Source: an uncultured Bacteriovoracaceae bacterium | GTDB lineage: Bacteria > Bdellovibrionota > UBA2394 | Length of the DNA stretch: 64,000 bases | Direction: 5' to 3' | Assembly (NCBI GenBank): GCA_964601045.1 | Contig: CAZRLF010000001.1 | Coordinates: 134,402-198,401 of the forward strand | Shown: positions 1 through 64,000 of the stretch, in pieces | How the letters are laid out: every line of letters begins with the position of its first letter | How positions within the stretch are numbered: the first letter of the stretch is position 1 | Made by a program: the position numbers and the translations under genes | Notes under the pieces: generated by a model | What the model saw: the letters and a program-made list of their open reading frames with translations, nothing else | Databases searched by the model: none | Told to the model about the DNA's origin: nothing

Positions 1-1
1 T

Positions 2-223
2 TTAGCATTCGAGAATTTTGCACAAGAATATGCAGAATCTGAACTTGCCGATAATGCCATTTATTGGATTGCGCAAATCTATCTTCAAAAAAATGAGGTG
101 GGCCTAGCCCGTGTTGAACTTGAGCGCTTGATAAAACTTTATCCCCATGGAGATCGGGCAAAACGTGCTTCTGCACGGCTACTCAGTCTTCCTGGTGGCG
201 AGACAGAAAAAAAAGGAAACTAA
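2..223 (+). CDS. 3' end of a TPR-repeat protein, CpoB/YbgF-like (partial; the window starts inside the gene)
   Basis: Frame-2 translation LAFENFAQEYAESELADNAIYWIAQIYLQKNEVGLARVELERLIKLYPHGDRAKRASARLLSLPGGETEKKGN* ends at TAA 221-223. The TPR-like 'AIYWIAQIYL...A...L..L...YP' repeat is typical of the YbgF/CpoB C-terminus. Not in the ORF track because it has no start codon in the window. Confidence 0.45.
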   Translation, partial: LAFENFAQEYAESELADNAIYWIAQIYLQKNEVGLARVELERLIKLYPHGDRAKRASARLLSLPGGETEKKGN

Positions 224-226
224 GAT

Positions 227-1609
227 ATGAAATCTCTCTTTCTCTTCGTCATTTTAACTAATATTTTTGCTGGCTCCCTCTTCGCTCAAATTCGCGGACA
301 AGATGAGTTTGATATAAAGCGATTTTCAATCACCGACGAAGAAGTCACCGTTACCAGAGAACACCTCTTGATGGACCGCTTAGATCCTTTGGGCACGGTC
401 AAAGGTTCGTATCTTTCGGGATCGTTCTTTTCAAATGATGATTTGGTTTATCTTAAGCTTAAAAACCAACAAGTTTCAGTGGGCGATAAAATGATGATTT
501 ACCAAGATAACGGCCCAGTCGAAATTCCGGGCAAATTTCAAAAATACACCGGTAAAGACATTCTGGTTAAGGGTTTTGCAGAAGTCACGAAAGTACAAGC
601 CGATGCCATCATTGCAAAACTTTACGACTGTTCAATGCAAATTCAAGTCGGCGATCAAATTATGAGCCCGATTGATCTCAATCTTAAGCTTGTTCCCAAA
701 GAGCCTAGCAAAATGATTCGAGGCATCGTCCTTCGCAGCTCTAAAAATCTAGGAATCATTGGCCCATATGACTATGTCTATTTGAATAAAGGCTCAAAAG
801 ATGGACTTGAAATCAACGATCGTCTGTATGTCTCTAAAAAAGCCGAACTCAATTGGGATGCTGGAAGCAAAGAAAAAAAGCCAGCGGTTAACGTTAGTGA
901 ACTCGTTGTTGTGCATACAGGTGAAAACGTTTCAACCGCTTATGTATTGGCATCCGAAAATTCATTTGCTCCCGGCTCTGTTTTTAAAAGCGCCATTTCG
1001 GATGTTCGATTTCTTAATGAACAAGACCTTCAAGCAGAGGCAGCTGCTCAGCCTACAACATCGCCCACCGATGAGTCCGAAGATGAAAAAGTGGCTGAAC
1101 AAGAAGATTTTGACTTTCAAAACTCAAGTTCTTACTTTCTGCTGGGCGCAGGAACATTTGAAACCATTGATCGTGATGGAATTCATCGCCCCTATTTTTC
1201 GGCGGTCGGTGAATTCGGTGGCGAAAAGTTTGCTATGCCTTTCAAATTTAATACTCTCAAATCTGAACACCAAGAAATTGATTTGGGATTAACCTATCAC
1301 AAGTTTTTTCAGCCCTTTTCATCCTCACAGATCCAACTGGTTTTAGGAGCTGGTCCAAATATCAATTACGGATTTGTTCATGGAAAGAGCCTTTCAGGTC
1401 AAACAATTGAACTTGGTATAATGTTAACCGCACAAGCCCGGGCCTATTTTTCTGATACACTGTTCTTCTTTGCTAGCCCACTCGAACCAACGATTTCGTT
1501 TTGGCACTATGCTTATGCTAAGACCAAAGGCTTCAAAGCCACAACTGAATCAGAGTTCGATGTGCGCGGTAGAATTTATACTTCAGTCGGCCTCGGTTGG
1601 AATTTCTGA
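227..1609 (+). CDS. Secreted outer-membrane protein: N-terminal soluble domain, acidic linker and a C-terminal beta-barrel-like region ending in Phe
   Basis: The signal peptide MKSLFLFVILTNIFAGSLFAQ is followed by an acidic low-complexity linker (EQDLQAEAAAQPTTSPTDESEDEKVAEQEDFDF). The C-terminal roughly 150 aa show an alternating hydrophobic pattern and a terminal ...GLGWNF, the aromatic C-terminus typical of OMP barrels. Confidence 0.6.
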   Translation: MKSLFLFVILTNIFAGSLFAQIRGQDEFDIKRFSITDEEVTVTREHLLMDRLDPLGTVKGSYLSGSFFSNDDLVYLKLKNQQVSVGDKMMIYQDNGPVEIPGKFQKYTGKDILVKGFAEVTKVQADAIIAKLYDCSMQIQVGDQIMSPIDLNLKLVPKEPSKMIRGIVLRSSKNLGIIGPYDYVYLNKGSKDGLEINDRLYVSKKAELNWDAGSKEKKPAVNVSELVVVHTGENVSTAYVLASENSFAPGSVFKSAISDVRFLNEQDLQAEAAAQPTTSPTDESEDEKVAEQEDFDFQNSSSYFLLGAGTFETIDRDGIHRPYFSAVGEFGGEKFAMPFKFNTLKSEHQEIDLGLTYHKFFQPFSSSQIQLVLGAGPNINYGFVHGKSLSGQTIELGIMLTAQARAYFSDTLFFFASPLEPTISFWHYAYAKTKGFKATTESEFDVRGRIYTSVGLGWNF

Positions 1610-2430
1610 AACTCATAGAACTCTAATTCTTTTGAATCAATAAGAAGCTTGGCTCCCTCATCAATGAGAGCCTGGCTTCCTGCAAAATTTTCGTCACCCA
1701 ATATAGGCCTCAGCACGTAAATCTCTCGCCCCATCTCTAAAGCTGCGCGAGCGGTCGAAAGACTTCCGCTTTTGGCATGAGCTTGCGCCAAAAAAAGCAC
1801 ATCCGAAAGAGCAGCGATTAGACGATTTCTTTCAGGAAATGTGTGCGCTCGAGGCTCCAAATCAGGCGGATACTCACTGACCAAAGCTCCTCCCTGACGC
1901 ACTACAGTTTCAAAGAGTTTAATATGCGATCGAGGGTGAAGTTTATTAAATCCCCCTCCCAGAACAACGATGGTGTGTCCCCCTCCATTTAGTGCTGATT
2001 CATGTGCATCTCCGTCAATCCCGACGGCTCCGCCACTGACTATGGAATACCCTTTTTTTGCCCATAAAAAAGAAAGCTCACGAGCTAAACGCTTAGAATA
2101 CGGGGTGGGTTTTCTTGATCCGACCACAGCTGTGCGAACGCGATTTCCAAGATTCCCTCTTACATAAATACCAATTGGGGGCTGTGGAAGCTCCCAAAAT
2201 GATGGCGGATAGTCTTCATCAAACATCGAGATAAATTTTATTCGAGGATCAAGTCTGACCTCCGGAAGTGCCTGCAGATCAGCCTCTAATGGCTGAAGAA
2301 TAAGCCTCACCTTGTCTTCAGGCGAAAGATAAGCTTCGTCGGAGGCTTGAATCTGATTCCAAAGTTTAAAAAAAGGCCACCGCAGATGAACTGAGACTTT
2401 GAGTAATAACTGAGAAGAAAGCTGATTCAT
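1576..2430 (-). CDS. dprA: DNA processing protein DprA/Smf (Rossmann-fold domain only)
   Basis: Carries the conserved DprA motifs ...VVGSRKPTPYSKRLARELS...SGGAVGIDGDAHESALNGGGHTIVVLGGGFN...YPPDLEPRAHTFPERNRLIAALSD. Its 3' end overlaps that of the upstream OMP gene convergently by 34 nt. Confidence 0.85.
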   Translation of the reverse strand: MNQLSSQLLLKVSVHLRWPFFKLWNQIQASDEAYLSPEDKVRLILQPLEADLQALPEVRLDPRIKFISMFDEDYPPSFWELPQPPIGIYVRGNLGNRVRTAVVGSRKPTPYSKRLARELSFLWAKKGYSIVSGGAVGIDGDAHESALNGGGHTIVVLGGGFNKLHPRSHIKLFETVVRQGGALVSEYPPDLEPRAHTFPERNRLIAALSDVLFLAQAHAKSGSLSTARAALEMGREIYVLRPILGDENFAGSQALIDEGAKLLIDSKELEFYEFQKFQPRPTEV

Positions 2431-2560
2431 TTATATGATGGCCGTGTACCTAAAGTCGATGCGCACGGCTAGTAGATTTGTTTTATGGCAATATCTTTCG
2501 TTATGCCTCAAGATTGATTAGCCTTCGTTCTTGAAGTATGAAAAGGTCTTGGCAAAAAAA

Positions 2561-3934
2561 ATGAGCTCCAACGAAAAACTTCATGTTCCAGTTATTACTC
2601 CCATCTCAGTGCGTGCTCGAATTGGTTATTTTTTTTGGCACATTGCCGTTGGCGCCTACAATACTTTAGTTGCTCTCTATATTATTGCGTGTGTTCTATC
2701 GAATCGAGTCTGGATGATTGGCAAAGAGCCGGCGCGAAAAAACTTTCGCCCTCGCAACCCTCAGAAGCGCTATAAGGTCGGAATTGTTAGTGAATATTAC
2801 TATCCCCATCTAGGTGGCTTAAGTGGAGATGTTCATTTTGCTGCAGTTGAGTTTGCAAAAATGGGTTACGACGTAAAGCTGATTACCTCTCATGTTGCAG
2901 AACCTCATAATATTCGCCACTCCGAACATGGCTTCGAGATTATCCGACTCGGTCGATCTATTCCTGTTATTGCCAACGGAAGCCTTGCCAAAATCAGCTT
3001 TGCTTTCAATTTAGGAACTCAAGTTAAACGAATGATTCGTGAGCACGAATTCGACGTCATTCATATTCACTGCCCTCTTACTCCCCTTCTTCCTTTACTT
3101 GTTCAGAGATATGCTGACTGCCCCATTATTGGACATCTTCATACTCTCATGCGCTCTAAGCCTTTCTTTTACACGATCTTTCAAAAGCAACTTTCTCGCA
3201 TTATGAACGATTTTGAAGGCAATATCGCGGTGAGTGAAGTTTGCGCCAAACCGTTTCGCGAGTGGTTCGGCTGTAATTTTGAAGTTATTCCTAACGGAGT
3301 ACCAGTTGCAGAATTTCAATCAAACCCTCCTAAAATCCCGAAATTCAACGATGGGGTAACAAATATCTTTTTTATCGGTAGAATGGAACCTCGCAACGGG
3401 ATCTCCGTTTTGATCGATGCATTCAGAATTATTCACAAAGAAGAACCAAAGACTAGACTTATCCTTGCAGGGGCCGGTCCACTTAAATCGTTTTATGAAG
3501 AGTCGATAGAAGATGAATTAAAACCTCATGTCCATTTTATTGGCCCTATTCTCGAAGAGAAAGCTCAGTATTTTACGACTGCTGATATCAATATTTGTCC
3601 AACGACTCGAGTCGCCTCTCTTGGAGTTACTTTTCTTGAAAGCTTAGCTTCAGGAAAACCGACGGTGGCCAGCGATATCGCTGCCTTTAACGAAACCGCG
3701 GAGAATGGCAAAGAATGTCTCATGGCTAATCCCGACAAACCTGAGGAATTTGCGAATCAAGTTTTAAGAATTATCCGTGAGCCCGGACTTGGCGCGATGA
3801 TTGCGCGAAGAGGGCTATTAAAAATGCAAAAGCAATATGATTGGTCATCGATCATTGCTCGTGTTGATGCATTTACTGAAGAAACTCTTAGACCTGGTCA
3901 GAGCGCAAAGACTGAGCAGGCTCAATCGAAATGA
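2561..3934 (+). CDS. Family-4 (GT-B) glycosyltransferase, PimA-like, with an N-terminal membrane anchor
   Basis: YKVGIVSEYYYPHLGGLSGDVHF resembles the PimA-type N-terminus, and the C-terminal motif GVTFLESLASGKPTVASDIAAFNETAENGKECLMANP matches the GT4 E-x7-E region. The hydrophobic segment IGYFFWHIAVGAYNTLVALYIIACVL lies upstream of the catalytic domain. The ORF track starts at TTG 2531; ATG 2561 (MSSNEKL) is chosen here and ATG 2714 is also possible. Confidence 0.75.
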   Translation: MSSNEKLHVPVITPISVRARIGYFFWHIAVGAYNTLVALYIIACVLSNRVWMIGKEPARKNFRPRNPQKRYKVGIVSEYYYPHLGGLSGDVHFAAVEFAKMGYDVKLITSHVAEPHNIRHSEHGFEIIRLGRSIPVIANGSLAKISFAFNLGTQVKRMIREHEFDVIHIHCPLTPLLPLLVQRYADCPIIGHLHTLMRSKPFFYTIFQKQLSRIMNDFEGNIAVSEVCAKPFREWFGCNFEVIPNGVPVAEFQSNPPKIPKFNDGVTNIFFIGRMEPRNGISVLIDAFRIIHKEEPKTRLILAGAGPLKSFYEESIEDELKPHVHFIGPILEEKAQYFTTADINICPTTRVASLGVTFLESLASGKPTVASDIAAFNETAENGKECLMANPDKPEEFANQVLRIIREPGLGAMIARRGLLKMQKQYDWSSIIARVDAFTEETLRPGQSAKTEQAQSK

Positions 3935-5016
3935 AAAAACTGGCAGATAAAGCCATGCAGTCCAAATGGGGACGCTTAGGCATCTTGATTATGGGCGCTT
4001 GTATTAGCGTGATCTGTCTTTACCTTGCATTTCAAAAAATAGATCTCAAAAATTTCTCACGGCACCTGTTCGCAATGAATATTGGCGCACTCCTTGCAGC
4101 AATTGCTCTTATGCAATTTAATAACTTTATACTGGCTAAACGGTGGGCTTTGCTACTGCAGCCCTTAAAATATGTTCCTTACTGGACTGCATTTTGGAGC
4201 CTAAGAATTTCGTTTTTCTTTAATGCTACCCTGCCGGCGCGGTTGGGCGAACCTTTTCGCATCTTCTACGTAAATCGAAAAACAAAACTTCCCATGACGA
4301 AAGCCATCGGTGCGATGGCTGCGGATCGATTTATTGATTTTACGACTATGCTTGCCGTTCTTTACGTTTCGGTGATCGTTCTCGGAATTCGCGGAAGTTT
4401 AGCTACTACTAAAACAATTGCCGCGAGCTTAGTTCTTGGAATTCTCACTCTCCTTGCACTTGCTAAACTGCCCCGCGGATCAAAATGGACGTGGCTCGAT
4501 AGAGTCTTAAAAGTTCGCGCCAGTATTTTTGAGGGGATGACTCCTCTATTGCGATGGAAAACTCTTCTTCCCACTTTGCCCTTGAGTTTTTTGGCATGGT
4601 TTTTTCACGGACTCACAATTGTCATTTTTTCTTACGGTGTGGGCGAGCCCATCAGTCTCTTTAAAGCTTTTGTCGTTGTAGCCAGCGTCACTGTGGCCAT
4701 TGCCATTCCTTCGAGTCCGGGCCATATAGGAACATTTGAATTGGGAGCTATGACGGCTCTTCGTTACTTTGGAGTTCCCTTTGAGGCGGCAGCAACAATT
4801 GCCGTGCTCTATCATATGGTTCAGCTCATTCCGACTCTGCTGATTGGGGCATACGGCTATTATTTTCATTTCTTAAAACTGCCTCAGAAGAAAGTTTCTT
4901 CTTCAGACAATAAAACCACCCATCTTCAATCTTCTAAGCAGGAATTTATTTTAGACTTTGATATGCCTTCGACAAATTCGTCTGAAAACGAAACTTCAAA
5001 AATTGTTTATCACTAA
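3931..5016 (+). CDS. Polytopic membrane protein, flippase-like domain (UPF0104 / lysyl-PG-synthase TM-region family)
   Basis: About 8 predicted TM helices. The N-terminus ...GRLGILIMGACISVICLYLAFQKIDLKNFSRHL...LLAAIALMQFNNFILAKRWALLLQPL is typical of the flippase-like family that accompanies glycosyltransferases. The ATGA start overlaps the GT4 stop, indicating an operon. Confidence 0.55.
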   Translation: MKKLADKAMQSKWGRLGILIMGACISVICLYLAFQKIDLKNFSRHLFAMNIGALLAAIALMQFNNFILAKRWALLLQPLKYVPYWTAFWSLRISFFFNATLPARLGEPFRIFYVNRKTKLPMTKAIGAMAADRFIDFTTMLAVLYVSVIVLGIRGSLATTKTIAASLVLGILTLLALAKLPRGSKWTWLDRVLKVRASIFEGMTPLLRWKTLLPTLPLSFLAWFFHGLTIVIFSYGVGEPISLFKAFVVVASVTVAIAIPSSPGHIGTFELGAMTALRYFGVPFEAAATIAVLYHMVQLIPTLLIGAYGYYFHFLKLPQKKVSSSDNKTTHLQSSKQEFILDFDMPSTNSSENETSKIVYH

Positions 5017-5774
5017 ACGTCTTTAAGACTTACAAACTGATAGCCCTTATCTTTAAGCCCTCGAATAATTTGGGAAAGAGCTTCAGCCGTCTGTGCTCGG
5101 TCAGGATTTAACTTAGCTCCGTCTCCATCGTGTAGGAGAAGAATTTCGCCTGCTTTTAATTGAAGTGAACGTTCCACGATCACCGAAACTCCAGGTCGCT
5201 TAGAATCCCAGACTCCCCTGCCCCAACCACACAAAATCCAACCTCGCCTTTTTAATTCTCGAACGCCGAAAAAATTTTTAAAACCATGAGGAAATCGAAA
5301 TAGATTATCATGTTCAATTCCTAAAGACTTAAAGGCAGCTTCAGTTTGATCGAGTTCTTTTTTTATAAATTCAGGGTTCTTCAAATGCATTTTTGTATGC
5401 GAAAAGGCATGAAGCCCCACTCCATGACCTTCGTTTTTAATTCGTCTGGCAATTTCGGGATGTCTTAGAAGATTTGATCCCAATAAAAAAAATGTGGCCT
5501 TAATCTTTTCAGTATTTAGAGTATCTAAAATTTTACTGGTCCATTCACTCGGCCCATCGTCAAATGTAAGTGCTATGGCACGCGGCCCTGCTTTTTTCAC
5601 ATTGAGGAGTGCTTTTCCAAAAAAATTCCATTTTGGATAAATCATCTCCGCACCGAGTAAAGCGGCAAGCATAAAAAGAAGACCCAGCGGCCAAGCTAAA
5701 ACCCAAAGCAGTAAATCGAGGCCGCAAAGTGCAAAAACTATGAAGGTTACCTTGAGCCGAACTTTAAGAGGCAT
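5013..5774 (-). CDS. Polysaccharide deacetylase (NodB homology domain, CE4) with an N-terminal TM anchor
   Basis: Carries the NodB motif-1 IALTFDDGPSEWTSKILDTLNTEKIKATFFLLG plus the His motifs HGVGLHAFSH and LLLHDGDG. The N-terminus has a hydrophobic anchor. Confidence 0.8.
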   Translation of the reverse strand: MPLKVRLKVTFIVFALCGLDLLLWVLAWPLGLLFMLAALLGAEMIYPKWNFFGKALLNVKKAGPRAIALTFDDGPSEWTSKILDTLNTEKIKATFFLLGSNLLRHPEIARRIKNEGHGVGLHAFSHTKMHLKNPEFIKKELDQTEAAFKSLGIEHDNLFRFPHGFKNFFGVRELKRRGWILCGWGRGVWDSKRPGVSVIVERSLQLKAGEILLLHDGDGAKLNPDRAQTAEALSQIIRGLKDKGYQFVSLKDV

Positions 5775-5788
5775 AGGATTAATTTAGT

Positions 5789-5824
5789 CAAAAAAAAGCC
5801 CCTGGAAAGGTTTTTTCCAGGGGT
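5789..5824 (-). terminator. Intrinsic (rho-independent) terminator read on the minus strand, 22 nt upstream of the deacetylase start codon
   Basis: On the minus strand the element reads CCCCTGGAAA-aaacc-TTTCCAGGGG followed by CTTTTTTTTG. This is a 10-bp GC-rich stem (plus 5799-5808 and 5814-5823) with a U-tract (complement of the A-run 5790-5797). Confidence 0.7.
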
Positions 5825-6060
5825 TCAAGTTACGTCTTTACGGCAACTTTAAATGTGTATTCGGTGACACACTTTCTGAAGATCTAGTGGGACCTCCAGA
5901 AGGCAGCCACCGAACGTAATTCACATAACGTCACGGCACCACCTCCTTCCTGTTCTCTCGTGAGAACAACTTTAAGGTATCATGGTCTTCAGTAATTGTC
6001 TAAGCGCGCCGCTCGCATGGATTTTTTGTGGCTAAGCAACTGAGGATGTTTTATTGATAG
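5797..6060 (-). ncRNA. Candidate structured RNA, either a cis-regulatory leader/attenuator/riboswitch-like element for the deacetylase gene or an independent small RNA; class not identified
   Basis: The 293-bp intergenic region is GC-richer than its surroundings and holds no ORF. The minus-strand reading contains a long enclosed hairpin CTGAAGA...TCTTCAG (plus 5876-5992, about 117 nt). Inside it lie an inner perfect hairpin GTTCTC-ACGA-GAGAAC and a further hairpin TGTGT-caccgaa-TACACA. The element ends in the intrinsic terminator described above. Confidence 0.35.
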
Positions 6061-6067
6061 ATATCAA

Positions 6068-6460
6068 ATGTTCGCAAAAGTTACAGAAGGAATTCGCATC
6101 GAAGTTCAGCCTCTTTATATTCCTGAAGAATCAAACCCGCGCGAACAGAGATTCTTTTTTGCCTATCGCGTAATGATTCAAAATATAGGTAGCGAAAGTG
6201 TGCAGCTTCTGAATCGTCATTGGATTATCCTCGATAATCTCGGCAATTCTGAAGAAGTCAAGGGACCTGGCGTGGTCGGCAAGCAGCCTACTTTGCCGCC
6301 AGGAACAGCATTCGAATATACAAGCTACTGCCCACTTAGAACACCAACAGGAAGCATGCGAGGCACCTACGAATTCATTCGCACAGACGGATCAAAATTC
6401 TTAGCTGAAATTCCTGAATTCGATTTAATCAAACCCGACGCTCGCCCCACTCTACATTAA
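6068..6460 (+). CDS. apaG: ApaG (DUF525) protein
   Basis: MFAKVTEGIRIEVQPLYIPEESNPREQRFFFAYRVMIQNIGSESVQLLNRHWIILDNLGNSEEVKGPGVVGKQPTLPPG matches ApaG across its full length. Confidence 0.85.
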   Translation: MFAKVTEGIRIEVQPLYIPEESNPREQRFFFAYRVMIQNIGSESVQLLNRHWIILDNLGNSEEVKGPGVVGKQPTLPPGTAFEYTSYCPLRTPTGSMRGTYEFIRTDGSKFLAEIPEFDLIKPDARPTLH

Positions 6461-9384
6461 TCGCTTCCGGGTGCTGCATTTTGTTTTTGCCGCTGAACTT
6501 GCTTGGGATAATTCGTATCCAAAAATGTCTGCACTTCACCTTTTACTTTTCCAGGGACAAAACCATCTTGTCTAAATGCGATCTCCCCTTTTTTGTGAAA
6601 GATCATAGTCGTTGGATACTGACTTACTCCATATTGTTTAAGTGTCTCAAGATTTTGACTTCCATCGAGAATAACGACTTTCATTCCGGGATTTTCATTG
6701 GCCAAAGCTTCGACTTCAACTCGCTGACTTTTACAGGGCCCACAGCTTGGATTCATAAACTGAATCAATACAGGTTTACTCGACTGCAAGACTTCTTTCT
6801 TAAAATCAGCCCCTTTAATTTCTCGCACTAGACTTTTGATTAATTGTTCAGGAGCTACATCTGAAGCTTGAGGAGCATCAACGGGCTTAGCCGTATCTGT
6901 ACTTGTACCCTGTGCTGGCTCGCCACCGTTTCCTCGTCGACGTCTGAAGCTTTCAACTCCCGACTTAACTTCATCAGAAGGTCTGCTGGGCAAATCTTTT
7001 CTCGAAACTATCGCGGCTTCAACATCAGCATGAGTAATCGGCTTAAGTTCTCCCTGAGGAACAGGGCCCTTATGATCCGGAAACTTGGTCATATAATCAT
7101 CGATCACTTGGTTTAGTTTATCATTTCCAAGTTGCTGAATGATACTTGCGATATCAGCACCGGTATATCCTTCGAGTTTTTTGGCTAAAGCAAAATAATC
7201 AATTGCTTCGTCTTTTTCGGGCTTAAAGGCATAAGCTTCAAACGCTTTTTGCATCTTCTTCATATTGATTTTAAGAATCGCCTCTCGAGCTTCGAGATCG
7301 GGGTTAGGAATAAAATACCACTGATCAATACGACCAGGACGAATAAGCGCATCGTCTAATAAGTCGGGCCTGTTCGAAGCTACGATAATCACGACATTAT
7401 CGACTCGACCTCCCACACCATCGAGCTCCTGCAAAAACTGGTTAACAATTTCGTCGTCAGATTTATTTCCGAAACCGCCGCGCTGACCACCAATTGAATC
7501 AAATTCGTCTAAGAACACAGTGACGATTCCTTCTTTTGAGGCCGCGACCAAATCCTTTTGAGACTGTTCTCGAATAGCCTTAAATAAACTTTTGACGTTC
7601 TTCGCACCCTGAGACACCCATGTGCTTTTAATATTGGCAGCATTGACATTCATAAACTTACCACCAAGCTCATGCGCAATGGCCTTCGCCATCAAGGTTT
7701 TACCATTACCAGGATAACTATACATACCGATCACTGCACGAGGTGGAACACGATAAGCTTTAGCTGCCTCAGGATTATTTACAGGATTAAAAATTCCTTT
7801 TTTGATAGCGGCTTTTACTTCGTGCATTCCCCCGATATCGTCAAAACCGGTATCAGGAATTCCTTCGACCTCAAACTCGGTCGACTTAGTTCCAAACTCA
7901 CTATCGCCTCGAACGGCTGTTCCACCACCAGTATTGGCGAAGGTCGAGACTTTCATTTGCCTTCCCACCATTTCGAGAAGAGTTTTATCAACTTTGGTAG
8001 GGTTTAAAGTTCGCTCTCTCTGAGAATCAGCAAGCAGAAGTTGTTTCTCGTTAATTTCTTTCTCTAGCATCCTCTTACGAATTGCGAGCTCAGCAACTTT
8101 AGCAAACTGACCTTCATCATAAGAATTTTTTAGTTTCGTAAGCTCTAGATCGATTTCAGAGAGCTTCATATTTAAACCAACAATATCTTGCATCATCCCT
8201 TTTTCTTTAGAAACTTGATTGCTGAGTTGATCCAACTTTCTTAAGACCTGCTCTCGCTCGACTTCCAATTTTTTAAGTTCTTCTTGAGCCTCGGATCGAC
8301 CGCGGATTTCATCTATTCGATCTTCGATTCTCTTAAGATCCCTATTGGTGCGACGAACATCCAGAGGCTTCGCATTTGGATCACTAGCACGTTTGATCTT
8401 AGCCACAGCCATTTGTAAAAGTTGCTCAGTAGCAGTGATGACATTTTGATCTTTAAAAGAAGCTTCAGCAATTCGATGTGCATCTCGAAGTGCTTGTTGA
8501 TCAATAATCAGGCCCGACGACTTTTCAATTGTACTTCTGACTTTGGCAAGAGCATCCAGAACATCGGCTTCGTCTAAAGGCTTAAGCTCTGTTCGATATT
8601 GAAAATGCTTATCGTCAAAAAAATCACTCGAACTAACAAGCTCTTTATTCTCAGCGGTAACCAAAAGTTTTAGATTGCTATTTTCAGTCTCAGCAATCTC
8701 TCTCAGTGCATTCATGACCGCCGTTTTTGCTTCTGTAATAGGAGGGCCTAAAAGCTCATCAATGTTTGGAATATATAAATAGTGAACATCTTTAGAACCT
8801 TTCGAGCGAGCATCTCGAGCATTTTGCATTATTTTAAGAAGCGGACCTTCAGGCTGAACGAGAGTTCCTTTTTCATCCTGCCTCCGAGAAGTCTGCGCCA
8901 TTGAACGCCAATCAATTCGATGAATCTTTACGTTCTTCATCTCTTTAGAGAGCTCCCCCTTCTCACTGAGATCTACAAAGCGATGAACTAGACTGTCTTT
9001 TCCGACATTCTTCTTTCCAACAACGGCGATATTGTGGCCGGCTAATATTCTAGACTCAAGATCTTCAACTTCTTGATCTCGTCCAACACGCTCTTTAACA
9101 GCAATATGGTTAATACCGTCGCTATTGCTTGAAGTTCGAGTAATGGTTCCAGCGAGATGGCGCCCAACGCTTTGAAGCAAATGCCCACAGGCTTCAGCTG
9201 AAGGAGTTTCGGGATTAGTAGGATTGGCCGGCTCAGTGGGCTTTTTACCCCCAAAGCCGAAAAGACCCCGCTTTTCAGTATCTTCGGCAAAAGCAGGCAG
9301 TGCGAGATAGGCTACCAACTGCAATGCTATTAGCCCTACAGCCAAACCACGACCTTCAAAATGTCTTATACGCCTTAAGTTCAT
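6457..9384 (-). CDS. Membrane-anchored double AAA+ protein: signal-anchor, degenerate ClpB-like D1, coiled coil, classic AAA (CDC48/FtsH-type) domain and C-terminal thioredoxin
   Basis: The N-terminus MNLRRIRHFEGRGLAVGLIALQLVAYLALPAFA is a signal or anchor sequence. VGRDQEVEDLESRILAGHNIAVVGKKNVGKDSLVHRFVDL plus ...VHYLYIPNIDELLG follow the Hsp100 D1 layout. A roughly 150-aa coiled coil follows (RIEDRIDEIRGRSEAQEELKKLEVEREQVLRKLDQL...). The classic AAA domain reads YSYPGNGKTLMAKAIAHELGGKFMNV...VTVFLDEFDSIGGQRG...VIIVASNRPDLLDDALIRPGRIDQWYF. The C-terminal thioredoxin LIQFMNPSCGPCKSQ has its CGPC at about 6733-6744. Confidence 0.75.
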   Translation of the reverse strand: MNLRRIRHFEGRGLAVGLIALQLVAYLALPAFAEDTEKRGLFGFGGKKPTEPANPTNPETPSAEACGHLLQSVGRHLAGTITRTSSNSDGINHIAVKERVGRDQEVEDLESRILAGHNIAVVGKKNVGKDSLVHRFVDLSEKGELSKEMKNVKIHRIDWRSMAQTSRRQDEKGTLVQPEGPLLKIMQNARDARSKGSKDVHYLYIPNIDELLGPPITEAKTAVMNALREIAETENSNLKLLVTAENKELVSSSDFFDDKHFQYRTELKPLDEADVLDALAKVRSTIEKSSGLIIDQQALRDAHRIAEASFKDQNVITATEQLLQMAVAKIKRASDPNAKPLDVRRTNRDLKRIEDRIDEIRGRSEAQEELKKLEVEREQVLRKLDQLSNQVSKEKGMMQDIVGLNMKLSEIDLELTKLKNSYDEGQFAKVAELAIRKRMLEKEINEKQLLLADSQRERTLNPTKVDKTLLEMVGRQMKVSTFANTGGGTAVRGDSEFGTKSTEFEVEGIPDTGFDDIGGMHEVKAAIKKGIFNPVNNPEAAKAYRVPPRAVIGMYSYPGNGKTLMAKAIAHELGGKFMNVNAANIKSTWVSQGAKNVKSLFKAIREQSQKDLVAASKEGIVTVFLDEFDSIGGQRGGFGNKSDDEIVNQFLQELDGVGGRVDNVVIIVASNRPDLLDDALIRPGRIDQWYFIPNPDLEAREAILKINMKKMQKAFEAYAFKPEKDEAIDYFALAKKLEGYTGADIASIIQQLGNDKLNQVIDDYMTKFPDHKGPVPQGELKPITHADVEAAIVSRKDLPSRPSDEVKSGVESFRRRRGNGGEPAQGTSTDTAKPVDAPQASDVAPEQLIKSLVREIKGADFKKEVLQSSKPVLIQFMNPSCGPCKSQRVEVEALANENPGMKVVILDGSQNLETLKQYGVSQYPTTMIFHKKGEIAFRQDGFVPGKVKGEVQTFLDTNYPKQVQRQKQNAAPGSD

Positions 9385-10007
9385 TTTTTGTCCTTAGTAC
9401 ACACGCACTTGGCTAATAAAAGAGCAAGTTCTATGCCAGAAAATACCTAAGTATTTGTGGGGGCTTTTGGGTCGATATGCAATTAGTTCATAGAAATTTA
9501 AGTTATTTACTACTGAGACCGCCTCCCTAACTAGGGGGGCCCTAAATCGAACTTTCAAAGAAAGATCTCGCCTCCCTTTTAAACCTTCTACCTGAGACTT
9601 AAGCTGTCCACCCAATTCCACAGAAACTGAGACATCGTTATCCCAAGTGCCTTAATTAAAACTAGACATTTTAGAGGTAAAGACCTCAAAATATTTGATT
9701 TTTAGGTATGGCACGGTCTTTGCACTAACCACAGAATGTGAGAGCCGAATTATTTTAGTTGAAGAAAGGCTCTCTCTTGACAGGATAAGGACGAGGATGC
9801 TTTATTCGGTGCGTCATGCCTTAGTTGGTAGAGGTTGAAAGGCTTGAAGCGGAGATAATCGAGAGAAAAACAGGGGTTGAGATACACGGTGAGAAGGCAC
9901 TTGAGTTTTATAAACTCTTGAGTTAAAGGCCTACCACCTGGTAACGGTTTTTTTTAAAGATTTTGGGTACATGGATCTAGAACACAAAAAGGACAGGAGA
10001 ACAAAAT

Positions 10008-10829
10008 ATGAAATCAACTTTAATTAAATCAGTTCTAGTTGCAGTTGCTGCAATTGGATTGAATTCTACAACTTTCGCCGCAGGCGCAAGTGCAACACGA
10101 ACCGGTAACGTATCACCTACTGATGCTGCTACCATCCTCGTATTGCAAAAAATGGCCCCCGAAATGGTTAACACCTTTCGAGCCGAAAAAATGAATGCTG
10201 GTTTAACATTTTCTAGTTCAGCTCAAGCCGCTGCTTGGTTGAATCAAAAAAGCGGTGGAAAAATCACCAATATTCAAGATGCAATTCAAGCTCAACAAGA
10301 TATGGGAACTGCCTCAGCTGATGTGATCGAAAGCAGCCTAAAGGGTGATACTATGGCACTTTTAACAAGCGTCACCTCAACCTCAAACTGCAGCCTTCGC
10401 TCTCTTAAAGATTCAGCCGCAAGCCCTTCACAAGCTCAACGTCAAAAAGATGCTAAGCTTGAAAAAGATCTTGGAGCTTTCAATAACGTAGTAGCTTTCT
10501 ATACCGGTCAAGTTGGCTCAACCAATTCCATTAAAGAAATGGTTCAAGGCCAAAGCGAAACAGCAAATTCAGTGAAAGATGGATTACAAGTAATTGTTTC
10601 TCCAGAAGGTGCTAGAGCAGTTGCTGAGTTCTATGCCGCCAATGGAAGCACTCCTGAGAATGCTCACTGTGCCGTACCTGTTGCTCTTGCTTCAGCTCTC
10701 AGAGCTAAAGGAACCGCAGAATCAGAAGTACAATCAACAGTTGTAAGTCTTGCTGGAGCTTGTGGTTCTGAGCTCAATATTTCTCGAACCGATGCTGAAT
10801 CAGTTAGCAGCTGTTTAGTAGGTCATTAA
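10008..10829 (+). CDS. Secreted Ala/Ser/Thr-rich protein of unknown function (4 Cys)
   Basis: A strong SD (aggaga, 8 nt upstream of the ATG) precedes the gene. The signal peptide is MKSTLIKSVLVAVAAIGLNSTTFAAGASA. A strong terminator follows the gene. Confidence 0.65.
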   Translation: MKSTLIKSVLVAVAAIGLNSTTFAAGASATRTGNVSPTDAATILVLQKMAPEMVNTFRAEKMNAGLTFSSSAQAAAWLNQKSGGKITNIQDAIQAQQDMGTASADVIESSLKGDTMALLTSVTSTSNCSLRSLKDSAASPSQAQRQKDAKLEKDLGAFNNVVAFYTGQVGSTNSIKEMVQGQSETANSVKDGLQVIVSPEGARAVAEFYAANGSTPENAHCAVPVALASALRAKGTAESEVQSTVVSLAGACGSELNISRTDAESVSSCLVGH

Positions 10830-10855
10830 TACCTGTCGTTTTAGGTCCGTTTTTT

Positions 10856-10899
10856 AAGAAGCCTCTTTCTTGTAAGAAAGAGGCTTCTTGCTTTTTGGG
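10856..10899 (+). terminator. Intrinsic terminator
   Basis: AAGAAGCCTCTTTCTT-gta-AAGAAAGAGGCTTCTT forms a perfect 16-bp stem, followed by GCTTTTTGGG. Confidence 0.8.
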
Positions 10900-10994
10900 C
10901 TGGGACTCCCCCTCGAAATCCTTTCAGCCCAATAGCTCCCAAACTATGACCTTTTTTCATAGCTTTACCCTCACCCCCAATAAAAGTTGTCCCT

Positions 10995-11010
10995 AAGGCT
11001 TATAAGCCTT
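10995..11010. promoter_or_regulatory. Perfect 16-bp palindrome AAGGCTTATAAGCCTT, a candidate operator about 85 bp upstream of the giant gene
   Basis: The palindrome is exact (the reverse complement of AAGGCTTA is TAAGCCTT). It lies in the promoter region between the terminator at 10899 and the giant ORF start at 11095. Confidence 0.25.
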
Positions 11011-11094
11011 GATTACGCGAACACCCGTGGCATATTGTTTGCACATTCAAAATGCAGTGGTACGTATTGAGGTCTCAAAGAATGGAGGAGGACC

Positions 11095-14000
11095 TTGGTT
11101 AACTGGAGATTTAAATTCTTTCAGTTTTCGATGATTTTTACCCTTTTGGTAAAGGGTGAGTCCTTACGTGCGTCTAACGATGCCTGCGAGCCTAAAAGTG
11201 CCATTCAAGAGCTTCTGCAGTCAGCTCAGAATCCAGTTAATTCCAATCAAGACATCCCAACTGACCCATCGCCTTCAATTCGTTCTAATGGAAATGCGCC
11301 TCAGAATCCTCCCCCGGCGGTTGAATTGCCAGTTCCTGCAACCACCGACGGAAAAGTTGCAGCGTTTTTTCAAGCTTGGCGAGAGAAAGTGCAAACCAAA
11401 GTTGAAACTCCTGAAAGCAAAAAGCTAAAAGATAAAATTCTTTCTGAGTACGGAGTAAAACCGATCTCCGAATATTTGGTATCAAAGTCGGTCAGCGCTG
11501 CGCTTAAATTTTATTTAAGATGGGAAAATCCTACTTACCGTGATGCAAAATCTACTCCTGCACATTTTGCCGATATTCGAGTGGGAGACGATCTTAAATT
11601 AGCCCAGATTTTTGGCGTTTCTTCGGCTGAAAATCGCGGCATTCAAGATATGATTTTTAATGATCTGCTTAAAACCCCAGAAGGCAAAAAAAAGATTATC
11701 GCCGTTGGAGATATTTTAACTCTTTTCTTTGATACCCATTTAACGGACAACTTACAACTTAACCCCGAGCAGAGAGAGATCCTCTTGAGCTCGATGACCG
11801 AAATCAAATTAAATTCTAACGGAAATCTTGAAACCACCGCTGATTTTCCTCGTCTTGATCAGATTGAAAAATTTAATCAAGCTTACGTAGAATCATTTAA
11901 TAATCTTTCTGCAAATCTCGTGGATGAAAATGGAGATCGTCCTGATAACACAGTCGTACGAAATCTTCTAAAAGAAGCATTCTCTAAGCGCCTTAAAAAA
12001 ATTCAAAAAGATGCTAAGGGAGCTCTGACCTTTGATTTAGTTTTAAATGCCATTCAAATTACTCCGGCAGATCTAGAAGAATCAAAATCAACAGCCACGC
12101 AATCAAGTGAATTTGACAAAATGCTTCTCATGCACGCTCACCTTTCTCAAACTGAAAATTATAATAAATCTAGCGCGTATCGACTATTCTCAAGCGCAGC
12201 AGACCACAGCGCCGGAAAAATCCAAGCTTATAAAGATCTCTATAATCCGCCCGCAAGTGAACTTGCAAAAAAAACTGAAGATTCAGAAATTAAAAATCAA
12301 GAAAGTAAAATTCTTTCTGCAACTGTCGGCAATACAACCATGTTTGAAGGCACGCCCCTTATTAATTTTGGCGCTCTTCCCATCTCACAACGAGATCGAG
12401 AAATTCTGCAAAAACAAATTAAAAACGATATAAAGGGCTCATTCTCTCTAAGCTCAAACCAATCAGATCCTGGAGCAGACGCATTTAAAGACGCTCGCTA
12501 TGCCGACCCAAGACAATTTTTGCCGAAAGGTAAAAACAAAAAAGGCGAACTTGAAGCGCCTTATTACGAAAATCCTTACCGCATTCAACTGCAAGCTCAC
12601 GCCTCACCTGCTCCTCCAGCCTCTTATATTGCCGGCGGCTGGAGGATTCCACTTGAGTCAGGCGGAGTTCGCATATTTACCGATCAAGAGTTTGAAACAT
12701 ATAAAACGGCCGCCATGAATGCTGAAGTTGAAAAACGTATTGAGGCCATGCTGAAAAACGGAGTCGAAATTGATTTGCGGACTCTTCTTTCAAATGCCGA
12801 TCGTTACGACACTCAAGGTTTTTTTACCGGCGGTAAAATTGAACCCAAAACTGGCAAATGGAGAGATCCTTTTTTAAGACGTCATCGAGATAAATCGGGA
12901 GGAGAAATTGATTTTAAAGGTGAAATCAAAAATAGATACGATCTATCTCTTCAAATTTTAAGGTTCGCGCTTAATAAACCAGATTTAAAATCTATTCCTA
13001 TTACGTATTCAGACCTTCTTTTTTGGCCTGAAGAAGAGCTTACTGCATTACTCACAATTAAATCTCTCACTCGTGATACTTCTCTTTTAGAAGTCGATGC
13101 CTCTGGGCGGCTTAAAAGATTTGACAGCAAACAACTTGCCACTAAAGCATCTGATCTTTTGGGATGGAAACTAGATGTTGAGAAGAAACTAGGATTTTTT
13201 CCTGATATTCATTTTTCAAATGAAAAAGAGCTGCTCTCGGCCGTTGAGAAAATCAATGCCGCACTTAAAGATAAAGAATCATTAGCTCCCGGAATTCCTC
13301 TTGTTCATCTTGGATGCCTAGAAAAAGATGGCAAACTCGTTGGAGGTTTTCTCCCCGAAGGAGAAGTGAAACCCTTAAGCCTTACTGATTTCAGAAAGGC
13401 TTATAGAGAAAAAAAAGAAGAGGTTAAAGCTCCTTTATTTAAATCAGCCAATGAGTTGGTCGAAAAAATAGACTCTTGCATGGCTGAAGTTAAAAAAGAG
13501 AGGAATGACTTAATTAAGTCAACGACCTTAAGCCTTCAGACATTCGGTAAGAAGCTCTTTTCAAATCGGCTTAAAGCCTATATTCGATATCGATTTCAAA
13601 TTGAAGATTATCTCGATCAAAAAGCAGGCAAAGCAGTTAAAACGGGAGATAGACTTAAGGCATTTGAAGCAAAATTAAAAGCCAACGAGGCTCAAAATCT
13701 TTCTCAAGAACAAAACGAAACATTTCTTTTGAATGAATGGAACTCAATTACTGCAGAGAGGTTTAAAGAAATAGCTCTATTTAATCGCCAACTGATCGAT
13801 AGTCCCGATGCTGACCTTAAAGAGTCCGAACTTAAAGAACTCGCAAAAAGCGCTCAAAAAACTTTTGACTCGTCAGATATTCAATTTTTGCGACAAAATC
13901 GCCTAAGCATATTAGCCAATTACATTATTGAATCGCCCCAGCTCCCTACAGCTCAAAAAATTGAAAAACTCGAGGCCTATCTTAGATTAAGATACGCTGC

Positions 14001-17000
14001 TGAAGATTATCTCGACCAAAAAGAAGGTAAAAAAATATCTTTAGGAGCACGTGCTCGTGCTTTGGATGCTGCCCTTGCTCGAGATGATTTTAAATCAAAA
14101 TCCACATCTGAAACTATTTTGAAAGCATTGGAGTTTGAATGGAAGTCTTTCCAAGTAGAGCGAATGGCTGAAGTTTCAGATCTCATATCGCAAGTGGCGG
14201 TTAAGCCTCAAAACACAATCACAGACTCGGCAGAGCAAACTGTGGCTGTGACTCTATCAAAAGCCATGAATCAAGATGAACTGCTTGATTTAAATTCAGA
14301 TCATTTAAATCTTCTTCTCAATGATCAGTATAATTCTGCTGAAAAAATCAAACTCATTAATCTCTCTCATTTCTCTTTGAGTGAGCTAGATGCTCTTCAC
14401 TTTTTATCAACTCGATATGGTTGGAATGAGGTCATATTTGCCGCAGAATCAACAGATGGCATGGGACTTCGCCTGTTTGATTGGCTTAATAAAGCGGCAT
14501 CAAATAAAATTGATTCGGGAAAAGTTCAAACACTTTCTATTTTAGATTCTTATGTCCTTTTGAACGCTTCTCATGAACTTGCTGTTGCAAGTGGAATTAT
14601 TCCTACTCTTTGGGGAGATAACTGGAAAGCCACACTAGAAAATATAAACAAAGCTCCACTAACAGGTGTCAATTTAAGGCAGATTGGTAATTACAATTCA
14701 ATTCCGATCATTGAAACACTTAGACTTCATCAAGATGAAGCTTCTCGCTACTTTACATATGATAATATCATTAAATCATTTCGCCCTACTCGGGAGGTTA
14801 AGCCCGTATTTGATCTTGAGAAAGACTCTCTTGAGTCATTAGCGCGTTGGAACATTCCTACTGATCCCAAACATTTACAAAAATTAACTGAAATGGCTGC
14901 AGTTTTTAAATGGGACATGATCAAAGAAGCCTATCTTAAAAACATGAAGGACGAGAAGAAGTCTCAAAAGGAACAGGATGATAAGAGAAAAGAAATCGAA
15001 GAATATAAAAATGGAGTTCATCCAGACCTCGTTAAGTTCTATCGACAAAATCAAAATTTAAAAAATTATCATACTTTAGCGGAGAGAATGAAAATTACTC
15101 CTGAAAAGGATAACACCTTAGCTCGAAAATCATTTTCGGGTCGCTCTGTTTTTGAAACTAATTCTCAAGTAAGTCAGTCACTACAGGCCGGACTTGTTTC
15201 TTTAGACGTCTTTTTAGATGACTTTTTTGCTGACTCAAAAAATATTTTGACTAAAGAAATCAAAGAACGACTCGAGTCGAGCACTCCTGGATCAGCCGAT
15301 ATCACTGCCCTCAATATGATTGGGTTTGATACCAATACAAAAAGCTTTCAAAGTGCTATTGCTCAAATCAAAGCAGAGAACAAACCTCTCGCCGAAGAAC
15401 TTCTTCAACAAAGTCAGCTTTTCTTAAAAGCAGGTCGAGAGCTTCAAAGCAGTTTTGAACAAGGTGGCCTTTCTCGAGACGACTTTAAAAAGATTCTTTA
15501 TGCTGCCAATCAAAGAGAAGAAATCATGCTCGAAATTATCGGCAAAGAGAAAAATAATATTAAAGAAGGCAGCAGCGTGAGTAGCACAGCTTCAGAAAAG
15601 ATTCTCTCAGCGGCCAAAGTTCAACTCCCCTCATCAAAAGCGGGCCGTGCCAGAGCTGCTAAGCAGCTAGATAGTTTAAGAGCCTTGATGAGTTCATCTC
15701 AGGTTTTATTCGCTAACTTTCATGAGTCACTGAGTACAATGGTGGCCCGTTATTCGATTCCACTTCTTTTTGAAGAAATTAGATTAAACGCTGAAAAGAG
15801 CCCCCTCGGCGAAGAGATTCTCTCTCAACCTCAATTTCAGCAGAACTTAATCAGCTCAGGGCTGGAGAGGGCAAGCGAACTTTCTAATTTGGGTAGCCTT
15901 ATAGATTTAAATTCTGTCTCCGCTGCATTGGCAGATGCCACTCTCAATGAAGGCTTTAAGGTCGGTGAATTTGAATCTGAAGTTCGCAAGATGTTTTCTT
16001 ATCACTACGATCTGAACCGCCTCCTCTACGGAAAATCCTTTGATCCTGTGGGCTTTAATTTTTATAAGGGACTCGAAGGCAACGCACGAACTTCTGGCAG
16101 TGATACAGATCATATCGATAAAATTTTGATCGCAAAAATTAATGAGATTCGAAAGCGCCAGCACGACTCAGTTGATCGAATTTCTAACCTTTTGACGGCT
16201 AAACTTAAAACTCTTCCTGAAACTCATGCCTTAGGTAAGTTTTTGCAAGTTCTTGCCGAAGGAGTTGCAGTTAAAAAAGCAAAAAATGCTAAAGGTGAAC
16301 CCACATTCGAAATTTCATCGGCTCTTAAACTAAATACGGAGCGCAATGAAAAGGATCAAATAATCTATAAAGGAACACTCTCTGATCTCGTTTCTTTCGC
16401 AAAATTCACTGAAAGACCATTGAGCGCTGACCCAGATTTTTTACCGATTGGAGAACGAGATCAATCTTATGCTGTGAGATACGATAAATTCGAAGAACAA
16501 TATAAAAATATATTTAAGAACAATCCTAAATTTGCTGATTCTTACGAAACGCGTCGTAATCAAGGTAAGCTTCAAACCAGTCTTGATCGCCTTGGTCAGA
16601 AACGAAGCATTTCGATTCCACTTAAGAATAGACTTGAAGGGCTAAAAGACTTTCTCAGTGCCGCAAGAGCTCAACCCCAGTTTAATACCCAAGAAGTTCA
16701 AATGCTTTTTGAGAAAATGGAGTCTGAAAATAAAGTCAACCTCAACAATTTCTTTCTATCGATTTACTTTGCTCTTCAAACTCAATTGGGCAAGCAAATG
16801 CCTGATAGCATATGGGCTGATAAAGAAGCCGCTGCTCAAGAGGCCATTAATAAATTACTTCAAAAAAGTATTGAAACATTTCCAGCTGATATTCAGTCGA
16901 ATGCTCAGATTCAGGAAATCCTTAAGGCGATAAAAGAAGCCAAAGTTTCGTCATTTGTAAAATTAGATTCTAAAGCCACAGCGGAGCAGAAAGCCGCCGC

Positions 17001-20000
17001 TGACCCAATGAACTGGCCTTCGTTTAAAAAAGCCTTTCCTCAAGGCCAAGGCGACGAGGTTAAATCGATTTATCAAGAGCGTGATGACTATTTTAAAAAT
17101 GAAGAAAATCAAATTGGCAATCTTATTGAAGATGGAATTGATCGCCTACTGATCGATCCCAATGGTAAAAAATTTAATATCGCTGGACGATTTGCACCTT
17201 ATGCTTATCGATTTCAAGATAAAGATTTAAACGCTTCCGTGAAAAATATTCACTCAAGCTTAATGACCTTCATCTCTAAGCAGGAAGATTCATTTTACAA
17301 TATAGCTCAGCGCTCGGATAGTCTTACGAAGATCACCGAAGATCTCTATGGCTATCGATACCCTATGCTTAAAGCGAGAATCAGCGAAGGCGTTGAAAAG
17401 TTTGAAAAAGCAATTCATCACCTACTTGAGACTGAAAACATCTCTCGTCTTCGATTGAGAGACCTTGATGGCGCTCGTTTAAATACCGAGCAAATGGAGA
17501 GCCTACTTTCGTGTACCTACACTGAAGCCTCAAAAAAAATTAGTGAAAAAATAACATTCGATACGGCGTTTGAGATGGCACTGAACCCTGCCGAGATTTC
17601 AAATAGCTGTCTTAAAGATTTTAAAGAAAAAGATGACCTCTTAAAGAGTGAGGCTTTTAAAGAACAATTGAAGATGATTTCAAGTCGTGCCAGCGTAATG
17701 ACTGACGTGCTTAATCAGGCTGGTGCTTTGGCCATGCAAATTTCACCAGAGAATTTAAGAAAAACAAAAATTCTTCCACGAATTATTTTAAACCTTAAGG
17801 ATTTTTCTCGCGTTGATAATCAACTCGGCATCTCAATGTCTAAATTAATTGAAGGCCTCAATATTCTTAATAAAGAAGAACTCACCGTTCAATACGAAGA
17901 CCTTAAAGCCAAACGAGAAACCCGCCAAAGACACGATAGCTCTTGGTATCAGACTATTCCAGGAGACGTAGGGTCTATGATTGTTCATAGCGGACAAAGT
18001 CTATGGGAAGAAACCTATCGCCTTGGCATCGAAAATCTCGCCTTTAACGCGGCATGGGCAATGACTGGCTGGGATGGTAAAGAAAAATTTGATTCGCTCC
18101 AAAAGTTCTTCGGTCAATATTCAGCTTCGCATTTTACTCCCGAAAGAATTCAGAACCTTGCTGAGAAAAAATCTCATCGCATTCCTTTGATTGGCTTAGA
18201 TGTGAATGTCTACTCAGCTCAAGATGTAGGTGATGGAGTTGGACTTGCTCTTACTTTGATGACCTTTGGTGCCGGTAAAGCTGTGACTACTCTTGCTCGC
18301 GAAACAGCGCTTGAATCGCTTGCGACTAAAGTGTTTAAAGACTCGATTGCCGAAAAAGTTCTAGTTCAAACAGCTTCTGGCTTCTCAGCCGCCACTGAAG
18401 GCGGCATCACTGCTGCAAAAACATTACTCCGTCGCCCAACAACTTTGAGCGTTCAAGAAGCGGCAATTCAGGCCTATGAAAAGTCGATTCAGCAATTGTC
18501 AAAAGGGTCGATCTGGCAGAAGGAAATTCGCCTGATGGGCCAAGCTCCTGCGAAGAGCAGTATTGCAAAAACGATAAAGGCTTTGGGCGATGAGACCGCT
18601 CGAATTCCAGCAGGCACTCAGACCTTTAAACAAACGATGGCGGCTAATGCAAGAGCAGCAAAACAAATTGCGACTGCGTTTGGAACTAGAATTGGACTTG
18701 ATTCGGCTTGGCTTGCCGCCGGTGGCGTGATCTCTTTACTTGCCACCTATCAAAATTTAGGCGGAGAAAATTCAGCCTCTATGCTGGGTCAAGGCACCTG
18801 GGAAAACATGAAGTTTCTCACGGCCTTTATTTTGACCATGAGCTTAACTCATAAGATGCCGTGGGTGAATAGAACTCTCAATGCAGCTTTAATGAGTTCT
18901 ATCTTTAATGATTGGGCTAAGAATGGAGTGATATATTTTGATACAATGGGCGAATCGCGTCGCTATACCGCCTATCTCAAAGCCGATGGCACCTTTGATC
19001 AAATGGCACTTCGTAAAAATCCCGATGCAGATGCTATTTTTAAAGAATACCAAGATGATACGCAGGCCAAAGCTAAGTTTATTTCTGCCTCGTTTCTCGT
19101 TGCTCTCATTGGTATTGGACCTAAAATTGGTCAGTTTGCTGATCGAACCAAAGCCAAAGGAATGGAGTTAAGTGAAAACACCGATCTTAATTCAGGTCTT
19201 ATTTCAACGCTTGGAGGAGCTTACGGCAGCCGTCCCGATCGGTTGTATGACTATCTTGTTCAATTTAGAACCAAGAGATTACTAGAAAAAGAAGTTCAGA
19301 CCGCTAGAGAAAATAACGCAAGTCCTCGCCCAGAAGCTCTAATTAAAAAAGACGCTGAAGCAGAAATTCAAAAACAATTTTGGTATGTCTATCAGGCAGC
19401 ATTTCCGGAAGCTCGAGTTACCTCAATGGTCGCTCTTTGGAAGCTTTCGGGCCAATACTCTGAAGGAATGCGTAATATCGCCCTTAAAAATCTAAAAGAA
19501 AATTTTAATAAGGATTTTCATGCCGATGAAGTTGTCGATGGCCTCCCTGGTTTGCGCACTTCTTATGGAAAAGAACGCAAGCTTACCTGGAAAGAAGTGC
19601 AAGAAAAATTCAATAAAGCTTGGGATGAAGGCTTGAGACAAGGCGATGAATTTTTGGCTCGTCAGATTAGTGAGATGACGGGTGGTGAATTATTGGGAGA
19701 GAAACTTAAAATCTTTGCCGCTCTTAATCAGAAACTGGATGAAGTAGAAGTTGGCAAGGAAACTCGAAGTCTAAATGAGGTTCTTAACGATGTTCTCGAT
19801 TCATTTGGTGGAGTGGCCACTTGGAAGACCGATGCAGGTCAATTATTCCTCCATCGAATTATAATCCCCAGAATGATTGCGGCTAAAAATAGAGTTGAAT
19901 TAGGAGTGCTCTTCGATGGTGCTCCTAATCTTTTAGTCCCAGATTCTCAAAAGAATCCTCGATTCTCAGCCGATATGTTTGCCAAACTTTTAAATGAGAA

Positions 20001-21936
20001 AATTTATGAAGCAGGTACTCCTGCTGTCTTTCTTTCATATCCTGCAGAAGCTGGGGGTGTAGCCAAAATTTCTTATACGACTCGCCAAGGAAGTATTGAA
20101 ATCCTTACCGATGCTCAAGGCCAGAGATTCCTTAAGCTGCCCGAATCCGATAAGCCTATTTTAATTCCTGAACATATTCAGATTGTTCCTCTTAATTCTG
20201 GCCGCCTTAAATTAATTTCAGAAAAAAAATCTGAAGAAAAAGAAATTTCATCAAATGGCCATGCTGTTACAGCTGAACTTGCTGCCTTTGACTCGGCATT
20301 TAAAGATCAAACAACAGCCCCTCTTAGCTTGATGCAGAATCTTCCTAAACATGCCGAGTCATACCCCACTCGTGTGGTCGAATTTAAACTTCGCGAAGGT
20401 CTTAAGAAAGAAGACTCAAGCATTGCCAGTATCAAGCGAAAATTGGGGCTGCAAAAAGAAAAGCGAGCCGCGATTGTTGTCGATCTCAATTCTAATATTG
20501 AACAAGCTTTTATCGGAAATAATACCGTGCTGATTCGATACAAAGGTAAAAAACCGGTAAATTTTTTAATGCCTGATCCTATTTTGGAACAAAGTGGTCT
20601 AATTCAAGAGAGGTGGAAGATTGAATCTATCGCGAATGATGGCCTTACAATTCGTGATCAATACCATCAACGCATTAAGATTGATTTCGCCAATGATAAA
20701 GTAGAAGTCTTTAAAGAGGATTCTAGAACTGGAGAAATGAATAAAATTAAACAGTATGAGCAAAACGGCAAAGATATGACCATCCAGCAATTTAAAGATA
20801 TGATGGAGAACTTTCCTGGCCTTCTACCTACCGAGATTATGATCGGTCTCAATCATATGAATTTTAACTTGGGTGGCTCTACACTTACAGTTGCTTCAAA
20901 AGTGGAAATCGCGAAAGAAATGCAAGAAAAAGAGCTGATAGATTCGCTTGCTGATCTTAATCTCGGCAGTATTCCTCGCGATCGCCTCACACCCCAAACC
21001 ATTCAAAAGCAGGCCAATACACGAATTGAACAGATTGGACCTGAGAAAAGCCGAGAAGAAATTGAAAGACACCGAGGACCTGAATTGGCCTTAATTAAGG
21101 TGCCTCATGATTTAATGTCTGATGGCCAGCTCAGTAAACTCAGTAAACACCAAATGTCTCGCTTTATTGATCAATCAAAAATTGAAAAACTTGAATCGAA
21201 AATGGGAGCTCTGGATGGACTTTTGATTCAAAAATTTGAAGTCATATTTGGTAAACCTGAATCGGAATGGACTCCTGCTCAAAAGCTTCAGGCTAAGAAA
21301 ACATTCTATCTCTCTCGTCTTAAACCTGAGCAATATCGAGAAATTCTTACCGAAGATGAAATAGCCTTTATCTTCAGAATGACAAATATCGAGAATAGAA
21401 TTCGCTCACATGAAACTCGGGCCTTAAGACTTCTTGCATCTACATTGGTCGATAAAGCTGAAACAACGCTTAGTCTCACCGGAAAGCGAGTTCATCCTGA
21501 AGTCGATGCCAAGGCCAACGATTTGATTGAACAAGCCAAGATGGATTTTGTAAAATCCGCGCTTGAGGGAAATCGAGAAAGCTTACGGCTTCTCGAACGA
21601 GCGATTAGCCGGGAAGAACTCGTAGGGCAAATTGATGTAAGTAAACTTTCACAAGAACAAAAAATTTACTTAGCTCAAGATAAAATCCCGACGAGTGTTT
21701 GGGAAAAGGCAGAAGGTAAAATGGATCGAATACCTCCCGAGCATATACAGGCTATTACAGAAGCAGATATTCGTCAGGGAGCGTCGAAAGACACTATTGA
21801 TTATCGAATGCTCGTAGGCGCCATTGTTAAACCTGAAAAAGTTGTTTCAATGTTGACCGGAAAACGCCTTGAGGAAGTTCCGAATCTGAAATCACAGATC
21901 CAAAGTTTTGAAAAAGCAAAAGATACTCTGAAGTAA
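11095..21936 (+). CDS. Giant (3613 aa) K/E-rich, mostly alpha-helical protein with a weak N-terminal signal-like segment, internal repeats and a central Gly/Ala-rich hydrophobic domain; putative secreted toxin or effector
   Basis: One uninterrupted 10.8-kb ORF. The SD GGAGGA at 11085-11090 precedes a TTG start at 11095; ATG 11131 is an alternative. No recognisable catalytic motif. Internal repeats include KAYIRYRFQIEDYLDQKAGK versus EAYLRLRYAAEDYLDQKEGK. The hydrophobic, glycine-rich central region spans about 18.2-19.2 kb (...GVGLALTLMTFGAGKAVTTLARETALESLA...AAKQIATAFGTRIGLDSAWLAAGGVISLLATYQNLGG...). Confidence 0.85.
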   Translation: MVNWRFKFFQFSMIFTLLVKGESLRASNDACEPKSAIQELLQSAQNPVNSNQDIPTDPSPSIRSNGNAPQNPPPAVELPVPATTDGKVAAFFQAWREKVQTKVETPESKKLKDKILSEYGVKPISEYLVSKSVSAALKFYLRWENPTYRDAKSTPAHFADIRVGDDLKLAQIFGVSSAENRGIQDMIFNDLLKTPEGKKKIIAVGDILTLFFDTHLTDNLQLNPEQREILLSSMTEIKLNSNGNLETTADFPRLDQIEKFNQAYVESFNNLSANLVDENGDRPDNTVVRNLLKEAFSKRLKKIQKDAKGALTFDLVLNAIQITPADLEESKSTATQSSEFDKMLLMHAHLSQTENYNKSSAYRLFSSAADHSAGKIQAYKDLYNPPASELAKKTEDSEIKNQESKILSATVGNTTMFEGTPLINFGALPISQRDREILQKQIKNDIKGSFSLSSNQSDPGADAFKDARYADPRQFLPKGKNKKGELEAPYYENPYRIQLQAHASPAPPASYIAGGWRIPLESGGVRIFTDQEFETYKTAAMNAEVEKRIEAMLKNGVEIDLRTLLSNADRYDTQGFFTGGKIEPKTGKWRDPFLRRHRDKSGGEIDFKGEIKNRYDLSLQILRFALNKPDLKSIPITYSDLLFWPEEELTALLTIKSLTRDTSLLEVDASGRLKRFDSKQLATKASDLLGWKLDVEKKLGFFPDIHFSNEKELLSAVEKINAALKDKESLAPGIPLVHLGCLEKDGKLVGGFLPEGEVKPLSLTDFRKAYREKKEEVKAPLFKSANELVEKIDSCMAEVKKERNDLIKSTTLSLQTFGKKLFSNRLKAYIRYRFQIEDYLDQKAGKAVKTGDRLKAFEAKLKANEAQNLSQEQNETFLLNEWNSITAERFKEIALFNRQLIDSPDADLKESELKELAKSAQKTFDSSDIQFLRQNRLSILANYIIESPQLPTAQKIEKLEAYLRLRYAAEDYLDQKEGKKISLGARARALDAALARDDFKSKSTSETILKALEFEWKSFQVERMAEVSDLISQVAVKPQNTITDSAEQTVAVTLSKAMNQDELLDLNSDHLNLLLNDQYNSAEKIKLINLSHFSLSELDALHFLSTRYGWNEVIFAAESTDGMGLRLFDWLNKAASNKIDSGKVQTLSILDSYVLLNASHELAVASGIIPTLWGDNWKATLENINKAPLTGVNLRQIGNYNSIPIIETLRLHQDEASRYFTYDNIIKSFRPTREVKPVFDLEKDSLESLARWNIPTDPKHLQKLTEMAAVFKWDMIKEAYLKNMKDEKKSQKEQDDKRKEIEEYKNGVHPDLVKFYRQNQNLKNYHTLAERMKITPEKDNTLARKSFSGRSVFETNSQVSQSLQAGLVSLDVFLDDFFADSKNILTKEIKERLESSTPGSADITALNMIGFDTNTKSFQSAIAQIKAENKPLAEELLQQSQLFLKAGRELQSSFEQGGLSRDDFKKILYAANQREEIMLEIIGKEKNNIKEGSSVSSTASEKILSAAKVQLPSSKAGRARAAKQLDSLRALMSSSQVLFANFHESLSTMVARYSIPLLFEEIRLNAEKSPLGEEILSQPQFQQNLISSGLERASELSNLGSLIDLNSVSAALADATLNEGFKVGEFESEVRKMFSYHYDLNRLLYGKSFDPVGFNFYKGLEGNARTSGSDTDHIDKILIAKINEIRKRQHDSVDRISNLLTAKLKTLPETHALGKFLQVLAEGVAVKKAKNAKGEPTFEISSALKLNTERNEKDQIIYKGTLSDLVSFAKFTERPLSADPDFLPIGERDQSYAVRYDKFEEQYKNIFKNNPKFADSYETRRNQGKLQTSLDRLGQKRSISIPLKNRLEGLKDFLSAARAQPQFNTQEVQMLFEKMESENKVNLNNFFLSIYFALQTQLGKQMPDSIWADKEAAAQEAINKLLQKSIETFPADIQSNAQIQEILKAIKEAKVSSFVKLDSKATAEQKAAADPMNWPSFKKAFPQGQGDEVKSIYQERDDYFKNEENQIGNLIEDGIDRLLIDPNGKKFNIAGRFAPYAYRFQDKDLNASVKNIHSSLMTFISKQEDSFYNIAQRSDSLTKITEDLYGYRYPMLKARISEGVEKFEKAIHHLLETENISRLRLRDLDGARLNTEQMESLLSCTYTEASKKISEKITFDTAFEMALNPAEISNSCLKDFKEKDDLLKSEAFKEQLKMISSRASVMTDVLNQAGALAMQISPENLRKTKILPRIILNLKDFSRVDNQLGISMSKLIEGLNILNKEELTVQYEDLKAKRETRQRHDSSWYQTIPGDVGSMIVHSGQSLWEETYRLGIENLAFNAAWAMTGWDGKEKFDSLQKFFGQYSASHFTPERIQNLAEKKSHRIPLIGLDVNVYSAQDVGDGVGLALTLMTFGAGKAVTTLARETALESLATKVFKDSIAEKVLVQTASGFSAATEGGITAAKTLLRRPTTLSVQEAAIQAYEKSIQQLSKGSIWQKEIRLMGQAPAKSSIAKTIKALGDETARIPAGTQTFKQTMAANARAAKQIATAFGTRIGLDSAWLAAGGVISLLATYQNLGGENSASMLGQGTWENMKFLTAFILTMSLTHKMPWVNRTLNAALMSSIFNDWAKNGVIYFDTMGESRRYTAYLKADGTFDQMALRKNPDADAIFKEYQDDTQAKAKFISASFLVALIGIGPKIGQFADRTKAKGMELSENTDLNSGLISTLGGAYGSRPDRLYDYLVQFRTKRLLEKEVQTARENNASPRPEALIKKDAEAEIQKQFWYVYQAAFPEARVTSMVALWKLSGQYSEGMRNIALKNLKENFNKDFHADEVVDGLPGLRTSYGKERKLTWKEVQEKFNKAWDEGLRQGDEFLARQISEMTGGELLGEKLKIFAALNQKLDEVEVGKETRSLNEVLNDVLDSFGGVATWKTDAGQLFLHRIIIPRMIAAKNRVELGVLFDGAPNLLVPDSQKNPRFSADMFAKLLNEKIYEAGTPAVFLSYPAEAGGVAKISYTTRQGSIEILTDAQGQRFLKLPESDKPILIPEHIQIVPLNSGRLKLISEKKSEEKEISSNGHAVTAELAAFDSAFKDQTTAPLSLMQNLPKHAESYPTRVVEFKLREGLKKEDSSIASIKRKLGLQKEKRAAIVVDLNSNIEQAFIGNNTVLIRYKGKKPVNFLMPDPILEQSGLIQERWKIESIANDGLTIRDQYHQRIKIDFANDKVEVFKEDSRTGEMNKIKQYEQNGKDMTIQQFKDMMENFPGLLPTEIMIGLNHMNFNLGGSTLTVASKVEIAKEMQEKELIDSLADLNLGSIPRDRLTPQTIQKQANTRIEQIGPEKSREEIERHRGPELALIKVPHDLMSDGQLSKLSKHQMSRFIDQSKIEKLESKMGALDGLLIQKFEVIFGKPESEWTPAQKLQAKKTFYLSRLKPEQYREILTEDEIAFIFRMTNIENRIRSHETRALRLLASTLVDKAETTLSLTGKRVHPEVDAKANDLIEQAKMDFVKSALEGNRESLRLLERAISREELVGQIDVSKLSQEQKIYLAQDKIPTSVWEKAEGKMDRIPPEHIQAITEADIRQGASKDTIDYRMLVGAIVKPEKVVSMLTGKRLEEVPNLKSQIQSFEKAKDTLK
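13573..14034 (+). repeat. Internal tandem-type repeat inside the giant gene (about 133-aa period)
   Basis: gaagattatctcgatcaaaaag (13603-13624) and gaagattatctcgaccaaaaag (14012-14033) differ at one position. The flanking protein segments align (LKAYIRYRFQIEDYLDQKAGKAVKTGDRLKAFEAKLKA versus LEAYLRLRYAAEDYLDQKEGKKISLGARARALDAALAR). Confidence 0.5.
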
Positions 21937-21951
21937 AGAAAGGTCTTTCTT

Positions 21952-23847
21952 ATGCAATCTAGAATCCTCTGTTTATTGAGTGCCGCATTAGTCACGTCTC
22001 CTATCACTGCACAAGAGCGGCAGGATAAAGTTAGCTATTACGAATTTGGAGCTTTGAAAGTGAGGATTAAACCTGAGGATATGGGGACCTTAGGAATCGC
22101 CACGCCCCTTCGTTCAAATCCGAGCGATAGCAATTCAAAGTCTTTGATGATTATAAAAGTCGCTGATCAATATTTTCTGCTTAAAACATTGGATGAATTA
22201 GGTGATCGACAAGATCGCGGGCCTTTTAAGAATGATCAGCTCTATAAAATAGACGCCAAGAACCTCGATACCTCTTTGATCAAGATGGTCAATGATGAAT
22301 ACGTCGCGTACGGAAAAACAGTAGGGGAACTTCAAAGACAACTTCAAGATGCAGAAAATGAAATCCGAACCACTGTGTCTCAGGAAAAAATAACGCCCTT
22401 ACGAAAACGGCCTGGGGCTTCTGATACAATTCAAAGAACGCCCGCTCAAATCGAAGAAGAAGTAGGAAAACGTTTGGCTCCTATTGAGGCGGGCCTTGAA
22501 AAGCAATTTAAAGACGCTCAACAAAAAATTAGTTTTTATACAGTCAAAGATGGAAACTTAGTTTTAGGAGCTGAGAGTAAAGTCATTCTTAAAGACTATA
22601 TAGCCATGCTGAGTGATCCGGCCGCTAAAGGAAAACCTAATTTTAGCCCGATAAGCGAAACTCAAGTCGCTAAATCTGCACAAAAACTTGATGAAGACGA
22701 TGAGCTTTCACTCATTCATCATTTTAAATTTGGATCTACTGAAGTGAATGTGGATACTGAGAAGCTTAATGAGAAAGGTCACATTTTTCCTTTAAGTTTT
22801 GCGTCTGATAAAGAAATGGAGCCCTCAATAGATTTACTCCTCCTTGAAATTGATGGAAAAAACTATCTCCTCAAACCCAAAATGGATCTGAACAAGCGAT
22901 TGGACTTCGTTGTGTCTCAAGGATCTTCGTTTTCTTTGCGTGAGGGAGATGAACTTTACGCTCTAGAGTCAAAGAATTTGAATTTGGCAAATATCAAGAA
23001 AGTAAAAGATGAACTTACTTCTCTTATAAAAGAAGCCGAAAATGCGGAAAGAACATTTGAACAGATAACTAATAAAATCAAAGCTGAGATTGAAGCAGAT
23101 AAGAGTATTCCTCAGAATAAGCGCGATGAAGAATTTGAAAAGCGGAGCACGGCGGCATTAATCGAATATCAAAATTCAATTTCTGCTAAAACTGCAACCG
23201 TAAATAATTTTGCGTCGGTAAAAGATGGAAATCTTTTTTTTAGATCCACTGGCGCTCCAATTCTTCAAGGATATGAAGAGCTGCTAAAAAATCCATCTGC
23301 TCGAGGCGAACCTCAATACTATACTGAAGAAATGATTGAGAATGAAGCGGCTGAACAAATTAAGAGAATGGAACAAGCGCAAAAGTTTGCGCCGGCGAAA
23401 TATCAGATAGGTCATCAATTTTCTAAAAAATTTGCAGAAGATTTTGATATGACCAAAAGTATTTCTCTTATTAGTTCAAATAAAACCTCTGGAATTCTAC
23501 AAACAAACACTTATGATCTCGCTCAAAATCAGATTAAACGCCCCGATGGTAAAATTGAAAAGCTGATTCAACTTCAGCTTGCTAAAGATCAAAAACTCTC
23601 TGACATTCCAGCAGCCGATCGTCTTAAGTATTTTCCGACACAGAGACAGATGACACAAATAATGAGCCGAGAGATTAACGATGCTTTCGATTTACTGCAC
23701 TCAATTGAAGTTAACTCGACTAACCGAACAACTAAGCTTTTGGGATCTACGAAGTTCAACTTTCACAACAATCAAATAGTAGATCCTTCAGGAAGTACTC
23801 AAACGATCAAACAGGAAGAGCCTCCTGCCGCAGACTTAACGAAGTAG
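21952..23847 (+). CDS. Secreted K/E-rich protein with two about 215-aa internal repeats, unknown function; co-transcribed with the giant gene (15-bp gap)
   Basis: The signal peptide is MQSRILCLLSAALVTSPITAQE. Repeats pair as ...LMIIKVADQYFLLKTLDEL...LYKIDAKNLDTSLIKMVNDE with ...LLLLEIDGKNYLLKPKMDL...LYALESKNLNLANIKKVKDE, and as FYTVKDGNLVLGAESKVILKDYIAMLSDPAAKGKPNF with FASVKDGNLFFRSTGAPILQGYEELLKNPSARGEPQY. Confidence 0.7.
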   Translation: MQSRILCLLSAALVTSPITAQERQDKVSYYEFGALKVRIKPEDMGTLGIATPLRSNPSDSNSKSLMIIKVADQYFLLKTLDELGDRQDRGPFKNDQLYKIDAKNLDTSLIKMVNDEYVAYGKTVGELQRQLQDAENEIRTTVSQEKITPLRKRPGASDTIQRTPAQIEEEVGKRLAPIEAGLEKQFKDAQQKISFYTVKDGNLVLGAESKVILKDYIAMLSDPAAKGKPNFSPISETQVAKSAQKLDEDDELSLIHHFKFGSTEVNVDTEKLNEKGHIFPLSFASDKEMEPSIDLLLLEIDGKNYLLKPKMDLNKRLDFVVSQGSSFSLREGDELYALESKNLNLANIKKVKDELTSLIKEAENAERTFEQITNKIKAEIEADKSIPQNKRDEEFEKRSTAALIEYQNSISAKTATVNNFASVKDGNLFFRSTGAPILQGYEELLKNPSARGEPQYYTEEMIENEAAEQIKRMEQAQKFAPAKYQIGHQFSKKFAEDFDMTKSISLISSNKTSGILQTNTYDLAQNQIKRPDGKIEKLIQLQLAKDQKLSDIPAADRLKYFPTQRQMTQIMSREINDAFDLLHSIEVNSTNRTTKLLGSTKFNFHNNQIVDPSGSTQTIKQEEPPAADLTK

Positions 23848-23865
23848 AATATTCAAGCAAAAAGA

Positions 23866-23893
23866 AAGAGCGCCACCGATACGGGGCGCTCTT
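23866..23893 (-). terminator. Terminator hairpin between the two convergent operons (U-tract on the minus strand)
   Basis: AAGAGCGCC-accgatacgg-GGCGCTCTT forms a 9-bp GC-rich stem. The minus-strand reading is followed by TCTTTTTGC. The hairpin sits 19 bp after the plus-strand gene and 30 bp after the minus-strand gene. Confidence 0.65.
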
Positions 23894-23923
23894 AAACAGC
23901 GATCGAAACTAAATAAGAACTAA

Positions 23924-24580
23924 TTAAACTCGGCAAGAATTCTCAAATTTGCCGCCCATACCCAATTGCAAACTGTCAAGCCAGTTTCTTACCTTAGCTG
24001 ATACGAAATCTGTATGAGCTTTGATTCCTGCATTAAAACTGCCAAATTTGATGCGGGCGGCCTGCATGGCATCTGAGGTAACTTTCATGATGGCGTTGTA
24101 GGCTCTCTTGATAAAGATATCTTGACTTCGAGCATTTTGAGCGAAATGAGGAAACATCAACGCAGCTATGCCTTCAACTTCCGGCGAAAAACTTTCAGCA
24201 ACTAGAGGTTCAGATATTGAATCAGTAGCCGTACCTTCAGCAAATTTCATCTCTAAAATGGAATGAATATCTCCTGATATATTATGCTTTGCACCTATGA
24301 CACAAAACGGCTTCTCGTTTCTATGCTCTATCTTCATCATATTATCGTCAGCAGCTTTAGGAGCGAGAATACCTTGCTGAGTGGCTCTGACCGCTTTCGA
24401 GGAGTCAAGCATTCGGCCTGACTCGCCAGTCGCTCGGTCATTTATTTCGACATTTTGCTTTTTAATATCGGCAATACTGATCCCATTGTGCTCACCCGCA
24501 AAGGTTGAAGCACTTAGAATCATCAATAGCGCTAGTCCGATCGTTGTTTTACTTTTCATATTTTGTTCCTTTCTTTTCAT
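23924..24580 (-). CDS. Secreted protein (218 aa), unknown function; last gene of the minus-strand secreted-protein operon
   Basis: The signal peptide is MKSKTTIGLALLMILSASTFAGE. The ATGA start overlaps the stop of the upstream 1367-aa gene. Confidence 0.6.
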   Translation of the reverse strand: MKRKEQNMKSKTTIGLALLMILSASTFAGEHNGISIADIKKQNVEINDRATGESGRMLDSSKAVRATQQGILAPKAADDNMMKIEHRNEKPFCVIGAKHNISGDIHSILEMKFAEGTATDSISEPLVAESFSPEVEGIAALMFPHFAQNARSQDIFIKRAYNAIMKVTSDAMQAARIKFGSFNAGIKAHTDFVSAKVRNWLDSLQLGMGGKFENSCRV

Positions 24581-27500
24581 TCCAATGCAAATTCTTCTGC
24601 TAAGGATTGTTCGTGGCTGTCGACTGTTTGGGCATGAGCTCGATACCAGTCTCGGGGTTGGTCATATGTCACCCGCTTAACAGCACGTGCTGTATCTAAT
24701 GCAAAATTTTTGGCTTTTACGATATTGCTCAGACTCATATCAAAGGTGTCGACCATATTGGAGCCCAACATCAAACCCACTCCTGCGTTTTTAAGGGAGA
24801 ATATTTCTTTCCAAAATTCGATTCCATCACTCATTTTCTTATTTTTAAGATCGAATTGCTCAATCGTGTCAGGAAAATCCGAGAGACCTTCGGTCATATC
24901 TATAAATCCTCGGCTCCATTCACCAAAACCTTTTCCTACTTGAGCGTGATAGTTTGATGCGGCAGAAAAACGTGTAGGTTCTAAACCATTAAGTCTTTGA
25001 ACAATTTTTAAATCTCGCAATACTTTAATTTCACGAGCGGCTAGGCCAGACTGCTGAGCAATTTTCGCTAAATTCATTTTGGCAGCTGTATTAAGTCGAC
25101 TACCGAGCTCTCCCACTCTCTCAGCAACTTGTCCTATTTTATGGACGCCCGTGACAAAGAACATACTTCCGGCAACTCCATCGTAAGTATTATTGGCCAT
25201 TTGAGAGATCGAATCAAAGGCCCCTAATTCATCGGTAAAGTTTTCTGGAACTTTAGTTGTTCCATTTCTTTCAAGATCCATTAGACCCTTATCAAGCGCT
25301 TCATTAACAGCTTGAATTCTTAAAATTTCTCCTCCTGCTGCTCCAGCAAAACTCATTCCTCCGATAACTCGCATCGAACGTGAAGCAGCAATCTGAGCAG
25401 CCGTTCGGCCCGTAAGCGTAGTGAGTAGAAGCGCCTGTTGACCGAGACTTAAACCCTCAAGAGAGATACTTGTCGCTCCAGCGGCTCCCAGGCCTCCCGT
25501 CGCGACTGTCCCTAAAATAATAAATCCGCCATTTCCTATCCAGCGCCCACCTTTTGAAAGTCGTGAGATTACAGCATCGGCTGAATTCTCAAGATCAGAA
25601 AGTTCTTGAGAAGTTGTCGTCGCGGTTCCAAAAAGCGATAACTCAACAATATCTGCCGCAGCGACTTTTGCAGGCTCCCAAGCCAATTGCTGAATACCCT
25701 TGCCCAGCCAAACGACGGGATTATTCTGCATATATTCGACTGCCGGACTATTCACACTAAATCCATCCAGCACGGCACCATCAGGCAGACCATAGTGTGC
25801 ATTAATCCACTCCGTTAAACTTTCGCGCTGTCTTAAATATCGATCAAAGGCCTTATCTTCACCCTGAAATAACCAAACCACGTCACTTTCAAGAATAAAA
25901 GCGGTATCTCCAATGGAATGAACTAAGCCATGAGCAATTTTTCGTCCTTTTAATGCCCATGATTGTTCCTCTGAAACTTTGTTCTGAGTCTTCCACGATT
26001 CAATTTCAGCTCGGGCAGAGGATCTGGCATTAAATCGCTCGATCGCTAAGTCCTTTCGGTTGATAAAGCTTCCGGTCGCTTTTGAAATTTCATTAATTGA
26101 ACGACTCATAAGATTTTCTTCGTCTATCAATCGATTAAGCGTATCAGTGTTCTTAAAGCTAAATCTATCATCCGACGACATCTTGAGTTGCTCTGACTTA
26201 AAGTTTCGATCTCCGCTTAAGATTTCTGCCTTAAGATAGGCAATCATCTCATCGCCCGCTTGCTCCTGAGAAAGGCCAATTTTCTTAAGCTCTTGAAGAA
26301 TTTGGGGCCATTTAAATTCAGTTTGAGTCTTTAAATATTCTAACCAATATTTAATTCTCCCTTTTTGATACATTCGATCTGAAATTTCGTCGGCTGACGC
26401 ATATGAAGAAATTCCGGGCTGAGCGGCAAGAGTCTCTGCGACAGCATTTTTTTCTGATCGAATCCAAGATTCAAGATCAAATTTAAGCTCGGCCTCATCT
26501 TTTGATTGCATAAGATAAAGCGGCATTGCGTCTTTATTTAATGGGTCTGGAGTTCGCATCCACTCTTCAGTGGGCGAAAATTTTTGATCTTCTCGCAGCT
26601 TTCGAGAACTTTCAATGCGTGACCAGAATTCTCCAGCCTGCTGAGTCTTAGCGCTTAACGCATTTATTTGCTTTTGAAATCGTATCAAATAAAAATACGT
26701 ACGAATATCTTCTGCACTCCATCCCTTTGCTTTAGCCCAAGCATTCTCAGTGGCGATTTTTTCAATGTCTTTCCAAGACTTATTCTGAGCTTCAAGCAAT
26801 TCAATTTGAACTTTTGCAAACGATCTGTTTTTAAAGGCTTCAAATGAAGAATAAACAAGCTCTTTATATTTTTCAGCAGAAAGTAAAAAGCCAGGGTATT
26901 CATCTGATATCTCTTTTAAACTCTGCTGAATCTTTTTAAATGACAAATCAATATGAGAATGAAGAGCATTACTTTCGTTTTCAAAAGTAGTCGCATCAAA
27001 AACACCTTTCTTATTTGATTTAAGTTCGATTTGAGCAAACCGATTTCGAACGTCTTCCGAATGCTTGTCAAAAATTGATTCTATCTTTTCGTTCACTATT
27101 TTGAGTCGAACGCTATCAGCAGAAAAATAATTAAGAATTCCTGATTTTTGAATACTGGCCCAAGATTTACCGGCCAAGCCATGAGGTCCGGCCTTCTGCA
27201 AAGAATTGGCATAAAAAACTTCTTTTTGAACACGCTTAATCTTATCTTCAAGCTCCCTTAAGGGAAATCCGGTCTTATATCTTGCTTCAAGAGCTCTCAA
27301 CTCCGCCCATATTTTTTCGATTTCATCACGAGCAGACTTTGCTTCGTTGGTAAACTGAGCCTGTCCTAAAATATACCCCTTCTCTTTTGAAATCCTATAA
27401 AGCCGAGAGATCGGATCAATAAAACTTTCATAAACCAGCCACTGATTAAATCGATCTTCATCAATTTTTTTCTTCACTGTAAATTCGAGCGCAAGTGGTG

Positions 27501-28680
27501 ATTTCAGAATATCACTGCGTGAAGCTGTTGGATTTTCTTTAAGCCATTCAGCAGCATGCAGACGAAACTGCTCCAATCTCTGCAATTCAGCGATATCAAC
27601 TAACCGCTCTAAATACTGCTCAGAGAAATGAAGTGCTCGCTTAGCATTAATAAATTCTGATAGCTTCTTGGCGAGATTAGCTTTACCAGCATCAGTGTAT
27701 TGTGCCCAAAAACTTTGTTCTTTAATCGAATCATTAATTAGATTCTGAGCTTCTTGTGCAGCTATTTCACGAGCATGATTTTGAATTTGAAAATAATTGT
27801 TAATTTCATCAGCTGATTTATCTGAGAAAATCATGAGACGAGCTTGTTCTTTGAGATCATCGAACTCAGAAGGCAGTTTTTCAATCATTGGCCACTTTAT
27901 CTTGAGATATAAATCCCATAGATCAGCATTTGAAGTGCCGATAAGATTACTTTTCCTCTGAACATCGTTTGCAGCTAAGAGAAATTCGCTCCATCTTGCC
28001 TGAGGATGAGACGAAAGCCATTCAGATGAAAATCGCAAAAGTTCTTTTTGAGAATTATTTGTAATAATTCTTTTTATTAAATCATCGATTAAAGCTGTGC
28101 TTTCGCCTTGAGAGCCTTTAATTTTAATAAATTCCAGAATTCTGTCTTTGGCTTTGGCTTTCTGAATCGAATCTTTGGCATGAATCCACGGAGTAACAAG
28201 GTTTTGTAATTCAACTCCAAGCTCATAGATTTTTCTATTGTGCTTAGCGACCTCAGACTGAATCTCTTGAACATTCGATCCCTTCGTAATGGCATTTACT
28301 GCTATCTCTTTAGACCCCCTATCGAGTAGCGAAAGATACGACTCCATTTTTTTTACTTTTTGATCAGCCGAGTCTGAAGGACGAATTTTTCTGAAAGATT
28401 GCTCAAGAATTGAGTTAAAATTCTGGGCTTCTGATTGAAAGGGATTAATTTTTGAAGAAACCTGAGTTTGAATGGGTGAAGTAGAAGAGACCCCTGCTTT
28501 TTGTTCTGCCTGATTAAAAATAGACTCCCAAGATGGTGTTGTTTGGGGAGCACAGATACGAGGATCAACAGATTCTGCAGCGAGTGCAAAACTTGCTAAA
28601 AAGATCATAATTTGCAGCATTTTAAGCTGGGTCCCCATATCACCCTTAAGATTGCAAAGATTAGGCCAGTGTAAGTTCAT
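24577..28680 (-). CDS. Large (about 1350 aa) secreted K/E-rich alpha-helical protein with a C-terminal Gly/Ala-rich hydrophobic domain resembling that of the giant protein; putative toxin or effector paralog
   Basis: A signal peptide MLQIMIFLASFALAAES is present if translation starts at ATG 28620; the ORF track's start at 28680 and ATG 28638 are alternatives. The C-terminal region ...LSLFGTATTTSQELSDLENSADA...IGNGGFIILGTVATGGLGAAGATSISLEGLSLGQQALLLTTLTGRTAAQIAASRSMRVIGGMSFAGAAGGEILRIQ spans about plus 25.3-25.6 kb. Confidence 0.8.
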   Translation of the reverse strand: MNLHWPNLCNLKGDMGTQLKMLQIMIFLASFALAAESVDPRICAPQTTPSWESIFNQAEQKAGVSSTSPIQTQVSSKINPFQSEAQNFNSILEQSFRKIRPSDSADQKVKKMESYLSLLDRGSKEIAVNAITKGSNVQEIQSEVAKHNRKIYELGVELQNLVTPWIHAKDSIQKAKAKDRILEFIKIKGSQGESTALIDDLIKRIITNNSQKELLRFSSEWLSSHPQARWSEFLLAANDVQRKSNLIGTSNADLWDLYLKIKWPMIEKLPSEFDDLKEQARLMIFSDKSADEINNYFQIQNHAREIAAQEAQNLINDSIKEQSFWAQYTDAGKANLAKKLSEFINAKRALHFSEQYLERLVDIAELQRLEQFRLHAAEWLKENPTASRSDILKSPLALEFTVKKKIDEDRFNQWLVYESFIDPISRLYRISKEKGYILGQAQFTNEAKSARDEIEKIWAELRALEARYKTGFPLRELEDKIKRVQKEVFYANSLQKAGPHGLAGKSWASIQKSGILNYFSADSVRLKIVNEKIESIFDKHSEDVRNRFAQIELKSNKKGVFDATTFENESNALHSHIDLSFKKIQQSLKEISDEYPGFLLSAEKYKELVYSSFEAFKNRSFAKVQIELLEAQNKSWKDIEKIATENAWAKAKGWSAEDIRTYFYLIRFQKQINALSAKTQQAGEFWSRIESSRKLREDQKFSPTEEWMRTPDPLNKDAMPLYLMQSKDEAELKFDLESWIRSEKNAVAETLAAQPGISSYASADEISDRMYQKGRIKYWLEYLKTQTEFKWPQILQELKKIGLSQEQAGDEMIAYLKAEILSGDRNFKSEQLKMSSDDRFSFKNTDTLNRLIDEENLMSRSINEISKATGSFINRKDLAIERFNARSSARAEIESWKTQNKVSEEQSWALKGRKIAHGLVHSIGDTAFILESDVVWLFQGEDKAFDRYLRQRESLTEWINAHYGLPDGAVLDGFSVNSPAVEYMQNNPVVWLGKGIQQLAWEPAKVAAADIVELSLFGTATTTSQELSDLENSADAVISRLSKGGRWIGNGGFIILGTVATGGLGAAGATSISLEGLSLGQQALLLTTLTGRTAAQIAASRSMRVIGGMSFAGAAGGEILRIQAVNEALDKGLMDLERNGTTKVPENFTDELGAFDSISQMANNTYDGVAGSMFFVTGVHKIGQVAERVGELGSRLNTAAKMNLAKIAQQSGLAAREIKVLRDLKIVQRLNGLEPTRFSAASNYHAQVGKGFGEWSRGFIDMTEGLSDFPDTIEQFDLKNKKMSDGIEFWKEIFSLKNAGVGLMLGSNMVDTFDMSLSNIVKAKNFALDTARAVKRVTYDQPRDWYRAHAQTVDSHEQSLAEEFALE

Positions 28681-28782
28681 TTAAGTCCATGAAAAGACTG
28701 ACTTTTTTAGACTCTAACGCGCAGCCCTGCAATTATTGCAGAGTTTTAGACTTTTGCTTTCAGCGTCAAAAAATATTGAATT

Positions 28783-30144
28783 TTAGTTGGTGGTTCTAAA
28801 TCGGACTCGCCAATTTTTGGGTCGAAACGCTCTCTTGGGTGTGGCAAATAAAATTGCGGCTTCACCACTAAAATCGTATGGCCCTTTACGTTTTTGAGAA
28901 GCCTTCCGCGGCTGAGGCTTTGGTCTTGAACCAACTTTAATAGGCTTGGATTTTAATCTGAGACGCTCAGTTGAAAAATCTTCTAAATCGGAACCTAGCG
29001 CTAAAGCAGTCTGAGAAATCTCTTTTGCAAGATCGCCTCTCTCATTAAGAGGAGTTGAAAGCACAGTCTGCTCAGCTCGTTCTCGAATAAGACGTTCAAG
29101 TCTTTTAAATTCGTCATCTCGCAGTATCGACTCAAATAAGGTTTTTGCTTTATCAAGGATAATCTGAGGTATTAAGGATTTCAAATGCTGCAAAAGATTG
29201 GATTGCTTGAAATCTCTTTCACTCCCCTCTCTTCGATCATTGCCTGCACCTCTCGAACCTCGAGCTTCTCCAAATTGAATTTGACCGTAACTTCCAGAGG
29301 TTTGCATCGAAGAAGAAGCCTGGTCTGAAAACTGAGATTGAGAATCAAAACCTGCAGCAGAATAGCCGTACTCAGGAAACATTGATCGCGAAGCCGCCCG
29401 AGAGAGGCCAGAGAAAAATCCGCTGACAAAATCAGGGATAAGAATTGAAGCTGCGTTCTTTATTCCCCTTTCGACTGTTCTTAAACCAGCACCAATTGCT
29501 GATCTGCCAGATTTAATGCAAGGAATTCCAGCTTTAGCTCGATCTTCAATTTGCTCCTGAGAAAGACCGTCGCAATATATCTGAGCAACCGATGGATCAA
29601 TCCCTGATCTAAAATCGTTGTTCGGCAAAAAGTTTGAAAAATCAATATGAGGCACAATTGATTCTGAACTATTTAAAAGTCTTTCTCGATTGGCAAAGGA
29701 ATTCGCAGACGATTCTAAATTCGGCGAAGGATCTAAAACAAATGAATCTGATTGCTCCGATTGAGGTATATTTGAAATTTGTTGAAGACTTGGAGGAGGA
29801 GTCGAATCATTTTTTTGATCAATTGGTGCAGGAGCATTCTTAATAAAATCTTCAACACCCTTGATAGGATTAAAAGATTCTTTATCGCCAATCTTTGTCT
29901 GATGAAAGTCTTCGCCTCCTATTGCAGAGGACGCACCTAAAGCACTCGGCATTCTATTTGGAGCAAAAGTCGAATCTGCCGTCGATTGATCGGGATTCAT
30001 TAATTTAAGTTCAATCAATTTATCGATACAGGTCGTCTCTGGAAGAATTTTTTTATCGGCTGCGTTTACGGCAGACATTGATTGCGCTAGCACAAGAAAT
30101 GAAAGTGCTAGCTGAGATCTAAGATGTATCTTCTTATAGACCAT
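28783..30144 (-). CDS. Secreted Ser/Gln/Gly-rich low-complexity protein with a basic C-terminus, unknown function
   Basis: The signal peptide is MVYKKIHLRSQLALSFLVLAQSMSAVNAA. A long disordered S/Q-rich middle region is followed by a basic tail KPIKVGSRPKPQPRKASQKRKGPYDF...FRPKNWRVRFRTTN. Confidence 0.6.
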   Translation of the reverse strand: MVYKKIHLRSQLALSFLVLAQSMSAVNAADKKILPETTCIDKLIELKLMNPDQSTADSTFAPNRMPSALGASSAIGGEDFHQTKIGDKESFNPIKGVEDFIKNAPAPIDQKNDSTPPPSLQQISNIPQSEQSDSFVLDPSPNLESSANSFANRERLLNSSESIVPHIDFSNFLPNNDFRSGIDPSVAQIYCDGLSQEQIEDRAKAGIPCIKSGRSAIGAGLRTVERGIKNAASILIPDFVSGFFSGLSRAASRSMFPEYGYSAAGFDSQSQFSDQASSSMQTSGSYGQIQFGEARGSRGAGNDRREGSERDFKQSNLLQHLKSLIPQIILDKAKTLFESILRDDEFKRLERLIRERAEQTVLSTPLNERGDLAKEISQTALALGSDLEDFSTERLRLKSKPIKVGSRPKPQPRKASQKRKGPYDFSGEAAILFATPKRAFRPKNWRVRFRTTN

Positions 30145-30268
30145 ACCTTGCTCGTTCGATGGTCAAAGGTGCAAGGCTTGTGCCAGAGCCAACCCATTGA
30201 AATGATTTGTATTTTTTAGAGTTAAGCTGGGGCGAGAATGCCCCTTTTGAAGCCTCTAAGTCTCAGGC

Positions 30269-32959
30269 TTATCGACGTTTTGATTCGATAAGTTCAATAG
30301 CTTTTTCAATCGTAAGATCTTCAGGTTTAATATCTTTTGGTATTGAAGCATTCACCTTACCGCATTTGCAATAAGGTCCATAAGGTCCGTCAAAGATCTC
30401 AATGGGTTTTTTCTCAATGGGATGCTCCCCGACTACTCGAATCGCGGTCTTCTTCGATGAACCTCTTTTGCCGCGAACTCGCTCCTCCGAAAAAATTTCA
30501 ATTGCGCGCTTAAGATCAACTTTCAAAACATGATCATCTTTTTTAAGCGAACGATATTCTGGCTTCTCAAGTCCAGCCCCTGTTTTTACAACAAATGGAC
30601 CAAACCGCCCTAAACCAGCCTTAATAGTATGACCTTCTGGAGAAACCCCTAATTCACGAGGTAAATAAAGATATCCCAGCGCTTCATCGAGTTGAATTGT
30701 TGCCGGATTTACTCCCTTCGGAAGAACCGATCTCTTCACTTTGGGAGGCGCAATTTCGCCTTTCTTTTTCTTGGCGCCTTTTTCAGGAGCAGGCGCGTCT
30801 TCAACTTCACCCAATTGCAGATAAGGCCCAAACCGTCCTGTCATTAAATAGACTTTCAATCCTGATCGAGGGTCGACTCCTAAATGCGGGGGCCCGTCTT
30901 TCTTCTGTTGAATGAGTTGCTCAATGGTTTCAATCTTAAGATCAGCAGGAGCCACATCTTCAGGAATTGAAGCTCTGACCTCCTCTTTCTTTTCTCGCTT
31001 CAAAAGATAAGGACCAAATTTTCCAATTCTAAATTCAATTTGAGGAAATGATTCTAAATTTATTTTTCGTGATTCCTCAGGATCGATATTTTTTTCTTCT
31101 TTTGTGATTTGAGTTTTTAATCCATGCTTCTGATCACTATAAAATTCTTTCAAGAAATCGAGATAGGGTTTTTTGCCCACCGCAATTTCATCAAGAGTTT
31201 CTTCCATCGATGCTGTGAATTGCAAATCAATTAGCCCTGAAAAATGATTCTTTAAAAGTTTAGTCACAGCGAAAGCAGTAAAAGTAGGAACTAAAGCATT
31301 TCCTCCGCGGCGTACGTAGCCGCGATCAATAATAGTCGAAATAATAGAAGCATAAGTCGAAGGTCGACCCACACCTTCTTTTTCGAGAGTCTGAATAAGC
31401 GTGGCTTCAGTATAGCGAGCGGGGGGCTTTGTTTCGTGTTCAGTTACATCGAGCTGATTAAGATTGAGAACATCTCCGACTTTAACATCAGGAAGTAAAA
31501 CCTCCCGCTCTTCAAGAGCTGCTTCGACATCATCGCGACCTTCTACATAGGCACGCAGAAATCCAGGAAATAAAATACGCGTACCTGACGCTTGAAATTC
31601 ATTCTTATCAACCTGAATGCTAATCGAAACACTCAATTGTTTTGCATCTGCCATCTGAGTGGCAACAGTGCGCTTCCAGATTAATTCGTAGAGTGCAAGT
31701 TCATTCCCCATCAAGCCTGTCGACTGAGGAGTCGGACAAAGTGCGCCCGCAGGCCTAATCGCTTCATGAGCCTCCTGAGCTCCTTTTGTTTTCGACGTAA
31801 AGTTGCGAGGGCTGTCGCTTAAGTAGTCTTTGCCATAAAGCTTAAGAACCTGATTTCGCGCTCCTTCGATTGCCTCCTTTGAAAGATTTACCGAATCAGT
31901 ACGCATATAGGTGATAAAACCTTTTTCGTAGAGTCCTTGAGCTACTCTCATGGTATCGCGAGAACTTAAACCAAGTTTACGATTGGACTCTTGTTGCAAA
32001 GTTGAAGTGATAAATGGAGGAGCGGATTTTCGAGAAAGTGGTTTTTCACTGAGATCAACTACTTTCCAGAGTTTTGATTTAAGCGTCTTTGAAAGCTCAT
32101 CCGCTTCATCCTTTAAAAGAAGATAGACATCTTTGCCTGCAGCGATCTGACCCGTGGCTTCATCAAAATCTTTACCAGTAGCAACTTTTTTCTCACCTAG
32201 CTTAACCAGCTTTGCCTCGAAGTCGCCCTTCTCGGCTTTAAGACCAGCAAGAAGCCCACAATAAATACCTTTCTTAAATCGCAGGCGATGTTCTTCTCGC
32301 TCAACAATAAGACGAGTAGCCACCGATTGAACTCTACCTGCGCTTAACCCATAGGCAATTTTGGTCCAGAGCAGAGGCGATAACGAATAACCGAAAAGAC
32401 GATCTAGAATTCGACGAGATTCTTGCGCTTGAACTAACTTATTATCGACATCTCTAAAATTTTTGAGCGCTTCAGCAATTGCTTCTTTGGTGATCTCGTG
32501 AAAAACCATCCGCTTCGTAGGAATTTTGGGCTTTAAGACTTCAACTAAATGATGACTTATACTCTCACCTTCACGGTCCTCGTCCGTCGCCAGAATCAAT
32601 TCCTCGGCATCTTCCATGCACTCTTTGAGATGCTTGATGACCTTAAGCTTAGCAGATGGAATTATATAAAGTGGGCTAAAGTTGTTTTCGACATCGATTC
32701 CTAAACTTGCCCATTTTTCTTTTTTATACTTTTCAGGAATTTCTTTTGCCGATGCTGGCAAATCACGAATATGGCCTACGCAGGCTTCGACATGATATTC
32801 ACTCGGCAAAAACTTTCGAATGGTCTTCGCCTTTGTAGGTGACTCGACAATAACGAGGGCTTTCCATTTTTTGCCACCTTTGGCTTTAGTGGGAGACTTA
32901 CCCTCTTTCATATTTGCTTCTGCACTAGGCTTTGCCTTCGCTGCTGAAATTTTTGCCAT
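30269..32959 (-). CDS. topA: DNA topoisomerase I
   Basis: The Toprim N-terminus reads ALVIVESPTKAKTIRKFLPSEYHVEACVGHIRDLP. The gene also shows a Lys-rich N-terminal extension and the C-terminal repeats GRFGPYLLK...GRFGPYLQLGE...GRFGPFVVK...GPYGPYCKCG. Confidence 0.95.
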   Translation of the reverse strand: MAKISAAKAKPSAEANMKEGKSPTKAKGGKKWKALVIVESPTKAKTIRKFLPSEYHVEACVGHIRDLPASAKEIPEKYKKEKWASLGIDVENNFSPLYIIPSAKLKVIKHLKECMEDAEELILATDEDREGESISHHLVEVLKPKIPTKRMVFHEITKEAIAEALKNFRDVDNKLVQAQESRRILDRLFGYSLSPLLWTKIAYGLSAGRVQSVATRLIVEREEHRLRFKKGIYCGLLAGLKAEKGDFEAKLVKLGEKKVATGKDFDEATGQIAAGKDVYLLLKDEADELSKTLKSKLWKVVDLSEKPLSRKSAPPFITSTLQQESNRKLGLSSRDTMRVAQGLYEKGFITYMRTDSVNLSKEAIEGARNQVLKLYGKDYLSDSPRNFTSKTKGAQEAHEAIRPAGALCPTPQSTGLMGNELALYELIWKRTVATQMADAKQLSVSISIQVDKNEFQASGTRILFPGFLRAYVEGRDDVEAALEEREVLLPDVKVGDVLNLNQLDVTEHETKPPARYTEATLIQTLEKEGVGRPSTYASIISTIIDRGYVRRGGNALVPTFTAFAVTKLLKNHFSGLIDLQFTASMEETLDEIAVGKKPYLDFLKEFYSDQKHGLKTQITKEEKNIDPEESRKINLESFPQIEFRIGKFGPYLLKREKKEEVRASIPEDVAPADLKIETIEQLIQQKKDGPPHLGVDPRSGLKVYLMTGRFGPYLQLGEVEDAPAPEKGAKKKKGEIAPPKVKRSVLPKGVNPATIQLDEALGYLYLPRELGVSPEGHTIKAGLGRFGPFVVKTGAGLEKPEYRSLKKDDHVLKVDLKRAIEIFSEERVRGKRGSSKKTAIRVVGEHPIEKKPIEIFDGPYGPYCKCGKVNASIPKDIKPEDLTIEKAIELIESKRR

Positions 32960-33278
32960 TCCTAATAACTTCTTTCTTATCCAATCATGGGGCCTATAAC
33001 TTTTGGCCAGCCAATCTCAATTCACTCCTAATATATAGGTAGTGTTTATGAAAAACCTTCTAATTACAAGCAAGTGGCCTAGGCACACTGCATTAAATCC
33101 CTAAGAATCCTGTTTCTCTGTCTTGATATGACAAAGTCAAGCCAGCCCATCATAAAAATAATGATTGCTTTTTATCCATGATAAACATCAAAGTTTTGGG
33201 TCTTTGTCTTATCGGCGGCGTGGCATTCGAGAACACCTAACGCAAGTTATCAAACCTTTTAATTCAATCAAAAGTAAA

Positions 33279-34127
33279 ATGAAGAAGATGACCTCACTTC
33301 GAGATGCAGCCGACTCGTTTTTAGAAAGTGAAGCACTTGTTCGCCAATTTAGTCCTCACACTCACCGTGCTCGTGAAGTGGATCTGAAGCGTTTAAGTGA
33401 TTTTTATACGATGGATATTTCAGAATTTAGTGCAAAGCAATGGGCCCAGTTCTGCTCTCGAATCGCGCTTGAACTTAAACCCAGTTCACTAGCCCGTGCC
33501 TATTCAACCTATAGGGGTTTCTTCGAGTTTATTTCGACAAAATTTTCTTTGAAACATTTTACTCAGCTTGAATTTCCGGTCACAAAGAAAAGAGGTTCTC
33601 TACCTAAAACCCTTTCTTACGATGAAGTACTCCACTCGCTCAATGCACCAGGACAACTTGGAGAACTTATCGAGTTTCTCTATGCAACCGGCGCTCGTAT
33701 TTCGGAGGCAACAGAGCTAAAATGGAATCAAATTGATCTTAAACAAAGGACCATTCGGCTCTATGGAAAAGGCCGCAAACAAAGAATTGTTCCACTCTCT
33801 GAGAATTTATACAAATTATTCAAAACCAAAGACCTCACCCTCTCGGACTATGTTTTTTTTAGTCATCGCGACCCCGAAAAGCCTCTTAGCCCTCGAGTCG
33901 CTCGCCAAATGTTAAAAGAGTTTTGTCAGACCCAGAACTTTAAAAAGCATCTCCATCCTCATTTGTTTCGGCATAGTGTAGCAACTCATCTTCTTGATTC
34001 TGGTGCGGACCTTAGATTTATTCAGGAACTGCTCGGCCACAAATCACTCTCAACCACTCAAAAGTATTTAAGCGTTTCTAAACAGCGTCTAGCCGAGATT
34101 TTTGATAAAGCACATCCAAGAGCCTAA
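33279..34127 (+). CDS. xerD: Tyrosine recombinase, XerD/XerC family
   Basis: Conserved residues appear in ...ATGARISEATELKWNQIDLKQRTIRLYGKGRKQRIVPL...HLHPHLFRHSVATHLLDSGADLRFIQELLGHKSLSTTQKYLSV (R...K...H.R.H...Y). The ORF track starts at TTG 33165; the ATG at 33279 (MKKMTSLRD) gives a typical 282-aa Xer protein. Confidence 0.8.
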   Translation: MKKMTSLRDAADSFLESEALVRQFSPHTHRAREVDLKRLSDFYTMDISEFSAKQWAQFCSRIALELKPSSLARAYSTYRGFFEFISTKFSLKHFTQLEFPVTKKRGSLPKTLSYDEVLHSLNAPGQLGELIEFLYATGARISEATELKWNQIDLKQRTIRLYGKGRKQRIVPLSENLYKLFKTKDLTLSDYVFFSHRDPEKPLSPRVARQMLKEFCQTQNFKKHLHPHLFRHSVATHLLDSGADLRFIQELLGHKSLSTTQKYLSVSKQRLAEIFDKAHPRA

Positions 34128-34192
34128 TGGGGCGACCTTGAGAGAATTGAGAGTTCCGTGACAGACGAGATTCTTTGGTTTCTAATGGAAGA

Positions 34193-35386
34193 ATGTCGAA
34201 TCAATCATCTGCACAGCAAATCTCTGAAGCTCAAAAAAACTTTGCACCTAATATCGCTCCAGCGCCACTCGTTGCCACCCGAGGAGAAGGAGCATTTCTT
34301 ATTGATTCCGAGAATAATGAATACCTCGATTTTTCGACGGGAATAGCCGTGAATAATCTTGGACACTGCCATCCTCATATTGTCGAGGCCGTCCAAAAAC
34401 AAACTGCAAAACTTATGCATACATCGAATATGTTTTGGAACGAACCTTCGATGCTACTAGCGAAACGACTAACCCAGCTTTCATTTGCCGATCGCGTATA
34501 TCTTTGTAATTCTGGAACGGAAGCTAACGAAGCTAAAATAAAACTCACTCGCAAATACTTCTATGATCAAGGTAAACCACGATCGGAGTTCTTATGTTTT
34601 TATCAATCGTTTCATGGCCGAACCATGGGCTCGCTTTCTGCAACAGGGCAGGAAAAATATTGGAAAGGCTTTGAGCCTCTGGTTCCAGGTTTTAAATTCG
34701 CTCAGTATAACGATCTTAAGGCTGTTGATTTAATTTCTGAATCGACAGCGGCTGTATGGCTCGAGCCCATTCAAGGAGAAGGTGGAGTTCATCCGGCAAA
34801 AAAAGAATTTCTCGCGGCAATAAGAAAGCGATGTGACGAAACTGGAAGCCTTCTTCTCTTTGACGAGATTCAAGTCGGAATGGGAAGAACGGGAACTCTC
34901 TTTTGTTATGAACATTACGACATTAAGCCTGACCTCATGAGTCTGGCAAAGGGTCTTGGCGGAGGACTGCCCATAGGCGCTATGTTAGCAACAGAAAAAG
35001 TAGCGGCTTCACTCACAGTCGGTTCACACGCAACGACGTTTGGTGGAAACCCTGTCTGTGCGGCAGCAGCTAATGCGGTTTTAGATATTATGACGGCTGA
35101 TGGTTTTTTTGCTGATTTAGAAAATCGTGTAAAATATTTCTGGAGTCAGTTGGAGCGACTACGAAGCTCTACTCTGGTTGTCGATATAAGAGGAAAAGGC
35201 TTTATGGTGGGTATTGAACTTAAAGAAGATATCACCAAATTTTTTGAACAACTACGAAAGCAACGCGTCTTGGTAACTCGAATTCCACCGAAGATCTTGC
35301 GTATTTTACCCCCACTTACTGCTTCGAACGAAGAGATTTTAAGATTTGTTAATGAATTTGAAAACGCACTTAAAGCCGTTTCTTAG
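34193..35386 (+). CDS. argD: Class-III PLP aminotransferase, acetylornithine aminotransferase-like
   Basis: ...ATRGEGAFLIDSENNEYLDFSTGIAVNNLGHCHP...LLLFDEIQVGMGRTGTLFCYEHYDIKPDLMSLAKGLGGGLPIGAM contains the PLP-lysine motif. The ATG at 34193 lies inside the ORF track's TTG-initiated ORF. Confidence 0.8.
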   Translation: MSNQSSAQQISEAQKNFAPNIAPAPLVATRGEGAFLIDSENNEYLDFSTGIAVNNLGHCHPHIVEAVQKQTAKLMHTSNMFWNEPSMLLAKRLTQLSFADRVYLCNSGTEANEAKIKLTRKYFYDQGKPRSEFLCFYQSFHGRTMGSLSATGQEKYWKGFEPLVPGFKFAQYNDLKAVDLISESTAAVWLEPIQGEGGVHPAKKEFLAAIRKRCDETGSLLLFDEIQVGMGRTGTLFCYEHYDIKPDLMSLAKGLGGGLPIGAMLATEKVAASLTVGSHATTFGGNPVCAAAANAVLDIMTADGFFADLENRVKYFWSQLERLRSSTLVVDIRGKGFMVGIELKEDITKFFEQLRKQRVLVTRIPPKILRILPPLTASNEEILRFVNEFENALKAVS

Positions 35387-35398
35387 AGAAATGAACTT

Positions 35399-36577
35399 AT
35401 GGGCCAAAACGAAAAACGCGTCCGCAAAAAAACTCTCTCGGCCAATCTGACGCCAGAAGAGTATTTTGTCTTTTCAAATATTGGAGATGGGTGTTCGCTT
35501 AAAGAGCTTTTTTCTGTTTGCCCTTGGAGTGAAGATGAGATTCTTCGGAAGCTTCAGTCCATGGAGAGCAAAGGAGCGGTCGAGTGGGATAATAAAAACT
35601 CTGAAGAGGAGAAAAAAACTATTTCATCCGAACCTCAGACCACACCCCAAATTGAAGACCAGCTTCAAAAAGATGCAAGTGATCCAAATCTCTCAGCACT
35701 CGATAAAAATTTTAGACGAGAAATTCTTCTTAAGTACACGGAGCCAGAAATGGCAAATCCTTACGAAACTTTAGGTATTGACCCGCGCTCTTCGAATACC
35801 GATGTTAAAGCGCGCTATCTCGCTCTTTCTCGAAAATTTCATCCCGATCGATTTTTTCAGAAGGATCTCGGCCACTATAAAGCCAAACTTGATAATATTT
35901 TTAGTCGGATTCAGAAAGCTTATGCACTTCTAAAAAAACCTATTGAACGTGAAGCTCTCGATCGCACTCTCGCTCTACATAATCGCATTCGAGACAAAAC
36001 TACAGAAGATCACTCCGTCAAGAAACCAATCAAGCTTGATAAGGATCTTGAACGACAAGGTAAAGCTGAATTCCTGTATAAAAAAGGCTTAGAGCACGAA
36101 AAGAAAAATGAATTTATTTTAGCCTTTGAAGCTATCATGGAGGCAAAAAAAATTGCTCCAGATCGGGAGCAATATGCGAAAGCTCTTGAACGAATTAAGC
36201 CTCATATGTATCGGCAGAAGGCTTATGCGCAGTTTTCTGAAGTAAAAAAAGCTCTTCTTCGAAATGCCGCTACGGCCGACATTCTGCTTCAACTTGATGA
36301 AATTGTGAGATATGACCCCCATCTTGTAGAAGCTAAGGTGTATTTGGCAAAAACAATTTTAGATCTAAATGAAACAAATCGATTTCGCGATGCTAAAGAA
36401 ATGCTATTGAGAACCAAAGCGCACTTTAAGACAGATGGTGAGCCCTGCTATTTATTAGCTCGGCTTGCGTTTAGTTTGGGTGAAAATAAACTAGCCGAAA
36501 AAGAATTAGCAGAAGCGCTGGAACGCGAACCCACTCATGCAGCAGCAAAGAAATTGCTTAGCAAAATTAAAGGTTAA
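35399..36577 (+). CDS. J-domain (DnaJ-like) protein with a C-terminal TPR-like helical region
   Basis: The J-domain YETLGIDPRSSNTDVKARYLALSRKFHPDRF carries the HPD motif. There is no Gly/Phe or zinc-finger region, so this is not a canonical DnaJ. Confidence 0.75.
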   Translation: MGQNEKRVRKKTLSANLTPEEYFVFSNIGDGCSLKELFSVCPWSEDEILRKLQSMESKGAVEWDNKNSEEEKKTISSEPQTTPQIEDQLQKDASDPNLSALDKNFRREILLKYTEPEMANPYETLGIDPRSSNTDVKARYLALSRKFHPDRFFQKDLGHYKAKLDNIFSRIQKAYALLKKPIEREALDRTLALHNRIRDKTTEDHSVKKPIKLDKDLERQGKAEFLYKKGLEHEKKNEFILAFEAIMEAKKIAPDREQYAKALERIKPHMYRQKAYAQFSEVKKALLRNAATADILLQLDEIVRYDPHLVEAKVYLAKTILDLNETNRFRDAKEMLLRTKAHFKTDGEPCYLLARLAFSLGENKLAEKELAEALEREPTHAAAKKLLSKIKG

Positions 36578-37134
36578 TCCGGTTTTAATTTTTTTGCGTA
36601 CTTCATAAAGGACAAAAGCAAACTTTCGAGACGTTTTCTAACAGCGGCATCGTTTAGATCGCCTGACGAAGTAAATGCACTGTCGGCTTGAGGTAAACCA
36701 AAAGGCTGTGGGTAAACATACGAGCCTAAAGCATCAAAAACAAAACGAGAATTTCCAAGAGCTCTCATCGCTCCGAGTGCTCCGGGAGATGCTCCCATAA
36801 GTAAAATGGGTTTTGCCGTTAAGGGCATTGGCTTAAGACGAGAAATCCAATCGATAGTATTTTTAAGAGAGCCGGCGATTGAGCCATTGTATTCAGGACT
36901 CGAAATCACAATCGCATCGGCACTGCTGATATGACTGCCTAATTCTTTTACGCCTTTAGGAATCCCCTGCTTTTCTTCTATATCTGCATCATAGACAGGA
37001 AGCTCCAAGGGTTTAAGATCAACAACTATTGTTCTACAACTTGAATCGATCGCAAGAATTGATTGTGCAACACCCACTAATTTTTTATTAAACGACTCAG
37101 CTCGTAAACTTCCCGAAAAAAGTAAAATCTTCAT
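36574..37134 (-). CDS. NAD(P)H-dependent FMN reductase (flavodoxin-like fold; SsuE/ArsH/YieF family)
   Basis: MKILLFSGSLRAESFNKKLV...AIVISSPEYNGSIAGSLKNTIDWIS is the typical family signature. Confidence 0.7.
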   Translation of the reverse strand: MKILLFSGSLRAESFNKKLVGVAQSILAIDSSCRTIVVDLKPLELPVYDADIEEKQGIPKGVKELGSHISSADAIVISSPEYNGSIAGSLKNTIDWISRLKPMPLTAKPILLMGASPGALGAMRALGNSRFVFDALGSYVYPQPFGLPQADSAFTSSGDLNDAAVRKRLESLLLSFMKYAKKLKPD

Positions 37135-37236
37135 TTGCTTATATTTGCCACCTAATTCTAGAAAATCTAGAAATAAACTTATTCATTTTAATACAAATCA
37201 ATAAAGGCAGCAGATCAGAAAATAGGTTCCGTACAT

Positions 37237-38025
37237 TTATGAATCATCTCTTACACTTTGAACCAATCTTTGAAGTTCATCGACTCCTTCTAAAAAAAGG
37301 GCTGGCCCCGGCTGTAAAATGATCGAGGGATCCATTTCAAAAAGCTGATTTCGTTTTAAAGCGGCAGTGCCTTGCCAAATTTTCTGATTTTTTATCCAGT
37401 CAAAATTAACGGGCTTTCCACACCAAGAACCAATAATGGCATCAGGATTTTTGGCCGCGACGTCTTCAACAGTAACAATTCGATCTTTGGCCATGCTTTT
37501 TTGAGGCAAATCATTAAAGATATCTTCTGCACCAACAACTGAGATCAATTCACTAACCCATTCGATTCCTGAAATAATGGGCTCATCCCATTCCTGAAAA
37601 AAGACTTTCGGCTTTGAAAGATTTTGATTTCTTTCATGAATCAGATCAAGCTTTGCCTTCCACTCATCAATCAACATCTGGGTTTCTGAGCGACAGCCCA
37701 TAAGCGAACCGATCATCAACATCGCATCAAAAATTTCGCAAACACTTCTCTGGTTTAGGATAAGTACATTGAGCCCCAGCTTAATCAGCTCTCGTGCCAG
37801 ATCTGCCTGAATATCTGAAAAACCTATAATAAGATCAGGTTTAAGATCTTGAATTCGCTTTATATGACCTGAAATAAAAGCACTAACGATCGGCTTTTCT
37901 TTTTTTGCCTGAGAAGGTCGCACTGTATACGCTGAGATACCGCAGAGCCGATCTTGCTGATTGAGAAGGTAAATTAATTCTGTGGTTTCTTCAGTAAGAG
38001 CAATAATACGGGAAGGAACTTTCAT
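37237..38025 (-). CDS. BtuF-like (periplasmic-binding-protein type 2, cobalamin/Fe-siderophore family) domain protein lacking a signal peptide
   Basis: RIIALTEETTELIYLLNQQDRLCGISAYTVRP...KPDLIIGFSDIQADLARELIKLGLNVLILN resembles the BtuF/FecB N-lobe. No hydrophobic leader is present, and the maximal ORF begins only 37 nt after the upstream gene. Confidence 0.5.
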   Translation of the reverse strand: MKVPSRIIALTEETTELIYLLNQQDRLCGISAYTVRPSQAKKEKPIVSAFISGHIKRIQDLKPDLIIGFSDIQADLARELIKLGLNVLILNQRSVCEIFDAMLMIGSLMGCRSETQMLIDEWKAKLDLIHERNQNLSKPKVFFQEWDEPIISGIEWVSELISVVGAEDIFNDLPQKSMAKDRIVTVEDVAAKNPDAIIGSWCGKPVNFDWIKNQKIWQGTAALKRNQLFEMDPSIILQPGPALFLEGVDELQRLVQSVRDDS

Positions 38026-38062
38026 CCTTCACAAAATACCCGCACTCCCCTAAAAAATAAAT

Positions 38063-39079
38063 TTAGACTTCTTCTATCTTTCCGTTAAAGAAATTATTCA
38101 TTGATTTCGCTGAAGAAATTAAATCATCGCTTGTTGTTCCATCTTCAGGTGACATACTCATTCCCAAATTGGCATGAAGGATGAATTTATGGTCATCAAT
38201 TCGAAACGGCTCTTTAAAGAGAGCAATAATTCTTCGAGCAATTACAAAATGACCCGAGTCGGTTGAAATTTTAGGAAACAAAAGAAGAAACTCATCGTTT
38301 CCAGCACGACAGACAGTATCTTCAACCCGAGTTCTACCTTGAAGGCGAGCTGCAACAGATTTCAACAGGCTATCACCGGTAAACTCGCCGAATACTTTAG
38401 CAACAGATTTAAAATCTTCGAGTGAAATATGAGCCACCATAACTTTACGACCGTCACCAGCCTCAGATAAAGCACGATTGAGACGATCTTGATATAAACT
38501 AAAATGAGGCAACCCAGTTAGAGGATCATAATCTGCAGTATGATTTGCATTTGGTTTTACGGTCTTAGCTTCGAGCAACTGAAACTGTCGTTCGATAGCA
38601 AATTTAACCGAATTCAAAACTTTATCTCCGTCCAAGAAAGAAGATTTAACAATATAGTCTTGAGCACCTGCTCTCACCGCCGACAAACCAATCTCTTGAT
38701 CATCAAGTCCCGTCAGAACGACAATTGGAATTGTGGGATTTTGCGCTCGAAGAGTTTCGATGGTTTGAAGCCCTAAGCTGTCGGGCAAAGATAAATCTAA
38801 CAGCACCGCGTCATATTTTTTTGTTTTCAAAGCCTCAAGACCTTCAGAGAGTCTTATACAATGCGTAAGTTCTGGCCGTTTGATAGGCGGAACTTTTCTA
38901 AGAATATGTAACAGAAGTTCTGCGTCGGATCTCATATCTTCTACAAGAAGAATATTGATGTTATCGAGTGACTGAAACCCCTCAGCATCTATCTTTGACG
39001 CAGAGATGTCTTCGGGTATTTCGGCCTCGGACCGCAATCGGAGTATTTTCAGTAGTCCCATAACTCGTTCTCCTTCCAT
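38063..39079 (-). CDS. Response regulator: CheY-like receiver plus degenerate GGDEF domain (GNDEF)
   Basis: The receiver reads ILLVEDMRSDAELL...AVLLDLSLPDSLGLQTIETL...IPIVVLTGLDD. The GGDEF domain begins DYDPLTGLPHFSLYQD..., and its signature is RAGNDEF (plus about 38288-38308) instead of RxGGDEF. Confidence 0.8.
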   Translation of the reverse strand: MEGERVMGLLKILRLRSEAEIPEDISASKIDAEGFQSLDNINILLVEDMRSDAELLLHILRKVPPIKRPELTHCIRLSEGLEALKTKKYDAVLLDLSLPDSLGLQTIETLRAQNPTIPIVVLTGLDDQEIGLSAVRAGAQDYIVKSSFLDGDKVLNSVKFAIERQFQLLEAKTVKPNANHTADYDPLTGLPHFSLYQDRLNRALSEAGDGRKVMVAHISLEDFKSVAKVFGEFTGDSLLKSVAARLQGRTRVEDTVCRAGNDEFLLLFPKISTDSGHFVIARRIIALFKEPFRIDDHKFILHANLGMSMSPEDGTTSDDLISSAKSMNNFFNGKIEEV

Positions 39080-39278
39080 CAGTTGAGAAAATCTCTATCT
39101 CACCATTCTACCTGCTTTACCGAAAAGCCAAACTGCGCCAAGACTTTAGTCACACAATACAATTTGTTTAATAAAATTTCAGACCAAGTCCTGAGCATTT
39201 TATCAACTTTGTACGACTAACGTCACATATGTGAAGAAACGAACGAAATTGAAAAGAAAATAAAATCAAACCCATATC

Positions 39279-40103
39279 TTATGACTCCCGATCTTCGGAC
39301 AAAATAAGCCGATAACCGACACCATAAATCGTATGAATCTCTACTCCGATATGCTTACACTTCTTTTTGATCGAGCTAATATGACGATCAATTGTTCTTA
39401 CAGAAATTTTCGCATCACTTTTTTCCCAGATGCGATCAACAATCTGAGTACGATTTACGATTGCATCGTGGTTTTCAAACAAGAGTAAAAAGATTTTAAA
39501 TTCATTGGGCGTTAAGTCATTTGTTTCGCGGCCCTGCCGGCGAATCGTATGACTCATCAAATCGATTTCAAGATCTCTAAGTCTCAACTCTGTCGACGCA
39601 ATCAAATGCGGCATATCGAGAGAATCAGATTGTTGAGAATATAAAAAGCGCTCGTGGGCAAACTCAAGAGATCTCACCAGACGTTTTGAATCAATATCGC
39701 CCTTAAAGAGAAAATCTTGTGCTCCCATTGCAACAGCTTGAGCTCCCAAGGCTTCATTGAGAGTTCCGGTGAGAACTATAATCGGCGTATGAGAAGCCTC
39801 AGCTTTCAAAGCTTTGAGGCTAGCGAGCCCGTCACTGTCGGGCAGACTTAAATCGAGTAAAATAATTTCAAATGATTTTTGTTTGAGTACGTCAAGCGCC
39901 TCAGCCAGTGTAGAGGTGACCCGAATATCAATCTGATTCTCGAGTGCTAAATTAAGTTGGCGAGTCGTTAATGCAGCATCCGCCTCGTGATCCTCAACTA
40001 AAAGTATACGTCGAAATTTAGGCACGACTGGCATAATCGCCTGGGCAGAATTGTCCTGTGAGTCAATTGTCACTTCCTCTATCTCCTCGCTCGATTTCAT
40101 CAT
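39279..40103 (-). CDS. OmpR/PhoB-family response regulator (receiver plus winged-helix DNA-binding domain)
   Basis: The receiver is ILLVEDHEADAALT...IILLDLSLPDSDGLASLKALK...IIVLTG. The C-terminal ...LTPNEFKIFLLLFENHDAIVNRTQIVDRIWEKSDAKISVRTIDRHISSIKKKC...GVGYRL is a typical trans_reg_C domain. Confidence 0.85.
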   Translation of the reverse strand: MMKSSEEIEEVTIDSQDNSAQAIMPVVPKFRRILLVEDHEADAALTTRQLNLALENQIDIRVTSTLAEALDVLKQKSFEIILLDLSLPDSDGLASLKALKAEASHTPIIVLTGTLNEALGAQAVAMGAQDFLFKGDIDSKRLVRSLEFAHERFLYSQQSDSLDMPHLIASTELRLRDLEIDLMSHTIRRQGRETNDLTPNEFKIFLLLFENHDAIVNRTQIVDRIWEKSDAKISVRTIDRHISSIKKKCKHIGVEIHTIYGVGYRLILSEDRES

Positions 40104-40325
40104 TTAACGCATCGCTTAAATATAAATATATGTTAATAGTTTATCACCTTTGAATGAGGGTCCACCTAACTAAAGAATATTGAAAATACCTCCTTAAAGC
40201 CTGGAGGATAATGAGGAGTAATTGTATCCAAAAACACATTTTTACGATTTTGACGGAATCTTCTTATTTGAGGCATCTCTTCTCAAATTGAGGACTTAGT
40301 GCTCGAATGAAGTGGTAGTAGTACG

Positions 40326-43300
40326 ATGCAAGCACCTTCTCAAATTTTCTTCGACGAGCCTCTGACTTTTCACACAAGTCGAGGAATTTATTGCACAGAA
40401 AATATTCTTAAATCCAACTCTGGAAGTGTCACATATATAGGACGACACACACAGACTCAGGAGCGAGTAATTATTAAATCGGCTGACTCAAAAGCAGATT
40501 CAGCAACCTATACTCGGCTCATTCGACAAGCATCCCTTCTTCAAACTCGTCACGCCCCTAATTTGCCCGAAGTCATTCACTTTGAAGAAAGATTTGGAAA
40601 AGCATTTCTCATCACTCCTTTCGTTCAGGGAATTCCACTCAATGAAATTATTAAAAAGAAATCGCTTAGCGCTCTTGAAACAATTCAAATTGCAAAAAGC
40701 TTAACCAGCATTCTTAAAGAAGCTCATGCAGAGGGAATTTTACATCGCGATATCAAACCTCAGAATGTGATTGTTCCTCAATCGGGAATGTACGACCAAG
40801 CGCGTCTGATTGATTTTGGATTTGCTAAATCATTCGATCCAGAACTCGCATTTTCAGAAGAATTACTCGGAACACTTCTTTATATTTCTCCTGAGCAAGC
40901 GGGACTTATTGAAGCTAGCGTTGACGATAAATCTGATCTCTATTCTCTGGGAATGTTATTAAGTGAATGTCTCTTGGGAGCACCCCCCTTCGATGCAAAA
41001 AACTTATCGGACATTCTACGCAAACAACTTTATGAACGCCCTGCCCTTTACTCTCTTAATCCCAAGCCTCCTGAACCAGTTTTGGATTTGATCAATCATC
41101 TTATTGAAAAGGATCCTAAGGATCGCTACCAGTCAACCGACGGCCTTCTCTTTGATCTGATTGAAATTGAAAAGTTAATCAAAAAAGATGCTGAAAGATC
41201 GTTCACCGTTGGACTTCAAGATAAGAGATCCAGTCTTACCTATCCAAGTTTTATCGGAAGAAGAACAGAACTTCAGGAGCTTTCGCGAGCACTCGATACG
41301 ATTCGTCTGGGCCCTAGCCACGTTTACTCGGTTGAAGCAGAATCGGGTGGGGGAAAAACAAAGCTTCTTCAAGAATTTTCTAGAAAATGTCAGACCTCTG
41401 ACATCCGAATTCTTTGGGGCCAAGGCCGAGATCAAGTGGCCAATGTTCCCTTTCAAGTTTTTTTAGAAACATTTAGAGGCATTTCTCTTCTTTGTTCTAA
41501 AGATAAAGATCTATCGGAACGCCTTAGAATAAGCTTGTCAGACTATGCCGGAACCTTAGTTGAAATATTTCCAGGTTTTAAAGAAATCTTTGAGCCCCTT
41601 AAGCCAGCTCAAAAAAATTCAGGTCCTGAAGCATTTGGTGAAGCTCGCAGTATGCAGGCACTGTTTCAGCTATTTTCCACATTGGGTATCGCTGGCCATC
41701 CGATTGTTTTTCTTCTAGACGATTTTCAATGGGCGGACGAGCTCTCAAGTAAGTTTCTTAAACTTTGGTTTTCTGAAACTGCACGTAAAAAGATTTCTAG
41801 TTTCTCTTTAATAATCGTCGCCTTTAGATCAGAAGAGGTCGATACCTTTCACAATTTGAGACAAATGCAATGGACCCGTCAACTCAAACTCTCTGCCTTA
41901 AATCAAACCGAGACTAAAGAATTACTTGTTTCAATGGCTGGAATTTTGCCCTCTAAAGTTTGCGATTTGATTTACGATACCGCTAAGGGAAACCCCTTTA
42001 TGGCGTCCGCACTTTTACGGGGCTTAGTTGAATCAAAAAATTTGGTTTACCAGGGCAATGAATGGAAGATGTTTGAAATCGACGAAAACATTGAACCGTC
42101 GAAGCAAGCCGCTGCGATTCTTAAACTAAGGTTAAGAAATCTAAGAGACGAAACCATTTCAATTTTAAAGGTAGCCTCGGTGGCGGGAAAAGCTTTCAAC
42201 CTTAACCTTCTCTCTGCCGCAACTGACTTACCTCGTCTCGCAATTATTGAAGGTCTTGAGCAAGCTTTGAGGCGTCAAATCATCTCCGAAAAACCAAACG
42301 GCGATTTTCATTTTTTTCACGATAAAATTCGAGAATATCTACTTTCACTTCTGAGTGACGCTGAAAAAACGAAGATTCACCTTAACATGGCTGAATTTTA
42401 TCAGACTTACAAATCGCAGCATCCTTTTGAGATTTCGTACCACTTCGATGCTGCCGGCCTATCAGACAAAGCTCTTCCATTTGCCTTGCGATCGGCAGCT
42501 GATGCACGCGAAAAGAGCTCACTTAAGGTAGCTGAAGAAGAATATCAAATTGCAGTACGAGGAATTAAAAAACATGGCTCCTTTATTCAAGCTTATGTCT
42601 TTTTTAATTTACTCCAAGTTCAAATGCTTCGTGGTCGATACCAAGAAGCGTCGCTCACCTTGGATGAAATTTTTAAACTTTCACTCAATAAACCAAATAC
42701 GGCTCACCTCTGGAGTTTAAAGGGCGAACTTTCGTTTAAACAAGGTAAGACAGAAGATGCGGCCTATGCTCTTGAGAAAGCTCTGACTGTTTTGGGAATT
42801 AAAATCTATTCATCTTTTGTTCTGCCTCTGATCTGGGAAGTATTTATTCAAACTCTTCATTCCTGCCTCCCTCGTTGGCTTTATCGTCGACGTCGAGTGA
42901 TGAATTCGAACGAGAAGTTAGCTGCTCGAATTTTAAGCCGTATTACCTATACATATTGGTTTACGCGCGGAAGACTCGCATGCGCTTGGTCTCATTTTAA
43001 AGAAATGAATCTATGTGAGAGATTTTCAGATAGTTTAGATCTAGCTCAGGCCTACTCTGAGCATGGCCCCGTCTTAACCATGGTGCCTTGGTTTAAACGA
43101 GCTCAAGCTTATGTTGAAAAATCCCTCGCAATCCGTCAAAAATTTTCGGATTTCTGGGGACAAGGTCAGTCCAAACATTTTCTCGGAGTAGTAAAATACG
43201 GATCATCACAGTTTGAAGAAACAATCGAAGCTTGTGAAGAAGCCAGCTCCATTTTAAGAAAAACTGGCGATCAGTGGGAAGCCAATACGGCCAGTTGGCA

Positions 43301-45641
43301 TGCAGCGTATGCTCACTACCGTTTAGGTCGCCTAAAAGAAGCAGTCACTCTTGCTCGTCAAGTTTATGATGGTGCCTTAAGAATTGGGGACTACCAAAGC
43401 TCGGTGATCTCGGTTTCAATATGGGCCAAAGCAGCCCAAGGCGATCTACCCTTTTCATGTATTGAAAGAGCATTATCGGATAGCCAAGATATTCATACCA
43501 GGGCTGAAAGTCTGCAAGCTCATGGAATTTGTCTGATGAAGCTCAATCGCTTCTCAGAAGCTATGCAAGTTCTTAAAAGCGGAATTCTACTCGTTGAGAA
43601 AGCGGGATTTAGACAAGAATATATCGTGCCACTTTATGCATGGTACGCGACTGCCATTCGACTCAGTTTTGAGAATGAAAATCTTTATAAAATTCAGGCA
43701 CGCCACGAAGAGCTCAACGAATGGAAGTCTGCTGTCGATAAAACCGTAGCAATCTCACATTACTATCAAAATAATCTTCCCCACTCGCTTCGCGAAAAAG
43801 CTCTCTATCTGGGATACAAAGGCAAAATGCAAGCGGCCTTTAAATACCTTAATCAATCCCTTTCAGTCGCAAAAAGGCAGGGGGCAGCTCATGAAGTTGA
43901 ACTTACCTACAAGGCAGGAATACAACTGAAATCTGTTCAGAATTTAGAAATAAGCGAATTTGAGATTCCTCAAGAAATAAACAATTCAACATCTTCTAAA
44001 AATAATTCTTCGCATAACTATTTAGAAAATAATGATATTAGAAAGGCCTCTCCCGCCATCTATCATCAACTTAAATCGATTCAAGCTATGGGCTCTAAGC
44101 TACTCACCTGTATGGATCGGCAGGAACTCTTGTTAAGCTCCGTCGATTTAGTGGCCAGTCTATTTAATGCAGACCGCTGTGCTATTGTTGAAATTCATGG
44201 TGACGGAGATAATTTTCAGTACGAAACGCTTAAAACCTATTCAGAACTTAATTCAGAAGTCAGCCAAACGCTTGTCCGAGAAGTCTTGGTAAGAAAACAA
44301 GCTTTCACATTCGATGATTTGCAAATTCACGACTTTAGCGAAAGCTTCGCCGTTCAAGGCGTGAGATCAGTTTTGGGAATTCCAATTCTGGTCGACGAAA
44401 AAAATACCTATGCCATTTTCGCATTCAATGATCGAATCTCAACTGCTTATGGACCAGAAGAACAAGAGCTCTCAACTTTTGTTGCCCACCTCATTACCGC
44501 AGCTCTTGAAAACTTAAATAATTTTAGAGAACTTCAAGAATCTCGCTCTCGATTACAAAAAATTATCGATGCTGCACCGAATGCCATTATTCTCACCGAT
44601 GTTTTAGGAAAAATCGTACTCGTCAATCAGCAGATGGAGAAGCTGTTTCTCTATTCTCGAGATGACTTACTGGGTCAACCTGTTGAAATGCTGATGCCAG
44701 AGCGTTATCGTCAGCAACATCCGCAGTATCGATCAATGTTTCTCAATAATCTAAAAGCTCGTCCTATGGGTCAAGGAAGAGATCTCTTTGCTCTGCGAAA
44801 AAATGGTACTGAGTTTCCAGTTGAGATTGGCTTGACCCCTCTTTTTACCAGCGATGGAAATTTCGTAATTAGTTCGATTGTCGACATCTCAGAACGAAAA
44901 AAATTCGAAAGCGAACTTATTCGTCAACGAGACAAGCTTCAGGAGTCAAATGAAGATCTTGAACGTTTTGCTTATGTTGCCTCCCATGATCTACGTGAAC
45001 CTTTAAGAGCCATTCGCTCGTGGTCAGAAATTCTTCAGGATAATTTGGGCGACACTTTAAGCCCCGATTCTCAAAAAGCATTTGGATTTATCAAACGAGG
45101 TGCAGATCGAATGTCTTCGCTTGTCCAAGCTTTGCTTGAATATTCAAAGGCTTCGAGAGGAAAATTTGATCTTAAAGATGTTAATTTAAGAGAGCCTCTT
45201 GATTTAGCTCGAAGCAATCTTCTTAAGGCGATTGAAGATTCTCACTGTAAAATCGAAATTGAAGGAGACTTCCCGACCCTTACGGTAGCTCCTTTTTCTA
45301 TCGCACAAGTGTTTCAGAACCTTATCGGCAACGCTATTAAGTACCGCTGCAAGGAAAACTGCCAAATTAAAATTTCTTGTAGGCAATCTGATGCTGATAA
45401 GACCTGGGTTTTTTGCGTTGAAGACAACGGAATTGGAATTGAACCTAAACATATTGACCGCATCTTTGAAGTATTTAAACGTTTACATACCCAAGAGGAA
45501 TATGAGGGAAATGGAATTGGCTTAAGTATTACAAAGAAAGTGATTGAAAAACATGGGGGCAAGATTTGGGTAGAATCAGAGCCTAAGAAAGGCTCAAAGT
45601 TCTTCTTCTCTCTTCCGAACTTAGTCCAAACGAAGGATTAA
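40326..45641 (+). CDS. Multidomain sensor: Ser/Thr protein kinase, STAND/AAA-type P-loop NTPase, TPR-like region, GAF, PAS and histidine kinase (HisKA plus HATPase_c)
   Basis: The kinase domain carries HRDIKPQNVIV, DFGFAK and ISPEQ. The NTPase shows Walker A VEAESGGGKTKLLQEF and Walker B IVFLLDDFQWADE. The C-terminal portion holds GAF (about aa 1265-1420), PAS (...IIDAAPNAIILTDVLGKIVLVNQQMEKLFLYSRDDLLGQP...) and HisKA (FAYVASHDLREPLRAI, with the phospho-His). HATPase_c shows the N, G1 and G2 boxes (NLIGNAIKY, EDNGIGI, GNGIGLSITKKVIEKHGG). Confidence 0.9.
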   Translation: MQAPSQIFFDEPLTFHTSRGIYCTENILKSNSGSVTYIGRHTQTQERVIIKSADSKADSATYTRLIRQASLLQTRHAPNLPEVIHFEERFGKAFLITPFVQGIPLNEIIKKKSLSALETIQIAKSLTSILKEAHAEGILHRDIKPQNVIVPQSGMYDQARLIDFGFAKSFDPELAFSEELLGTLLYISPEQAGLIEASVDDKSDLYSLGMLLSECLLGAPPFDAKNLSDILRKQLYERPALYSLNPKPPEPVLDLINHLIEKDPKDRYQSTDGLLFDLIEIEKLIKKDAERSFTVGLQDKRSSLTYPSFIGRRTELQELSRALDTIRLGPSHVYSVEAESGGGKTKLLQEFSRKCQTSDIRILWGQGRDQVANVPFQVFLETFRGISLLCSKDKDLSERLRISLSDYAGTLVEIFPGFKEIFEPLKPAQKNSGPEAFGEARSMQALFQLFSTLGIAGHPIVFLLDDFQWADELSSKFLKLWFSETARKKISSFSLIIVAFRSEEVDTFHNLRQMQWTRQLKLSALNQTETKELLVSMAGILPSKVCDLIYDTAKGNPFMASALLRGLVESKNLVYQGNEWKMFEIDENIEPSKQAAAILKLRLRNLRDETISILKVASVAGKAFNLNLLSAATDLPRLAIIEGLEQALRRQIISEKPNGDFHFFHDKIREYLLSLLSDAEKTKIHLNMAEFYQTYKSQHPFEISYHFDAAGLSDKALPFALRSAADAREKSSLKVAEEEYQIAVRGIKKHGSFIQAYVFFNLLQVQMLRGRYQEASLTLDEIFKLSLNKPNTAHLWSLKGELSFKQGKTEDAAYALEKALTVLGIKIYSSFVLPLIWEVFIQTLHSCLPRWLYRRRRVMNSNEKLAARILSRITYTYWFTRGRLACAWSHFKEMNLCERFSDSLDLAQAYSEHGPVLTMVPWFKRAQAYVEKSLAIRQKFSDFWGQGQSKHFLGVVKYGSSQFEETIEACEEASSILRKTGDQWEANTASWHAAYAHYRLGRLKEAVTLARQVYDGALRIGDYQSSVISVSIWAKAAQGDLPFSCIERALSDSQDIHTRAESLQAHGICLMKLNRFSEAMQVLKSGILLVEKAGFRQEYIVPLYAWYATAIRLSFENENLYKIQARHEELNEWKSAVDKTVAISHYYQNNLPHSLREKALYLGYKGKMQAAFKYLNQSLSVAKRQGAAHEVELTYKAGIQLKSVQNLEISEFEIPQEINNSTSSKNNSSHNYLENNDIRKASPAIYHQLKSIQAMGSKLLTCMDRQELLLSSVDLVASLFNADRCAIVEIHGDGDNFQYETLKTYSELNSEVSQTLVREVLVRKQAFTFDDLQIHDFSESFAVQGVRSVLGIPILVDEKNTYAIFAFNDRISTAYGPEEQELSTFVAHLITAALENLNNFRELQESRSRLQKIIDAAPNAIILTDVLGKIVLVNQQMEKLFLYSRDDLLGQPVEMLMPERYRQQHPQYRSMFLNNLKARPMGQGRDLFALRKNGTEFPVEIGLTPLFTSDGNFVISSIVDISERKKFESELIRQRDKLQESNEDLERFAYVASHDLREPLRAIRSWSEILQDNLGDTLSPDSQKAFGFIKRGADRMSSLVQALLEYSKASRGKFDLKDVNLREPLDLARSNLLKAIEDSHCKIEIEGDFPTLTVAPFSIAQVFQNLIGNAIKYRCKENCQIKISCRQSDADKTWVFCVEDNGIGIEPKHIDRIFEVFKRLHTQEEYEGNGIGLSITKKVIEKHGGKIWVESEPKKGSKFFFSLPNLVQTKD

Positions 45642-45650
45642 TTTAAACTT

Positions 45651-46097
45651 ATGAAGTCGCCAGGCAAGAATATTTTGATCGTTGAAGACGATGCATCAGA
45701 TATCAATTTAATGCAGATAGCAATCGGTCGCGCCAATGTTAACGCCAAAATTCATTCACTAACAATCGGCGATCAAGTTATGCCCTTTCTTCTGAAAGAG
45801 CACCCTCACGAACAATCTCCCACACCTGACATTATTATTCTCGACCTCAACATTCCAGGTATGAACGGAAAAGAAGTACTCACTGCGATTAAAACTCATG
45901 AGAAACTTAAAGTGATTCCAGTTATCGTGATTTCATCTTCAGACTACGAAAAGGATGTCCGAGAATGTTTGATGGCGCATGCAAATTGTTATCTAAGAAA
46001 ACCTCAGCGGCTTCAAGAACTCTCAGATATTATTGGATCTATCGTTCGGTTTTGGCTGCTTCAAGTTCAACAAGTTTCTTGGGAATTTAATTACTAG
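45651..46097 (+). CDS. Stand-alone CheY-like receiver (Rcp-type), probably the cognate partner of the upstream hybrid kinase
   Basis: ILIVEDDASDINLM...PDIIILDLNIPGMNGKEVL...VIPVIVISSS...ANCYLRKP is the receiver signature. The gene lies 10 bp downstream of the kinase gene. Confidence 0.85.
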   Translation: MKSPGKNILIVEDDASDINLMQIAIGRANVNAKIHSLTIGDQVMPFLLKEHPHEQSPTPDIIILDLNIPGMNGKEVLTAIKTHEKLKVIPVIVISSSDYEKDVRECLMAHANCYLRKPQRLQELSDIIGSIVRFWLLQVQQVSWEFNY

Positions 46098-46164
46098 CCC
46101 AAATCATTCTCATAATTAAACCAAAATTATTCGAAAACCTTATTTTGAGCGACCCAGACATCTG

Positions 46165-47811
46165 ATGCTCCGCATCAAACGAAGACTTTCTCCCAATTGG
46201 CATCTGAAAATGGGTAGAATAAAGAGAGTGAAAGACTACGTTCTTGGTATTGATCTAGGTACAACATATTCATGTGTTGCTGTGATGGAAGCCGACGGCT
46301 CTCGGGTTCTGGAACAAAAAGGCGGCTATAGGACTCTGCCCTCTATTGTGGCATTTAATCCTGATGGAACTCCGATGGTTGGACATATCGCAAAACGTCA
46401 GGCCGTCACGAATGCAGAAAATACTGTGTATGCAGCCAAGCGAATTATCGGCAGAAATTTTGATGCACCCGAAGTCGCTCGCGCAATTAAATCATCACCT
46501 TTTAAAATTGTGCCGGGGCCCAATCGTGACCCAAGAGTTTCAGTTCAAGGACGAAAATTTTCAATTCCTGAAATTTCTGCGCTTATTTTAAAGCAGATCA
46601 AACTGATTGCTGAAGAAGCTCTCAATGCCAAAGTTGAAAAAGCAGTAATCACCGTACCTGCTTACTTCTCGGACGGTCAAAGACAAGCGACCAAAGATGC
46701 AGGCTATATCGCAGGCCTTGAAGTCTTAAGAATTGTGAACGAACCCACCGCAGCCGCACTTGCTTTTGGTTACAAAAAGAAAGTTAATAAAAAAATTGCT
46801 GTCTATGATTTGGGAGGTGGAACTTTTGATATTTCGATTCTCGATATTAGCTCAGATACGTTTGAAGTTTTGTCCACTGCTGGAAATACCTACCTCGGCG
46901 GTGAAGATTTTGATCAACGAATTATTGATTTCGTTGCGAAGCAGTTTGAGCAAGAACATGGATACTCTCTTAGAGACGATAAGATGGCACTACAAAGACT
47001 CAAAGACGCTGCTGAGTCAGCGAAATGTCAGTTGTCGAATTCACTTGAATCCGAAATCAATTTGCCGTTCTTGACTTCTAAAGGTTCCGAATCAAAGCAT
47101 TTAAGAAGAATTTTGAATCGGGCAGATTTTGAAAAAATCATCGATGATCTCGTCGAAGAGACGCTTAAAATTTCAGGATCGGCTCTTGATATGGCAGCAC
47201 TTAAAGTCACTGATATCGATGATGTTCTATTGGTTGGCGGCTCAACACGTATTCCACTGGTTCAACAAAAGGTGAAAGAATTTTTTGGTCGTCCTCCAGC
47301 AAAGAATGTTCATCCCGATGAAGCTGTTGCCATTGGAGCTTCGATTTTAGGGGGATCATTAATTCAAGAAGAATCCCCAGTGATGCTGTTGGATGTTACG
47401 CCTATGAGCTTAGGCATTCGAACTGCGGGTGGATTCACTCAGATTTTGGTGCCAAAAAATTCGACTATTCCTACTGAGGCCAGCCATGTTTTTACGACGG
47501 TGACCGAAAATCAGCGCTCAGTAAAAATTCAGGTTCTTCAAGGTGAAAGTCGCCTTGCCACTGAGAACACCCTGCTTGGTGAATTTACCCTGACAGATAT
47601 TCCTGCTCAGAGGGCCGGCGAGCCCGAAATTCAAGTGACTTTTTCGATCGACTCGAATGGTATTGTTCAAGCTGTGGCAAAAGATCTTAAAACAAAAAAA
47701 GAACAGTCGATTGTGGTCACCTCCAAATCGACTCTTACCGAACCCGAAAGAGAAGAATTGGCAGCCCGCTACTCGGCTATCGAAAAAACCGACGCCATCG
47801 TATCAAAATGA
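46165..47811 (+). CDS. Hsp70-family protein with a short or absent alpha-helical lid (HscC-like atypical Hsp70)
   Basis: VLGIDLGTTYSCVAVME..., DLGGGTFDISIL and VLLVGGSTRIPLVQQKV are the Hsp70 NBD signatures. At 533-548 aa the protein is short for a DnaK (about 640 aa), and the C-terminus ends soon after the beta-sandwich SBD. The start is either ATG 46165 or ATG 46210. Confidence 0.85.
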   Translation: MLRIKRRLSPNWHLKMGRIKRVKDYVLGIDLGTTYSCVAVMEADGSRVLEQKGGYRTLPSIVAFNPDGTPMVGHIAKRQAVTNAENTVYAAKRIIGRNFDAPEVARAIKSSPFKIVPGPNRDPRVSVQGRKFSIPEISALILKQIKLIAEEALNAKVEKAVITVPAYFSDGQRQATKDAGYIAGLEVLRIVNEPTAAALAFGYKKKVNKKIAVYDLGGGTFDISILDISSDTFEVLSTAGNTYLGGEDFDQRIIDFVAKQFEQEHGYSLRDDKMALQRLKDAAESAKCQLSNSLESEINLPFLTSKGSESKHLRRILNRADFEKIIDDLVEETLKISGSALDMAALKVTDIDDVLLVGGSTRIPLVQQKVKEFFGRPPAKNVHPDEAVAIGASILGGSLIQEESPVMLLDVTPMSLGIRTAGGFTQILVPKNSTIPTEASHVFTTVTENQRSVKIQVLQGESRLATENTLLGEFTLTDIPAQRAGEPEIQVTFSIDSNGIVQAVAKDLKTKKEQSIVVTSKSTLTEPEREELAARYSAIEKTDAIVSK

Positions 47812-48428
47812 AAATTCTCAAAGAAACAACCGACTGGCTTGTCATCGACAAACCATCGGGCTTGCACTCTGTTCATCAAAAAGATTGCAGGGGTTGCATC
47901 GAAGAATGGCTACGTAAAGAACGACTCGAATGCGCCTCGCTTAAAGAAGCAGGGCTTGTGCATCGACTCGATGAACTAACTTCAGGCTGTCTACTTGCCG
48001 CTAAAAATCAGAACGCTTATGAGAAATTAAAATCTGAAATGCAGAGCTCTAAAGGCGGTCTAAAAAAGATTTACCATGCACTCGCGAGCGGTACGCCTAA
48101 GCAAACTTCGTTTAAACTTTATTTTACAAGTCGATATAAAGGATCAAAAAAAATTACCGTTACAGATAAAGGCAGCTCTCAAGATAGGGGAGAATGTCGG
48201 TGGAAGATTCTTAAGAAGCTTGGCAATTTTTCTCTTCTCGAAGTTGAGCTTATTGGCCCCGGCAAGCGCCATCAAATTAGGGCTGGCCTTGCCGTTCTTG
48301 GCCATCCTCTGCGGGGGGATGTCTTATATGGTGGGACAGAATGGAAAGAAGGCTTTGGATTACACGCCTATTCACTGACGATTGATGGAGAAAGAGCTGT
48401 TGCACCTGCAAACTGGGAAGTAGATTGA
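47808..48428 (+). CDS. RluA-family pseudouridine synthase (short form)
   Basis: ...LVIDKPSGLHSVH... is followed by the catalytic motif HRLDELTSGCLLAAKN, ...GKRHQIRAGLAVLGHPLRGDVLYGG. The ATGA start overlaps the Hsp70 stop. Confidence 0.75.
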   Translation: MKILKETTDWLVIDKPSGLHSVHQKDCRGCIEEWLRKERLECASLKEAGLVHRLDELTSGCLLAAKNQNAYEKLKSEMQSSKGGLKKIYHALASGTPKQTSFKLYFTSRYKGSKKITVTDKGSSQDRGECRWKILKKLGNFSLLEVELIGPGKRHQIRAGLAVLGHPLRGDVLYGGTEWKEGFGLHAYSLTIDGERAVAPANWEVD

Positions 48429-48448
48429 TCAATATTAGATAATGTTTT

Positions 48449-50365
48449 CTAAGCAATTCCAATAGCACGTAAGCCTTGAACAGCAGTCACGGCGACGATA
48501 TAAGCGACGCCATTAAAGACGATAAGCTGTATAAGCGCCCACTTGGTCGACTGAAACTCTCGTCTCGCTACACCCACTGTCGCCATACATTGAAGAGCGA
48601 TCATAAAAAACAAAATCAAACCAATCACTGAGGCAGGAGTAAAGAGCGCCTCTCCTTTTTGATTCTTGGCTTCATGCATAGTAGTGAGCAAAGTTTTTTG
48701 CATCGAATCCTCATTTTCATCAGTAATATTGAAAACTATCGCCATCGACGAAACAAAAACTTCTCGAGCTGCGAAAGCAGAGACGAGTCCTACACCCACA
48801 CGCCAGTCTCCTCCCATGGGCTCAATAATCGGCTCAAAAACTTTTCCGATAACAGCAGCATACGACGACTGAAGTCGCTCAGATTTATCTTCGTGTTCGT
48901 ATTGTGGAAATGTCGTCATTCCCCAGATGATTACCGACAAAATAAAAATCAGTGGTCCTGCTTTCGTAATATAACCTTTGGTACGCAGGTAGGTTTGCCT
49001 TAAAACCGAACGTAAAACAGGCTTTCGATAGACAGGAAGTTCGAGCATGAAAAAGGATTTCGAATCAATCTTAAGAATTTTATTAGCTATCGCGGCAGCA
49101 ATCGAACCAACGAATAAACTTAAAATATAAATAGCCGCCAAACTTAATCCACCAATCCATGCAGGCTGATTGACTAACAAAAAAGCTAAGAGCAGTGCGT
49201 AAACAGGTAAGCGAGCAGAACAACTCATCAGCGGAATAATAAACATGGTGATAAGTCTTTCTTTACGACCCGAAATAGTTCGCGCTGCCATAAGGGCAGG
49301 AATTGCACAGGCATTTGCGGCGAGCAGTGGAACAAATGATCTTCCATTAAGACCAAGCTTTGAAAGCGGGCGATCAATCAAAGTCGCAGCACGAGCGAGA
49401 TAACCGGAGTCTTCAAAGTAAGAAAGCCCCAAAAATAAAATAGCAATCTGGGGAACAAAAACCAAAACTGCTCCGATACTCGCAATTACGCCGTCCTGAA
49501 TAAAACTCGAAAAAAGTCCGGGAGGTAAATTTTGCGCAGCCAACTCACCAAGCCACGAAAAACTTCCGTCAATAAAATCCATCGCCGGTTGCGCAAACCA
49601 AAAAATGGAAGAAAATAAAACTGCCATAAACGTACAGAATAAAAAGAGGCCGAAAACTGGGTGTAACAACCACCGATCAATTTTTTTCGATTGCGAAACT
49701 GCAGTCTTTATACTTTTAGATCGCTCCGCACTATCGATCATGACCGCGCTACGAAGATTTAAAAGCTCTTGATAGGTTGCTTCGCACTTATCGCTGTTCC
49801 ATTTAGGAAGTTTCGAAATTTTTGTAGAAGCCAGAGGAAGAGTCTCTCGAATTTTATCGATCAACTGTGCAACACCCGTACCTGTTTGTCCGTAGACTGG
49901 AACAACAGGTGAGCCCAGTTTTGCCGTAAGTAATTCAAAATTAATCGAACGTCCCTCAGCTTCAAGCAAATCCATATTGGTAAGCGCAACAACAACGGTG
50001 AAGCCAGCTTGCTGAAGCTGTTTAATTAAAAATAAATGTCGTGAAATCTGAGTCGCATCAACAGTGCCGATAATGAGCGCAGGCTGACCGAACTTTGGAT
50101 GCTCAAAGAGCGCCTTAACAGCAATCTCTTCATCATACGATTTAGGAAATAAACTATAAGTGCCCGGGGTATCGTAAATCTCAAGATCACCACCCCATTT
50201 TTCAGCGATCGAGCCGAGATTTGTTTCAACCGTCGCTCCAGGGTAATTCACTGTTTCGTAATTGGAATCTGTCAGCCAATTAAAGAGAGTCGTCTTACCT
50301 GCATTGGGTGCACCAACGAGAGCAATACGATACTTAAACGCAGCTTCAGCTAAACTAGAATGCAT
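48449..50365 (-). CDS. feoB: Ferrous iron transporter B
   Basis: The G-domain reads IALVGAPNAGKTTLFNWLT...NYPGATVE...DTPGTYSL...TNMDL. It is followed by a polytopic membrane domain. Confidence 0.9.
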   Translation of the reverse strand: MHSSLAEAAFKYRIALVGAPNAGKTTLFNWLTDSNYETVNYPGATVETNLGSIAEKWGGDLEIYDTPGTYSLFPKSYDEEIAVKALFEHPKFGQPALIIGTVDATQISRHLFLIKQLQQAGFTVVVALTNMDLLEAEGRSINFELLTAKLGSPVVPVYGQTGTGVAQLIDKIRETLPLASTKISKLPKWNSDKCEATYQELLNLRSAVMIDSAERSKSIKTAVSQSKKIDRWLLHPVFGLFLFCTFMAVLFSSIFWFAQPAMDFIDGSFSWLGELAAQNLPPGLFSSFIQDGVIASIGAVLVFVPQIAILFLGLSYFEDSGYLARAATLIDRPLSKLGLNGRSFVPLLAANACAIPALMAARTISGRKERLITMFIIPLMSCSARLPVYALLLAFLLVNQPAWIGGLSLAAIYILSLFVGSIAAAIANKILKIDSKSFFMLELPVYRKPVLRSVLRQTYLRTKGYITKAGPLIFILSVIIWGMTTFPQYEHEDKSERLQSSYAAVIGKVFEPIIEPMGGDWRVGVGLVSAFAAREVFVSSMAIVFNITDENEDSMQKTLLTTMHEAKNQKGEALFTPASVIGLILFFMIALQCMATVGVARREFQSTKWALIQLIVFNGVAYIVAVTAVQGLRAIGIA

Positions 50366-50562
50366 CGGGCTTCTTCTTTTCTCAGCGCAATCTTCGTGCC
50401 TCTAGCAGCTACGATATAATCGCCAAAAAGAGTTCGCCCCTCCACGGAGATTTGCTCTCCTCTCACAATACCCAAATCAATCAAACGATTTAGAAGGAAT
50501 TCGTCGCCACTAAATCCCTTAACAACACCCTCAAAACCAAAAGACTTTGAACTTAGGTTCAT
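50350..50562 (-). CDS. feoA: Ferrous iron transport protein A
   Basis: A 70-aa SH3-like FeoA (...VVKGFSGDEFLLNRLIDLGIVRGEQISV...). It overlaps feoB by 16 nt. Confidence 0.8.
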   Translation of the reverse strand: MNLSSKSFGFEGVVKGFSGDEFLLNRLIDLGIVRGEQISVEGRTLFGDYIVAARGTKIALRKEEARCILV

Positions 50563-50576
50563 AATTTCACCCTAAT

Positions 50577-50601
50577 ATTATTGATAATCGTTATCAATAA
50601 T
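50577..50601. promoter_or_regulatory. Fur box (ferric uptake regulator operator) overlapping the feoA promoter/RBS region
   Basis: ATTATTGATAA-TCG-TTATCAATAAT is a perfect inverted repeat with 11-nt arms. Its core GATAATCGTTATC matches the Fur consensus GATAATGATAATCATTATC. It lies 15-40 nt upstream of the feoA start codon (50562). Confidence 0.7.
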
Positions 50602-50740
50602 ATTCTATGCGATCTCATGCACTTAGGCTACCGACTCGCCACCAAAGCTGGATGGCAAAAAAATATTAATAATTTCAATTAGTTATGAATACCACTTCGA
50701 ATTTGACCCTGCAATCTACCTTCGTAACGATAGCAATTTC

Positions 50741-51301
50741 TTAAGCGCGACTCAGGTACTCCCCTGTCTCAGTGCTCACGATAATGCTCTCGCCTTCATT
50801 AATAAAAGGAGGAACTCCAACTTTGATGCCGGTTTCTAAAGTGGCGGGTTTAAGAACATTTGTCGCGGTGGCGTTTTTGATGCCGGGTTCGGTTTCGGTA
50901 ACTTTCAAAGTTACCTTGGGAGGAAGTTCAACCGAAACAGGCTTTCCCTCGATAAAAGAAACGCTGACCTTTGAATTAGGCAGCATATAGCCAGCCATAT
51001 CCTCGAGAAATTTTGCCGAAATATAGGTCTGTTCGTAATTATCGGTGTTCATAAAGACGTAATTATCGCCTTCTTGATACAGATACTCCATCGAGATGAT
51101 ATCCATGCTTAATTTTTCGACGGTATCGTCAGATCTAAAACGATTGGCCAGGTTATTGCCAGAAGTGAGGTCTTTCATTTCAACCTGAACCATGGCTCTT
51201 AGATTTCCGGGCGTATGGTGAACTGCTGAGACGACTCGACAGGGTCGGTCTTTAAACTTAATAACATAGCCTTTTCGGAGATCATTCGCCTTCATATTCA
51301 T
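50741..51301 (-). CDS. efp: Elongation factor P
   Basis: MNMKANDLRKGYVIKFKDRPCRVVSAVHHTPGNLRAMVQVEMKDLTSGN... aligns along its full length with EF-P. Confidence 0.95.
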   Translation of the reverse strand: MNMKANDLRKGYVIKFKDRPCRVVSAVHHTPGNLRAMVQVEMKDLTSGNNLANRFRSDDTVEKLSMDIISMEYLYQEGDNYVFMNTDNYEQTYISAKFLEDMAGYMLPNSKVSVSFIEGKPVSVELPPKVTLKVTETEPGIKNATATNVLKPATLETGIKVGVPPFINEGESIIVSTETGEYLSRA

Positions 51302-51420
51302 AGTCCTTAAGACTTCCTAAAGGTTCTTGCTTATGTCAATCGCCGAACTTCGAAATCAACCCCTCAAACGAGTAGGTACAGCTTGATCATTTACCCTGTT
51401 TATCCCAATCTGAGAGCCGT

Positions 51421-51771
51421 ATGGCTCATGTTGATGTCGAAAAAATTGCTTCACTTGCCTATCTCGAACTCGGCCCCGAACAACGGAGTAAATTTCAGGC
51501 TCAGTTTGATAATATTCTCGAATATGTAGGAAAACTTGATCAGGTCAAAATGACTCCCGAACAAACTGCTGAAATGGGTGCGTTTCATATTCTCAGTAAA
51601 TTTTACGAAGTCATGAAACTTGACCCATCAATCACACTCAGAACTGAAAACGAAGGCCAAGAAATTAACCAAGTTCTTACGACAAACGAAGAAGCTCTGG
51701 CTTCCGCTCCAAAAACAGGCGGGCTTCCTGGACAACTTCTATATGAAGTTCCTTCTATTATTGAGAGGTAA
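51421..51771 (+). CDS. gatC: Asp-tRNA(Asn)/Glu-tRNA(Gln) amidotransferase subunit C
   Basis: MAHVDVEKIASLAYLELGPEQRSKFQAQFDNILEYVGKLDQV is the GatC signature. It sits immediately upstream of gatA and gatB. Confidence 0.85.
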   Translation: MAHVDVEKIASLAYLELGPEQRSKFQAQFDNILEYVGKLDQVKMTPEQTAEMGAFHILSKFYEVMKLDPSITLRTENEGQEINQVLTTNEEALASAPKTGGLPGQLLYEVPSIIER

Positions 51772-51773
51772 GA

Positions 51774-53216
51774 ATGGGACGCCTAGCACAACTCAGAGAG
51801 TCGTTTCGCACACGTAAAATTGGCTACAAAGAATATTACGAAAAACAATTGCCGCTTATTCGTGAGCGAAACAAAAAAACAAATTCACTTCTCGAAATTT
51901 TTGAAGACGATATTACGGCCCAAGCCAAACTTTGGGACGATAAAAAATCTGATCTTCCCTTAGCCGGTCTTTCGATTGCGATTAAAGATATGATCTCAAT
52001 CAAAGGCAAACTTGTCACGGCGGGTAGCAAAATGCTTGCTGGCTATCGAGCTCAACGATCCGCAACCGTTATTGAAAAACTTGAAAAAGCAGGTGCACTT
52101 TTTATTGGCCGAGCAGGTTGCGATGAATTCGCAATGGGAAGTAGTAACGAAAATACTTCTTTTGGTGTCGTGCGAAACCCTATCAATCTCACTCGAACAG
52201 CGGGTGGAAGCTCCGGAGGTTCAGCTGCTGTGGTCGCCTCAGAAATGGCTGTCGGCTCACTCGGCACCGATACTGGAGGAAGCATTCGCCTTCCAGCTGC
52301 GTTCTGCGGAATTACCGGAATCAAACCAACGTACGGACGAGTTTCACGTTCGGGAGTAATTGCCTTTGCAAGCTCTCTCGATCAAGTGGGACCTTTCGGT
52401 GACGATGCTCTCGATTGCGCCGAAATTTTGCAAGTGATCGCAGGTCGAGACGAACGCGATGCGACGAGTATGCCGGTTGCTGTTGATTTATATTCTGATT
52501 CTGTCAAAAAAGGTTCACTCAAAGGACTTAAAATTGGTTTACCTAAAGAATATTTTTCGATGGGTGGAATTGAACCTGATATTCAAAAGGCCAATGAGCA
52601 AGCTCTCGAAATTTTTAAACGAGAGGGAGCAATTCTTAAAGAAGTTTCTCTTCCCCATACCGAATATGGAATTGCCGTCTATTATTTAGTCGCGACCGCA
52701 GAGGCAGCCAGCAACCTCGCTCGGTATGATGGAATTAGGTACGGACATCGCGCTTCGTCTTACTCATCACTTAAAGATCTCATTATAAAATCACGCTCCG
52801 AAGGATTTGGAGATGAAGTAAAGAGAAGAATAATGCTTGGAACGTTCGCTCTGAGCTCCGGCTATTACGATGCTTTTTATTCGAAAGCTCAATTTGTTCG
52901 CTCTATTCTGCAAAAAGAATTTTTATCAGCGCTTTCAGAAGTTGATGTGATTTTTGCGCCGGTTTCTCCCTGCACTGCTTTTGAACTCGGCTCTAAAGTT
53001 AGCGATCCACTGCAAATGTACCTTCTCGATATTTTTACGGTCTCGTGTAATTTAGCTGGTAACCCCGCCATTGCCTTCCCTATCGGAAATGACTCAAAAA
53101 ATTTACCGATTGGCGCTCAATTTATTGGCGGGCCCTATCAAGAAGCAAAATTATTCGCCGCTCTCGGTGCTTACGAAAGAGCCGCTCCTTATAAGAAAGG
53201 GGCTCTGCAATGTTAG
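51774..53216 (+). CDS. gatA: Glutamyl-tRNA(Gln) amidotransferase subunit A
   Basis: The amidase signature is GGSSGGSAAVVASEMAVGSLGTDTGGSIRLPAAFCGITGIKPTYGRVSR. An SD gaggt precedes the ATG. Confidence 0.95.
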   Translation: MGRLAQLRESFRTRKIGYKEYYEKQLPLIRERNKKTNSLLEIFEDDITAQAKLWDDKKSDLPLAGLSIAIKDMISIKGKLVTAGSKMLAGYRAQRSATVIEKLEKAGALFIGRAGCDEFAMGSSNENTSFGVVRNPINLTRTAGGSSGGSAAVVASEMAVGSLGTDTGGSIRLPAAFCGITGIKPTYGRVSRSGVIAFASSLDQVGPFGDDALDCAEILQVIAGRDERDATSMPVAVDLYSDSVKKGSLKGLKIGLPKEYFSMGGIEPDIQKANEQALEIFKREGAILKEVSLPHTEYGIAVYYLVATAEAASNLARYDGIRYGHRASSYSSLKDLIIKSRSEGFGDEVKRRIMLGTFALSSGYYDAFYSKAQFVRSILQKEFLSALSEVDVIFAPVSPCTAFELGSKVSDPLQMYLLDIFTVSCNLAGNPAIAFPIGNDSKNLPIGAQFIGGPYQEAKLFAALGAYERAAPYKKGALQC

Positions 53217-54661
53217 AAAAAGTTCTCGAAAAATACGAAATGGTGGTGGGGCTTGAAGTTCACGCTCAACTTACAACCAAAACAAAACTTATGGCCCCTT
53301 CGGCGAATGCTTATGGTGAAGCTCCAAACACCGCAGTTTCAACTGTTTGCACAGGAATGCCGGGGGCGCTTCCGGTCATTAATAAAGCGGCTATTGCAAT
53401 TGCGATCAAGACAGGACTCGCTCTTAATTGCTCGATTCAACCTTTGAGTGTTTTTTCACGCAAACATTATTTTTACCCCGATCTGCCGAAGGGCTATCAA
53501 ATTTCTCAGTACGATCGTCCCTATGCTCTAAAGGGCTGTGTTTCGTTTTATTTAGGCGGGCAAAAGAAAACAATTAATCTCACCCGTATTCATCTTGAAG
53601 AAGACGCAGGCAAGAATCTTCATTTTGATGATCGAGGAATTTCTCTTGTCGATCTCAATCGATCGAGTGTTCCGCTAATCGAAATTGTTTCTGAGCCAGA
53701 AATTCGTTCAGCCGAAGAAGCCGTAGCGTACTTAAAGGCATTGCATTTGGTGCTTCGCTATCTCGATGCCTGCGATGGAAATCTCGAAGAAGGAAACTTC
53801 CGATGCGACGCAAATGTGAGCATTCGCTTGCGCGGCGAAACTAAATTCGGGACGCGCGTTGAACTCAAAAATATCAATAGCTTTCGCCACCTCGAAAAAG
53901 CTTTAATTTACGAACTTATTCGCCAATACGAAACTCTTGAAGAAGGAGGTAAAATAAAACAGGAGACTCGTCTCTGGGATGCCGATCAAAACAAATCCGT
54001 CTCCATGCGATCAAAAGAAGAAGCTGCCGACTATCGCTATATGCCTGAGCCTGATTTACTTCCACTTAGTATTTCAAAAACAGAATTAGATGCAGCCAAA
54101 CAATCTCTGCCTGAACTGCCAATTGAACGGATGGAGAGATTTATTAAAGATTATCATCGCTCGATTTATGATGCCGAAGTTCTGACGGCATCGATGGCAC
54201 TTGCGGACTATTTCGAAACCGTTGCCAAGAAAACAGGGGACGATCAACTAGCTTCAAATTTTATTCAAACCAATGTCTTAGCTCAAATCAGCAATATTGA
54301 AACTGATTGGGCTCATTTTTATCCAGATGCTGATGCTCTGGCTGATCTTCTGCTCAAAGTTAAAGACGGAACGCTCTCGCTCAATCTTGCCAAAGAAGTT
54401 TTTGAAATTATGAGAGCTGAAAAGCAGCCCGCTAGTAAAATCATTCAAGAGCGTGGCCTATCTCAAGTAAGTGATGAATCTGCGTTAGCCGTAGTAGTTG
54501 ATAAGATCATTGCCGATCACCCAGGACAATTGGCGGAATTCAGATCTGGCAAAGAGAAACTTTTTGGATTTTTTATGGGTCAATGTCAAAAAGCTCTTCA
54601 AGGTAAAGGTAGTCCGGTAACCTTAAAGAAGCTGCTTGAAGCAAAACTCAAGAGCTCGTAA
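53210..54661 (+). CDS. gatB: Asp/Glu-tRNA amidotransferase subunit B
   Basis: MLEKVLEKYEMVVGLEVHAQLTTKTKLM...HLEEDAGKNLH is the GatB N-terminal signature, followed by a C-terminal YqeY-like domain. Confidence 0.95.
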   Translation: MLEKVLEKYEMVVGLEVHAQLTTKTKLMAPSANAYGEAPNTAVSTVCTGMPGALPVINKAAIAIAIKTGLALNCSIQPLSVFSRKHYFYPDLPKGYQISQYDRPYALKGCVSFYLGGQKKTINLTRIHLEEDAGKNLHFDDRGISLVDLNRSSVPLIEIVSEPEIRSAEEAVAYLKALHLVLRYLDACDGNLEEGNFRCDANVSIRLRGETKFGTRVELKNINSFRHLEKALIYELIRQYETLEEGGKIKQETRLWDADQNKSVSMRSKEEAADYRYMPEPDLLPLSISKTELDAAKQSLPELPIERMERFIKDYHRSIYDAEVLTASMALADYFETVAKKTGDDQLASNFIQTNVLAQISNIETDWAHFYPDADALADLLLKVKDGTLSLNLAKEVFEIMRAEKQPASKIIQERGLSQVSDESALAVVVDKIIADHPGQLAEFRSGKEKLFGFFMGQCQKALQGKGSPVTLKKLLEAKLKSS

Positions 54662-54686
54662 ATTATAACCTCAAAGGGAGGCGCGG

Positions 54687-55652
54687 ATGGCAAATGTGGC
54701 ACAAGTTATGACCGATAGAAAACCTTACGGAAACAAACTAGGAAAAAAAGCCTGGTTTAACGGAACTCTTGTCAATGCAGCGGATATTAAAATCCACATA
54801 ACGGCTCACTCACTTCATTACGGCCTTGCCGCCTTTGAAGGCATTCGAGCTTACGAACTTCAGAATAAAAAATTAGGAATCTTTCGGTGTGACGACCATA
54901 TGCAAAGATTCATTGATTCTTGTCATACAGGAATGCTCCCACTTCAATATAACCTTAAAGAATTAGTAGATGCGTGCAAACAGACGGTTAAAAATGCCGA
55001 GCTTGGGCCGTGTTATTTACGGCCTATTGGGTTTTTAGATGCTGGGCCTCTCGGAGTTTATTATGATACCGAAAAACACCCCTTCTCCGTCGCCGTCTTA
55101 GCGATGGACTGGGGAAAATACCTCGGCGCGGATGCCATGAAAAAAGGATCTCGCCTTAAAATCTCTTCATTTACTCGTCATCATCCCAATATTGCGATGA
55201 CGAAGGCTAAATTTACCGGAAACTATATCAACAGTGTTATGGCTAAAGTTGAAGCCCGAAAAATGGGTTTCGATGAGGCTCTGATGCTTGATCCTGAAGG
55301 TTTTTTAGCTGAAGGTACGGGCGAAAATATTTTCGTCGTTAAAAAAGGAAAGATCTTCACTCCTTCTGTTGAAACCGTTTTATCAGGTATTACCCGTGAT
55401 ACCGTGGTTCAACTCGCCCAAGACTTAAAACTGACTGTGCTTGAACGCAGAATTACTCGCGACGAACTTTATAATGCTGATGAAGTTTTTCTCACTGGTA
55501 CTGCCGCCGAAATCACTCCGGTCGCCGAGATCGATATGAGAAAAATCGGATCCGGAAAGCCAGGAGAGCTTACTCTCGAAATTCAAAAGAACTTCTTTGC
55601 AGTAGTTACTGGCCAAAATAAAAAATATTCGCATTGGATCACCCCGGTTTAG
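54687..55652 (+). CDS. ilvE: Branched-chain amino acid aminotransferase (fold-type IV PLP enzyme)
   Basis: ...KAWFNGTLVNAADIKIHITAHSLHYGLAAFEGIRAY...EVFLTGTAAEITPV... A strong SD agggagg precedes the start. Confidence 0.85.
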   Translation: MANVAQVMTDRKPYGNKLGKKAWFNGTLVNAADIKIHITAHSLHYGLAAFEGIRAYELQNKKLGIFRCDDHMQRFIDSCHTGMLPLQYNLKELVDACKQTVKNAELGPCYLRPIGFLDAGPLGVYYDTEKHPFSVAVLAMDWGKYLGADAMKKGSRLKISSFTRHHPNIAMTKAKFTGNYINSVMAKVEARKMGFDEALMLDPEGFLAEGTGENIFVVKKGKIFTPSVETVLSGITRDTVVQLAQDLKLTVLERRITRDELYNADEVFLTGTAAEITPVAEIDMRKIGSGKPGELTLEIQKNFFAVVTGQNKKYSHWITPV

Positions 55653-55656
55653 ATTT

Positions 55657-56097
55657 ATGACTAAGGTGAGGGGAATTATTTTGGGGGGAATTTTAGGAGT
55701 AAATGTTTTCGCAGGCTGTGTAACGCACCAAGAGATTGCAAAATCTCAAAAGCCAAAGACGGTTCTCAATGCAAAGGTTAGTTCAGAAAGAGCTCTTGTT
55801 TTGTCGGAGCATTTTTTAGAATGGCAAAAAGGCTATAACGTAACAGTGCGCGATCATGCGCGAGGACTGGCTGTCACCGATTGGGCCAACGACGGTCCGC
55901 GCGATCGGCATCGCGTCACTTTACGTACTACTGACGATATCTCTGGATCTTTGGTTTCAACCCATATTGAAGCTCAGACTTTAGATAATTATGATTGGAT
56001 TGATATTCCGAGTGATGGGGGTCTTGAAGCTGAACTTTTGAATGAGCTTGAATCCTATCTTAATAAGAGCTCAACTGCCCAAACTCGAGTAAAGTAA
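55657..56097 (+). CDS. Putative lipoprotein (lipobox VFAGC), unknown function
   Basis: MTKVRGIILGGILGVNVFAGCVT is a signal-peptidase-II type leader. Confidence 0.5.
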   Translation: MTKVRGIILGGILGVNVFAGCVTHQEIAKSQKPKTVLNAKVSSERALVLSEHFLEWQKGYNVTVRDHARGLAVTDWANDGPRDRHRVTLRTTDDISGSLVSTHIEAQTLDNYDWIDIPSDGGLEAELLNELESYLNKSSTAQTRVK

Positions 56098-56104
56098 AGG
56101 CTGG

Positions 56105-57772
56105 ATGTCCACTCCCAACCCCACCGAAGAAAATAAGTTTGGCCGATATTCGGTCGTTGAACCCCTCGCAAAAGGGGGAATGGCTCAGATTTTTAAGGCC
56201 CGAACGACTCAGGGCAAAACTTTTACTCTTAAAAAAATTCTTAAAGATTATTCTGACAATACCGATTTTATTCAGATGTTTTTGCAGGAAGCAAAAATTT
56301 CTCTGCAGCTTAAACATCCGAACTGCGTACGAGTCCTCGATTTTGGTCAAATTGATGGCACTTATTTTCTGGCGATGGAATATGTTTTTGGTCGAGACGT
56401 GAGCGCTCTTCTTAAAAAATGTGCCGAAAATCGAATGTATATTCCGATGGACGTCGTCTGCCACATCATTCATCAATGCGCGCTCGGACTTGATTACGCC
56501 CATAATTTAAAAGATTCTTTTGGCAATGCCCTCTCGATTGTTCATCGCGACATCTCCCCGCCTAATATTTTGATTAGTTACAACGGTGAAGTAAAAGTTT
56601 TAGATTTCGGAATCGCCAAAGCTGTCAGTAGTGCGGGTCGAGAAGCGACGCGCTCCGGGGTACTGAAAGGAAAATTCTCTTATATGTCCCCCGAACAAGC
56701 TTCGGGAAAGCCTCTTGATCAGCAAAGCGATGTTTTTAGTTTAGGCACCGTCTTTTATGAGCTTCTTACCACTCGAAATCTTTTTTATATGCCTGATGAA
56801 ATCGAAACTCTAGAAAGAGTGAGAAAAGCCGATGTAAACAATCCTGCAAAAGTTCGAAAAGATATTCCTGCTGATCTCGACAAAATCGTAATGAAGTCAC
56901 TGGCGCTTAAAACGAAGAATAGATTTCAGAACTGCGGCGAAATGGCTGATGCAATTCAGGGATTTTTACAAAAATACTACCCCCGCAGTGATCTTCGTTC
57001 GGTCGCCAAATTTCTGCGCGGTGTCTTTTCACAGGATTTTCAGAATCGATATAAAGTTTCAATTCGCGAAGGATGGCGAGATATTCTTGAAGTTGGCGGA
57101 GCTGACGACGAACTCCTGCTCGATCAAAGTGATTCGCGGCCTATTTATAGAACGGGAAACTCTCAAAGAACCGGTGGGGAACTTAAATGGACTGACCGCA
57201 TTTTGTATGATCCCAAGACCAAACTTGAAATTAAGCGAATGACTGTGAAGGCTTTGATTTTAATCGCCACAATCTCTGGAAGTATTTTTCTATATCTTAC
57301 GTACAAGGCCGACGGGTTTAAATCGTGGTTTCAGAGCAAGACCTTTACGGAAACGACTGCACCTCAAGCTACAGCTCTTCCTCTACAGAATCAAGAATTC
57401 GCGGTTGGCACTTACGCTTACTGGATGGATAAAGGCCAAAAATCATTAAACGAACGTTCATATGAAACCGCACTTAGGTCTTATGAGCGTGCGATCGAAA
57501 TTAATCCATATGATATCAATGCACAGATTCAAAAGAATTTTAGCCTTTTGGGGTTAGGACGCTTTGATGAAGCTTGTCCTTGGCTGCTCTCTCAGAAAGA
57601 AATTCCTGGCAACGATAAAATGCTTTCAACAGCAGTCTGTGAAGAAGCTCAAGGAGAAAATCAAAAAGCACTCCTTAGTTATACAGAATTTTTGAACCAC
57701 TACGGCGAAGATAAAAGAGTTGATCAAATACGTGCTGTCATTACAAGCTTAAGGCGTAAGCTTAGTCGTTAA
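56105..57772 (+). CDS. Ser/Thr protein kinase with one TM segment and C-terminal TPR-like extracytoplasmic domain
   Basis: The kinase shows GGMAQIFKAR (Gly loop), VHRDISPPNILI, KVLDFGIAK and YMSPEQ. The TM segment is LILIATISGSIFLYL, followed by TPR-like repeats (ALRSYERAIEINPYD...). Confidence 0.9.
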   Translation: MSTPNPTEENKFGRYSVVEPLAKGGMAQIFKARTTQGKTFTLKKILKDYSDNTDFIQMFLQEAKISLQLKHPNCVRVLDFGQIDGTYFLAMEYVFGRDVSALLKKCAENRMYIPMDVVCHIIHQCALGLDYAHNLKDSFGNALSIVHRDISPPNILISYNGEVKVLDFGIAKAVSSAGREATRSGVLKGKFSYMSPEQASGKPLDQQSDVFSLGTVFYELLTTRNLFYMPDEIETLERVRKADVNNPAKVRKDIPADLDKIVMKSLALKTKNRFQNCGEMADAIQGFLQKYYPRSDLRSVAKFLRGVFSQDFQNRYKVSIREGWRDILEVGGADDELLLDQSDSRPIYRTGNSQRTGGELKWTDRILYDPKTKLEIKRMTVKALILIATISGSIFLYLTYKADGFKSWFQSKTFTETTAPQATALPLQNQEFAVGTYAYWMDKGQKSLNERSYETALRSYERAIEINPYDINAQIQKNFSLLGLGRFDEACPWLLSQKEIPGNDKMLSTAVCEEAQGENQKALLSYTEFLNHYGEDKRVDQIRAVITSLRRKLSR

Positions 57773-57775
57773 GAC

Positions 57776-58291
57776 TTGAATAAAAGGAATTTCTGTATGC
57801 ATCAGTCAGATATCTCTCTAAAAAGTATAAAAATTCAAGTCTTAAGCTTTTTGTTTACTCTGAGTTTTATGAGTTTGGGCTGCGGTAGCGGCAATATTGA
57901 AATTGATCGAGAAGGCGCCGAAGAGAGCGTCGTCAGTGGACCTGAAGCAAGCGGGCTTTCGGCTGAGGCCTATTTTACTTCTCAGCTCTTCTCGACACTT
58001 ACGAAAGCACGAACGTCGGCCGCCGATGGATGCGCAACATCAGGGTGTCATTTAAAGGGAGCGGCATCAAGCTCCGCTGAGACTTTTTATCAAATCGATA
58101 AAGCCAGCGCTTCAGAAAGCTGGAACTGGGCTCAAGTCAGACGCAATCGAGTAATTGTTAAAAATACTACTTTTGCAGCAAGTGGATCTCAAACTCTGAG
58201 TGTAAAAAAGAACGAAAATCATCAGTCTTTCAAGGACTGGACGGCTGAAGAAAAAGCTTTGATTGATACCTGGACTGGTCTAGCCAAATAA
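57776..58291 (+). CDS. Putative lipoprotein (lipobox LGCGSG), unknown function
   Basis: The leader is ...IQVLSFLFTLSFMSLGCGSG. The sequence contains CATSGCH (CxxxxCH), which is not a canonical CxxCH haem motif. Confidence 0.45.
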   Translation: MNKRNFCMHQSDISLKSIKIQVLSFLFTLSFMSLGCGSGNIEIDREGAEESVVSGPEASGLSAEAYFTSQLFSTLTKARTSAADGCATSGCHLKGAASSSAETFYQIDKASASESWNWAQVRRNRVIVKNTTFAASGSQTLSVKKNENHQSFKDWTAEEKALIDTWTGLAK

Positions 58292-58294
58292 TTT

Positions 58295-60364
58295 TTACGG
58301 TGTAGCTTTAGAAATTCTAAATGTTTTGTAAGGACGAATGACTGCGGTAGCATTCGGTGAATCCGAAATAGGAAACGCGGGGGGCATCAGCTTTTGTCTA
58401 AATCGCGTATCGTAATAAAATCGGCTGGCATATCCTCTCGGTGGTGAGGCCAATACGCCAGTAGTTTGGTCTTTATATTCTGCAAGACTTCCTAAAAATT
58501 TAATCGCACCCATACCTGTTGCTGTTGAATAAGCTTCGTATCCAAATCCGCACCCCTGGGTATTGGCACCTGAACTACCACAACCCAAACCTGTGCTGGA
58601 GTTATACGCTGCCGAATTTCCCGCAAAAATGGCTCCCTGAATATTTATATTAGCTGGAGCACTTGTATGAATCATAACGTTACGACTTACAGAAACGATT
58701 CCAAGAATAGTATGAGAATCAGAACTTATTTTAGGGGCAATATCTTGAGCCGTAGGAGATATTCCAGAGCCTCCAACTGAACCGTAAGCGTCAGCAACAG
58801 TGGTTGACCCCTGAGTTCCATCGGCAGCTTGAGTAACGTAACTTACATCTTCGTATTGAAGATCGTTAATAATGCGCACATCTTTTTGTGCTGAAACAGT
58901 AAAACCAAAATCAGTGGCAATGGCTGGTCGAGTTCGACTCTCACCACCGAGCTCGTCGATTTTTCCGTTCACATGAAGATTTCCGTTAATGCGACCATTC
59001 AAAACGACAGGAGAACTTGCAGGTGTGGTCGCATTATAAACATAGGTTACATCGCAAGGATCATCTGCAATATACACATCTCGCGCAGCAACTCCCGATG
59101 TCATTGAGGTCACCGATATTTTTTGAAACTTACATGACTTATGAGCTGTCTGCATTTGCGACCACTGAGTTGAATTAAAATCAGTCGAACCCTGCACGAC
59201 ATTCATTTTAACTTTTGCATCACCTTCGACGTAAATTCCACCCGTTGGATTTAAGCTCGTACTATTGTCGACAGGAATATAAATTCCACCCGGTAAAGCA
59301 GTTGAACCTGAAGAGACTGTACCTGTGGCGTGAGTAGCCAAAAATCCTCTTAGCTCCGCGTTTGTTACGGTTGTATTATTGGTCGCAGCATTATTGCTCG
59401 TATCTCCGGCAGCTAAGCGCAAGGTATTAAAAATTTGTGTGGGCATTGAGATCGAAGCAACACTACCTTGAGATCCACCTTGAAAGTCGGCGCAACAAGA
59501 ATAGCCCGAAACATTATAGTTCACCCAGCTTGAGGTTGCGGCGGTCGAAGTAAATACATCTGTAAAAACGGGATGACCATAAAAATAAGGCGTTGAGTTG
59601 ACATGCACAGGCCCAGCATAGACTTCTTGAATTTGGGCTGACGTATTACCCCCCGCAAAAACAAGAAGAGATCCGTTTTGATTTCTCATGGAATTCATAA
59701 AAACCGTCCATTGAGAAAACGAAGCTCCAGAAAGTTCAACCGAGATCTCTCCAGCATCATCTGACTCTAACTTTTGAAATGACTCTTGGCCGTAAGCCCG
59801 AGCTTGTATTCGATATTCATAATCGAATCGAAGAAGTGCCGGACTATTCTGGCTGTACATCGAAATCGGCGTAAAAGTGTATTTGACTTCAAAATATTGT
59901 CCGTCATTGGTATCAAGATCTGTCCAAGAAGTGGGAAATGCCGTATCAAAATTAGAGAACTCATGAGCCGAGTTAAGTGTACCGGAACCTGAGTAGGCTT
60001 GTTGTTTAACGAGGCCTTGCAAAAATGAAAGTGAGTTCGAGGCGTATTGATTTGAAATATTATTAAAGGTTTCGTAGGTCGGCCCGTTAACAAAGCGAAG
60101 TTTGCCCGAAAGTATAATTCCATCCACAGCTCTTTTTAGCTTATTTTTGGCTCGAACCTGAGCATCGTTGAGTTGAAGTTCGACACTGATGGCTTCTTTA
60201 TGAAGCTTTCCCATTGAAAGAAAATTAGAACTGCGCTTCAAGAAAGCGAGCGAGGCAACCATAAGTAGCCCAACAATTAAAACCACGGTAACGATCGCTG
60301 AACCACGAGAAGAAGATCTCAGTCGTCCAGGCCCGATAACACTAGATGAATATATAAACGACAT
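58295..60364 (-). CDS. Thr/Ser/Gly/Asn-rich exported protein with a PilX-N-like N-terminal hydrophobic segment (possible type IV pilus-associated minor component or adhesin)
   Basis: The N-terminus ...SRGSAIVTVVLIVGLLMVASLAFLKRSSNF... resembles PilX_N/TadG-like anchors. The rest has low-complexity T/S/G/N beta-rich composition typical of fibre or adhesin domains. Confidence 0.4.
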   Translation of the reverse strand: MSFIYSSSVIGPGRLRSSSRGSAIVTVVLIVGLLMVASLAFLKRSSNFLSMGKLHKEAISVELQLNDAQVRAKNKLKRAVDGIILSGKLRFVNGPTYETFNNISNQYASNSLSFLQGLVKQQAYSGSGTLNSAHEFSNFDTAFPTSWTDLDTNDGQYFEVKYTFTPISMYSQNSPALLRFDYEYRIQARAYGQESFQKLESDDAGEISVELSGASFSQWTVFMNSMRNQNGSLLVFAGGNTSAQIQEVYAGPVHVNSTPYFYGHPVFTDVFTSTAATSSWVNYNVSGYSCCADFQGGSQGSVASISMPTQIFNTLRLAAGDTSNNAATNNTTVTNAELRGFLATHATGTVSSGSTALPGGIYIPVDNSTSLNPTGGIYVEGDAKVKMNVVQGSTDFNSTQWSQMQTAHKSCKFQKISVTSMTSGVAARDVYIADDPCDVTYVYNATTPASSPVVLNGRINGNLHVNGKIDELGGESRTRPAIATDFGFTVSAQKDVRIINDLQYEDVSYVTQAADGTQGSTTVADAYGSVGGSGISPTAQDIAPKISSDSHTILGIVSVSRNVMIHTSAPANINIQGAIFAGNSAAYNSSTGLGCGSSGANTQGCGFGYEAYSTATGMGAIKFLGSLAEYKDQTTGVLASPPRGYASRFYYDTRFRQKLMPPAFPISDSPNATAVIRPYKTFRISKATP

Positions 60365-60438
60365 TGATCTTCCCCTGCTCGTAATTCAGTATTCTTGATT
60401 CGCTAGAAGCTCTCATACGATGAGCCTAAGCTGCTCGA

Positions 60439-60573
60439 TCACTCTTCGTCAGAAGAACTAATAATGCACTCTCCACTAGAATCCTCCTCACAAGGAACAA
60501 TTCTTGATTCAAGAGATAGTGTGGAGAATACCAAAAGTAATCCTGAGATTAATTTGATGGTGGTCAATTTCAT
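60439..60573 (-). CDS. Possible small secreted Cys-containing acidic peptide (44 aa). Uncertain
   Basis: The signal-like MKLTTIKLISGLLLVFSTLSLES is followed by RIVPCEEDSSGECIISSSDEE. The peptide lies between two co-oriented secreted-protein genes. The ORF track's longer form has an implausible N-terminus. Confidence 0.25.
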   Translation of the reverse strand: MKLTTIKLISGLLLVFSTLSLESRIVPCEEDSSGECIISSSDEE

Positions 60574-60844
60574 AAACGCTCCCTTCATAAAGCTTCTAAG
60601 ACAAATCACTTCGTTAACTACAATAAGCCCAAACTCCCCTACTGAGCCTCCCTTTATATAGCCGCCCAGCCGGTTGTTCGAACCTCTGCGGCTATTATGC
60701 AATATTCCTTTTGACGCGGTGCAGCTTGATATAAGCTCATGAAAAGACAAGCTTTTTTCGATTAACTTTTGTTGTCACAGTCTTGCCGTCTTTCGACAAT
60801 TTTTGACCCTGTTCGATAAAACATATTTTAAGCAGGTGCTCGTC

Positions 60845-63463
60845 TCACTTTGATTGATAGAGCAAGCCCAAGGCGGGTTCACGATTAAGCTCAAGCTCAG
60901 GGACCTTAGAAAGCTCAGATTTTTTAAGACGAATCAGGCTGCGAGCCAAATCATCGCCTTCAAGAATATGATAGCCAGCAAAATTCCATCCTAATTTTTG
61001 AGGAATATCTTCGGATTTCATTTGCAGTTTAAGCGCCAAACTCAAATTAGAACCCTCTGGTACTAAATCAAATTTAAGTACAATGCCGTAAGCAGCATTT
61101 TCGAATCTCTCATCAAGCGAGACATCCGTAGCATCTTCTTTTATTTTAACGAGAGCGTAAGCAGACGCATTCATCGCTGTTTCTTCAAGAGGATCTGTCA
61201 TTGAATCAGGCAGAATAATAACTTCAAGTTCTGGTAAGCCAGCTTTCATACGAATTTGGTTAAGACTCTCTTGAGCACCAACCCATCTTACTTCTTCTTT
61301 GCCTTCGGCATTTGTCCATTTTTCAAGATGCCCTGGCCTGGGCATTATGAGGGCATCTTTAAGTTGCGCGGCAAGGACAGAAAGATAAATTGATTTTGAA
61401 ACTCTTTTGAGAGATTCATCTTTTTGAAGATTATTTTTTTGAGCCAAATCATTCTGTTTTTTCTCTTCTTGATCAAGAATAGCATCGGGCTCAAGCGGGC
61501 GATTCGCTAAACCCCAAAGTCCCACTCCCAATCCTAAACTTGCAATCGAAATGCCGGCACTTCGACCTAAAAATCTAAGACTGCGAAGGCAACCACTACG
61601 CAATTTTCGGGGCGCAAAGGTTTCACCGGGTAGAAGCTGAGTATATCTACTTCCGGCTTCAGGATTTTTATTGGGATTGATCATGGCGCTCTCAGGCCTA
61701 TCAATCTTTGCGTTCTTTAAAAGTTTCTTCTCACTTAAGGGATGGAGCCAAGGTCCTAAAATATAACGAGGTAAAAACGTAAACTCATATGCTAAAGATC
61801 CATCCTCAATACCGACCCGCCTTTCTGATCGACTTGGAATACCTACAATGCGATTGATGATTTCGTTTCGCTGCTTAAGGTAATTCAGTTCAATTTGTTT
61901 TAAATTTTTTCTGGCACCAAGTTCACGAAGCAAACTTTGACGAGAACTTTTTAAACTAATTCCGCCCTGTGCGAACTCATCGATCACAGGTGAACTCATT
62001 TTAATAAGAGCTTCGGTTCGCCTACTTTCGAGGGCTAGTAAATTTTCGAGCTCAGCCTTCATTTTAGGCCCGAGCTTTGAATTTTCTCCCCAAAGATGTC
62101 CAAAAACTTTTAAGCTAAAAGCTCCCTTAAATTCACGAGTACGAAAGGCAGCAACGAATGCCTCTTTAAATGCCGTATTAGGTTCGAGCGGTTTATTCTC
62201 TGAATCGGCTAATTTTATCTGACCTTCATTTAACATTTCTCTTAAAGCTTCACGCTTTTTAAGTGCGCCTGCTCGTGAAAGCCATGAGTCAGGAGCATTC
62301 AGAAGCATTTGATCAAGCATCGCCTCTTCAGATTGAGGTCGGCTGAGTTCTATCTTTGCGGAACTTTTAAGATCTCGAAGTCTTCCACCCATAAGCGCTA
62401 AAAGAGCAATAGCTGAAATGGTAGCAATCTGAGTCGACTGATTGATCGACTCTTGATTGTTTTGATCTCGATCTCTAAAAAGTGCGTTCAATTTACCGCG
62501 AGCTTCGATTTGCGATCGTTTGAATTTTTTCGAATCTTTTATAATCGTTTCGATACTACTTGAACTCAATTCGCCTTTAGATCCGCGCGCCACTTCAACA
62601 ATACTGGCCAAATCCGATTCGCTCCAAGAATAGGGGGGGGCTTTAGTATCGGTGACAAATAGACGATCGAGAACCTTTATCACTGCAATCTGAGCAAGTG
62701 TTAATTCTTGAGCTTTAACGCTGGCTCCTGCTTCTACTTTTTGTTCTAACCAAGAAAAATCCTTTGAGTTTGAAATAAACGAACGTTCAGAAAAAGGTAT
62801 AAAATATTTTTTCTTTAAAAATAAAAAAGCATCGATGCCTTTTGATATGATTTGGTTAATGCCAAGTTCGGCTTCAAGAGAGCTTTGCGTTCTATAAGAA
62901 AGATCAACATCAAGAAGTCTTTGTGTACGCTGAGTATTCTGCTCAAAATAATTGGTAAAATCTCTGATCAAAGCAATATCAGCAGAATCGCTGGAAGCGC
63001 GAACTGAGAGCAGTTGATAAAGTGAAAAGACATGAACCAAGATCGCCTTCTCTTTATTATCGAGCGGCTGATTCTCCTTTATTTTTTTTACTAAAGTATC
63101 GCTATCATATTTAAAGTTATTTTTAAGCTCGTCAGAGCTCCAGGAGTCTCTCGATTTATCGAAAATAATATGAGCGCGATCATTAGTTTGAAAAAACTGA
63201 AGGGCTCTATCGAATTGTTCATTGAGAAGTTTTTGACTAGGAGATTCGATTAAAGTTTTAAGATTAAAAGTTTCGTAAGACATCGCAGGAAACAGAAAGA
63301 TTTCAGGAATCGAAGTCTGCGGATCGAGAGCTCGCCTGGCAAGTTCAAGATTATCTCCTGCCGTCTGTGCAGAAACCGCCTGAACGGCGATCAAAAAATT
63401 TAAAATAAAGAAGCGAAACATCTTATTACCCTTACATTGAGTTATAAGCACATCCCATGCCAA
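60845..63463 (-). CDS. Large secreted protein (about 860 aa), unknown function; first gene of a minus-strand secreted-protein operon
   Basis: A signal peptide MFRFFILNFLIAVQAVSAQ is present if translation starts at ATG 63421. The protein is K/E/S-rich and mostly helical, with one internal hydrophobic stretch (GISIASLGLGVGLWGLA). Confidence 0.65.
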   Translation of the reverse strand: MAWDVLITQCKGNKMFRFFILNFLIAVQAVSAQTAGDNLELARRALDPQTSIPEIFLFPAMSYETFNLKTLIESPSQKLLNEQFDRALQFFQTNDRAHIIFDKSRDSWSSDELKNNFKYDSDTLVKKIKENQPLDNKEKAILVHVFSLYQLLSVRASSDSADIALIRDFTNYFEQNTQRTQRLLDVDLSYRTQSSLEAELGINQIISKGIDAFLFLKKKYFIPFSERSFISNSKDFSWLEQKVEAGASVKAQELTLAQIAVIKVLDRLFVTDTKAPPYSWSESDLASIVEVARGSKGELSSSSIETIIKDSKKFKRSQIEARGKLNALFRDRDQNNQESINQSTQIATISAIALLALMGGRLRDLKSSAKIELSRPQSEEAMLDQMLLNAPDSWLSRAGALKKREALREMLNEGQIKLADSENKPLEPNTAFKEAFVAAFRTREFKGAFSLKVFGHLWGENSKLGPKMKAELENLLALESRRTEALIKMSSPVIDEFAQGGISLKSSRQSLLRELGARKNLKQIELNYLKQRNEIINRIVGIPSRSERRVGIEDGSLAYEFTFLPRYILGPWLHPLSEKKLLKNAKIDRPESAMINPNKNPEAGSRYTQLLPGETFAPRKLRSGCLRSLRFLGRSAGISIASLGLGVGLWGLANRPLEPDAILDQEEKKQNDLAQKNNLQKDESLKRVSKSIYLSVLAAQLKDALIMPRPGHLEKWTNAEGKEEVRWVGAQESLNQIRMKAGLPELEVIILPDSMTDPLEETAMNASAYALVKIKEDATDVSLDERFENAAYGIVLKFDLVPEGSNLSLALKLQMKSEDIPQKLGWNFAGYHILEGDDLARSLIRLKKSELSKVPELELNREPALGLLYQSK

Positions 63464-63575
63464 AACTTAGCAAATATAAGTACCTGAAATTACTGCAGTA
63501 TCTACTGCCTCCGTCACCAACACTGAGACTTTGAAGCCTCAGTTTATGATGAGGTGGGGCGAATTATAGGACAGA

Positions 63576-63965
63576 TCAGAGCGCTTTTAGAAAATTCTCA
63601 CATTTTGGCTCAATAGGCTTCCATTCGACAGACGCCATAAAGTTAAGAAGGGCTTCAATGGGGGCTCGAAGTGCTGGGTTTGCATACATTTTAAAATTCC
63701 CAGGCTCTTGCTGTGCTGCCATTTGTGAAATGGTGTTGAGCTTTTTAAGTTCAGTGTCTCTAAGATAAATCAAAAGCGGCCTGAGAGATTTCGTTTCACG
63801 AGCTTCTGCAAGTGGAGCTTCAGGAAAATGTATTTTGATAAGCTCCAGAATGAGATCGAAGGCTTTCTGATCACCTCGAGCATAGTCCTCGACGAGTCGC
63901 GCGAGATGAAGAGCGATTTGATTGGGAACCCCTGTATTCGGACTGAGATTCGAAGAATGACCCAT
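63576..63965 (-). CDS. Hypothetical protein (129 aa)
   Basis: An ORF without recognisable motifs. Its helical composition matches the neighbouring genes. Confidence 0.4.
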   Translation of the reverse strand: MGHSSNLSPNTGVPNQIALHLARLVEDYARGDQKAFDLILELIKIHFPEAPLAEARETKSLRPLLIYLRDTELKKLNTISQMAAQQEPGNFKMYANPALRAPIEALLNFMASVEWKPIEPKCENFLKAL

Positions 63966-64000
63966 TTGAATAAAGGACTTAGGGAGGCGTTTGAAGAAAT

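Follow-up and report, generated by a model that had tools for sequence, protein, structure and literature searches.

Directly upstream of a polysaccharide deacetylase gene in the stretch of 64 kb of DNA analysed here (the window), the minus strand carries what, judged from the sequences, is a real small RNA gene, conserved in three related uncultured predatory-type bacteria. The gene would extend roughly from position 6002 to 5790 and yield a transcript of ~180 nt that starts at ~5970, in the order extended -10 promoter, 5' hairpin, Shine-Dalgarno (SD) sequence 7 nt before a GUG, open reading frame (ORF) of 16 codons, and intrinsic terminator. The reading that we prefer, and to which we assign a probability of roughly 0.45 (i.e. 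it is put forward tentatively), is that of an autonomous small transcript or mini-cistron in which a two-state fold would gate the RNA's own ribosome-binding site and the terminator would be constitutive, the deacetylase being expressed via leak-through or from a weak overlapping promoter. A comparison of the three loci shows that the RNA is conserved, that both alternative helices covary, and where promoter and terminator lie.

The locus and its genomic context

The spacer in question (5775-6067) separates the gene for a membrane-anchored polysaccharide deacetylase (5013-5774, minus strand; Pfam Polysacc_deac_1) from apaG (6068-6460, plus strand; DUF525). Its minus strand folds far more stably than shuffled sequences do (z = -5.4 for 5785-6067 and z = -3.7 for the conserved core), which bears out the original prediction that a structured minus-strand RNA with a terminator lies just 5' of the deacetylase start. 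That prediction also described the spacer as richer in G+C than its flanks, a description that fits the conserved core (0.50) but not the spacer as a whole (0.43, versus 0.415 for the 64-kb window), and as devoid of ORFs, which is correct in the sense that 5775-6067 holds no ORF of at least 40 aa, but which overlooks a conserved SD, start codon and ORF of 16 codons (5934-5884).

Several features of the surroundings deserve mention in their own right. In the window the deacetylase gene and a convergent LPG_synthase_TM gene overlap by 4 nt (5013-5016). The same junction in relatives contains differing inserted genes (L083:3301-4013, L089:3662-4603 and L098:1005-2171), namely PIN with a 91-aa ORF, Fic, and AAA_14/DUF4143, and it is possibly an insertion hotspot for toxin-like genes. 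Further along the plus strand lies a giant ORF (11095-21936; 3613 aa). Its counterparts, which are 2900-4000 aa long and have no Pfam match, end 40-65 nt 5' of the deacetylase in three relatives (L083, L084 and L087), so that, compared with most relatives, the window is rearranged. On the minus strand, 6457-9384 encodes a 975-aa protein in which a long N-terminal region precedes an AAA+ ATPase domain and, at the C-terminus, a thioredoxin domain; word-index searches with the full length and with the N-terminal half of this protein recovered no orthologue, the only match being the protein itself. A 940-aa AAA-domain gene is located directly 5' of the RNA in one of the two other loci that carry it (L081), and a 1756-aa thioredoxin-containing ORF adjoins apaG in the P0022 contig (JGI 3300050046). 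No tRNA genes were detected in the 64-kb window.

Distribution of the RNA

Homologues of the RNA were recovered from two other Bacteriovoracaceae-like MAGs, at loci L081 (ERR10034876) and L097 (GCA_028287765.1), in each case directly 5' of the deacetylase gene and in the same orientation. The L081 copy (2297-2449) is situated between the 940-aa AAA gene and the deacetylase gene, with no apaG there, and the L097 copy (4417-4549) lies within an apaG-deacetylase spacer of 232 nt. The covariance model that found the L097 copy was built from the window and L081 sequences only, and it scored that copy at 67 bits (E 6e-21), the scores for the window and L081 being 137 and 136 bits. Among the three loci the core is 62-75% identical, versus 61-62% for the adjacent deacetylase genes, and identity drops to a random level (35-43%) in the spacer 5' of the core, the conservation setting in sharply a few bases 5' of the first helix.

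The deacetylase orthologues as a group are 53-66% identical and their tree is star-like; going by the source names of the deacetylase homologues, the window comes from an uncultured Bacteriovoracaceae/Bdellovibrionota-like bacterium. The RNA occurs at three of the 13 distinct deacetylase loci (window included) and is lacking from nine; the P0022 contig, in which apaG and a spacer of 243 nt lie next to the deacetylase gene, was counted apart. The nine loci offer no room for it, as a giant or other ORF ends 2-109 nt 5' of the deacetylase or apaG is 97 nt off, and the covariance model had no match in them wherever the DNA could be scanned. Conservation and covariation of the hairpins in orthologous spacers, on which the original prediction had staked its case, are thus found in L081 and L097, where the helices are kept with compensatory changes, yet the RNA is absent at nine of the 13 loci and for that reason cannot be regarded as a general leader of the deacetylase.

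The homologue search was confined to the surroundings of deacetylase genes, so the apparent linkage between RNA and deacetylase is ascertainment-biased. Paralogues were not found by the covariance model in the 64-kb window or the other loci. A search of genome contigs with a deacetylase profile employed patterns that were too general and returned distant deacetylases only (L001-L080). A metagenome scan with the pattern AAGGAGGTGN{9,13}TTATGTGAATT, which was derived from a pair of close sequences and would miss L097-like variants, gave seven matches, all of which were rejected as chance combinations of an SD and a gene start (e.g. ORFs starting MKLCEL). Nothing was found in the viral contigs that were scanned or, by blastn, in plasmids and phages. 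The 35-aa antisense translation of the core, used as a query for spuriously called ORFs, matched just one unrelated repeat protein. In L081 an antisense ORF of 68 aa runs across the RNA core (L081:2229-2435, minus strand); no gene was called for it on the contig, its frame has no start codon in the window, and it is probably spurious.

Probable promoter and transcript start

The RNA is preceded by a promoter-like site on the minus strand (5974-6002) that is composed of a -35 hexamer TAGACA (6002-5997), a 17-nt spacer and an extended -10 element, i.e. TG (5982-5981) followed by TACCTT (5979-5974). The corresponding sites read TTGCCT-16-TG-T-TAAAAT in L081, ending 1 nt 5' of the core, and TTGTCA-16-TG-G-TAATGT in L097, at the same distance from the 5' hairpin P1. 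The layout of a -35-like hexamer, a spacer of 16-17 nt and TGn-TAnnnT is hence present at equal distance from P1 in all three loci, the threshold of the promoter scan being passed by the L081 site only, with the sites in the window and L097 falling below it. Because of this shared distance the probable start of the transcript is near 5970, which would place P1 at the extreme 5' end, and not near 6060. The notion that the leader would be antisense to the apaG 5' UTR then lapses, as the RNA most likely starts near 5970.

The conserved core and its helices

The conserved core spans 5972-5858 on the minus strand (115 nt in the window; alignment columns 1-117, where column i corresponds to position 5973 - i) and contains three local helices. 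The first, P1 (5968-5951), is the 5' terminal hairpin UGUUCUC-ACGA-GAGAACA, of which two of the seven pairs have changed on both sides (C-G to U-A and U-A to G-U); the GTTCTC-ACGA-GAGAAC hairpin that had been pointed out at the outset therefore exists and is conserved. The second, P2 (5901-5944), is a long hairpin in which the strand that holds the SD and start codon (5944-5934, columns 29-39) pairs with a strand internal to the ORF (5912-5901, columns 61-72), the apical part (5933-5913) being closed by a GUGA loop. Its 11 pairs show three one-sided changes, all of them compatible with pairing; pair 39-61 occurs as G-C, U-A and A-U, and pair 34-67 goes from G-C to A-U. The third, P3 (5875-5900, columns 73-98), is the hairpin UCUGGAGGUC-CCACUA-GAUCUUCAGA, with the stop codon of the ORF at the junction of loop and 3' arm; six of its seven shared pairs have changed on both sides, partly as a result of a register shift in L097.

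Each of the three helices is 100% paired in the three sequences, despite a divergence of ~35%. Taken together all 25 pairs are formed in all three sequences, versus 41-64% for slid-partner controls, where it should be noted that the alignment of P1-P3 was fitted to the model. The covariation is derived from three sequences, nearly all of it supplied by L097 and thus located on one branch.

Two other hairpins of the original prediction did not hold up. Neither L081 nor L097 has the enclosing hairpin of 117 nt (CTGAAGA...TCTTCAG). The 5' arm of this hairpin (5992-5986) falls within the promoter spacer, which is not conserved and lies 5' of the likely transcript start, and what had been taken for its 3' arm is the 3' arm of the conserved, local P3. 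The TGTGT...ACACA hairpin is specific to the window and not conserved. It belongs to a stretch of window-specific filler (5827-5858, minus strand), consisting of an ACACAU arm that closes a hairpin over the third switch strand (see below) and a second hairpin (5848-5827), which is absent in L081 and L097.

A Shine-Dalgarno sequence and a short ORF

The SD sequence AAGGAGGUG (5940-5948, minus strand) is perfect and does not vary among the three RNAs, not even in its unpaired AAGG; the 64-kb window contains it as a single copy. The sequence AAGGAGGTG likewise occurs once in the 64 kb, inside the RNA. In each of the three RNAs AAGGAGGUG is followed at 7 nt by a start codon, and the three start codons share one alignment column, although the codon itself differs (GUG in the window, UUG in L081, AUG in L097). 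The ORF in the window (5884-5934, minus strand) starts with the GUG at 5934, comprises 16 codons (MTLCELRSVAAFWRSH) and ends with UAG (5886-5884); in L081 and L097 it measures 19 and 15 codons. Since the indels within the ORF measure 3 and 6 nt, the frame is preserved; the UAG occupies a shared column in the window and L097. The encoded peptides (MTLCELRSVAAFWRSH, MSLCELRKVTAFWGMNLRV and MAFEMLLVVTSVVSK) show no conservation among one another and contain no runs of regulatory amino-acid codons.

Two proposed, mutually exclusive folds

The core contains three strands that could be combined in two ways. Strand 1 would be formed by the SD and start codon, strand 2 by codons 8-12 inside the ORF, and strand 3 by the sequence GUG-U-GUCACC just past the ORF (5863-5872, minus strand, columns 101-110; GUG-n-RUCACC across the homologues), which is a near-copy of strand 1. 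A fourth helix, P4, pairs strand 3 with 5911-5903 (columns 62-70); it encloses P3 and excludes P2, strand 2 being common to P2 and P4. On an alignment that was not fitted to P4, 26 of the 27 cells of its nine pairs are paired in the three sequences, slid-partner controls over all the helices giving 40-64%. Moreover, the sequence in which pair 34-67 of P2 has gone from G-C to A-U is also the one in which pair 67-105 of P4 has gone from C-G to U-A, i.e. columns 34, 67 and 105 change jointly from G/C/G to A/U/A. Constrained folding places state A (P2) and state B (P4) within ~3 kcal/mol of each other in all three homologues, with P4 favoured in the window core and L097 and P2 in L081. According to the thermodynamic model the balance between A and B is nearly unchanged from 10 to 45 C, and the modelled accessibility of the SD rises modestly in state B, from 0.35-0.40 to 0.43-0.69.

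The evidence for a two-state switch is good but not conclusive, given that there are three sequences and that most changes are on one branch. If the switch is real, the pairing of strands 1 and 2 (P2) would bury the ribosome-binding site, and the pairing of strands 2 and 3 (P4, stacked on P3) would withdraw the anti-SD partner; from these alternatives we infer that the RNA controls how accessible its own ribosome-binding site is. The scheme presumes that the short ORF is translated and that there is a cause that flips the fold.

Some observations speak against our preferred mini-cistron. The favoured state differs among the homologues and the gain in SD accessibility is small; almost all of the covariation among the three sequences stems from L097, on an alignment that for P1-P3 was fitted to the model; and the peptide is not conserved, hence the 'SD' strand could be purely structural. 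The deacetylase of the window, finally, is without a canonical promoter of its own, which argues that the RNA is functionally its leader.

The terminator

The intrinsic terminator CCCCTGGAAA-AAACC-TTTCCAGGGG (5790-5823, minus strand) has a stem of 10 bp (six G-C), a loop of 5 nt and a tail of C followed by eight U, i.e. the G+C-rich stem-loop and U-tract by which such terminators are recognized. It is the sole terminator-like site in the region, so that the textbook terminator with eight U that had been reported was confirmed; its distance to the deacetylase ATG, put at 22 nt, is actually 24 nt from the last base of the stem and 15 nt from the last U. Positional counterparts of different sequence are present in L081 (a stem of 15 bp and U8) and, weaker, in L097 (a stem of 9 bp, then AAAUUUUU).

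Folding with the 3' arm of the terminator blocked, combined with a sliding duplex scan, revealed no conserved antiterminator in the three homologues. The best partner of the 5' arm, GCCUUCUGGRGG, reaches -8.4 kcal/mol in the window and -13.6 kcal/mol in L081, with none in L097, versus -17.6 and -23.6 kcal/mol for the terminators of the window and L081 themselves. The terminator is folded in both state A and state B, and the spacer between switch and terminator varies among the homologues. It looks constitutive and would stop most transcripts 15-24 nt before the deacetylase ATG.

A GC-rich hairpin (CCCCTG...CAGGGGC) with a T-run and a 'TGA' box is also present 5' of the deacetylase in loci that lack the RNA, so the terminator may be a general insulator at this position and not a sensor. 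In L082 (2437-2475) the hairpin box follows a 287-aa ORF, where the scan tool did not call it. The window has the box at 5786-5823. In L088 (430-455) an apparent remnant of it, CCCTTGGCCCTTTTTTTGACTAA, is kept, which suggests that the RNA was lost from L088 by deletion.

The start of the deacetylase gene

The deacetylase start region (5772-5786, minus strand) has its ATG at 5774-5772, no SD, and a -10-like hexamer TAAATT (5786-5781) that ends 6 nt before the ATG. The N-terminus MPLKVR is kept in the orthologues, and the start codon call is therefore right. None of nine orthologous loci has an SD upstream of the deacetylase; such an absence is not special, since an SD-like motif of any kind precedes no more than about a third of the window's large ORFs (~11 of 33).

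In the window the 15-24 nt between terminator and ATG hold no canonical promoter. A weak candidate, TTTCCA-16-TAAATT, overlaps the terminator, and transcription from it would start at the A of the ATG. Hexamers resembling a -10 element are found at the same distance of 6 nt in L088 (GATACT, L088:470-492) and L097 (TAGAGT, L097:4581-4595). These observations are suggestive of, although not statistically significant for, a leaderless deacetylase mRNA whose promoter would overlap the tail of the upstream terminator. The argument of the original prediction that there is no room for a promoter, and that read-through is obligatory, is thus plausible for the window but unproven in view of the weak overlapping promoter. 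The deacetylase might be expressed from leak-through transcripts, from this weak promoter, or from both, and any effect of the RNA on it is likewise presumed.

Alternative explanations

The first alternative to be weighed, unlikely in our judgement, is that the RNA is a regulated leader (attenuator), in which translation of the short ORF, as set by the fold or by a bound factor, would tune passage through the terminator and thereby expression of the deacetylase. The RNA is immediately 5' of the deacetylase gene and co-oriented with it in all three loci, the other neighbour being variable (apaG in the window and L097, the AAA gene in L081); the gap between terminator and ATG in the window is short and without a canonical promoter; and the order of promoter, short ORF, alternative helices, terminator and gene is the layout of leader-peptide control. 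Furthermore, a ribosome that stops near an intrinsic terminator can suppress it, full activity being attained only beyond ~30 bp (PMC4824070), and the stop codon is followed by the terminator at 15 nt in L081 and 26 nt in L097. In the window, however, this distance is 60 nt, too far for ribosome shielding, and with distances of 15, 26 and 60 nt such shielding is not a conserved feature. Against a regulated leader there are also the lack of a conserved antiterminator, with a terminator that is folded in both states, the variable spacer between switch and terminator, the nine of 13 orthologous loci that do without the RNA, and the -10-like hexamers 6 nt before the start codon, which hint at a leaderless promoter of the deacetylase's own.

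Comparison with characterized leaders points to the same differences. The RNA resembles the trp, his and pyrBI transcription attenuators in that an intrinsic terminator comes after a short ORF, close to the 5' end of a structural gene, but it has neither regulatory codon runs nor an antiterminator with a strand in common with the terminator, and its ORF ends 15-60 nt before the terminator. The matches to the Rfam family His_leader are below threshold and driven by the terminator. With the ermC, cat-86 and cmlA leaders (translational attenuation) it has in common a promoter-proximal ORF of at most 19 codons with a strong SD of its own, mutually exclusive helices of which one strand lies inside the ORF, and a poorly conserved peptide. 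In those leaders, however, the hidden SD is that of the downstream resistance gene and the leader SD is free, whereas here the hidden SD is that of the short ORF itself. An intrinsic terminator cuts the unit off from the gene that follows; that gene, the deacetylase, lies on the far side of the terminator, lacks an SD and takes part in neither helix, i.e. there is no second helix that hides a downstream SD or start.

We consider it unlikely, too, that the RNA is a non-coding, trans-acting sRNA, in which the SD-like strand would be a purine-rich arm of P2, the ORF would be incidental, and the CU-rich strand 2 or strand 3 (RUCACCG) would pair with other mRNAs. A promoter of its own, a 5' hairpin, several hairpins and a U-tailed terminator make up the usual anatomy of an sRNA, the last of these also being a trait of the Hfq type, and the peptide is not conserved. 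Genes for sRNAs are commonly syntenic with a flanking gene. Such a role accounts less well for the invariant unpaired AAGG, the constant spacing of 7 nt, the start codon that each of the three RNAs possesses and the frame-keeping indels, and in a crude duplex test the pairing of the RNA with the 5' region of the deacetylase was no better than that of shuffled sequences. The dual-function sRNAs SgrS/SgrT, RNAIII/hld and SR1/SR1P resemble the RNA as autonomous, terminated transcripts of ~150-200 nt that carry a short ORF, which in those cases is translated; their peptides are conserved and their pairing targets are known, neither of which is established for the present RNA.

A more elaborate proposal, and a doubtful one, is that the RNA represents a three-strand class of leaders (SD, anti-SD and SD mimic) in Bacteriovoracaceae-like predators, which would sense translation status, a ligand or a protein and, via the short ORF, would set read-through into the envelope polysaccharide deacetylase.

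Sequestration of an SD by an anti-SD, a 5' hairpin and metastable helices recall the RNAs of the hok, aapA, ROSE or fourU type, so that an RNA thermometer or a type I toxin mRNA with an SD hidden by alternative folds has to be considered; we regard both as improbable. A thermometer would have an SD helix that melts over the physiological temperature range; in the thermodynamic model the balance between states A and B does not shift from 10 to 45 C. The hallmark of type I toxin-antitoxin systems is a conserved hydrophobic toxin, usually of at least 19 aa, together with an overlapping antisense RNA gene. With hok/sok, aapA1/isoA1 and tisB the RNA does share a 5' hairpin, folds that are alternative or metastable, and a small ORF whose SD is masked by an anti-SD, but its peptides (15-19 aa) are too short, neither hydrophobic nor membrane-like, and not conserved, and an antisense RNA gene is not evident, in that no pair of promoter and terminator on the plus strand covers the locus.

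A metabolite or ion riboswitch of a new class, controlling the short ORF or the terminator, is highly improbable. It would be in keeping with a two-state fold that involves the SD and with the failure to match a known class: in agreement with the original prediction, in which no riboswitch class was recognized, Rfam 15 gave no match at gathering thresholds in the whole 64-kb window, and an E-value search with all three homologues produced inconsistent matches far below threshold, mostly driven by the terminator. Yet there are few conserved unpaired nucleotides, and those that are invariant in the three sequences belong mostly to the SD, to a UGAA in the P2 loop and to AGUG/UCACCG, the last of which is explained by P4. 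The apical region of P2 differs in L097 (GCAUU-UGA-AAUGC versus ACGUUAU-GUGA-AUUACGU), so that an invariant ligand pocket is not obvious; neither a multi-helix junction nor a pseudoknot came to light, and the downstream gene gives no clue to a ligand. Among specific candidates that were rejected, a guanidine-II-like ACGR loop is confined to P1 of the window (ACGA; the others have ACUG and ACAG), and SRP-like and 6S-like readings find no support in Rfam. What defines a transcription attenuator or transcriptional riboswitch is a conserved helix that competes with the terminator; none was found in the three homologues, and the element is kept upstream of just three of the 13 orthologous genes. 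In view of the lack of both an Rfam match and a conserved antiterminator, a riboswitch or classical attenuator is not supported. From the attenuator, riboswitch-like leader and small RNA that were originally listed side by side, it is the small RNA or mini-cistron that fits best, whereas the other two sit poorly with the missing antiterminator and the nine loci out of 13 without the RNA.

That the structures have no function, and are chance hairpins beside an ordinary terminator, is very unlikely: the distribution is restricted and two window-specific hairpins are not conserved, but the L097 copy was matched by the covariance model at E 6e-21, the helices are fully paired at ~35% divergence, and conservation is seen in the core, whereas identity in the remainder of the spacer is no higher than random.

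Conclusion

The RNA makes up an uncatalogued family of a familiar kind, in which an SD is occluded by way of alternative helices around a short ORF. Its arrangement is unusual in that the hidden SD is that of the short ORF itself and the SD mimic lies downstream. To our knowledge, apart from one abundant c-di-GMP riboswitch RNA, almost no RNA-based regulation has been described for Bdellovibrio-like organisms. The design is clean and directly testable, with one strand common to two helices and three co-varying positions, and it is located before a gene cluster for an envelope-modifying deacetylase. The family has three members in a narrow lineage, and should it be merely a lineage-specific small RNA, it would be a useful annotation with little wider consequence. 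If, on the other hand, the fold does gate translation or read-through, it would constitute a compact natural switch and would provide a handle on the way in which these predators regulate the chemistry of their envelope.

What the first reader, a model, noticed from the sequence alone, without database searches (positions are those of the whole stretch)
6457..9384. Unusual fusion of a signal-anchor, a degenerate ClpB-like D1, a coiled coil, a classic AAA domain and a thioredoxin
The N-terminal half follows the Hsp100 D1 layout but has a non-canonical Walker A (GKKNVGKD) and a Walker-B-like IPNIDEL. A ClpB-like coiled-coil middle region follows. The second ATPase module is of the classic CDC48/FtsH type (GNGKT ... 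DEFD ... second region of homology ASNRPDLLDDALIRPGRID). The protein ends in a thioredoxin fold with an intact CGPC (6733-6744). It begins with a cleavable-looking signal or type-II anchor sequence. An ATP-driven unfoldase covalently linked to a disulfide reductase suggests coupled unfolding and reduction of disulfide-bonded substrates at the membrane. I do not recognise this combination as a described family.
Basis: seen in the sequence. Interest (0 to 1): 0.7.

Follow-up and report, generated by a model that had tools for sequence, protein, structure and literature searches.

The report
Exported chimeric AAA+ unfoldase fused to thioredoxin
This is a real, intact gene for a very rare two-ring ATP-driven protein-unfolding machine that carries a secretion signal and a tethered disulfide-reducing thioredoxin, a one-polypeptide layout resembling the malaria parasite's HSP101 plus TRX2 export motor, and only one distant relative turned up among billions of public proteins.

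Summary
ORF 6457-9384 (-) is an uninterrupted 975-aa gene with a Shine-Dalgarno site. It contains:
- a Sec-type signal peptide (1-33, LPAFA|ED);
- an Hsp100/ClpB-type NBD1 (99-345) that has lost its catalytic residues;
- a ClpB-type M-domain coiled coil (346-476);
- a classic Cdc48-D2-like AAA module with all catalytic residues (505-765);
- a flexible linker and a TrxA-type thioredoxin with CGPC (850-958).

An exhaustive HMMER scan of 1.84 billion representatives found one relative, P0075. It comes from a related uncultured organism (TopA 71% identical). P0075 has the same signal peptide, D1, M and D2 layout but no thioredoxin.

The family is therefore an undescribed chimera: an Hsp100 front ring, a classic AAA motor ring in place of the Hsp100 D2, and no Clp N-domain.

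Best explanation, inferred and not shown: an exported, D2-driven unfoldase whose tethered thioredoxin reduces disulfides in its substrates. It would act where ATP is available outside the producer's cytoplasm, for example in a prey or host cell. This is analogous to PTEX HSP101 plus TRX2. "At the membrane" is not supported. Localisation and activity are untested.

The parts
6457..9384 (-). Complete ORF, 975 aa plus stop
   Evidence: the identical protein P0001 is in the NCBI-derived collection on a 201.7-kb contig
9391..9395 (-). Shine-Dalgarno AAGGA, 6 nt before the ATG
   Evidence: an in-frame TAA lies 4 codons upstream, so the first ATG is the earliest possible start
9286..9384 (-). Residues 1-33: Sec-type signal peptide. 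The n-region is MNLRRIRHFEGRG, the h-region is 14-29, and the c-region is LPAFA|ED
   Evidence: It is the only hydrophobic segment. The cleavage motif matches other signal peptides in the window (xFA|). The homolog has QNATA|TS. This rests on heuristics; no SignalP was available
9091..9285 (-). Residues 34-98: low-complexity P/T/G/N-rich linker containing Cys66, the only Cys conserved with the homolog. It replaces the Clp N-domain
   Evidence: pLDDT below 45; no Clp_N hit
8350..9090 (-). Residues 99-345: Hsp100/ClpB-type NBD1 (D1), catalytically degenerate
   Evidence: profile versus PDB; four-way alignment
8995..9018 (-). Residues 123-130: D1 P-loop GKKNVGKD, with the Walker A Thr/Ser replaced by Asp
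   Evidence: the homolog has GSRLGGKT
8752..8781 (-). Residues 202-211: YLYIPNIDEL. The Walker B position is P206-N207 (lost); the homolog has IYIDDINSL
7957..8349 (-). Residues 346-476: ClpB-type middle (M) domain coiled coil, with long helices at 340-399, 408-421 and 424-456 and a motif-2-like YDEGQFAKVAEL
   Evidence: a weak NCBIfam ClpB hit, 270-475 matched to 333-539
7873..7956 (-). Residues 477-504: disordered Gly/Thr-rich D1-D2 linker
   Evidence: pLDDT about 30-39; poorly conserved
7090..7872 (-). Residues 505-765: classic-clade AAA module plus lid (D2), most similar to Cdc48/p97 D2
   Evidence: pLDDT 85-93
7696..7719 (-). Residues 556-563: D2 Walker A SYPGNGKT. The first Gly is Ser here; the homolog has GPPGNGKT
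7609..7629 (-). Residues 586-592: D2 pore loop 1, KSTWVSQ. Trp589 is invariant with the homolog
7501..7524 (-). Residues 621-628: D2 Walker B, VTVFLDEF (D626, E627)
7324..7380 (-). Residues 669-687: second region of homology, ASNRPDLLDDALIRPGRID, with sensor-1 N671 and Arg fingers R682 and R685
6931..7089 (-). Residues 766-818: helical C-terminal extension of D2. It is conserved with the homolog and ends in ESFRRRRG
   Evidence: 30% identity
6838..6930 (-). Residues 819-849: disordered tether between the ATPase and the thioredoxin. The homolog's stop codon aligns within this stretch
6511..6837 (-). Residues 850-958: TrxA-type thioredoxin domain
   Evidence: [quoted passage not shown]
6733..6744 (-). 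CGPC active site (C881, C884). The preceding residue is Ser, not Trp. The cis-Pro is kept (YPT)

Best explanation
The gene encodes a Sec-exported, two-tier AAA+ protein unfoldase with a tethered thioredoxin. SHOWN: the domain order is signal peptide, short linker, Hsp100-type NBD1 with a ClpB-type M-domain, classic Cdc48-D2-like AAA, flexible tether, TrxA-type CGPC domain. D1 has lost its Walker A Thr, Walker B Asp-Glu, Arg finger and pore-loop Tyr. D2 keeps its Walker A Lys-Thr, Walker B Asp-Glu, sensor-1 Asn, both Arg fingers and the pore-loop Trp, all invariant with a homolog that is only 25% identical. INFERRED: after signal-peptide cleavage the protein forms a hexamer. The degenerate D1/M ring would serve as scaffold and regulatory tier. 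The D2 ring would hydrolyse ATP and thread polypeptides through the axial pore. The thioredoxin sits on a disordered tether of about 30 residues at the D2 face. There it would reduce disulfide bonds that otherwise stall unfolding or hold substrates together. The periplasm lacks ATP (established knowledge), yet the D2 catalytic residues are under selection. The site of action is therefore most likely another ATP-containing compartment, such as the interior of a prey or host cell. This would make it a one-polypeptide functional analogue of Plasmodium PTEX's secreted HSP101 plus accessory TRX2.
For: The ORF and its start are intact. AAA and Trx domains score above the Pfam thresholds. D2 is closest to Cdc48/p97 D2. 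D1 and the M-domain match Hsp100. The D1 catalytic residues are lost and the D2 residues are invariant. There is a single N-terminal hydrophobic segment with positive charge on its N side and an AxA site. The homolog P0075 has an independent textbook signal peptide, and both genes have a Shine-Dalgarno site before the ATG. Cys content outside CGPC is 1 in 940 residues. This fits the signal-peptide-bearing ORFs of the window (0.25%) rather than the cytoplasmic-type ORFs (0.96%), with a likelihood ratio of about 210 for this protein and about 45 for P0075. The protein is 25% identical between two organisms whose TopA is 71% identical, which fits a fast-evolving secreted protein. The PTEX precedent is a signal-peptide-bearing ClpB-like HSP101 with TRX2, which is proposed to remove disulfide blocks to unfolding (PMC7355975).
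Against: No biochemical or localisation data exist. The signal peptide was judged by heuristics only, and its h-region of about 20 residues is long enough to be a membrane anchor. No bacterial Sec-exported AAA+ unfoldase is known, and the ATP and reductant supply is unexplained. The thioredoxin lacks the buried Asp26 equivalent (Gln) and the Trp before CGPC (Ser). It also scores below the TrxA equivalog cutoff, 43.5 against 96.8 bits. The only homolog lacks Trx, so reduction is not intrinsic to the family. The D2 Walker A starts with Ser instead of Gly. The predator or host-associated lifestyle is only suggested: the best TopA hits are split between Bdellovibrionota and cyanobacteria at 58% identity or less. 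AlphaFold confidence for D1, M and Trx is low.
Confidence: 0.42

Rival explanations
1. The protein is a membrane-anchored, cytoplasm-facing machine. The N-terminal hydrophobic segment would be an uncleaved anchor. The ATPase and Trx would sit on the cytoplasmic face of the inner membrane, extracting, unfolding and reducing membrane or aggregated proteins in the manner of FtsH, Msp1 or Cdc48.
For: ATP and the thioredoxin-reductase system are cytoplasmic (established knowledge). The h-region is about 20 residues with Kyte-Doolittle 2.14, which is long enough for a transmembrane helix. The Trx is of the cytoplasmic TrxA type rather than the DsbA, TlpA or DsbE type. Every known bacterial AAA+ unfoldase works in the cytoplasm.
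Against: The charge distribution is wrong for this topology. Four Arg residues precede the segment and an acidic EDTE follows it, which predicts N-in and C-out. Both homologs have SPase I-type AxA sites preceded by a helix breaker or a polar c-region. The Cys content resembles that of exported proteins. There is no second transmembrane segment to return the chain to the cytoplasm.
Confidence: 0.25
2. The thioredoxin domain is not a substrate reductase. It would instead be a redox sensor or switch, or a substrate or partner docking module, that gates the ATPase. One example would be a mixed disulfide with the conserved Cys66.
For: The Trx deviates from the canonical protein (Asp26 to Gln, WCGPC to SCGPC). 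The only other Cys in the protein, C66, is conserved in the homolog. The homolog works without Trx, so the domain is accessory. The C-terminal tether places Trx at the D2 exit face rather than the D1 entry face (inference from Hsp100 and Cdc48 threading polarity).
Against: The intact CGPC, the cis-Pro and the best matches to bona fide reductase thioredoxins favour catalytic competence. C66 is also conserved in the Trx-less homolog, so it does not exist for Trx.
Confidence: 0.15
3. The fusion is an artefact or a decaying gene. It would be produced by an assembly or sequencing error that joins an AAA gene to a downstream trx gene, or the locus would be a pseudogenised relic.
For: The homolog's stop codon aligns inside the linker just before the Trx. 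The protein is a singleton cluster seen on one contig. D1 is degenerate.
Against: The frame is continuous with no stop. No Shine-Dalgarno site or plausible start precedes the Trx domain. The 975-codon ORF is uninterrupted and the D2 and Trx catalytic residues are intact. The D1 degeneration follows a pattern typical of pseudo-ATPase rings rather than random decay.
Confidence: 0.05
4. The protein is an anti-phage defence ATPase of the Iet or TRIP13 type, carrying an effector domain.
For: PADLOC IetA and TRIP13 models and NCBIfam IteA hit the D2 region.
Against: The hits cover only the generic AAA core. They fall far below the family threshold (63 against 510 bits) and are weaker than the Cdc48, PAN and FtsH hits. 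There is no IetS-like protease or other defence gene nearby. A signal peptide is not expected for a defence ATPase.
Confidence: 0.03

Closest known systems
ClpB/Hsp104/HSP101 (class I Hsp100 disaggregases and translocases)
   Same: The N-terminal ATPase module aligns with Hsp100 NBD1 from the 'GRDxEV' helix through the small subdomain. It continues into a full-length ClpB-type M-domain coiled coil. The overall plan is two-tiered.
   Different: There is no Clp N-domain. The second ring is a classic PF00004 AAA rather than the Hsp100 D2 (AAA_2 plus ClpB_D2-small). The NBD1 catalytic residues and pore-loop Tyr are lost. Identity to HSP101 or ClpB NBD1 is only 19-24%, whereas those two are 46% identical to each other. 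The family therefore lies outside canonical Hsp100s and is not specifically related to HSP101.
Cdc48/p97/VAT (type II classic AAA unfoldases)
   Same: D2 is most similar to Cdc48/p97 D2 (133 bits, about 35% identity). This includes the SRH, the Arg fingers, the aromatic pore loop and the C-terminal 'xxSxxE..F..RRG' tail. Foldseek's top hits are p97 and Cdc48.
   Different: There is no CDC48_N double-psi barrel domain. D1 is Hsp100-like rather than Cdc48 D1. The TIGR01243 score is 173 against a cutoff of 803. This protein also has a signal peptide and a Trx.
Plasmodium PTEX (HSP101 with accessory thioredoxin TRX2)
   Same: Both combine a signal-peptide-bearing Hsp100-type unfoldase working outside the producer's cytoplasm with a CxxC thioredoxin. 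TRX2 is proposed to remove disulfide blocks to unfolding (PMC7355975). HSP101 is the top PDB hit for the D1/M profile.
   Different: The resemblance is of function and architecture only. Here the two activities are in one polypeptide and D2 belongs to a different clade. No EXP2 or PTEX150 counterparts were identified. The organism is a bacterium, and the site of action is unknown.
FtsH / Msp1 (membrane-anchored classic AAA)
   Same: Both have an N-terminal hydrophobic segment followed by a classic AAA module. The FtsH profile matches D2.
   Different: There is no protease domain and no second transmembrane segment. The predicted topology places the ATPase outside rather than inside.
Thioredoxin TrxA
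   Same: CGPC, the cis-Pro and the fold order are present. The best matches are classical bacterial thioredoxins.
   Different: It is fused to an ATPase. It has SCGPC instead of WCGPC and Gln in place of Asp26. It scores below the TrxA equivalog cutoff.

Membership tests
Hsp100/Clp class I (ClpB, Hsp104, HSP101, ClpA/C) | NBD1 of the Hsp100 type | tested here: met
   The two-sequence profile hits HSP101 NBD1 at E=2.6e-12 to 1e-13, and ClpB, ClpE and ClpC1 at 1e-4 to 2e-2
Hsp100/Clp class I (ClpB, Hsp104, HSP101, ClpA/C) | Coiled-coil M-domain inserted after the NBD1 small subdomain (ClpB/Hsp104 subtype) | tested here: met
   The alignment runs collinearly into HSP101 residues 416-511 and TtClpB residues 395-493. 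AlphaFold2 predicts long helices at 340-456
Hsp100/Clp class I (ClpB, Hsp104, HSP101, ClpA/C) | Clp N-terminal repeat domain | tested here: not met
   No Clp_N hit. Residues 34-98 are a low-complexity linker
Hsp100/Clp class I (ClpB, Hsp104, HSP101, ClpA/C) | NBD2 of the HCLR type (AAA_2 plus ClpB_D2-small) | tested here: not met
   The second module matches PF00004/AAA_lid_3 and Cdc48, PAN and FtsH. There is no AAA_2 hit, and TIGR03346 ClpB scores 11 bits against a cutoff of 1232
Hsp100/Clp class I (ClpB, Hsp104, HSP101, ClpA/C) | Catalytically competent NBD1 (GKT, hhhhDE, Arg finger, pore-loop Tyr) | tested here: not met
   GK-D, P-N, DKHF and no Tyr
Cdc48/p97/VAT | N-terminal double-psi barrel plus beta-clam domain | tested here: not met
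   No CDC48_N or CDC48_2 hit
Cdc48/p97/VAT | Two tandem classic AAA modules scoring above the family threshold | tested here: not met
   Only one PF00004 module is found. TIGR01243 scores 172.8 bits against a cutoff of 802.65
Classic AAA clade (PF00004) | Walker A/B, sensor-1 Asn, SRH with two Arg, alpha-helical lid | tested here: met
   PF00004 at E=1.4e-31. K562/T563, D626/E627, N671 and R682/R685 are invariant with the homolog. The first Walker A Gly is Ser in this protein
Thioredoxin (TrxA-type) | Trx fold with a CxxC active site and a cis-Pro loop | tested here: met
   PF00085 scores 53.9 bits against a cutoff of 23.5. PDB thioredoxins match at E=1.8e-15. CGPC is at 881-884 and YPT is retained. 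The 3D models are of low confidence
Thioredoxin (TrxA-type) | Equivalog-level match to TrxA, including WCGPC and the buried Asp | tested here: not met
   TIGR01068 scores 43.5 bits against a cutoff of 96.8. The site reads SCGPC and Gln replaces Asp26
Thioredoxin (TrxA-type) | Disulfide reductase activity and a reductant source | not testable with these tools
   This needs insulin or DTNB assays and identification of the electron donor
PTEX-like translocon | An extracytoplasmic Hsp100 motor with a signal peptide | tested here: inconclusive
   Signal-peptide features are present in both homologs but were judged heuristically. Localisation has not been measured
PTEX-like translocon | A membrane pore (EXP2-like) and adaptor (PTEX150-like) partners | not tested
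   No conserved neighbours are shared between the window and L001 apart from topA-xerC. No EXP2 or PTEX150 comparison was run
Sec/SPase I-exported proteins | A positively charged n-region, a hydrophobic h-region, and small residues at -3 and -1 | tested here: met
   The sequences are MNLRRIRHFEGRG / LAVGLIALQLVAYLA / LPAFA|ED and, in P0075, MGVFMR / FWTCFSCLLIGCLAL / SQNATA|TS. This is a manual rule check, not a trained predictor

The most novel reading that the evidence does not exclude
This would be the first bacterial Sec-exported AAA+ unfoldase. It would be an ATP-driven protein-unfolding and disulfide-reducing machine released from the cell to work inside a prey or host compartment, either to dismantle disulfide-stabilised proteins or to drive protein translocation there. 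It would be a convergent, single-chain bacterial counterpart of the Plasmodium PTEX HSP101-TRX2 module. It is built from an otherwise unknown chimera of an Hsp100 front ring and a Cdc48-type motor ring.
Probability: 0.3. Interest if true: 0.85.

Novelty: new variant of a known kind. Interest (0 to 1): 0.66.

Why it matters
Bacterial AAA+ unfoldases are thought to work only in the cytoplasm, because the periplasm has no ATP. A double-ring AAA+ with a conserved secretion signal and an intact motor ring challenges that view, or points to a secreted effector that uses another cell's ATP. The architecture has an Hsp100 NBD1 and M-domain grafted onto a classic Cdc48-type D2, with a tethered thioredoxin. 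It is a natural experiment in AAA+ ring swapping and in coupling mechanical unfolding to disulfide reduction. That coupling has so far only been proposed for the malaria PTEX translocon. The protein is a single polypeptide, so it could provide a tractable system for testing the idea in vitro.

Tried and rejected
1. Word-indexed searches with the N-terminal 504 aa and with the two-sequence D1 alignment returned nothing, not even the query's own entry. Coiled-coil and low-complexity words probably saturated the 8000-candidate filter. These nulls are uninformative, so I relied on the exhaustive HMMER scan.
2. A GTDB genome scan with the N-terminal half found nothing. Two JGI metagenome scans, one with the D1/M alignment and one with the full-length alignment, found only unrelated AAA-only loci. 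No third family member was found.
TopA placed the organism only roughly.
4. The full-length AlphaFold2 model is confident only for D2. The single-sequence Trx model has pLDDT 46, and its Foldseek hits are thioredoxins but weak. Structure therefore neither confirms nor refutes the D1, M and Trx folds, and sequence profiles carry that evidence.
5. A specific kinship with Plasmodium HSP101 was rejected. BLASTP identities to HSP101 and to ClpB are similar at 19-24%, and the score advantage for HSP101 is small.
6. A defence-system reading (IetA/TRIP13) was rejected as generic AAA similarity.
7. A Tat signal was considered because of the 'RR' at residues 4-5. It was rejected because no RRxFLK-like motif adjoins the h-region.
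8. A lipobox (LIG|C) is present in P0075's signal peptide but absent from this protein, so it is not a family feature.
9. No DsbD, CcdA, TrxB or secretion-system genes were found in the window.
10. Rfam found nothing in the window.

Full report
OBSERVATION. The window holds an uninterrupted ORF of 975 codons on the minus strand, from the ATG at 9384 to the stop at 6457. AAGGA lies 6 nt upstream of the ATG. An in-frame TAA lies four codons upstream, so this ATG is the earliest possible start. The identical protein, P0001, exists once in the public collection, from an NCBI record on a 201.7-kb contig.

DOMAINS CONFIRMED BY PROFILES. Pfam finds a classic AAA domain at 554-693 (E=1.4e-31), with its lid, and a thioredoxin at 855-941 (E=1.9e-14, 53.9 bits against a cutoff of 23.5). 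NCBIfam and PDB searches place the ATPase nearest Cdc48/p97 D2 (133 bits, about 35% identity), then PAN and FtsH. It falls far below any equivalog threshold. The Trx region matches classical bacterial thioredoxins best (E=1.8e-15). It retains CGPC and the cis-Pro but has SCGPC instead of WCGPC and Gln in place of the buried Asp.

THE N-TERMINAL HALF. Single-sequence libraries see nothing significant in residues 1-500. An exhaustive HMMER scan with residues 61-345 against 1.84 billion representatives returned only the protein itself and one other protein, P0075 (E=1e-5). P0075 is 750 aa and comes from an ENA metagenome contig, L001. It is collinear with residues 100-818 at 25% identity (BLASTP E=1e-40). 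A two-sequence profile of the D1 region hits NBD1 of Plasmodium HSP101 (E=2.6e-12) and ClpB, ClpE and ClpC1 D1 (3e-4 to 2e-2). When the profile is extended through the coiled coil, the only PDB hits are HSP101 (E=1e-13, residues 209-511) and T. thermophilus ClpB (8.8e-5; residues 172-493). Both alignments run into the M-domain. The higher score for HSP101 is not a specific relationship. Both family members are 19-24% identical to either HSP101 or ClpB, whereas those two are 46% identical to each other.

CATALYTIC STATUS OF THE TWO RINGS. The evidence is a four-way alignment and per-residue comparison.
- In D1 of this protein the Walker A Thr is Asp (GKKNVGKD) and the Walker B Asp-Glu is Pro-Asn.
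- The ERRF Arg finger of D1 is DKHF, and the pore-loop Tyr is absent.
- P0075 keeps GKT, one acidic pair (DD) and one Arg, but it also lacks the pore-loop Tyr.
- The 'DE' of IPNIDEL is offset by three residues and is not conserved.
- In D2, K562/T563, D626/E627, N671, R682/R685 and the pore-loop W589 are invariant between the two proteins despite 33% identity across the module.
- One deviation in D2 is Ser for the first Walker A Gly in this protein; P0075 has Gly.

D2 is therefore the only plausible motor. D1/M is probably a scaffold or regulatory tier. AlphaFold2 models D2 confidently (pLDDT 85-93). It models D1, M and Trx with the expected secondary-structure order but at low confidence, because the alignment there is two sequences deep or absent. 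Foldseek returns p97/Cdc48 for the whole chain and weak thioredoxin hits for the Trx model.

WHAT IT IS NOT. There is no Clp N-domain, no Hsp100 D2 (AAA_2 plus ClpB_D2-small), no Cdc48 N-domain and no protease domain. It is therefore neither an Hsp100 nor a Cdc48 family member. It is a chimera with an Hsp100 front ring and M-domain joined to a classic-clade motor ring. The PADLOC IetA and TRIP13 hits reflect generic AAA similarity only.

THE N-TERMINUS AND LOCALISATION. There is exactly one hydrophobic segment, residues 13-33 (Kyte-Doolittle 2.14). Four Arg residues precede it and LPAFA|EDTE follows. P0075 independently has MGVFMR-FWTCFSCLLIGCLAL-SQNATA|TS after its own Shine-Dalgarno site and ATG. 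Other signal-peptide-bearing ORFs in the window end the same way, with xFA| or xxA|. Outside CGPC the mature protein has one Cys in 940 residues, and P0075 has one in 723. In this window, signal-peptide-bearing ORFs average 0.25% Cys and cytoplasmic-type ORFs 0.96%. That gives crude likelihood ratios of about 210 and about 45 for the exported class. These are heuristics, since no trained predictor was available, but they agree with each other. They point to a cleaved Sec signal peptide rather than a cytoplasm-facing anchor. This creates a paradox. The periplasm lacks ATP (established knowledge), yet the D2 catalytic residues are conserved.

ORGANISM AND CONTEXT. TopA is at most 58% identical to any GTDB species representative. 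Bdellovibrionota and Oligoflexia MAGs and cyanobacteria are interleaved at the top of the hit list. The TopA on contig L001 is 71% identical. The topA-xerC pair is conserved on both contigs, and the AAA gene lies nearby in both. The two AAA proteins are therefore probably orthologs in one poorly sampled lineage. They evolve far faster than housekeeping genes (25% against 71% identity). Trx was either gained in this lineage or lost in the other; P0075's stop codon aligns within the tether. The junction DNA shows no stop and no Shine-Dalgarno site or start remnant. No conserved partner gene was found. No DsbD, CcdA, TrxB or secretion-system gene lies in the window. The window is rich in large signal-peptide-bearing orphan ORFs, including one of 3613 aa transcribed divergently from the AAA-Trx gene.

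MECHANISM, INFERRED. The most economical model is an exported hexameric unfoldase. D2 would thread polypeptides. The Trx sits on a disordered tether of about 30 residues at the D2 face, and it would reduce disulfides that impede unfolding or hold clients together. The protein would act where ATP and reductant are available outside the producer's cytoplasm, most plausibly inside a prey or host cell. The closest functional precedent is PTEX. There, the signal-peptide-bearing ClpB-like HSP101 unfolds cargo in the parasitophorous vacuole, and the accessory thioredoxin TRX2 is proposed to relieve disulfide blocks (PMC7355975).

The rivals are these:
- a cytoplasm-facing, membrane-anchored extraction machine, which is favoured by energetics but disfavoured by charge topology, the cleavage motifs and Cys content;
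- Trx acting as a redox switch or docking module rather than a reductase;
- an assembly artefact;
- a phage-defence ATPase.

NOVELTY. Literature searches found no bacterial signal-peptide-bearing Hsp100 or AAA protein and no AAA-thioredoxin fusion of this kind. Sequence searches found one relative. All the parts are known folds, so I rate this a new variant of a known kind. It has a new ring combination, a secretion signal and, in this member, a tethered thioredoxin. Function and localisation remain untested.

Noticed in passing
window 10008-30144, plus 227-1609 and 60845-63463: There is a cluster of large ORFs with signal-peptide-like N-termini and no Pfam or NCBIfam match: 273, 3613, 631, 218, 1367 and 453 aa, plus 460 and 872 aa elsewhere. 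All are Cys-poor (0.25% against 0.96% in cytoplasmic-type ORFs). The roughly 20-kb block lies between the AAA-Trx gene and topA-xerC. On the related contig L001 only one TPR gene separates the AAA homolog from topA. The block therefore looks like a lineage-specific expansion of secreted orphan proteins.
   Followed up: partly
window 11095-21936 (+): A 3613-aa ORF with a TTG start and a signal-peptide-like N-terminus has no family hit. It is transcribed divergently from the AAA-Trx gene across a 620-bp intergenic region. A functional link is possible, for example as a client or co-secreted protein, but it is not conserved in L001.
   Followed up: partly
window 40326-45641 (+): A 1771-aa mega-sensor combines Ser/Thr kinase, AAA_16 (STAND-like), TPR, GAF, PAS, HisKA and HATPase_c domains.
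   Followed up: no
window 46165-47811 (+) and 35399-36577 (+): A 548-aa DnaK-like protein matches only positions 3-509 of 625 in the DnaK profile, so it lacks the C-terminal lid, and it has a basic N-terminal extension. A J-domain plus TPR protein lies 10 kb away. This may be a specialised Hsp70/J pair. No link to the M-domain-bearing AAA protein was established.
   Followed up: no
window 6457-6460: The convergent apaG (6068-6460, +) overlaps the 3' end of the AAA-Trx ORF by 4 nt. No terminator-like site lies between them.
   Followed up: no
L001 555-640 (P0075 N-terminus): P0075's signal peptide contains a lipobox-like LIG|C (Cys18) in addition to the QNATA|TS SPase I site. The homolog might therefore be a lipoprotein. 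The window protein has no Cys in its signal peptide.
   Followed up: partly
window 9187-9189 (Cys66) / P0075 Cys33: A single Cys in the post-signal linker is the only Cys conserved between the two homologs. In P0075 it is the only Cys of the mature protein. Its role is unexplained; intersubunit disulfide, a redox switch or an attachment site are possibilities.
   Followed up: no
tool behaviour: Word-indexed protein searches with the N-terminal half did not recover even the query's own database entry, although the exhaustive HMMER scan did. Null results from that tool are unreliable for coiled-coil-rich queries.
   Followed up: yes

Follow-up and report, generated by a model that had tools for sequence, protein, structure and literature searches.

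The block of giant and secreted proteins between apaG and topA in this uncultured Bacteriovoracaceae genome appears to comprise two unrelated things: a conserved envelope module, built around a giant protein that would be anchored in the producer's inner membrane, and three lineage-specific orphan genes on the minus strand. We put the probability of this reading, including the placement of the three orphans outside the module, at a break in synteny between it and topA, at roughly 0.45. For the module, sequence analysis shows linkage in six distant genomes, predicted export signals, apparently intact ATPase and CxxC motifs, and a giant in which no toxin or enzyme domain is recognizable. Three of its four components (the giant, a four-cysteine protein and a 631-aa partner) fall into no family described so far. 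That the genes have stayed linked through rearrangements, in six genomes with housekeeping proteins only 50-80% identical, speaks for a working machine.

Gene content of the block

Within the window, i.e. the whole 64,000-nucleotide stretch analyzed, ORF calls place three plus-strand genes encoding proteins of 273 aa (10008-10829), 3613 aa (the giant; 11095-21936, TTG start) and 631 aa (21952-23847, starting 15 nt past the giant's stop). These converge on three minus-strand genes encoding proteins of 218 aa (23924-24580), 1367 aa (24577-28680) and 453 aa (28783-30144, beginning 124 nt downstream of topA). ApaG (6068-6460) and TopA (30269-32959, minus strand) lie on the flanks. An earlier sequence-only reading had counted seven consecutive genes; there are six, and a seventh was rejected after the intergenic regions upstream of the giant were found to hold only ORFs of at most 75 aa. 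The non-coding region of some 620 bp that it described upstream of the plus-strand genes is present (9385-10007, 623 bp) and contains no plausible ORF.

That reading was also right that the proteins lack recognizable enzymatic motifs and are undescribed: none of the six has a significant domain match, and searches of Pfam, NCBIfam, PADLOC, PHROGs and PDB sequences returned nothing significant. Piecewise BLASTP found no cross-similarity among them, and scans of the window for Rfam RNAs and tRNAs were empty. Signal peptides and topology were judged by home-made heuristics. The description of the proteins as exported-looking holds for five of the six, which pass a simple N-terminal signal-peptide heuristic that the cytoplasmic housekeeping proteins of the window fail; the giant itself is borderline, and its five orthologues all pass. 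Lysine- and glutamate-rich composition is a property of the 3613-, 631- and 1367-aa proteins (26-29% charged residues) but not of the 273-aa protein, which is Ala/Ser-rich with 16% charged residues, or of the Ser-rich 453-aa protein.

The proposal that two convergent operons form a single module is not supported by comparison with related genomes, where conservation is confined to the plus-strand genes. The partner conserved with them is the AAA+/thioredoxin gene previously taken as a flank, so the module reaches beyond the block as first delimited. Half of the flagged block falls outside the conserved feature, and the supposed flank gene belongs to it.

A family of giant proteins

A GGAGGAGG ribosome-binding site serves the giant's TTG start. 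The N-terminus (residues 1-26) looks like a signal peptide and leads into a Cys-Glu-Pro motif (C31), and the protein is predicted to be mostly alpha-helical. An exhaustive HMMER search of 1.84 billion (1.84e9) representative proteins recovered nine relatives, five of them full-length (3,227-3,457 aa; E 2e-126 to 8e-34) and 22-30% identical to the giant along its whole length (alignment A1). Homology over the full 3,200-3,600 aa unites the window giant with P0007-P0010 and P0012 in one very rare family, with 295 columns of A1 conserved in at least five of the six sequences and with the motifs WxDPILERxR, PTLWGxNWK, GDGVGLF, AYGSRPDR and LRDRFGxExEIxF. A word-indexed homologue search with the C-terminal 1,413 aa or with a 271-column sub-alignment gave no match, and the family is thus invisible to that index. 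Scans of metagenome_contigs with the giant, and with an alignment of the window and P0007 proteins, found no relative. Pfam and NCBIfam hold no match for any of the six orthologues, a PDB profile search with the family was empty, and Foldseek of the giant's model against the PDB returned nothing significant.

Internally, the giant carries a tandem duplication (13567-14352, plus strand) of residues 825-957 and 958-1086, 31% identical (piecewise BLASTP E 3e-9), in a region mostly missing from the orthologues (A1 gap fraction 0.3-0.6 over residues 801-1100). Further along lies a putative membrane-embedded region (18232-19140, plus strand) of three weakly hydrophobic, Gly-rich segments at residues 2380-2400, 2532-2553 and 2660-2682, whose positions are conserved across the family. 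The loop between the first two (2401-2531) is strongly basic, D2380 and D2536 are invariant, and the charges flanking the three segments alternate in a positive-inside pattern in all six orthologues. This conserved pattern points to anchoring in the producer's own membrane. Judged by such predicted features, a membrane-anchored protein fits better than a soluble toxin, and the giant probably spans the cell membrane. The segments are weak, with crude Hessa sums of 2.6-6.7, where genuine transmembrane helices of the window score -2.4 to 5.0, and none of the three passes a stricter hydrophobicity threshold; they may instead serve a fully secreted protein as latent insertion helices. The C-terminal part holds two beta-rich domains (19933-20745, plus strand; approximately residues 2947-3051 and 3092-3217) that include the conserved LRDRFGxExEIxF motif and were modeled by AF2 from a nine-sequence alignment with a block pLDDT of 65-82.

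The AAA+/thioredoxin partner

The conserved partner of the giant is a 975-aa AAA+ ATPase with a C-terminal thioredoxin domain (6457-9384, minus strand; Pfam AAA, AAA_lid_3 and Thioredoxin). A signal-like segment and an invariant Cys66 are followed by a degenerate first P-loop domain, a coiled coil, the D2 domain and the thioredoxin domain. The protein is a classical AAA+ member (PF00004, Pfam E 1e-31), and its D2 (residues 505-762) is of Cdc48/p97 type, with Cdc48 D2 as the best PDB match (E 8e-73). In a six-sequence alignment C66, Walker A K562, Walker B E627, sensor-1 N671 and the arginine finger R682 are invariant, and the aromatic pore-loop residue is kept in all six homologues; by its sequence the ATPase is apparently a functional unfoldase. 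The thioredoxin domain (PF00085, Pfam E 2e-14) is of TrxA/PDI type, with CGPC at residue 881 and TrxA/PDI matches at E 1e-15; the AAA+-fused thioredoxin of one related locus, L082, has CAHC at this site.

Characterized bacterial members of the classical AAA+ group work in the ATP-containing cytoplasm. The N-terminus of the window protein is signal-peptide-like (AFA/ED around residue 33), and by the same heuristic all six homologues combine a positive n-region, a hydrophobic core and AxA-like sites. Such an export signal is hard to reconcile with ATPase function because ATP is absent from the periplasm, and a full-text literature search for AAA proteins described as exported, secreted, periplasmic or extracytoplasmic returned no bacterial precedent.

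Secreted proteins adjoining the giant

The 273-aa protein is predicted to be secreted (signal peptide TFA/AG), and a gene of its type lies immediately upstream of the giant in six of six loci. Alignment A5 of the six syntenic proteins shows four invariant cysteines (C128, C221, C252 and C269); the match to the L083 protein has a tblastn E of 2e-4. A weak MerB C-terminal similarity of this protein (23.9 bits against a cut-off of 200) was taken as chance. A promoter-like element (9777-9814, plus strand) about 195 nt upstream of the gene comprises, on inspection, TTGACA (9777-9782), TG (9798-9799) and TTTATT (9801-9806), and its 18-nt block ATGCTTTATTCGGTGCGT is identical in L082, with an equally spaced CTTGAC, in a blastn-short comparison of intergenic regions. 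The 16-bp palindrome said to precede the plus-strand genes actually begins 27 nt past the 273-aa stop codon and lies 205 nt before the giant's start, and is a terminator-like hairpin separating the two genes (10856-10889, plus strand). Its perfect 16-bp stem (arms 10856-10871 and 10874-10889, with a 2-nt gap) folds with a 4-nt loop and is followed by CTTTTT; the predicted energy is -34.2 kcal/mol in an 81-nt context (z = -5.2). An equivalent hairpin with a T-run after it is found at this position in each of the five related loci (-13 to -27 kcal/mol in 46-nt windows).

Downstream of the giant, the 631-aa protein is likewise predicted to be secreted and contains internal tandem duplications (residues 27-225/255-450, E 1e-11; 478-540/559-621, E 2e-5). 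Its one relative is weak, a 582-aa ORF in the same position in L082 (31% identity over 96 aa, E 9e-6). In the other loci this position is taken by a DsbA-like lipoprotein or another uncharacterized gene. The CxxC of the DsbA-like lipoproteins in L084-L086 is degenerate (CPYS, DPFS and DPFT).

Synteny and inheritance of the module

A synteny comparison of related genomes, as the sequence-only reading had proposed, shows the plus-strand genes and the AAA+ gene to be syntenic in five related loci (L082-L086). In all five the giant adjoins a small protein lacking any Pfam match and an AAA+ ATPase. Giants of the family share one neighborhood: upstream lie the gene for a small secreted protein with four cysteines and a terminator hairpin, and a signal-bearing AAA+ protein is encoded next to the giant. 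Rearrangement has not broken the linkage: L086 has its AAA gene downstream, and in the window the segment is turned around with respect to topA. L082 has the same gene order on the left flank as the window. Five of the six loci also include a thioredoxin-fold element, which the window and L082 have as a fusion to the AAA+ protein and L084-L086 as a separate DsbA-like lipoprotein.

Between genomes, neighboring housekeeping genes are 50-80% identical versus 17-30% for the module proteins (giant 22-28%, AAA 23-27%, small protein about 26%), and we therefore regard the module as vertically inherited and fast-evolving, not as a mobile island. Every module-bearing genome has the same neighborhood of topA, dprA, a glycosyltransferase and an LPG-synthase-like gene, which again argues against an accessory island. 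The plus-strand module has ordinary GC content (0.39-0.43 versus 0.42 in the flanks), holds no tRNAs and keeps its housekeeping synteny, and a search with the module against plasmids and phage genomes gave no match. A Xer-type recombinase gene (33165-34127) is itself syntenic in L084 and L085. Among the 600 genome_contigs stretches listed, the closest TopA proteins are only 55-58% identical and belong to a mixture of Bdellovibrionota and cyanobacterial MAGs; none of 80 loci among these matches contains a relative of any block gene.

The minus-strand genes

No relative of the minus-strand trio was found in any related locus (L082-L086), and its proposed membership in the module is not supported. 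The 218-aa gene, which overlaps the stop of the 1367-aa gene by 4 nt, likely starts at codon 8 (24559), giving MKSKTTIGLALLMILSASTFA/GEH, and its product is predicted to be secreted. The likely start of the 1367-aa gene is codon 15 (28638); the protein, predicted to be helical, bears Cys-Ala-Pro (residues 43-45) after its signal peptide and, in a hydrophobicity scan, one Gly/Ala-rich weakly hydrophobic segment near residue 1054. Its AF2 single-sequence model is helical and unusable (pLDDT 39.8). A word-indexed homologue search with this protein found only itself, and searches of plasmids and phages gave no match. It had been called a large paralog of the giant, but BLASTP between the two yields no significant match, and paralogy was also rejected by hhalign of the six-member giant profile against it (probability 0.3%). 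The 453-aa protein is predicted to be secreted, has a strongly basic C-terminal tail and forms a singleton cluster. The trio is missing from relatives, yet its composition is ordinary; its orphan status is based on searches weaker than the exhaustive HMMER search applied to the giant.

The hairpin shared by the two converging gene sets (23866-23893) proved to be as described. Situated between the convergent stop codons, it is plausibly a bidirectional terminator (-20.3 kcal/mol on the plus and -22.8 on the minus strand, better than 200 of 200 shuffles), with a good T-run on the minus strand and a weak one on the plus strand.

Models for the module

In our preferred reading, the module would consist of the AAA+-thioredoxin protein (6457-9384), the four-cysteine protein with its own promoter and terminator (10008-10829), the giant and a variable secreted partner (21952-23847). 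The giant would be anchored in the producer's inner membrane and would not act as a soluble toxin: some 2,350 mostly helical residues would be periplasmic, followed by three weakly hydrophobic Gly-rich transmembrane helices, the second bearing an invariant Asp, and then by about 930 C-terminal residues, including the two beta domains, on the cytoplasmic side. It may thus form an envelope-spanning scaffold or conduit, with the thioredoxin-fold component maturing its exported parts and the four-cysteine partner, and the AAA+ unfoldase assembling or remodeling it. An exported ATPase would have no ATP supply in a normal periplasm, so this envelope-module model does not explain the role it proposes for the AAA+ protein.

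The ATP problem would be solved if the N-terminal segment of the AAA+ protein were an uncleaved membrane anchor, so that ATPase and thioredoxin face the cytoplasm in the manner of Cdc48 or FtsH and act on the giant's C-terminal ~930 residues or membrane helices in insertion, extraction or turnover. CGPC is classically a motif of cytoplasmic thioredoxins, TrxA is the domain's best match, the hydrophobic core of the window protein is long (~17-20 residues), and the three-helix model provides a large cytoplasmic domain on which to act. We nevertheless consider this arrangement unlikely: five of the six homologues are clearly positive before the core and neutral or negative after it, which predicts N-in, C-out topology, several have 11-13-residue cores and AxA-like sites typical of cleaved signal peptides, and L084-L086 have lipoproteins as thioredoxin-fold partners, which places these outside the cytoplasm. 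The alternative that all components are secreted and act on another cell as an extracytoplasmic unfoldase-translocon resembling Plasmodium PTEX is also unlikely. Here the giant's Gly-rich amphipathic helices would enter a prey or host membrane, and the AAA+ protein, drawing on ATP present in or leaking from the target compartment, would with thioredoxin reduce, unfold and thread proteins across, the minus-strand orphans possibly serving as cargo. Such a role would be consistent with the export-type N-termini, intact D2 catalytic residues and pore-loop aromatic of all six AAA homologues, with a thioredoxin-fold partner fused or adjacent in five of six loci, with hydrophobic segments below the threshold for stop-transfer, and with divergence much faster than that of neighboring genes, as is often the case for interaction proteins. 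The same component types are paired in PTEX, which combines a signal-peptide-bearing ClpB-type AAA+ protein, a thioredoxin, a pore-former and a large scaffold protein (PMC7355975). However, we detect no sequence or fold similarity to EXP2 or PTEX150, the conserved positive-inside pattern argues for the producer's own membrane, no outer-membrane-crossing secretion system is encoded nearby, the DsbA-like partners of L084-L086 have lost CxxC, and a predatory or parasitic lifestyle is not established for the organism.

The original proposal, that all six genes belong to a single island of secreted toxins or effectors for prey attack, draws on the export signals of the block proteins (borderline in the giant), on their lack of housekeeping homology and on the lineage-specific trio at a rearrangement junction. 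It is very unlikely as stated, since the plus-strand genes are core syntenic genes of the lineage set among housekeeping genes, no library searched reveals a toxin domain, the two large proteins are not paralogous, and mobile-element hallmarks are missing (flank-like GC, no plasmid or phage match). An effector-like role for the module is conceivable all the same, particularly because the partner ATPase carries an export signal. The site at which this ATPase works would reveal either a new envelope-spanning apparatus around one 3,400-residue membrane protein or an energy-dependent machine outside the bacterial cytoplasm.

Comparison with known systems

The block proteins do not qualify as known large bacterial exotoxins (RTX/MARTX, large clostridial toxins, Tc/Rhs, CDI), which are diagnosed by RTX nonapeptides, by catalytic domains of the glucosyltransferase or cysteine-protease kind, by Rhs/YD repeats or by a haemagglutinin-like TPS domain: neither the six block proteins nor the giant's orthologues match Pfam or NCBIfam. 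Type III translocators lack a Sec signal and come with a dedicated chaperone and a secretion-system locus; such a translocator or similar pore-former was rejected given the Sec-type signals present and no secretion-system genes in the window or the five loci. We also rejected a phage tape-measure or other phage protein (PHROGs matches of E at least 0.003, no qualifying stretch, no phage-genome match) and an anti-phage defence system (no PADLOC model match). Members of the RND superfamily have twelve transmembrane helices in two repeats and family Pfam signatures. The giant has three weak hydrophobic segments and neither sequence similarity nor a Pfam match to them, and was not assigned there; its resemblance to RND proteins (MmpL3, SecDF, Patched, NPC1, AcrB) may reflect only the generic packing of long helices.

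The giants of predatory Omnitrophota resemble ours in being very large, poorly annotated proteins with membrane segments, from little-known bacteria and with a proposed role at the cell surface. Those proteins are longer than 30,000 aa and have numerous transmembrane regions; they contain divergent SecA DEAD domains as well as domains for adhesion and carbohydrate degradation, and their genes neighbor those for type II secretion (West-Roberts et al. 2023, bioRxiv 10.1101/2023.11.21.568195). None of these traits is seen in the window giant. With Cdc48, p97 and VAT the window ATPase shares a D2 that aligns to Cdc48 D2, with Walker A and B, sensor-1, arginine finger and aromatic pore loop intact. 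It differs in its N-terminal signal-like segment followed by an invariant Cys, in a degenerate first P-loop domain with a long coiled coil after it, in a C-terminal thioredoxin domain, and in having no Cdc48 N-domain.

PTEX shares no homology with the module beyond generic AAA+ and thioredoxin folds, and the analogy is one of function. The D2 of the module ATPase is Cdc48-type in four loci and ClpB-type in two, its membrane element lies within a 3,400-aa positive-inside protein whereas PTEX has a 287-aa pore-former, and its carrier is a bacterium of no established lifestyle. Both systems nonetheless have a signal-bearing two-domain AAA+ unfoldase and a thioredoxin, together with large, poorly conserved, helical or disordered partners that include a membrane-inserting element, outside the producer's cytoplasm. 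That the module is a bacterial functional counterpart of the PTEX of malaria parasites, in which a secreted Cdc48/ClpB-like AAA+ unfoldase, a thioredoxin and a membrane-inserting giant of 3,400 residues would move or remodel proteins at the membrane of another cell or of a specialized compartment, is distinctly improbable; if the PTEX-like reading were true, the module would be the first bacterial AAA+ machine operating beyond the cytoplasmic membrane.

A conserved module around the giant protein

The 3613-aa giant protein (window 11095-21936, plus strand) belongs to a very rare family. Word-indexed homologue searches detected no relatives of it. When residues 2250-3449 were searched exhaustively with HMMER against 1.84 billion representative proteins, nine hits emerged, of which one is the giant, five are full-length relatives (3,227-3,457 aa, E 2e-126 to 8e-34) and three are fragments. 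JGI metagenome contigs, scanned twice, yielded no relative. All five full-length relatives were placed on their contigs (loci L082-L086). In each of these loci a 264-309-aa protein lacking a Pfam match precedes the giant on the same strand, and a 788-940-aa AAA+ ATPase adjoins the giant; it lies upstream and divergent in four loci, and L086 has it on the downstream side. The small proteins can be aligned to the 273-aa protein of the window (10008-10829, plus strand), with which they have a signal peptide and four invariant cysteines in common. Alignment further identifies the AAA+/thioredoxin gene of the window (6457-9384, minus strand) as orthologous to the ATPases beside the giants in the related loci.

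Five of the six loci pair the module with a thioredoxin fold. The window (CGPC) and L082 (CAHC) have it as a fused domain of the ATPase that keeps the CxxC motif, whereas L084 (20252-20995), L085 (19701-20441) and L086 (20232-21029) encode it separately, as a DsbA-like lipoprotein directly after the giant. There the motif has been lost, becoming CPYS, DPFS and DPFT, and a binding role without redox activity is probable for these lipoproteins. What follows the giant differs between loci: a protein like the 631-aa one in the window and L082, the DsbA-like protein in three loci, and another uncharacterized protein in one fragmentary locus. There is good support for a conserved module that consists of ATPase-thioredoxin, four-cysteine protein, giant and variable partner, and this undescribed, rare, conserved module is the real finding in the region.

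The small gene carries conserved signals of its own. A strong terminator-like hairpin lies 3' of it in all six loci, 27-90 nt past the stop codon, with 130-200 nt remaining to the giant. Intergenic DNA around the gene has diverged between L082 and the window, except for two identical blocks. The first, of 18 nt, covers a promoter-like element with an extended -10 (TTGACA / TG-n-TTTATT) some 195 nt 5' of the small gene (window 9777-9814, L082 8644-8701). The second is the 17-mer CCTGTCGTTTTAGGTCC, which follows the stop codon directly and comes shortly before the terminator (window 10832-10848, L082 9778-9794). A regulatory role is possible for the long 5' leader and for the post-stop block.

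Gene content and transcription signals of the block

The open reading frames of the sequence-only reading are present where it had placed them: the plus-strand frames encode 273, 3613 and 631 aa, those of the minus strand 218, 1367 and 453 aa. The seven genes it counted are six, and no ORF longer than 75 aa lies in the intergenic spaces upstream of the giant. ApaG, the AAA+/thioredoxin protein and TopA flank the block. As had been proposed, the six proteins carry no recognizable enzymatic domain, with no meaningful match in Pfam, NCBIfam, PADLOC, PHROGs or PDB sequences. By a simple heuristic, five of the six have signal-peptide features at the N-terminus, while TopA, the recombinase, the aminotransferase, the kinases and other cytoplasmic proteins of the window all fail; the giant's own signal is borderline in the window and a clear pass in all five orthologues.

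Several start codons can be refined. Better ribosome-binding sites make codon 8 of the 218-aa gene and codon 15 of the 1367-aa gene the likely true starts. In the database the giant is entered as P0006, a 3601-aa protein beginning at the ATG of codon 13 (start region: window 11095-11133). This annotation is probably 12 codons too short, because a GGAGGAGG ribosome-binding site precedes the TTG at 11095, and starting there gives the protein the charged n-region that a signal peptide requires. The hairpin on which the two operons were said to converge (23866-23893) folds at -20 and -23 kcal/mol on its two strands, and no shuffle folds equally well; the non-coding spacer reported upstream measures 623 bp. 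The perfect 16-bp palindrome also exists (10856-10889) but had been misplaced: it lies 3' of the 273-aa gene, is followed by a T-run, and parts that gene from the giant.

Conservation and predicted topology of the giant

Over their entire length the six full-length giants are 22-30% identical, and at least five of the six sequences agree in 295 alignment columns, the conserved residues being chiefly W, G, P, F and L. Neither a conserved histidine nor a catalytic-looking constellation was found in this alignment, no Pfam family recurs among members, and the family profile had no match in the PDB. Three Gly-rich, weakly hydrophobic segments lie near window residues 2382, 2533 and 2660, at positions conserved in the family. 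Their crude Hessa sums are 2.6-6.7, compared with -2.4 to 5.0 for real transmembrane helices of two membrane proteins of the window and with soluble controls that seldom reach 4.0-4.4. In all six giants the flanking net charge alternates, from 0 to -5 before segment 1, to +5 to +17 between segments 1 and 2, -1 to -10 between segments 2 and 3, and +1 to +5 after segment 3. The proteins are overall neutral to acidic. The alternation reads as a positive-inside signature, predicting a membrane protein of three helices whose N-terminus lies outside and whose C-terminus lies inside. Two aspartates are invariant: D2380, where segment 1 begins, and D2536, within segment 2.

The AAA+ ATPase partner

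The N-terminus of the ATPase is signal-peptide-like in all six homologues, with a positive n-region, an 11-19-residue core and AxA-like sites. After it come an invariant cysteine and then a first P-loop domain, degenerate in several members; a long coiled coil separates this from a second AAA domain. The second domain matches Cdc48/p97 D2 (E 8e-73) in the window and is of ClpB type in L083 and L084; Walker A, Walker B, sensor-1 and the Arg finger are invariant in the family, and the aromatic pore-loop residue is retained. The window thioredoxin domain is of TrxA/PDI type. An ATPase that appears catalytically intact yet is predicted to be exported is the truly puzzling feature of the module.

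Paralogy, internal repeats and the minus-strand genes

The 1367-aa protein had been taken for a paralogue of the giant, a relationship that does not hold: BLASTP between the two was empty, and hhalign of the six-orthologue giant profile against it gave a probability of 0.3%. Piecewise all-against-all BLASTP uncovered no cross-similarity among the block proteins, only internal repeats, in the 631-aa protein (residues 27-225 with 255-450, and 478-540 with 559-621) and in the giant (825-957 with 958-1086).

All three minus-strand proteins have signal peptides. The 453-aa protein is rich in Ser and has a basic tail, and the 1367-aa protein is helical with one Gly/Ala-rich segment. No relatives of the three were detected, in searches less sensitive than that used for the giant, and they may be lineage-specific secreted proteins. 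Their sole link to the module is a Cys-Ala-Pro in the 1367-aa protein (residues 43-45, window 28552-28560), with a Cys-Glu-Pro counterpart in the giant (residues 31-33, window 11185-11193). This Cys-[Ala/Glu]-Pro occurs a few residues past the predicted signal cleavage in four of six giants as well as in the unrelated 1367-aa orphan, and could be a shared tethering or processing site. The AAA homologues have their invariant cysteine at a matching relative place, and the 453-aa protein has Cys39.

Inheritance and neighborhood

Surrounding genes are 50-80% identical at the protein level between the window and the related loci, and the shared neighbors include topA, a Xer-type recombinase, a class-III aminotransferase, dprA, a glycosyltransferase, an LPG-synthase-like membrane protein and a polysaccharide deacetylase. 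The giant, ATPase and small protein are just 17-30% identical. L083-L085 have topA, AAA, small gene and giant in this order; in the window the AAA-small gene-giant segment is inverted relative to topA, the three minus-strand genes occupy the junction beside topA, and the left-flank order is common to the window and L082. A genomic island was considered for the module and rejected, given the shared housekeeping synteny, the ordinary GC content of the block, and the lack of tRNAs and of plasmid or phage matches. The module is core and lineage-specific, vertically inherited and fast-evolving. It belongs to an obscure lineage: among the 600 matches listed from 185,579 species genomes, the best for TopA are 55-58% identical and come from mixed Bdellovibrionota and cyanobacterial MAGs.

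Run SRR15237806 is the source of both L081, a locus 100% identical to the window, and L083; since L083 has a different giant (23% identical) and its own topA, two distinct module-bearing organisms co-occur there. Elsewhere in the window, a 460-aa protein (227-1609, plus strand) with a signal-like N-terminus and no Pfam match, 37-51% identical in L082-L085, is another lineage-specific conserved unknown of the same neighborhood. Further putative exported, uncharacterized proteins are one of 872 aa (60845-63463, minus strand), with a signal-like N-terminus and no Pfam match, and the adjoining one of 689 aa (58295-60364, minus strand), whose sole match is DUF4900. A 1771-aa hybrid (40326-46097, plus strand) with Ser/Thr kinase, AAA_16, TPR, GAF, PAS, HisKA and HATPase domains, behind which a stand-alone receiver domain and an Hsp70-like protein are encoded, is predicted to be a signaling protein of unusual elaborateness.

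Proposed mechanism and alternatives

That most module parts are destined outside the cytoplasm is well supported, as is the absence of toxin domains. The sequence-only reading of the six genes as a single toxin island is the least supported explanation. Overall, what that reading observed holds in part, and its interpretation has partial support. It recognized a real feature, which is narrower on the right, the minus-strand genes being separate, and wider on the left, where the AAA+/thioredoxin gene treated as flank is included. In the mechanism that we prefer, the giant would be anchored in the producer's inner membrane, with about 2,350 residues in the periplasm and about 930 in the cytoplasm, and would serve as a scaffold or conduit across the envelope. 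Disulfide-dependent assembly is suggested by the thioredoxin-fold component together with the many conserved cysteines, namely four in the small protein, three in the giant (C31, C741 and C795) and C66 in the ATPase.

For the ATPase, intact yet predicted to be exported, two rival explanations are proposed. The ATPase may actually be an N-terminally anchored unfoldase that faces the cytoplasm and acts on the giant. Alternatively, the whole set could act outside the cell at another membrane, by analogy with PTEX of Plasmodium, which comprises the signal-peptide-bearing HSP101, TRX2, EXP2 and PTEX150 (PMC7355975).
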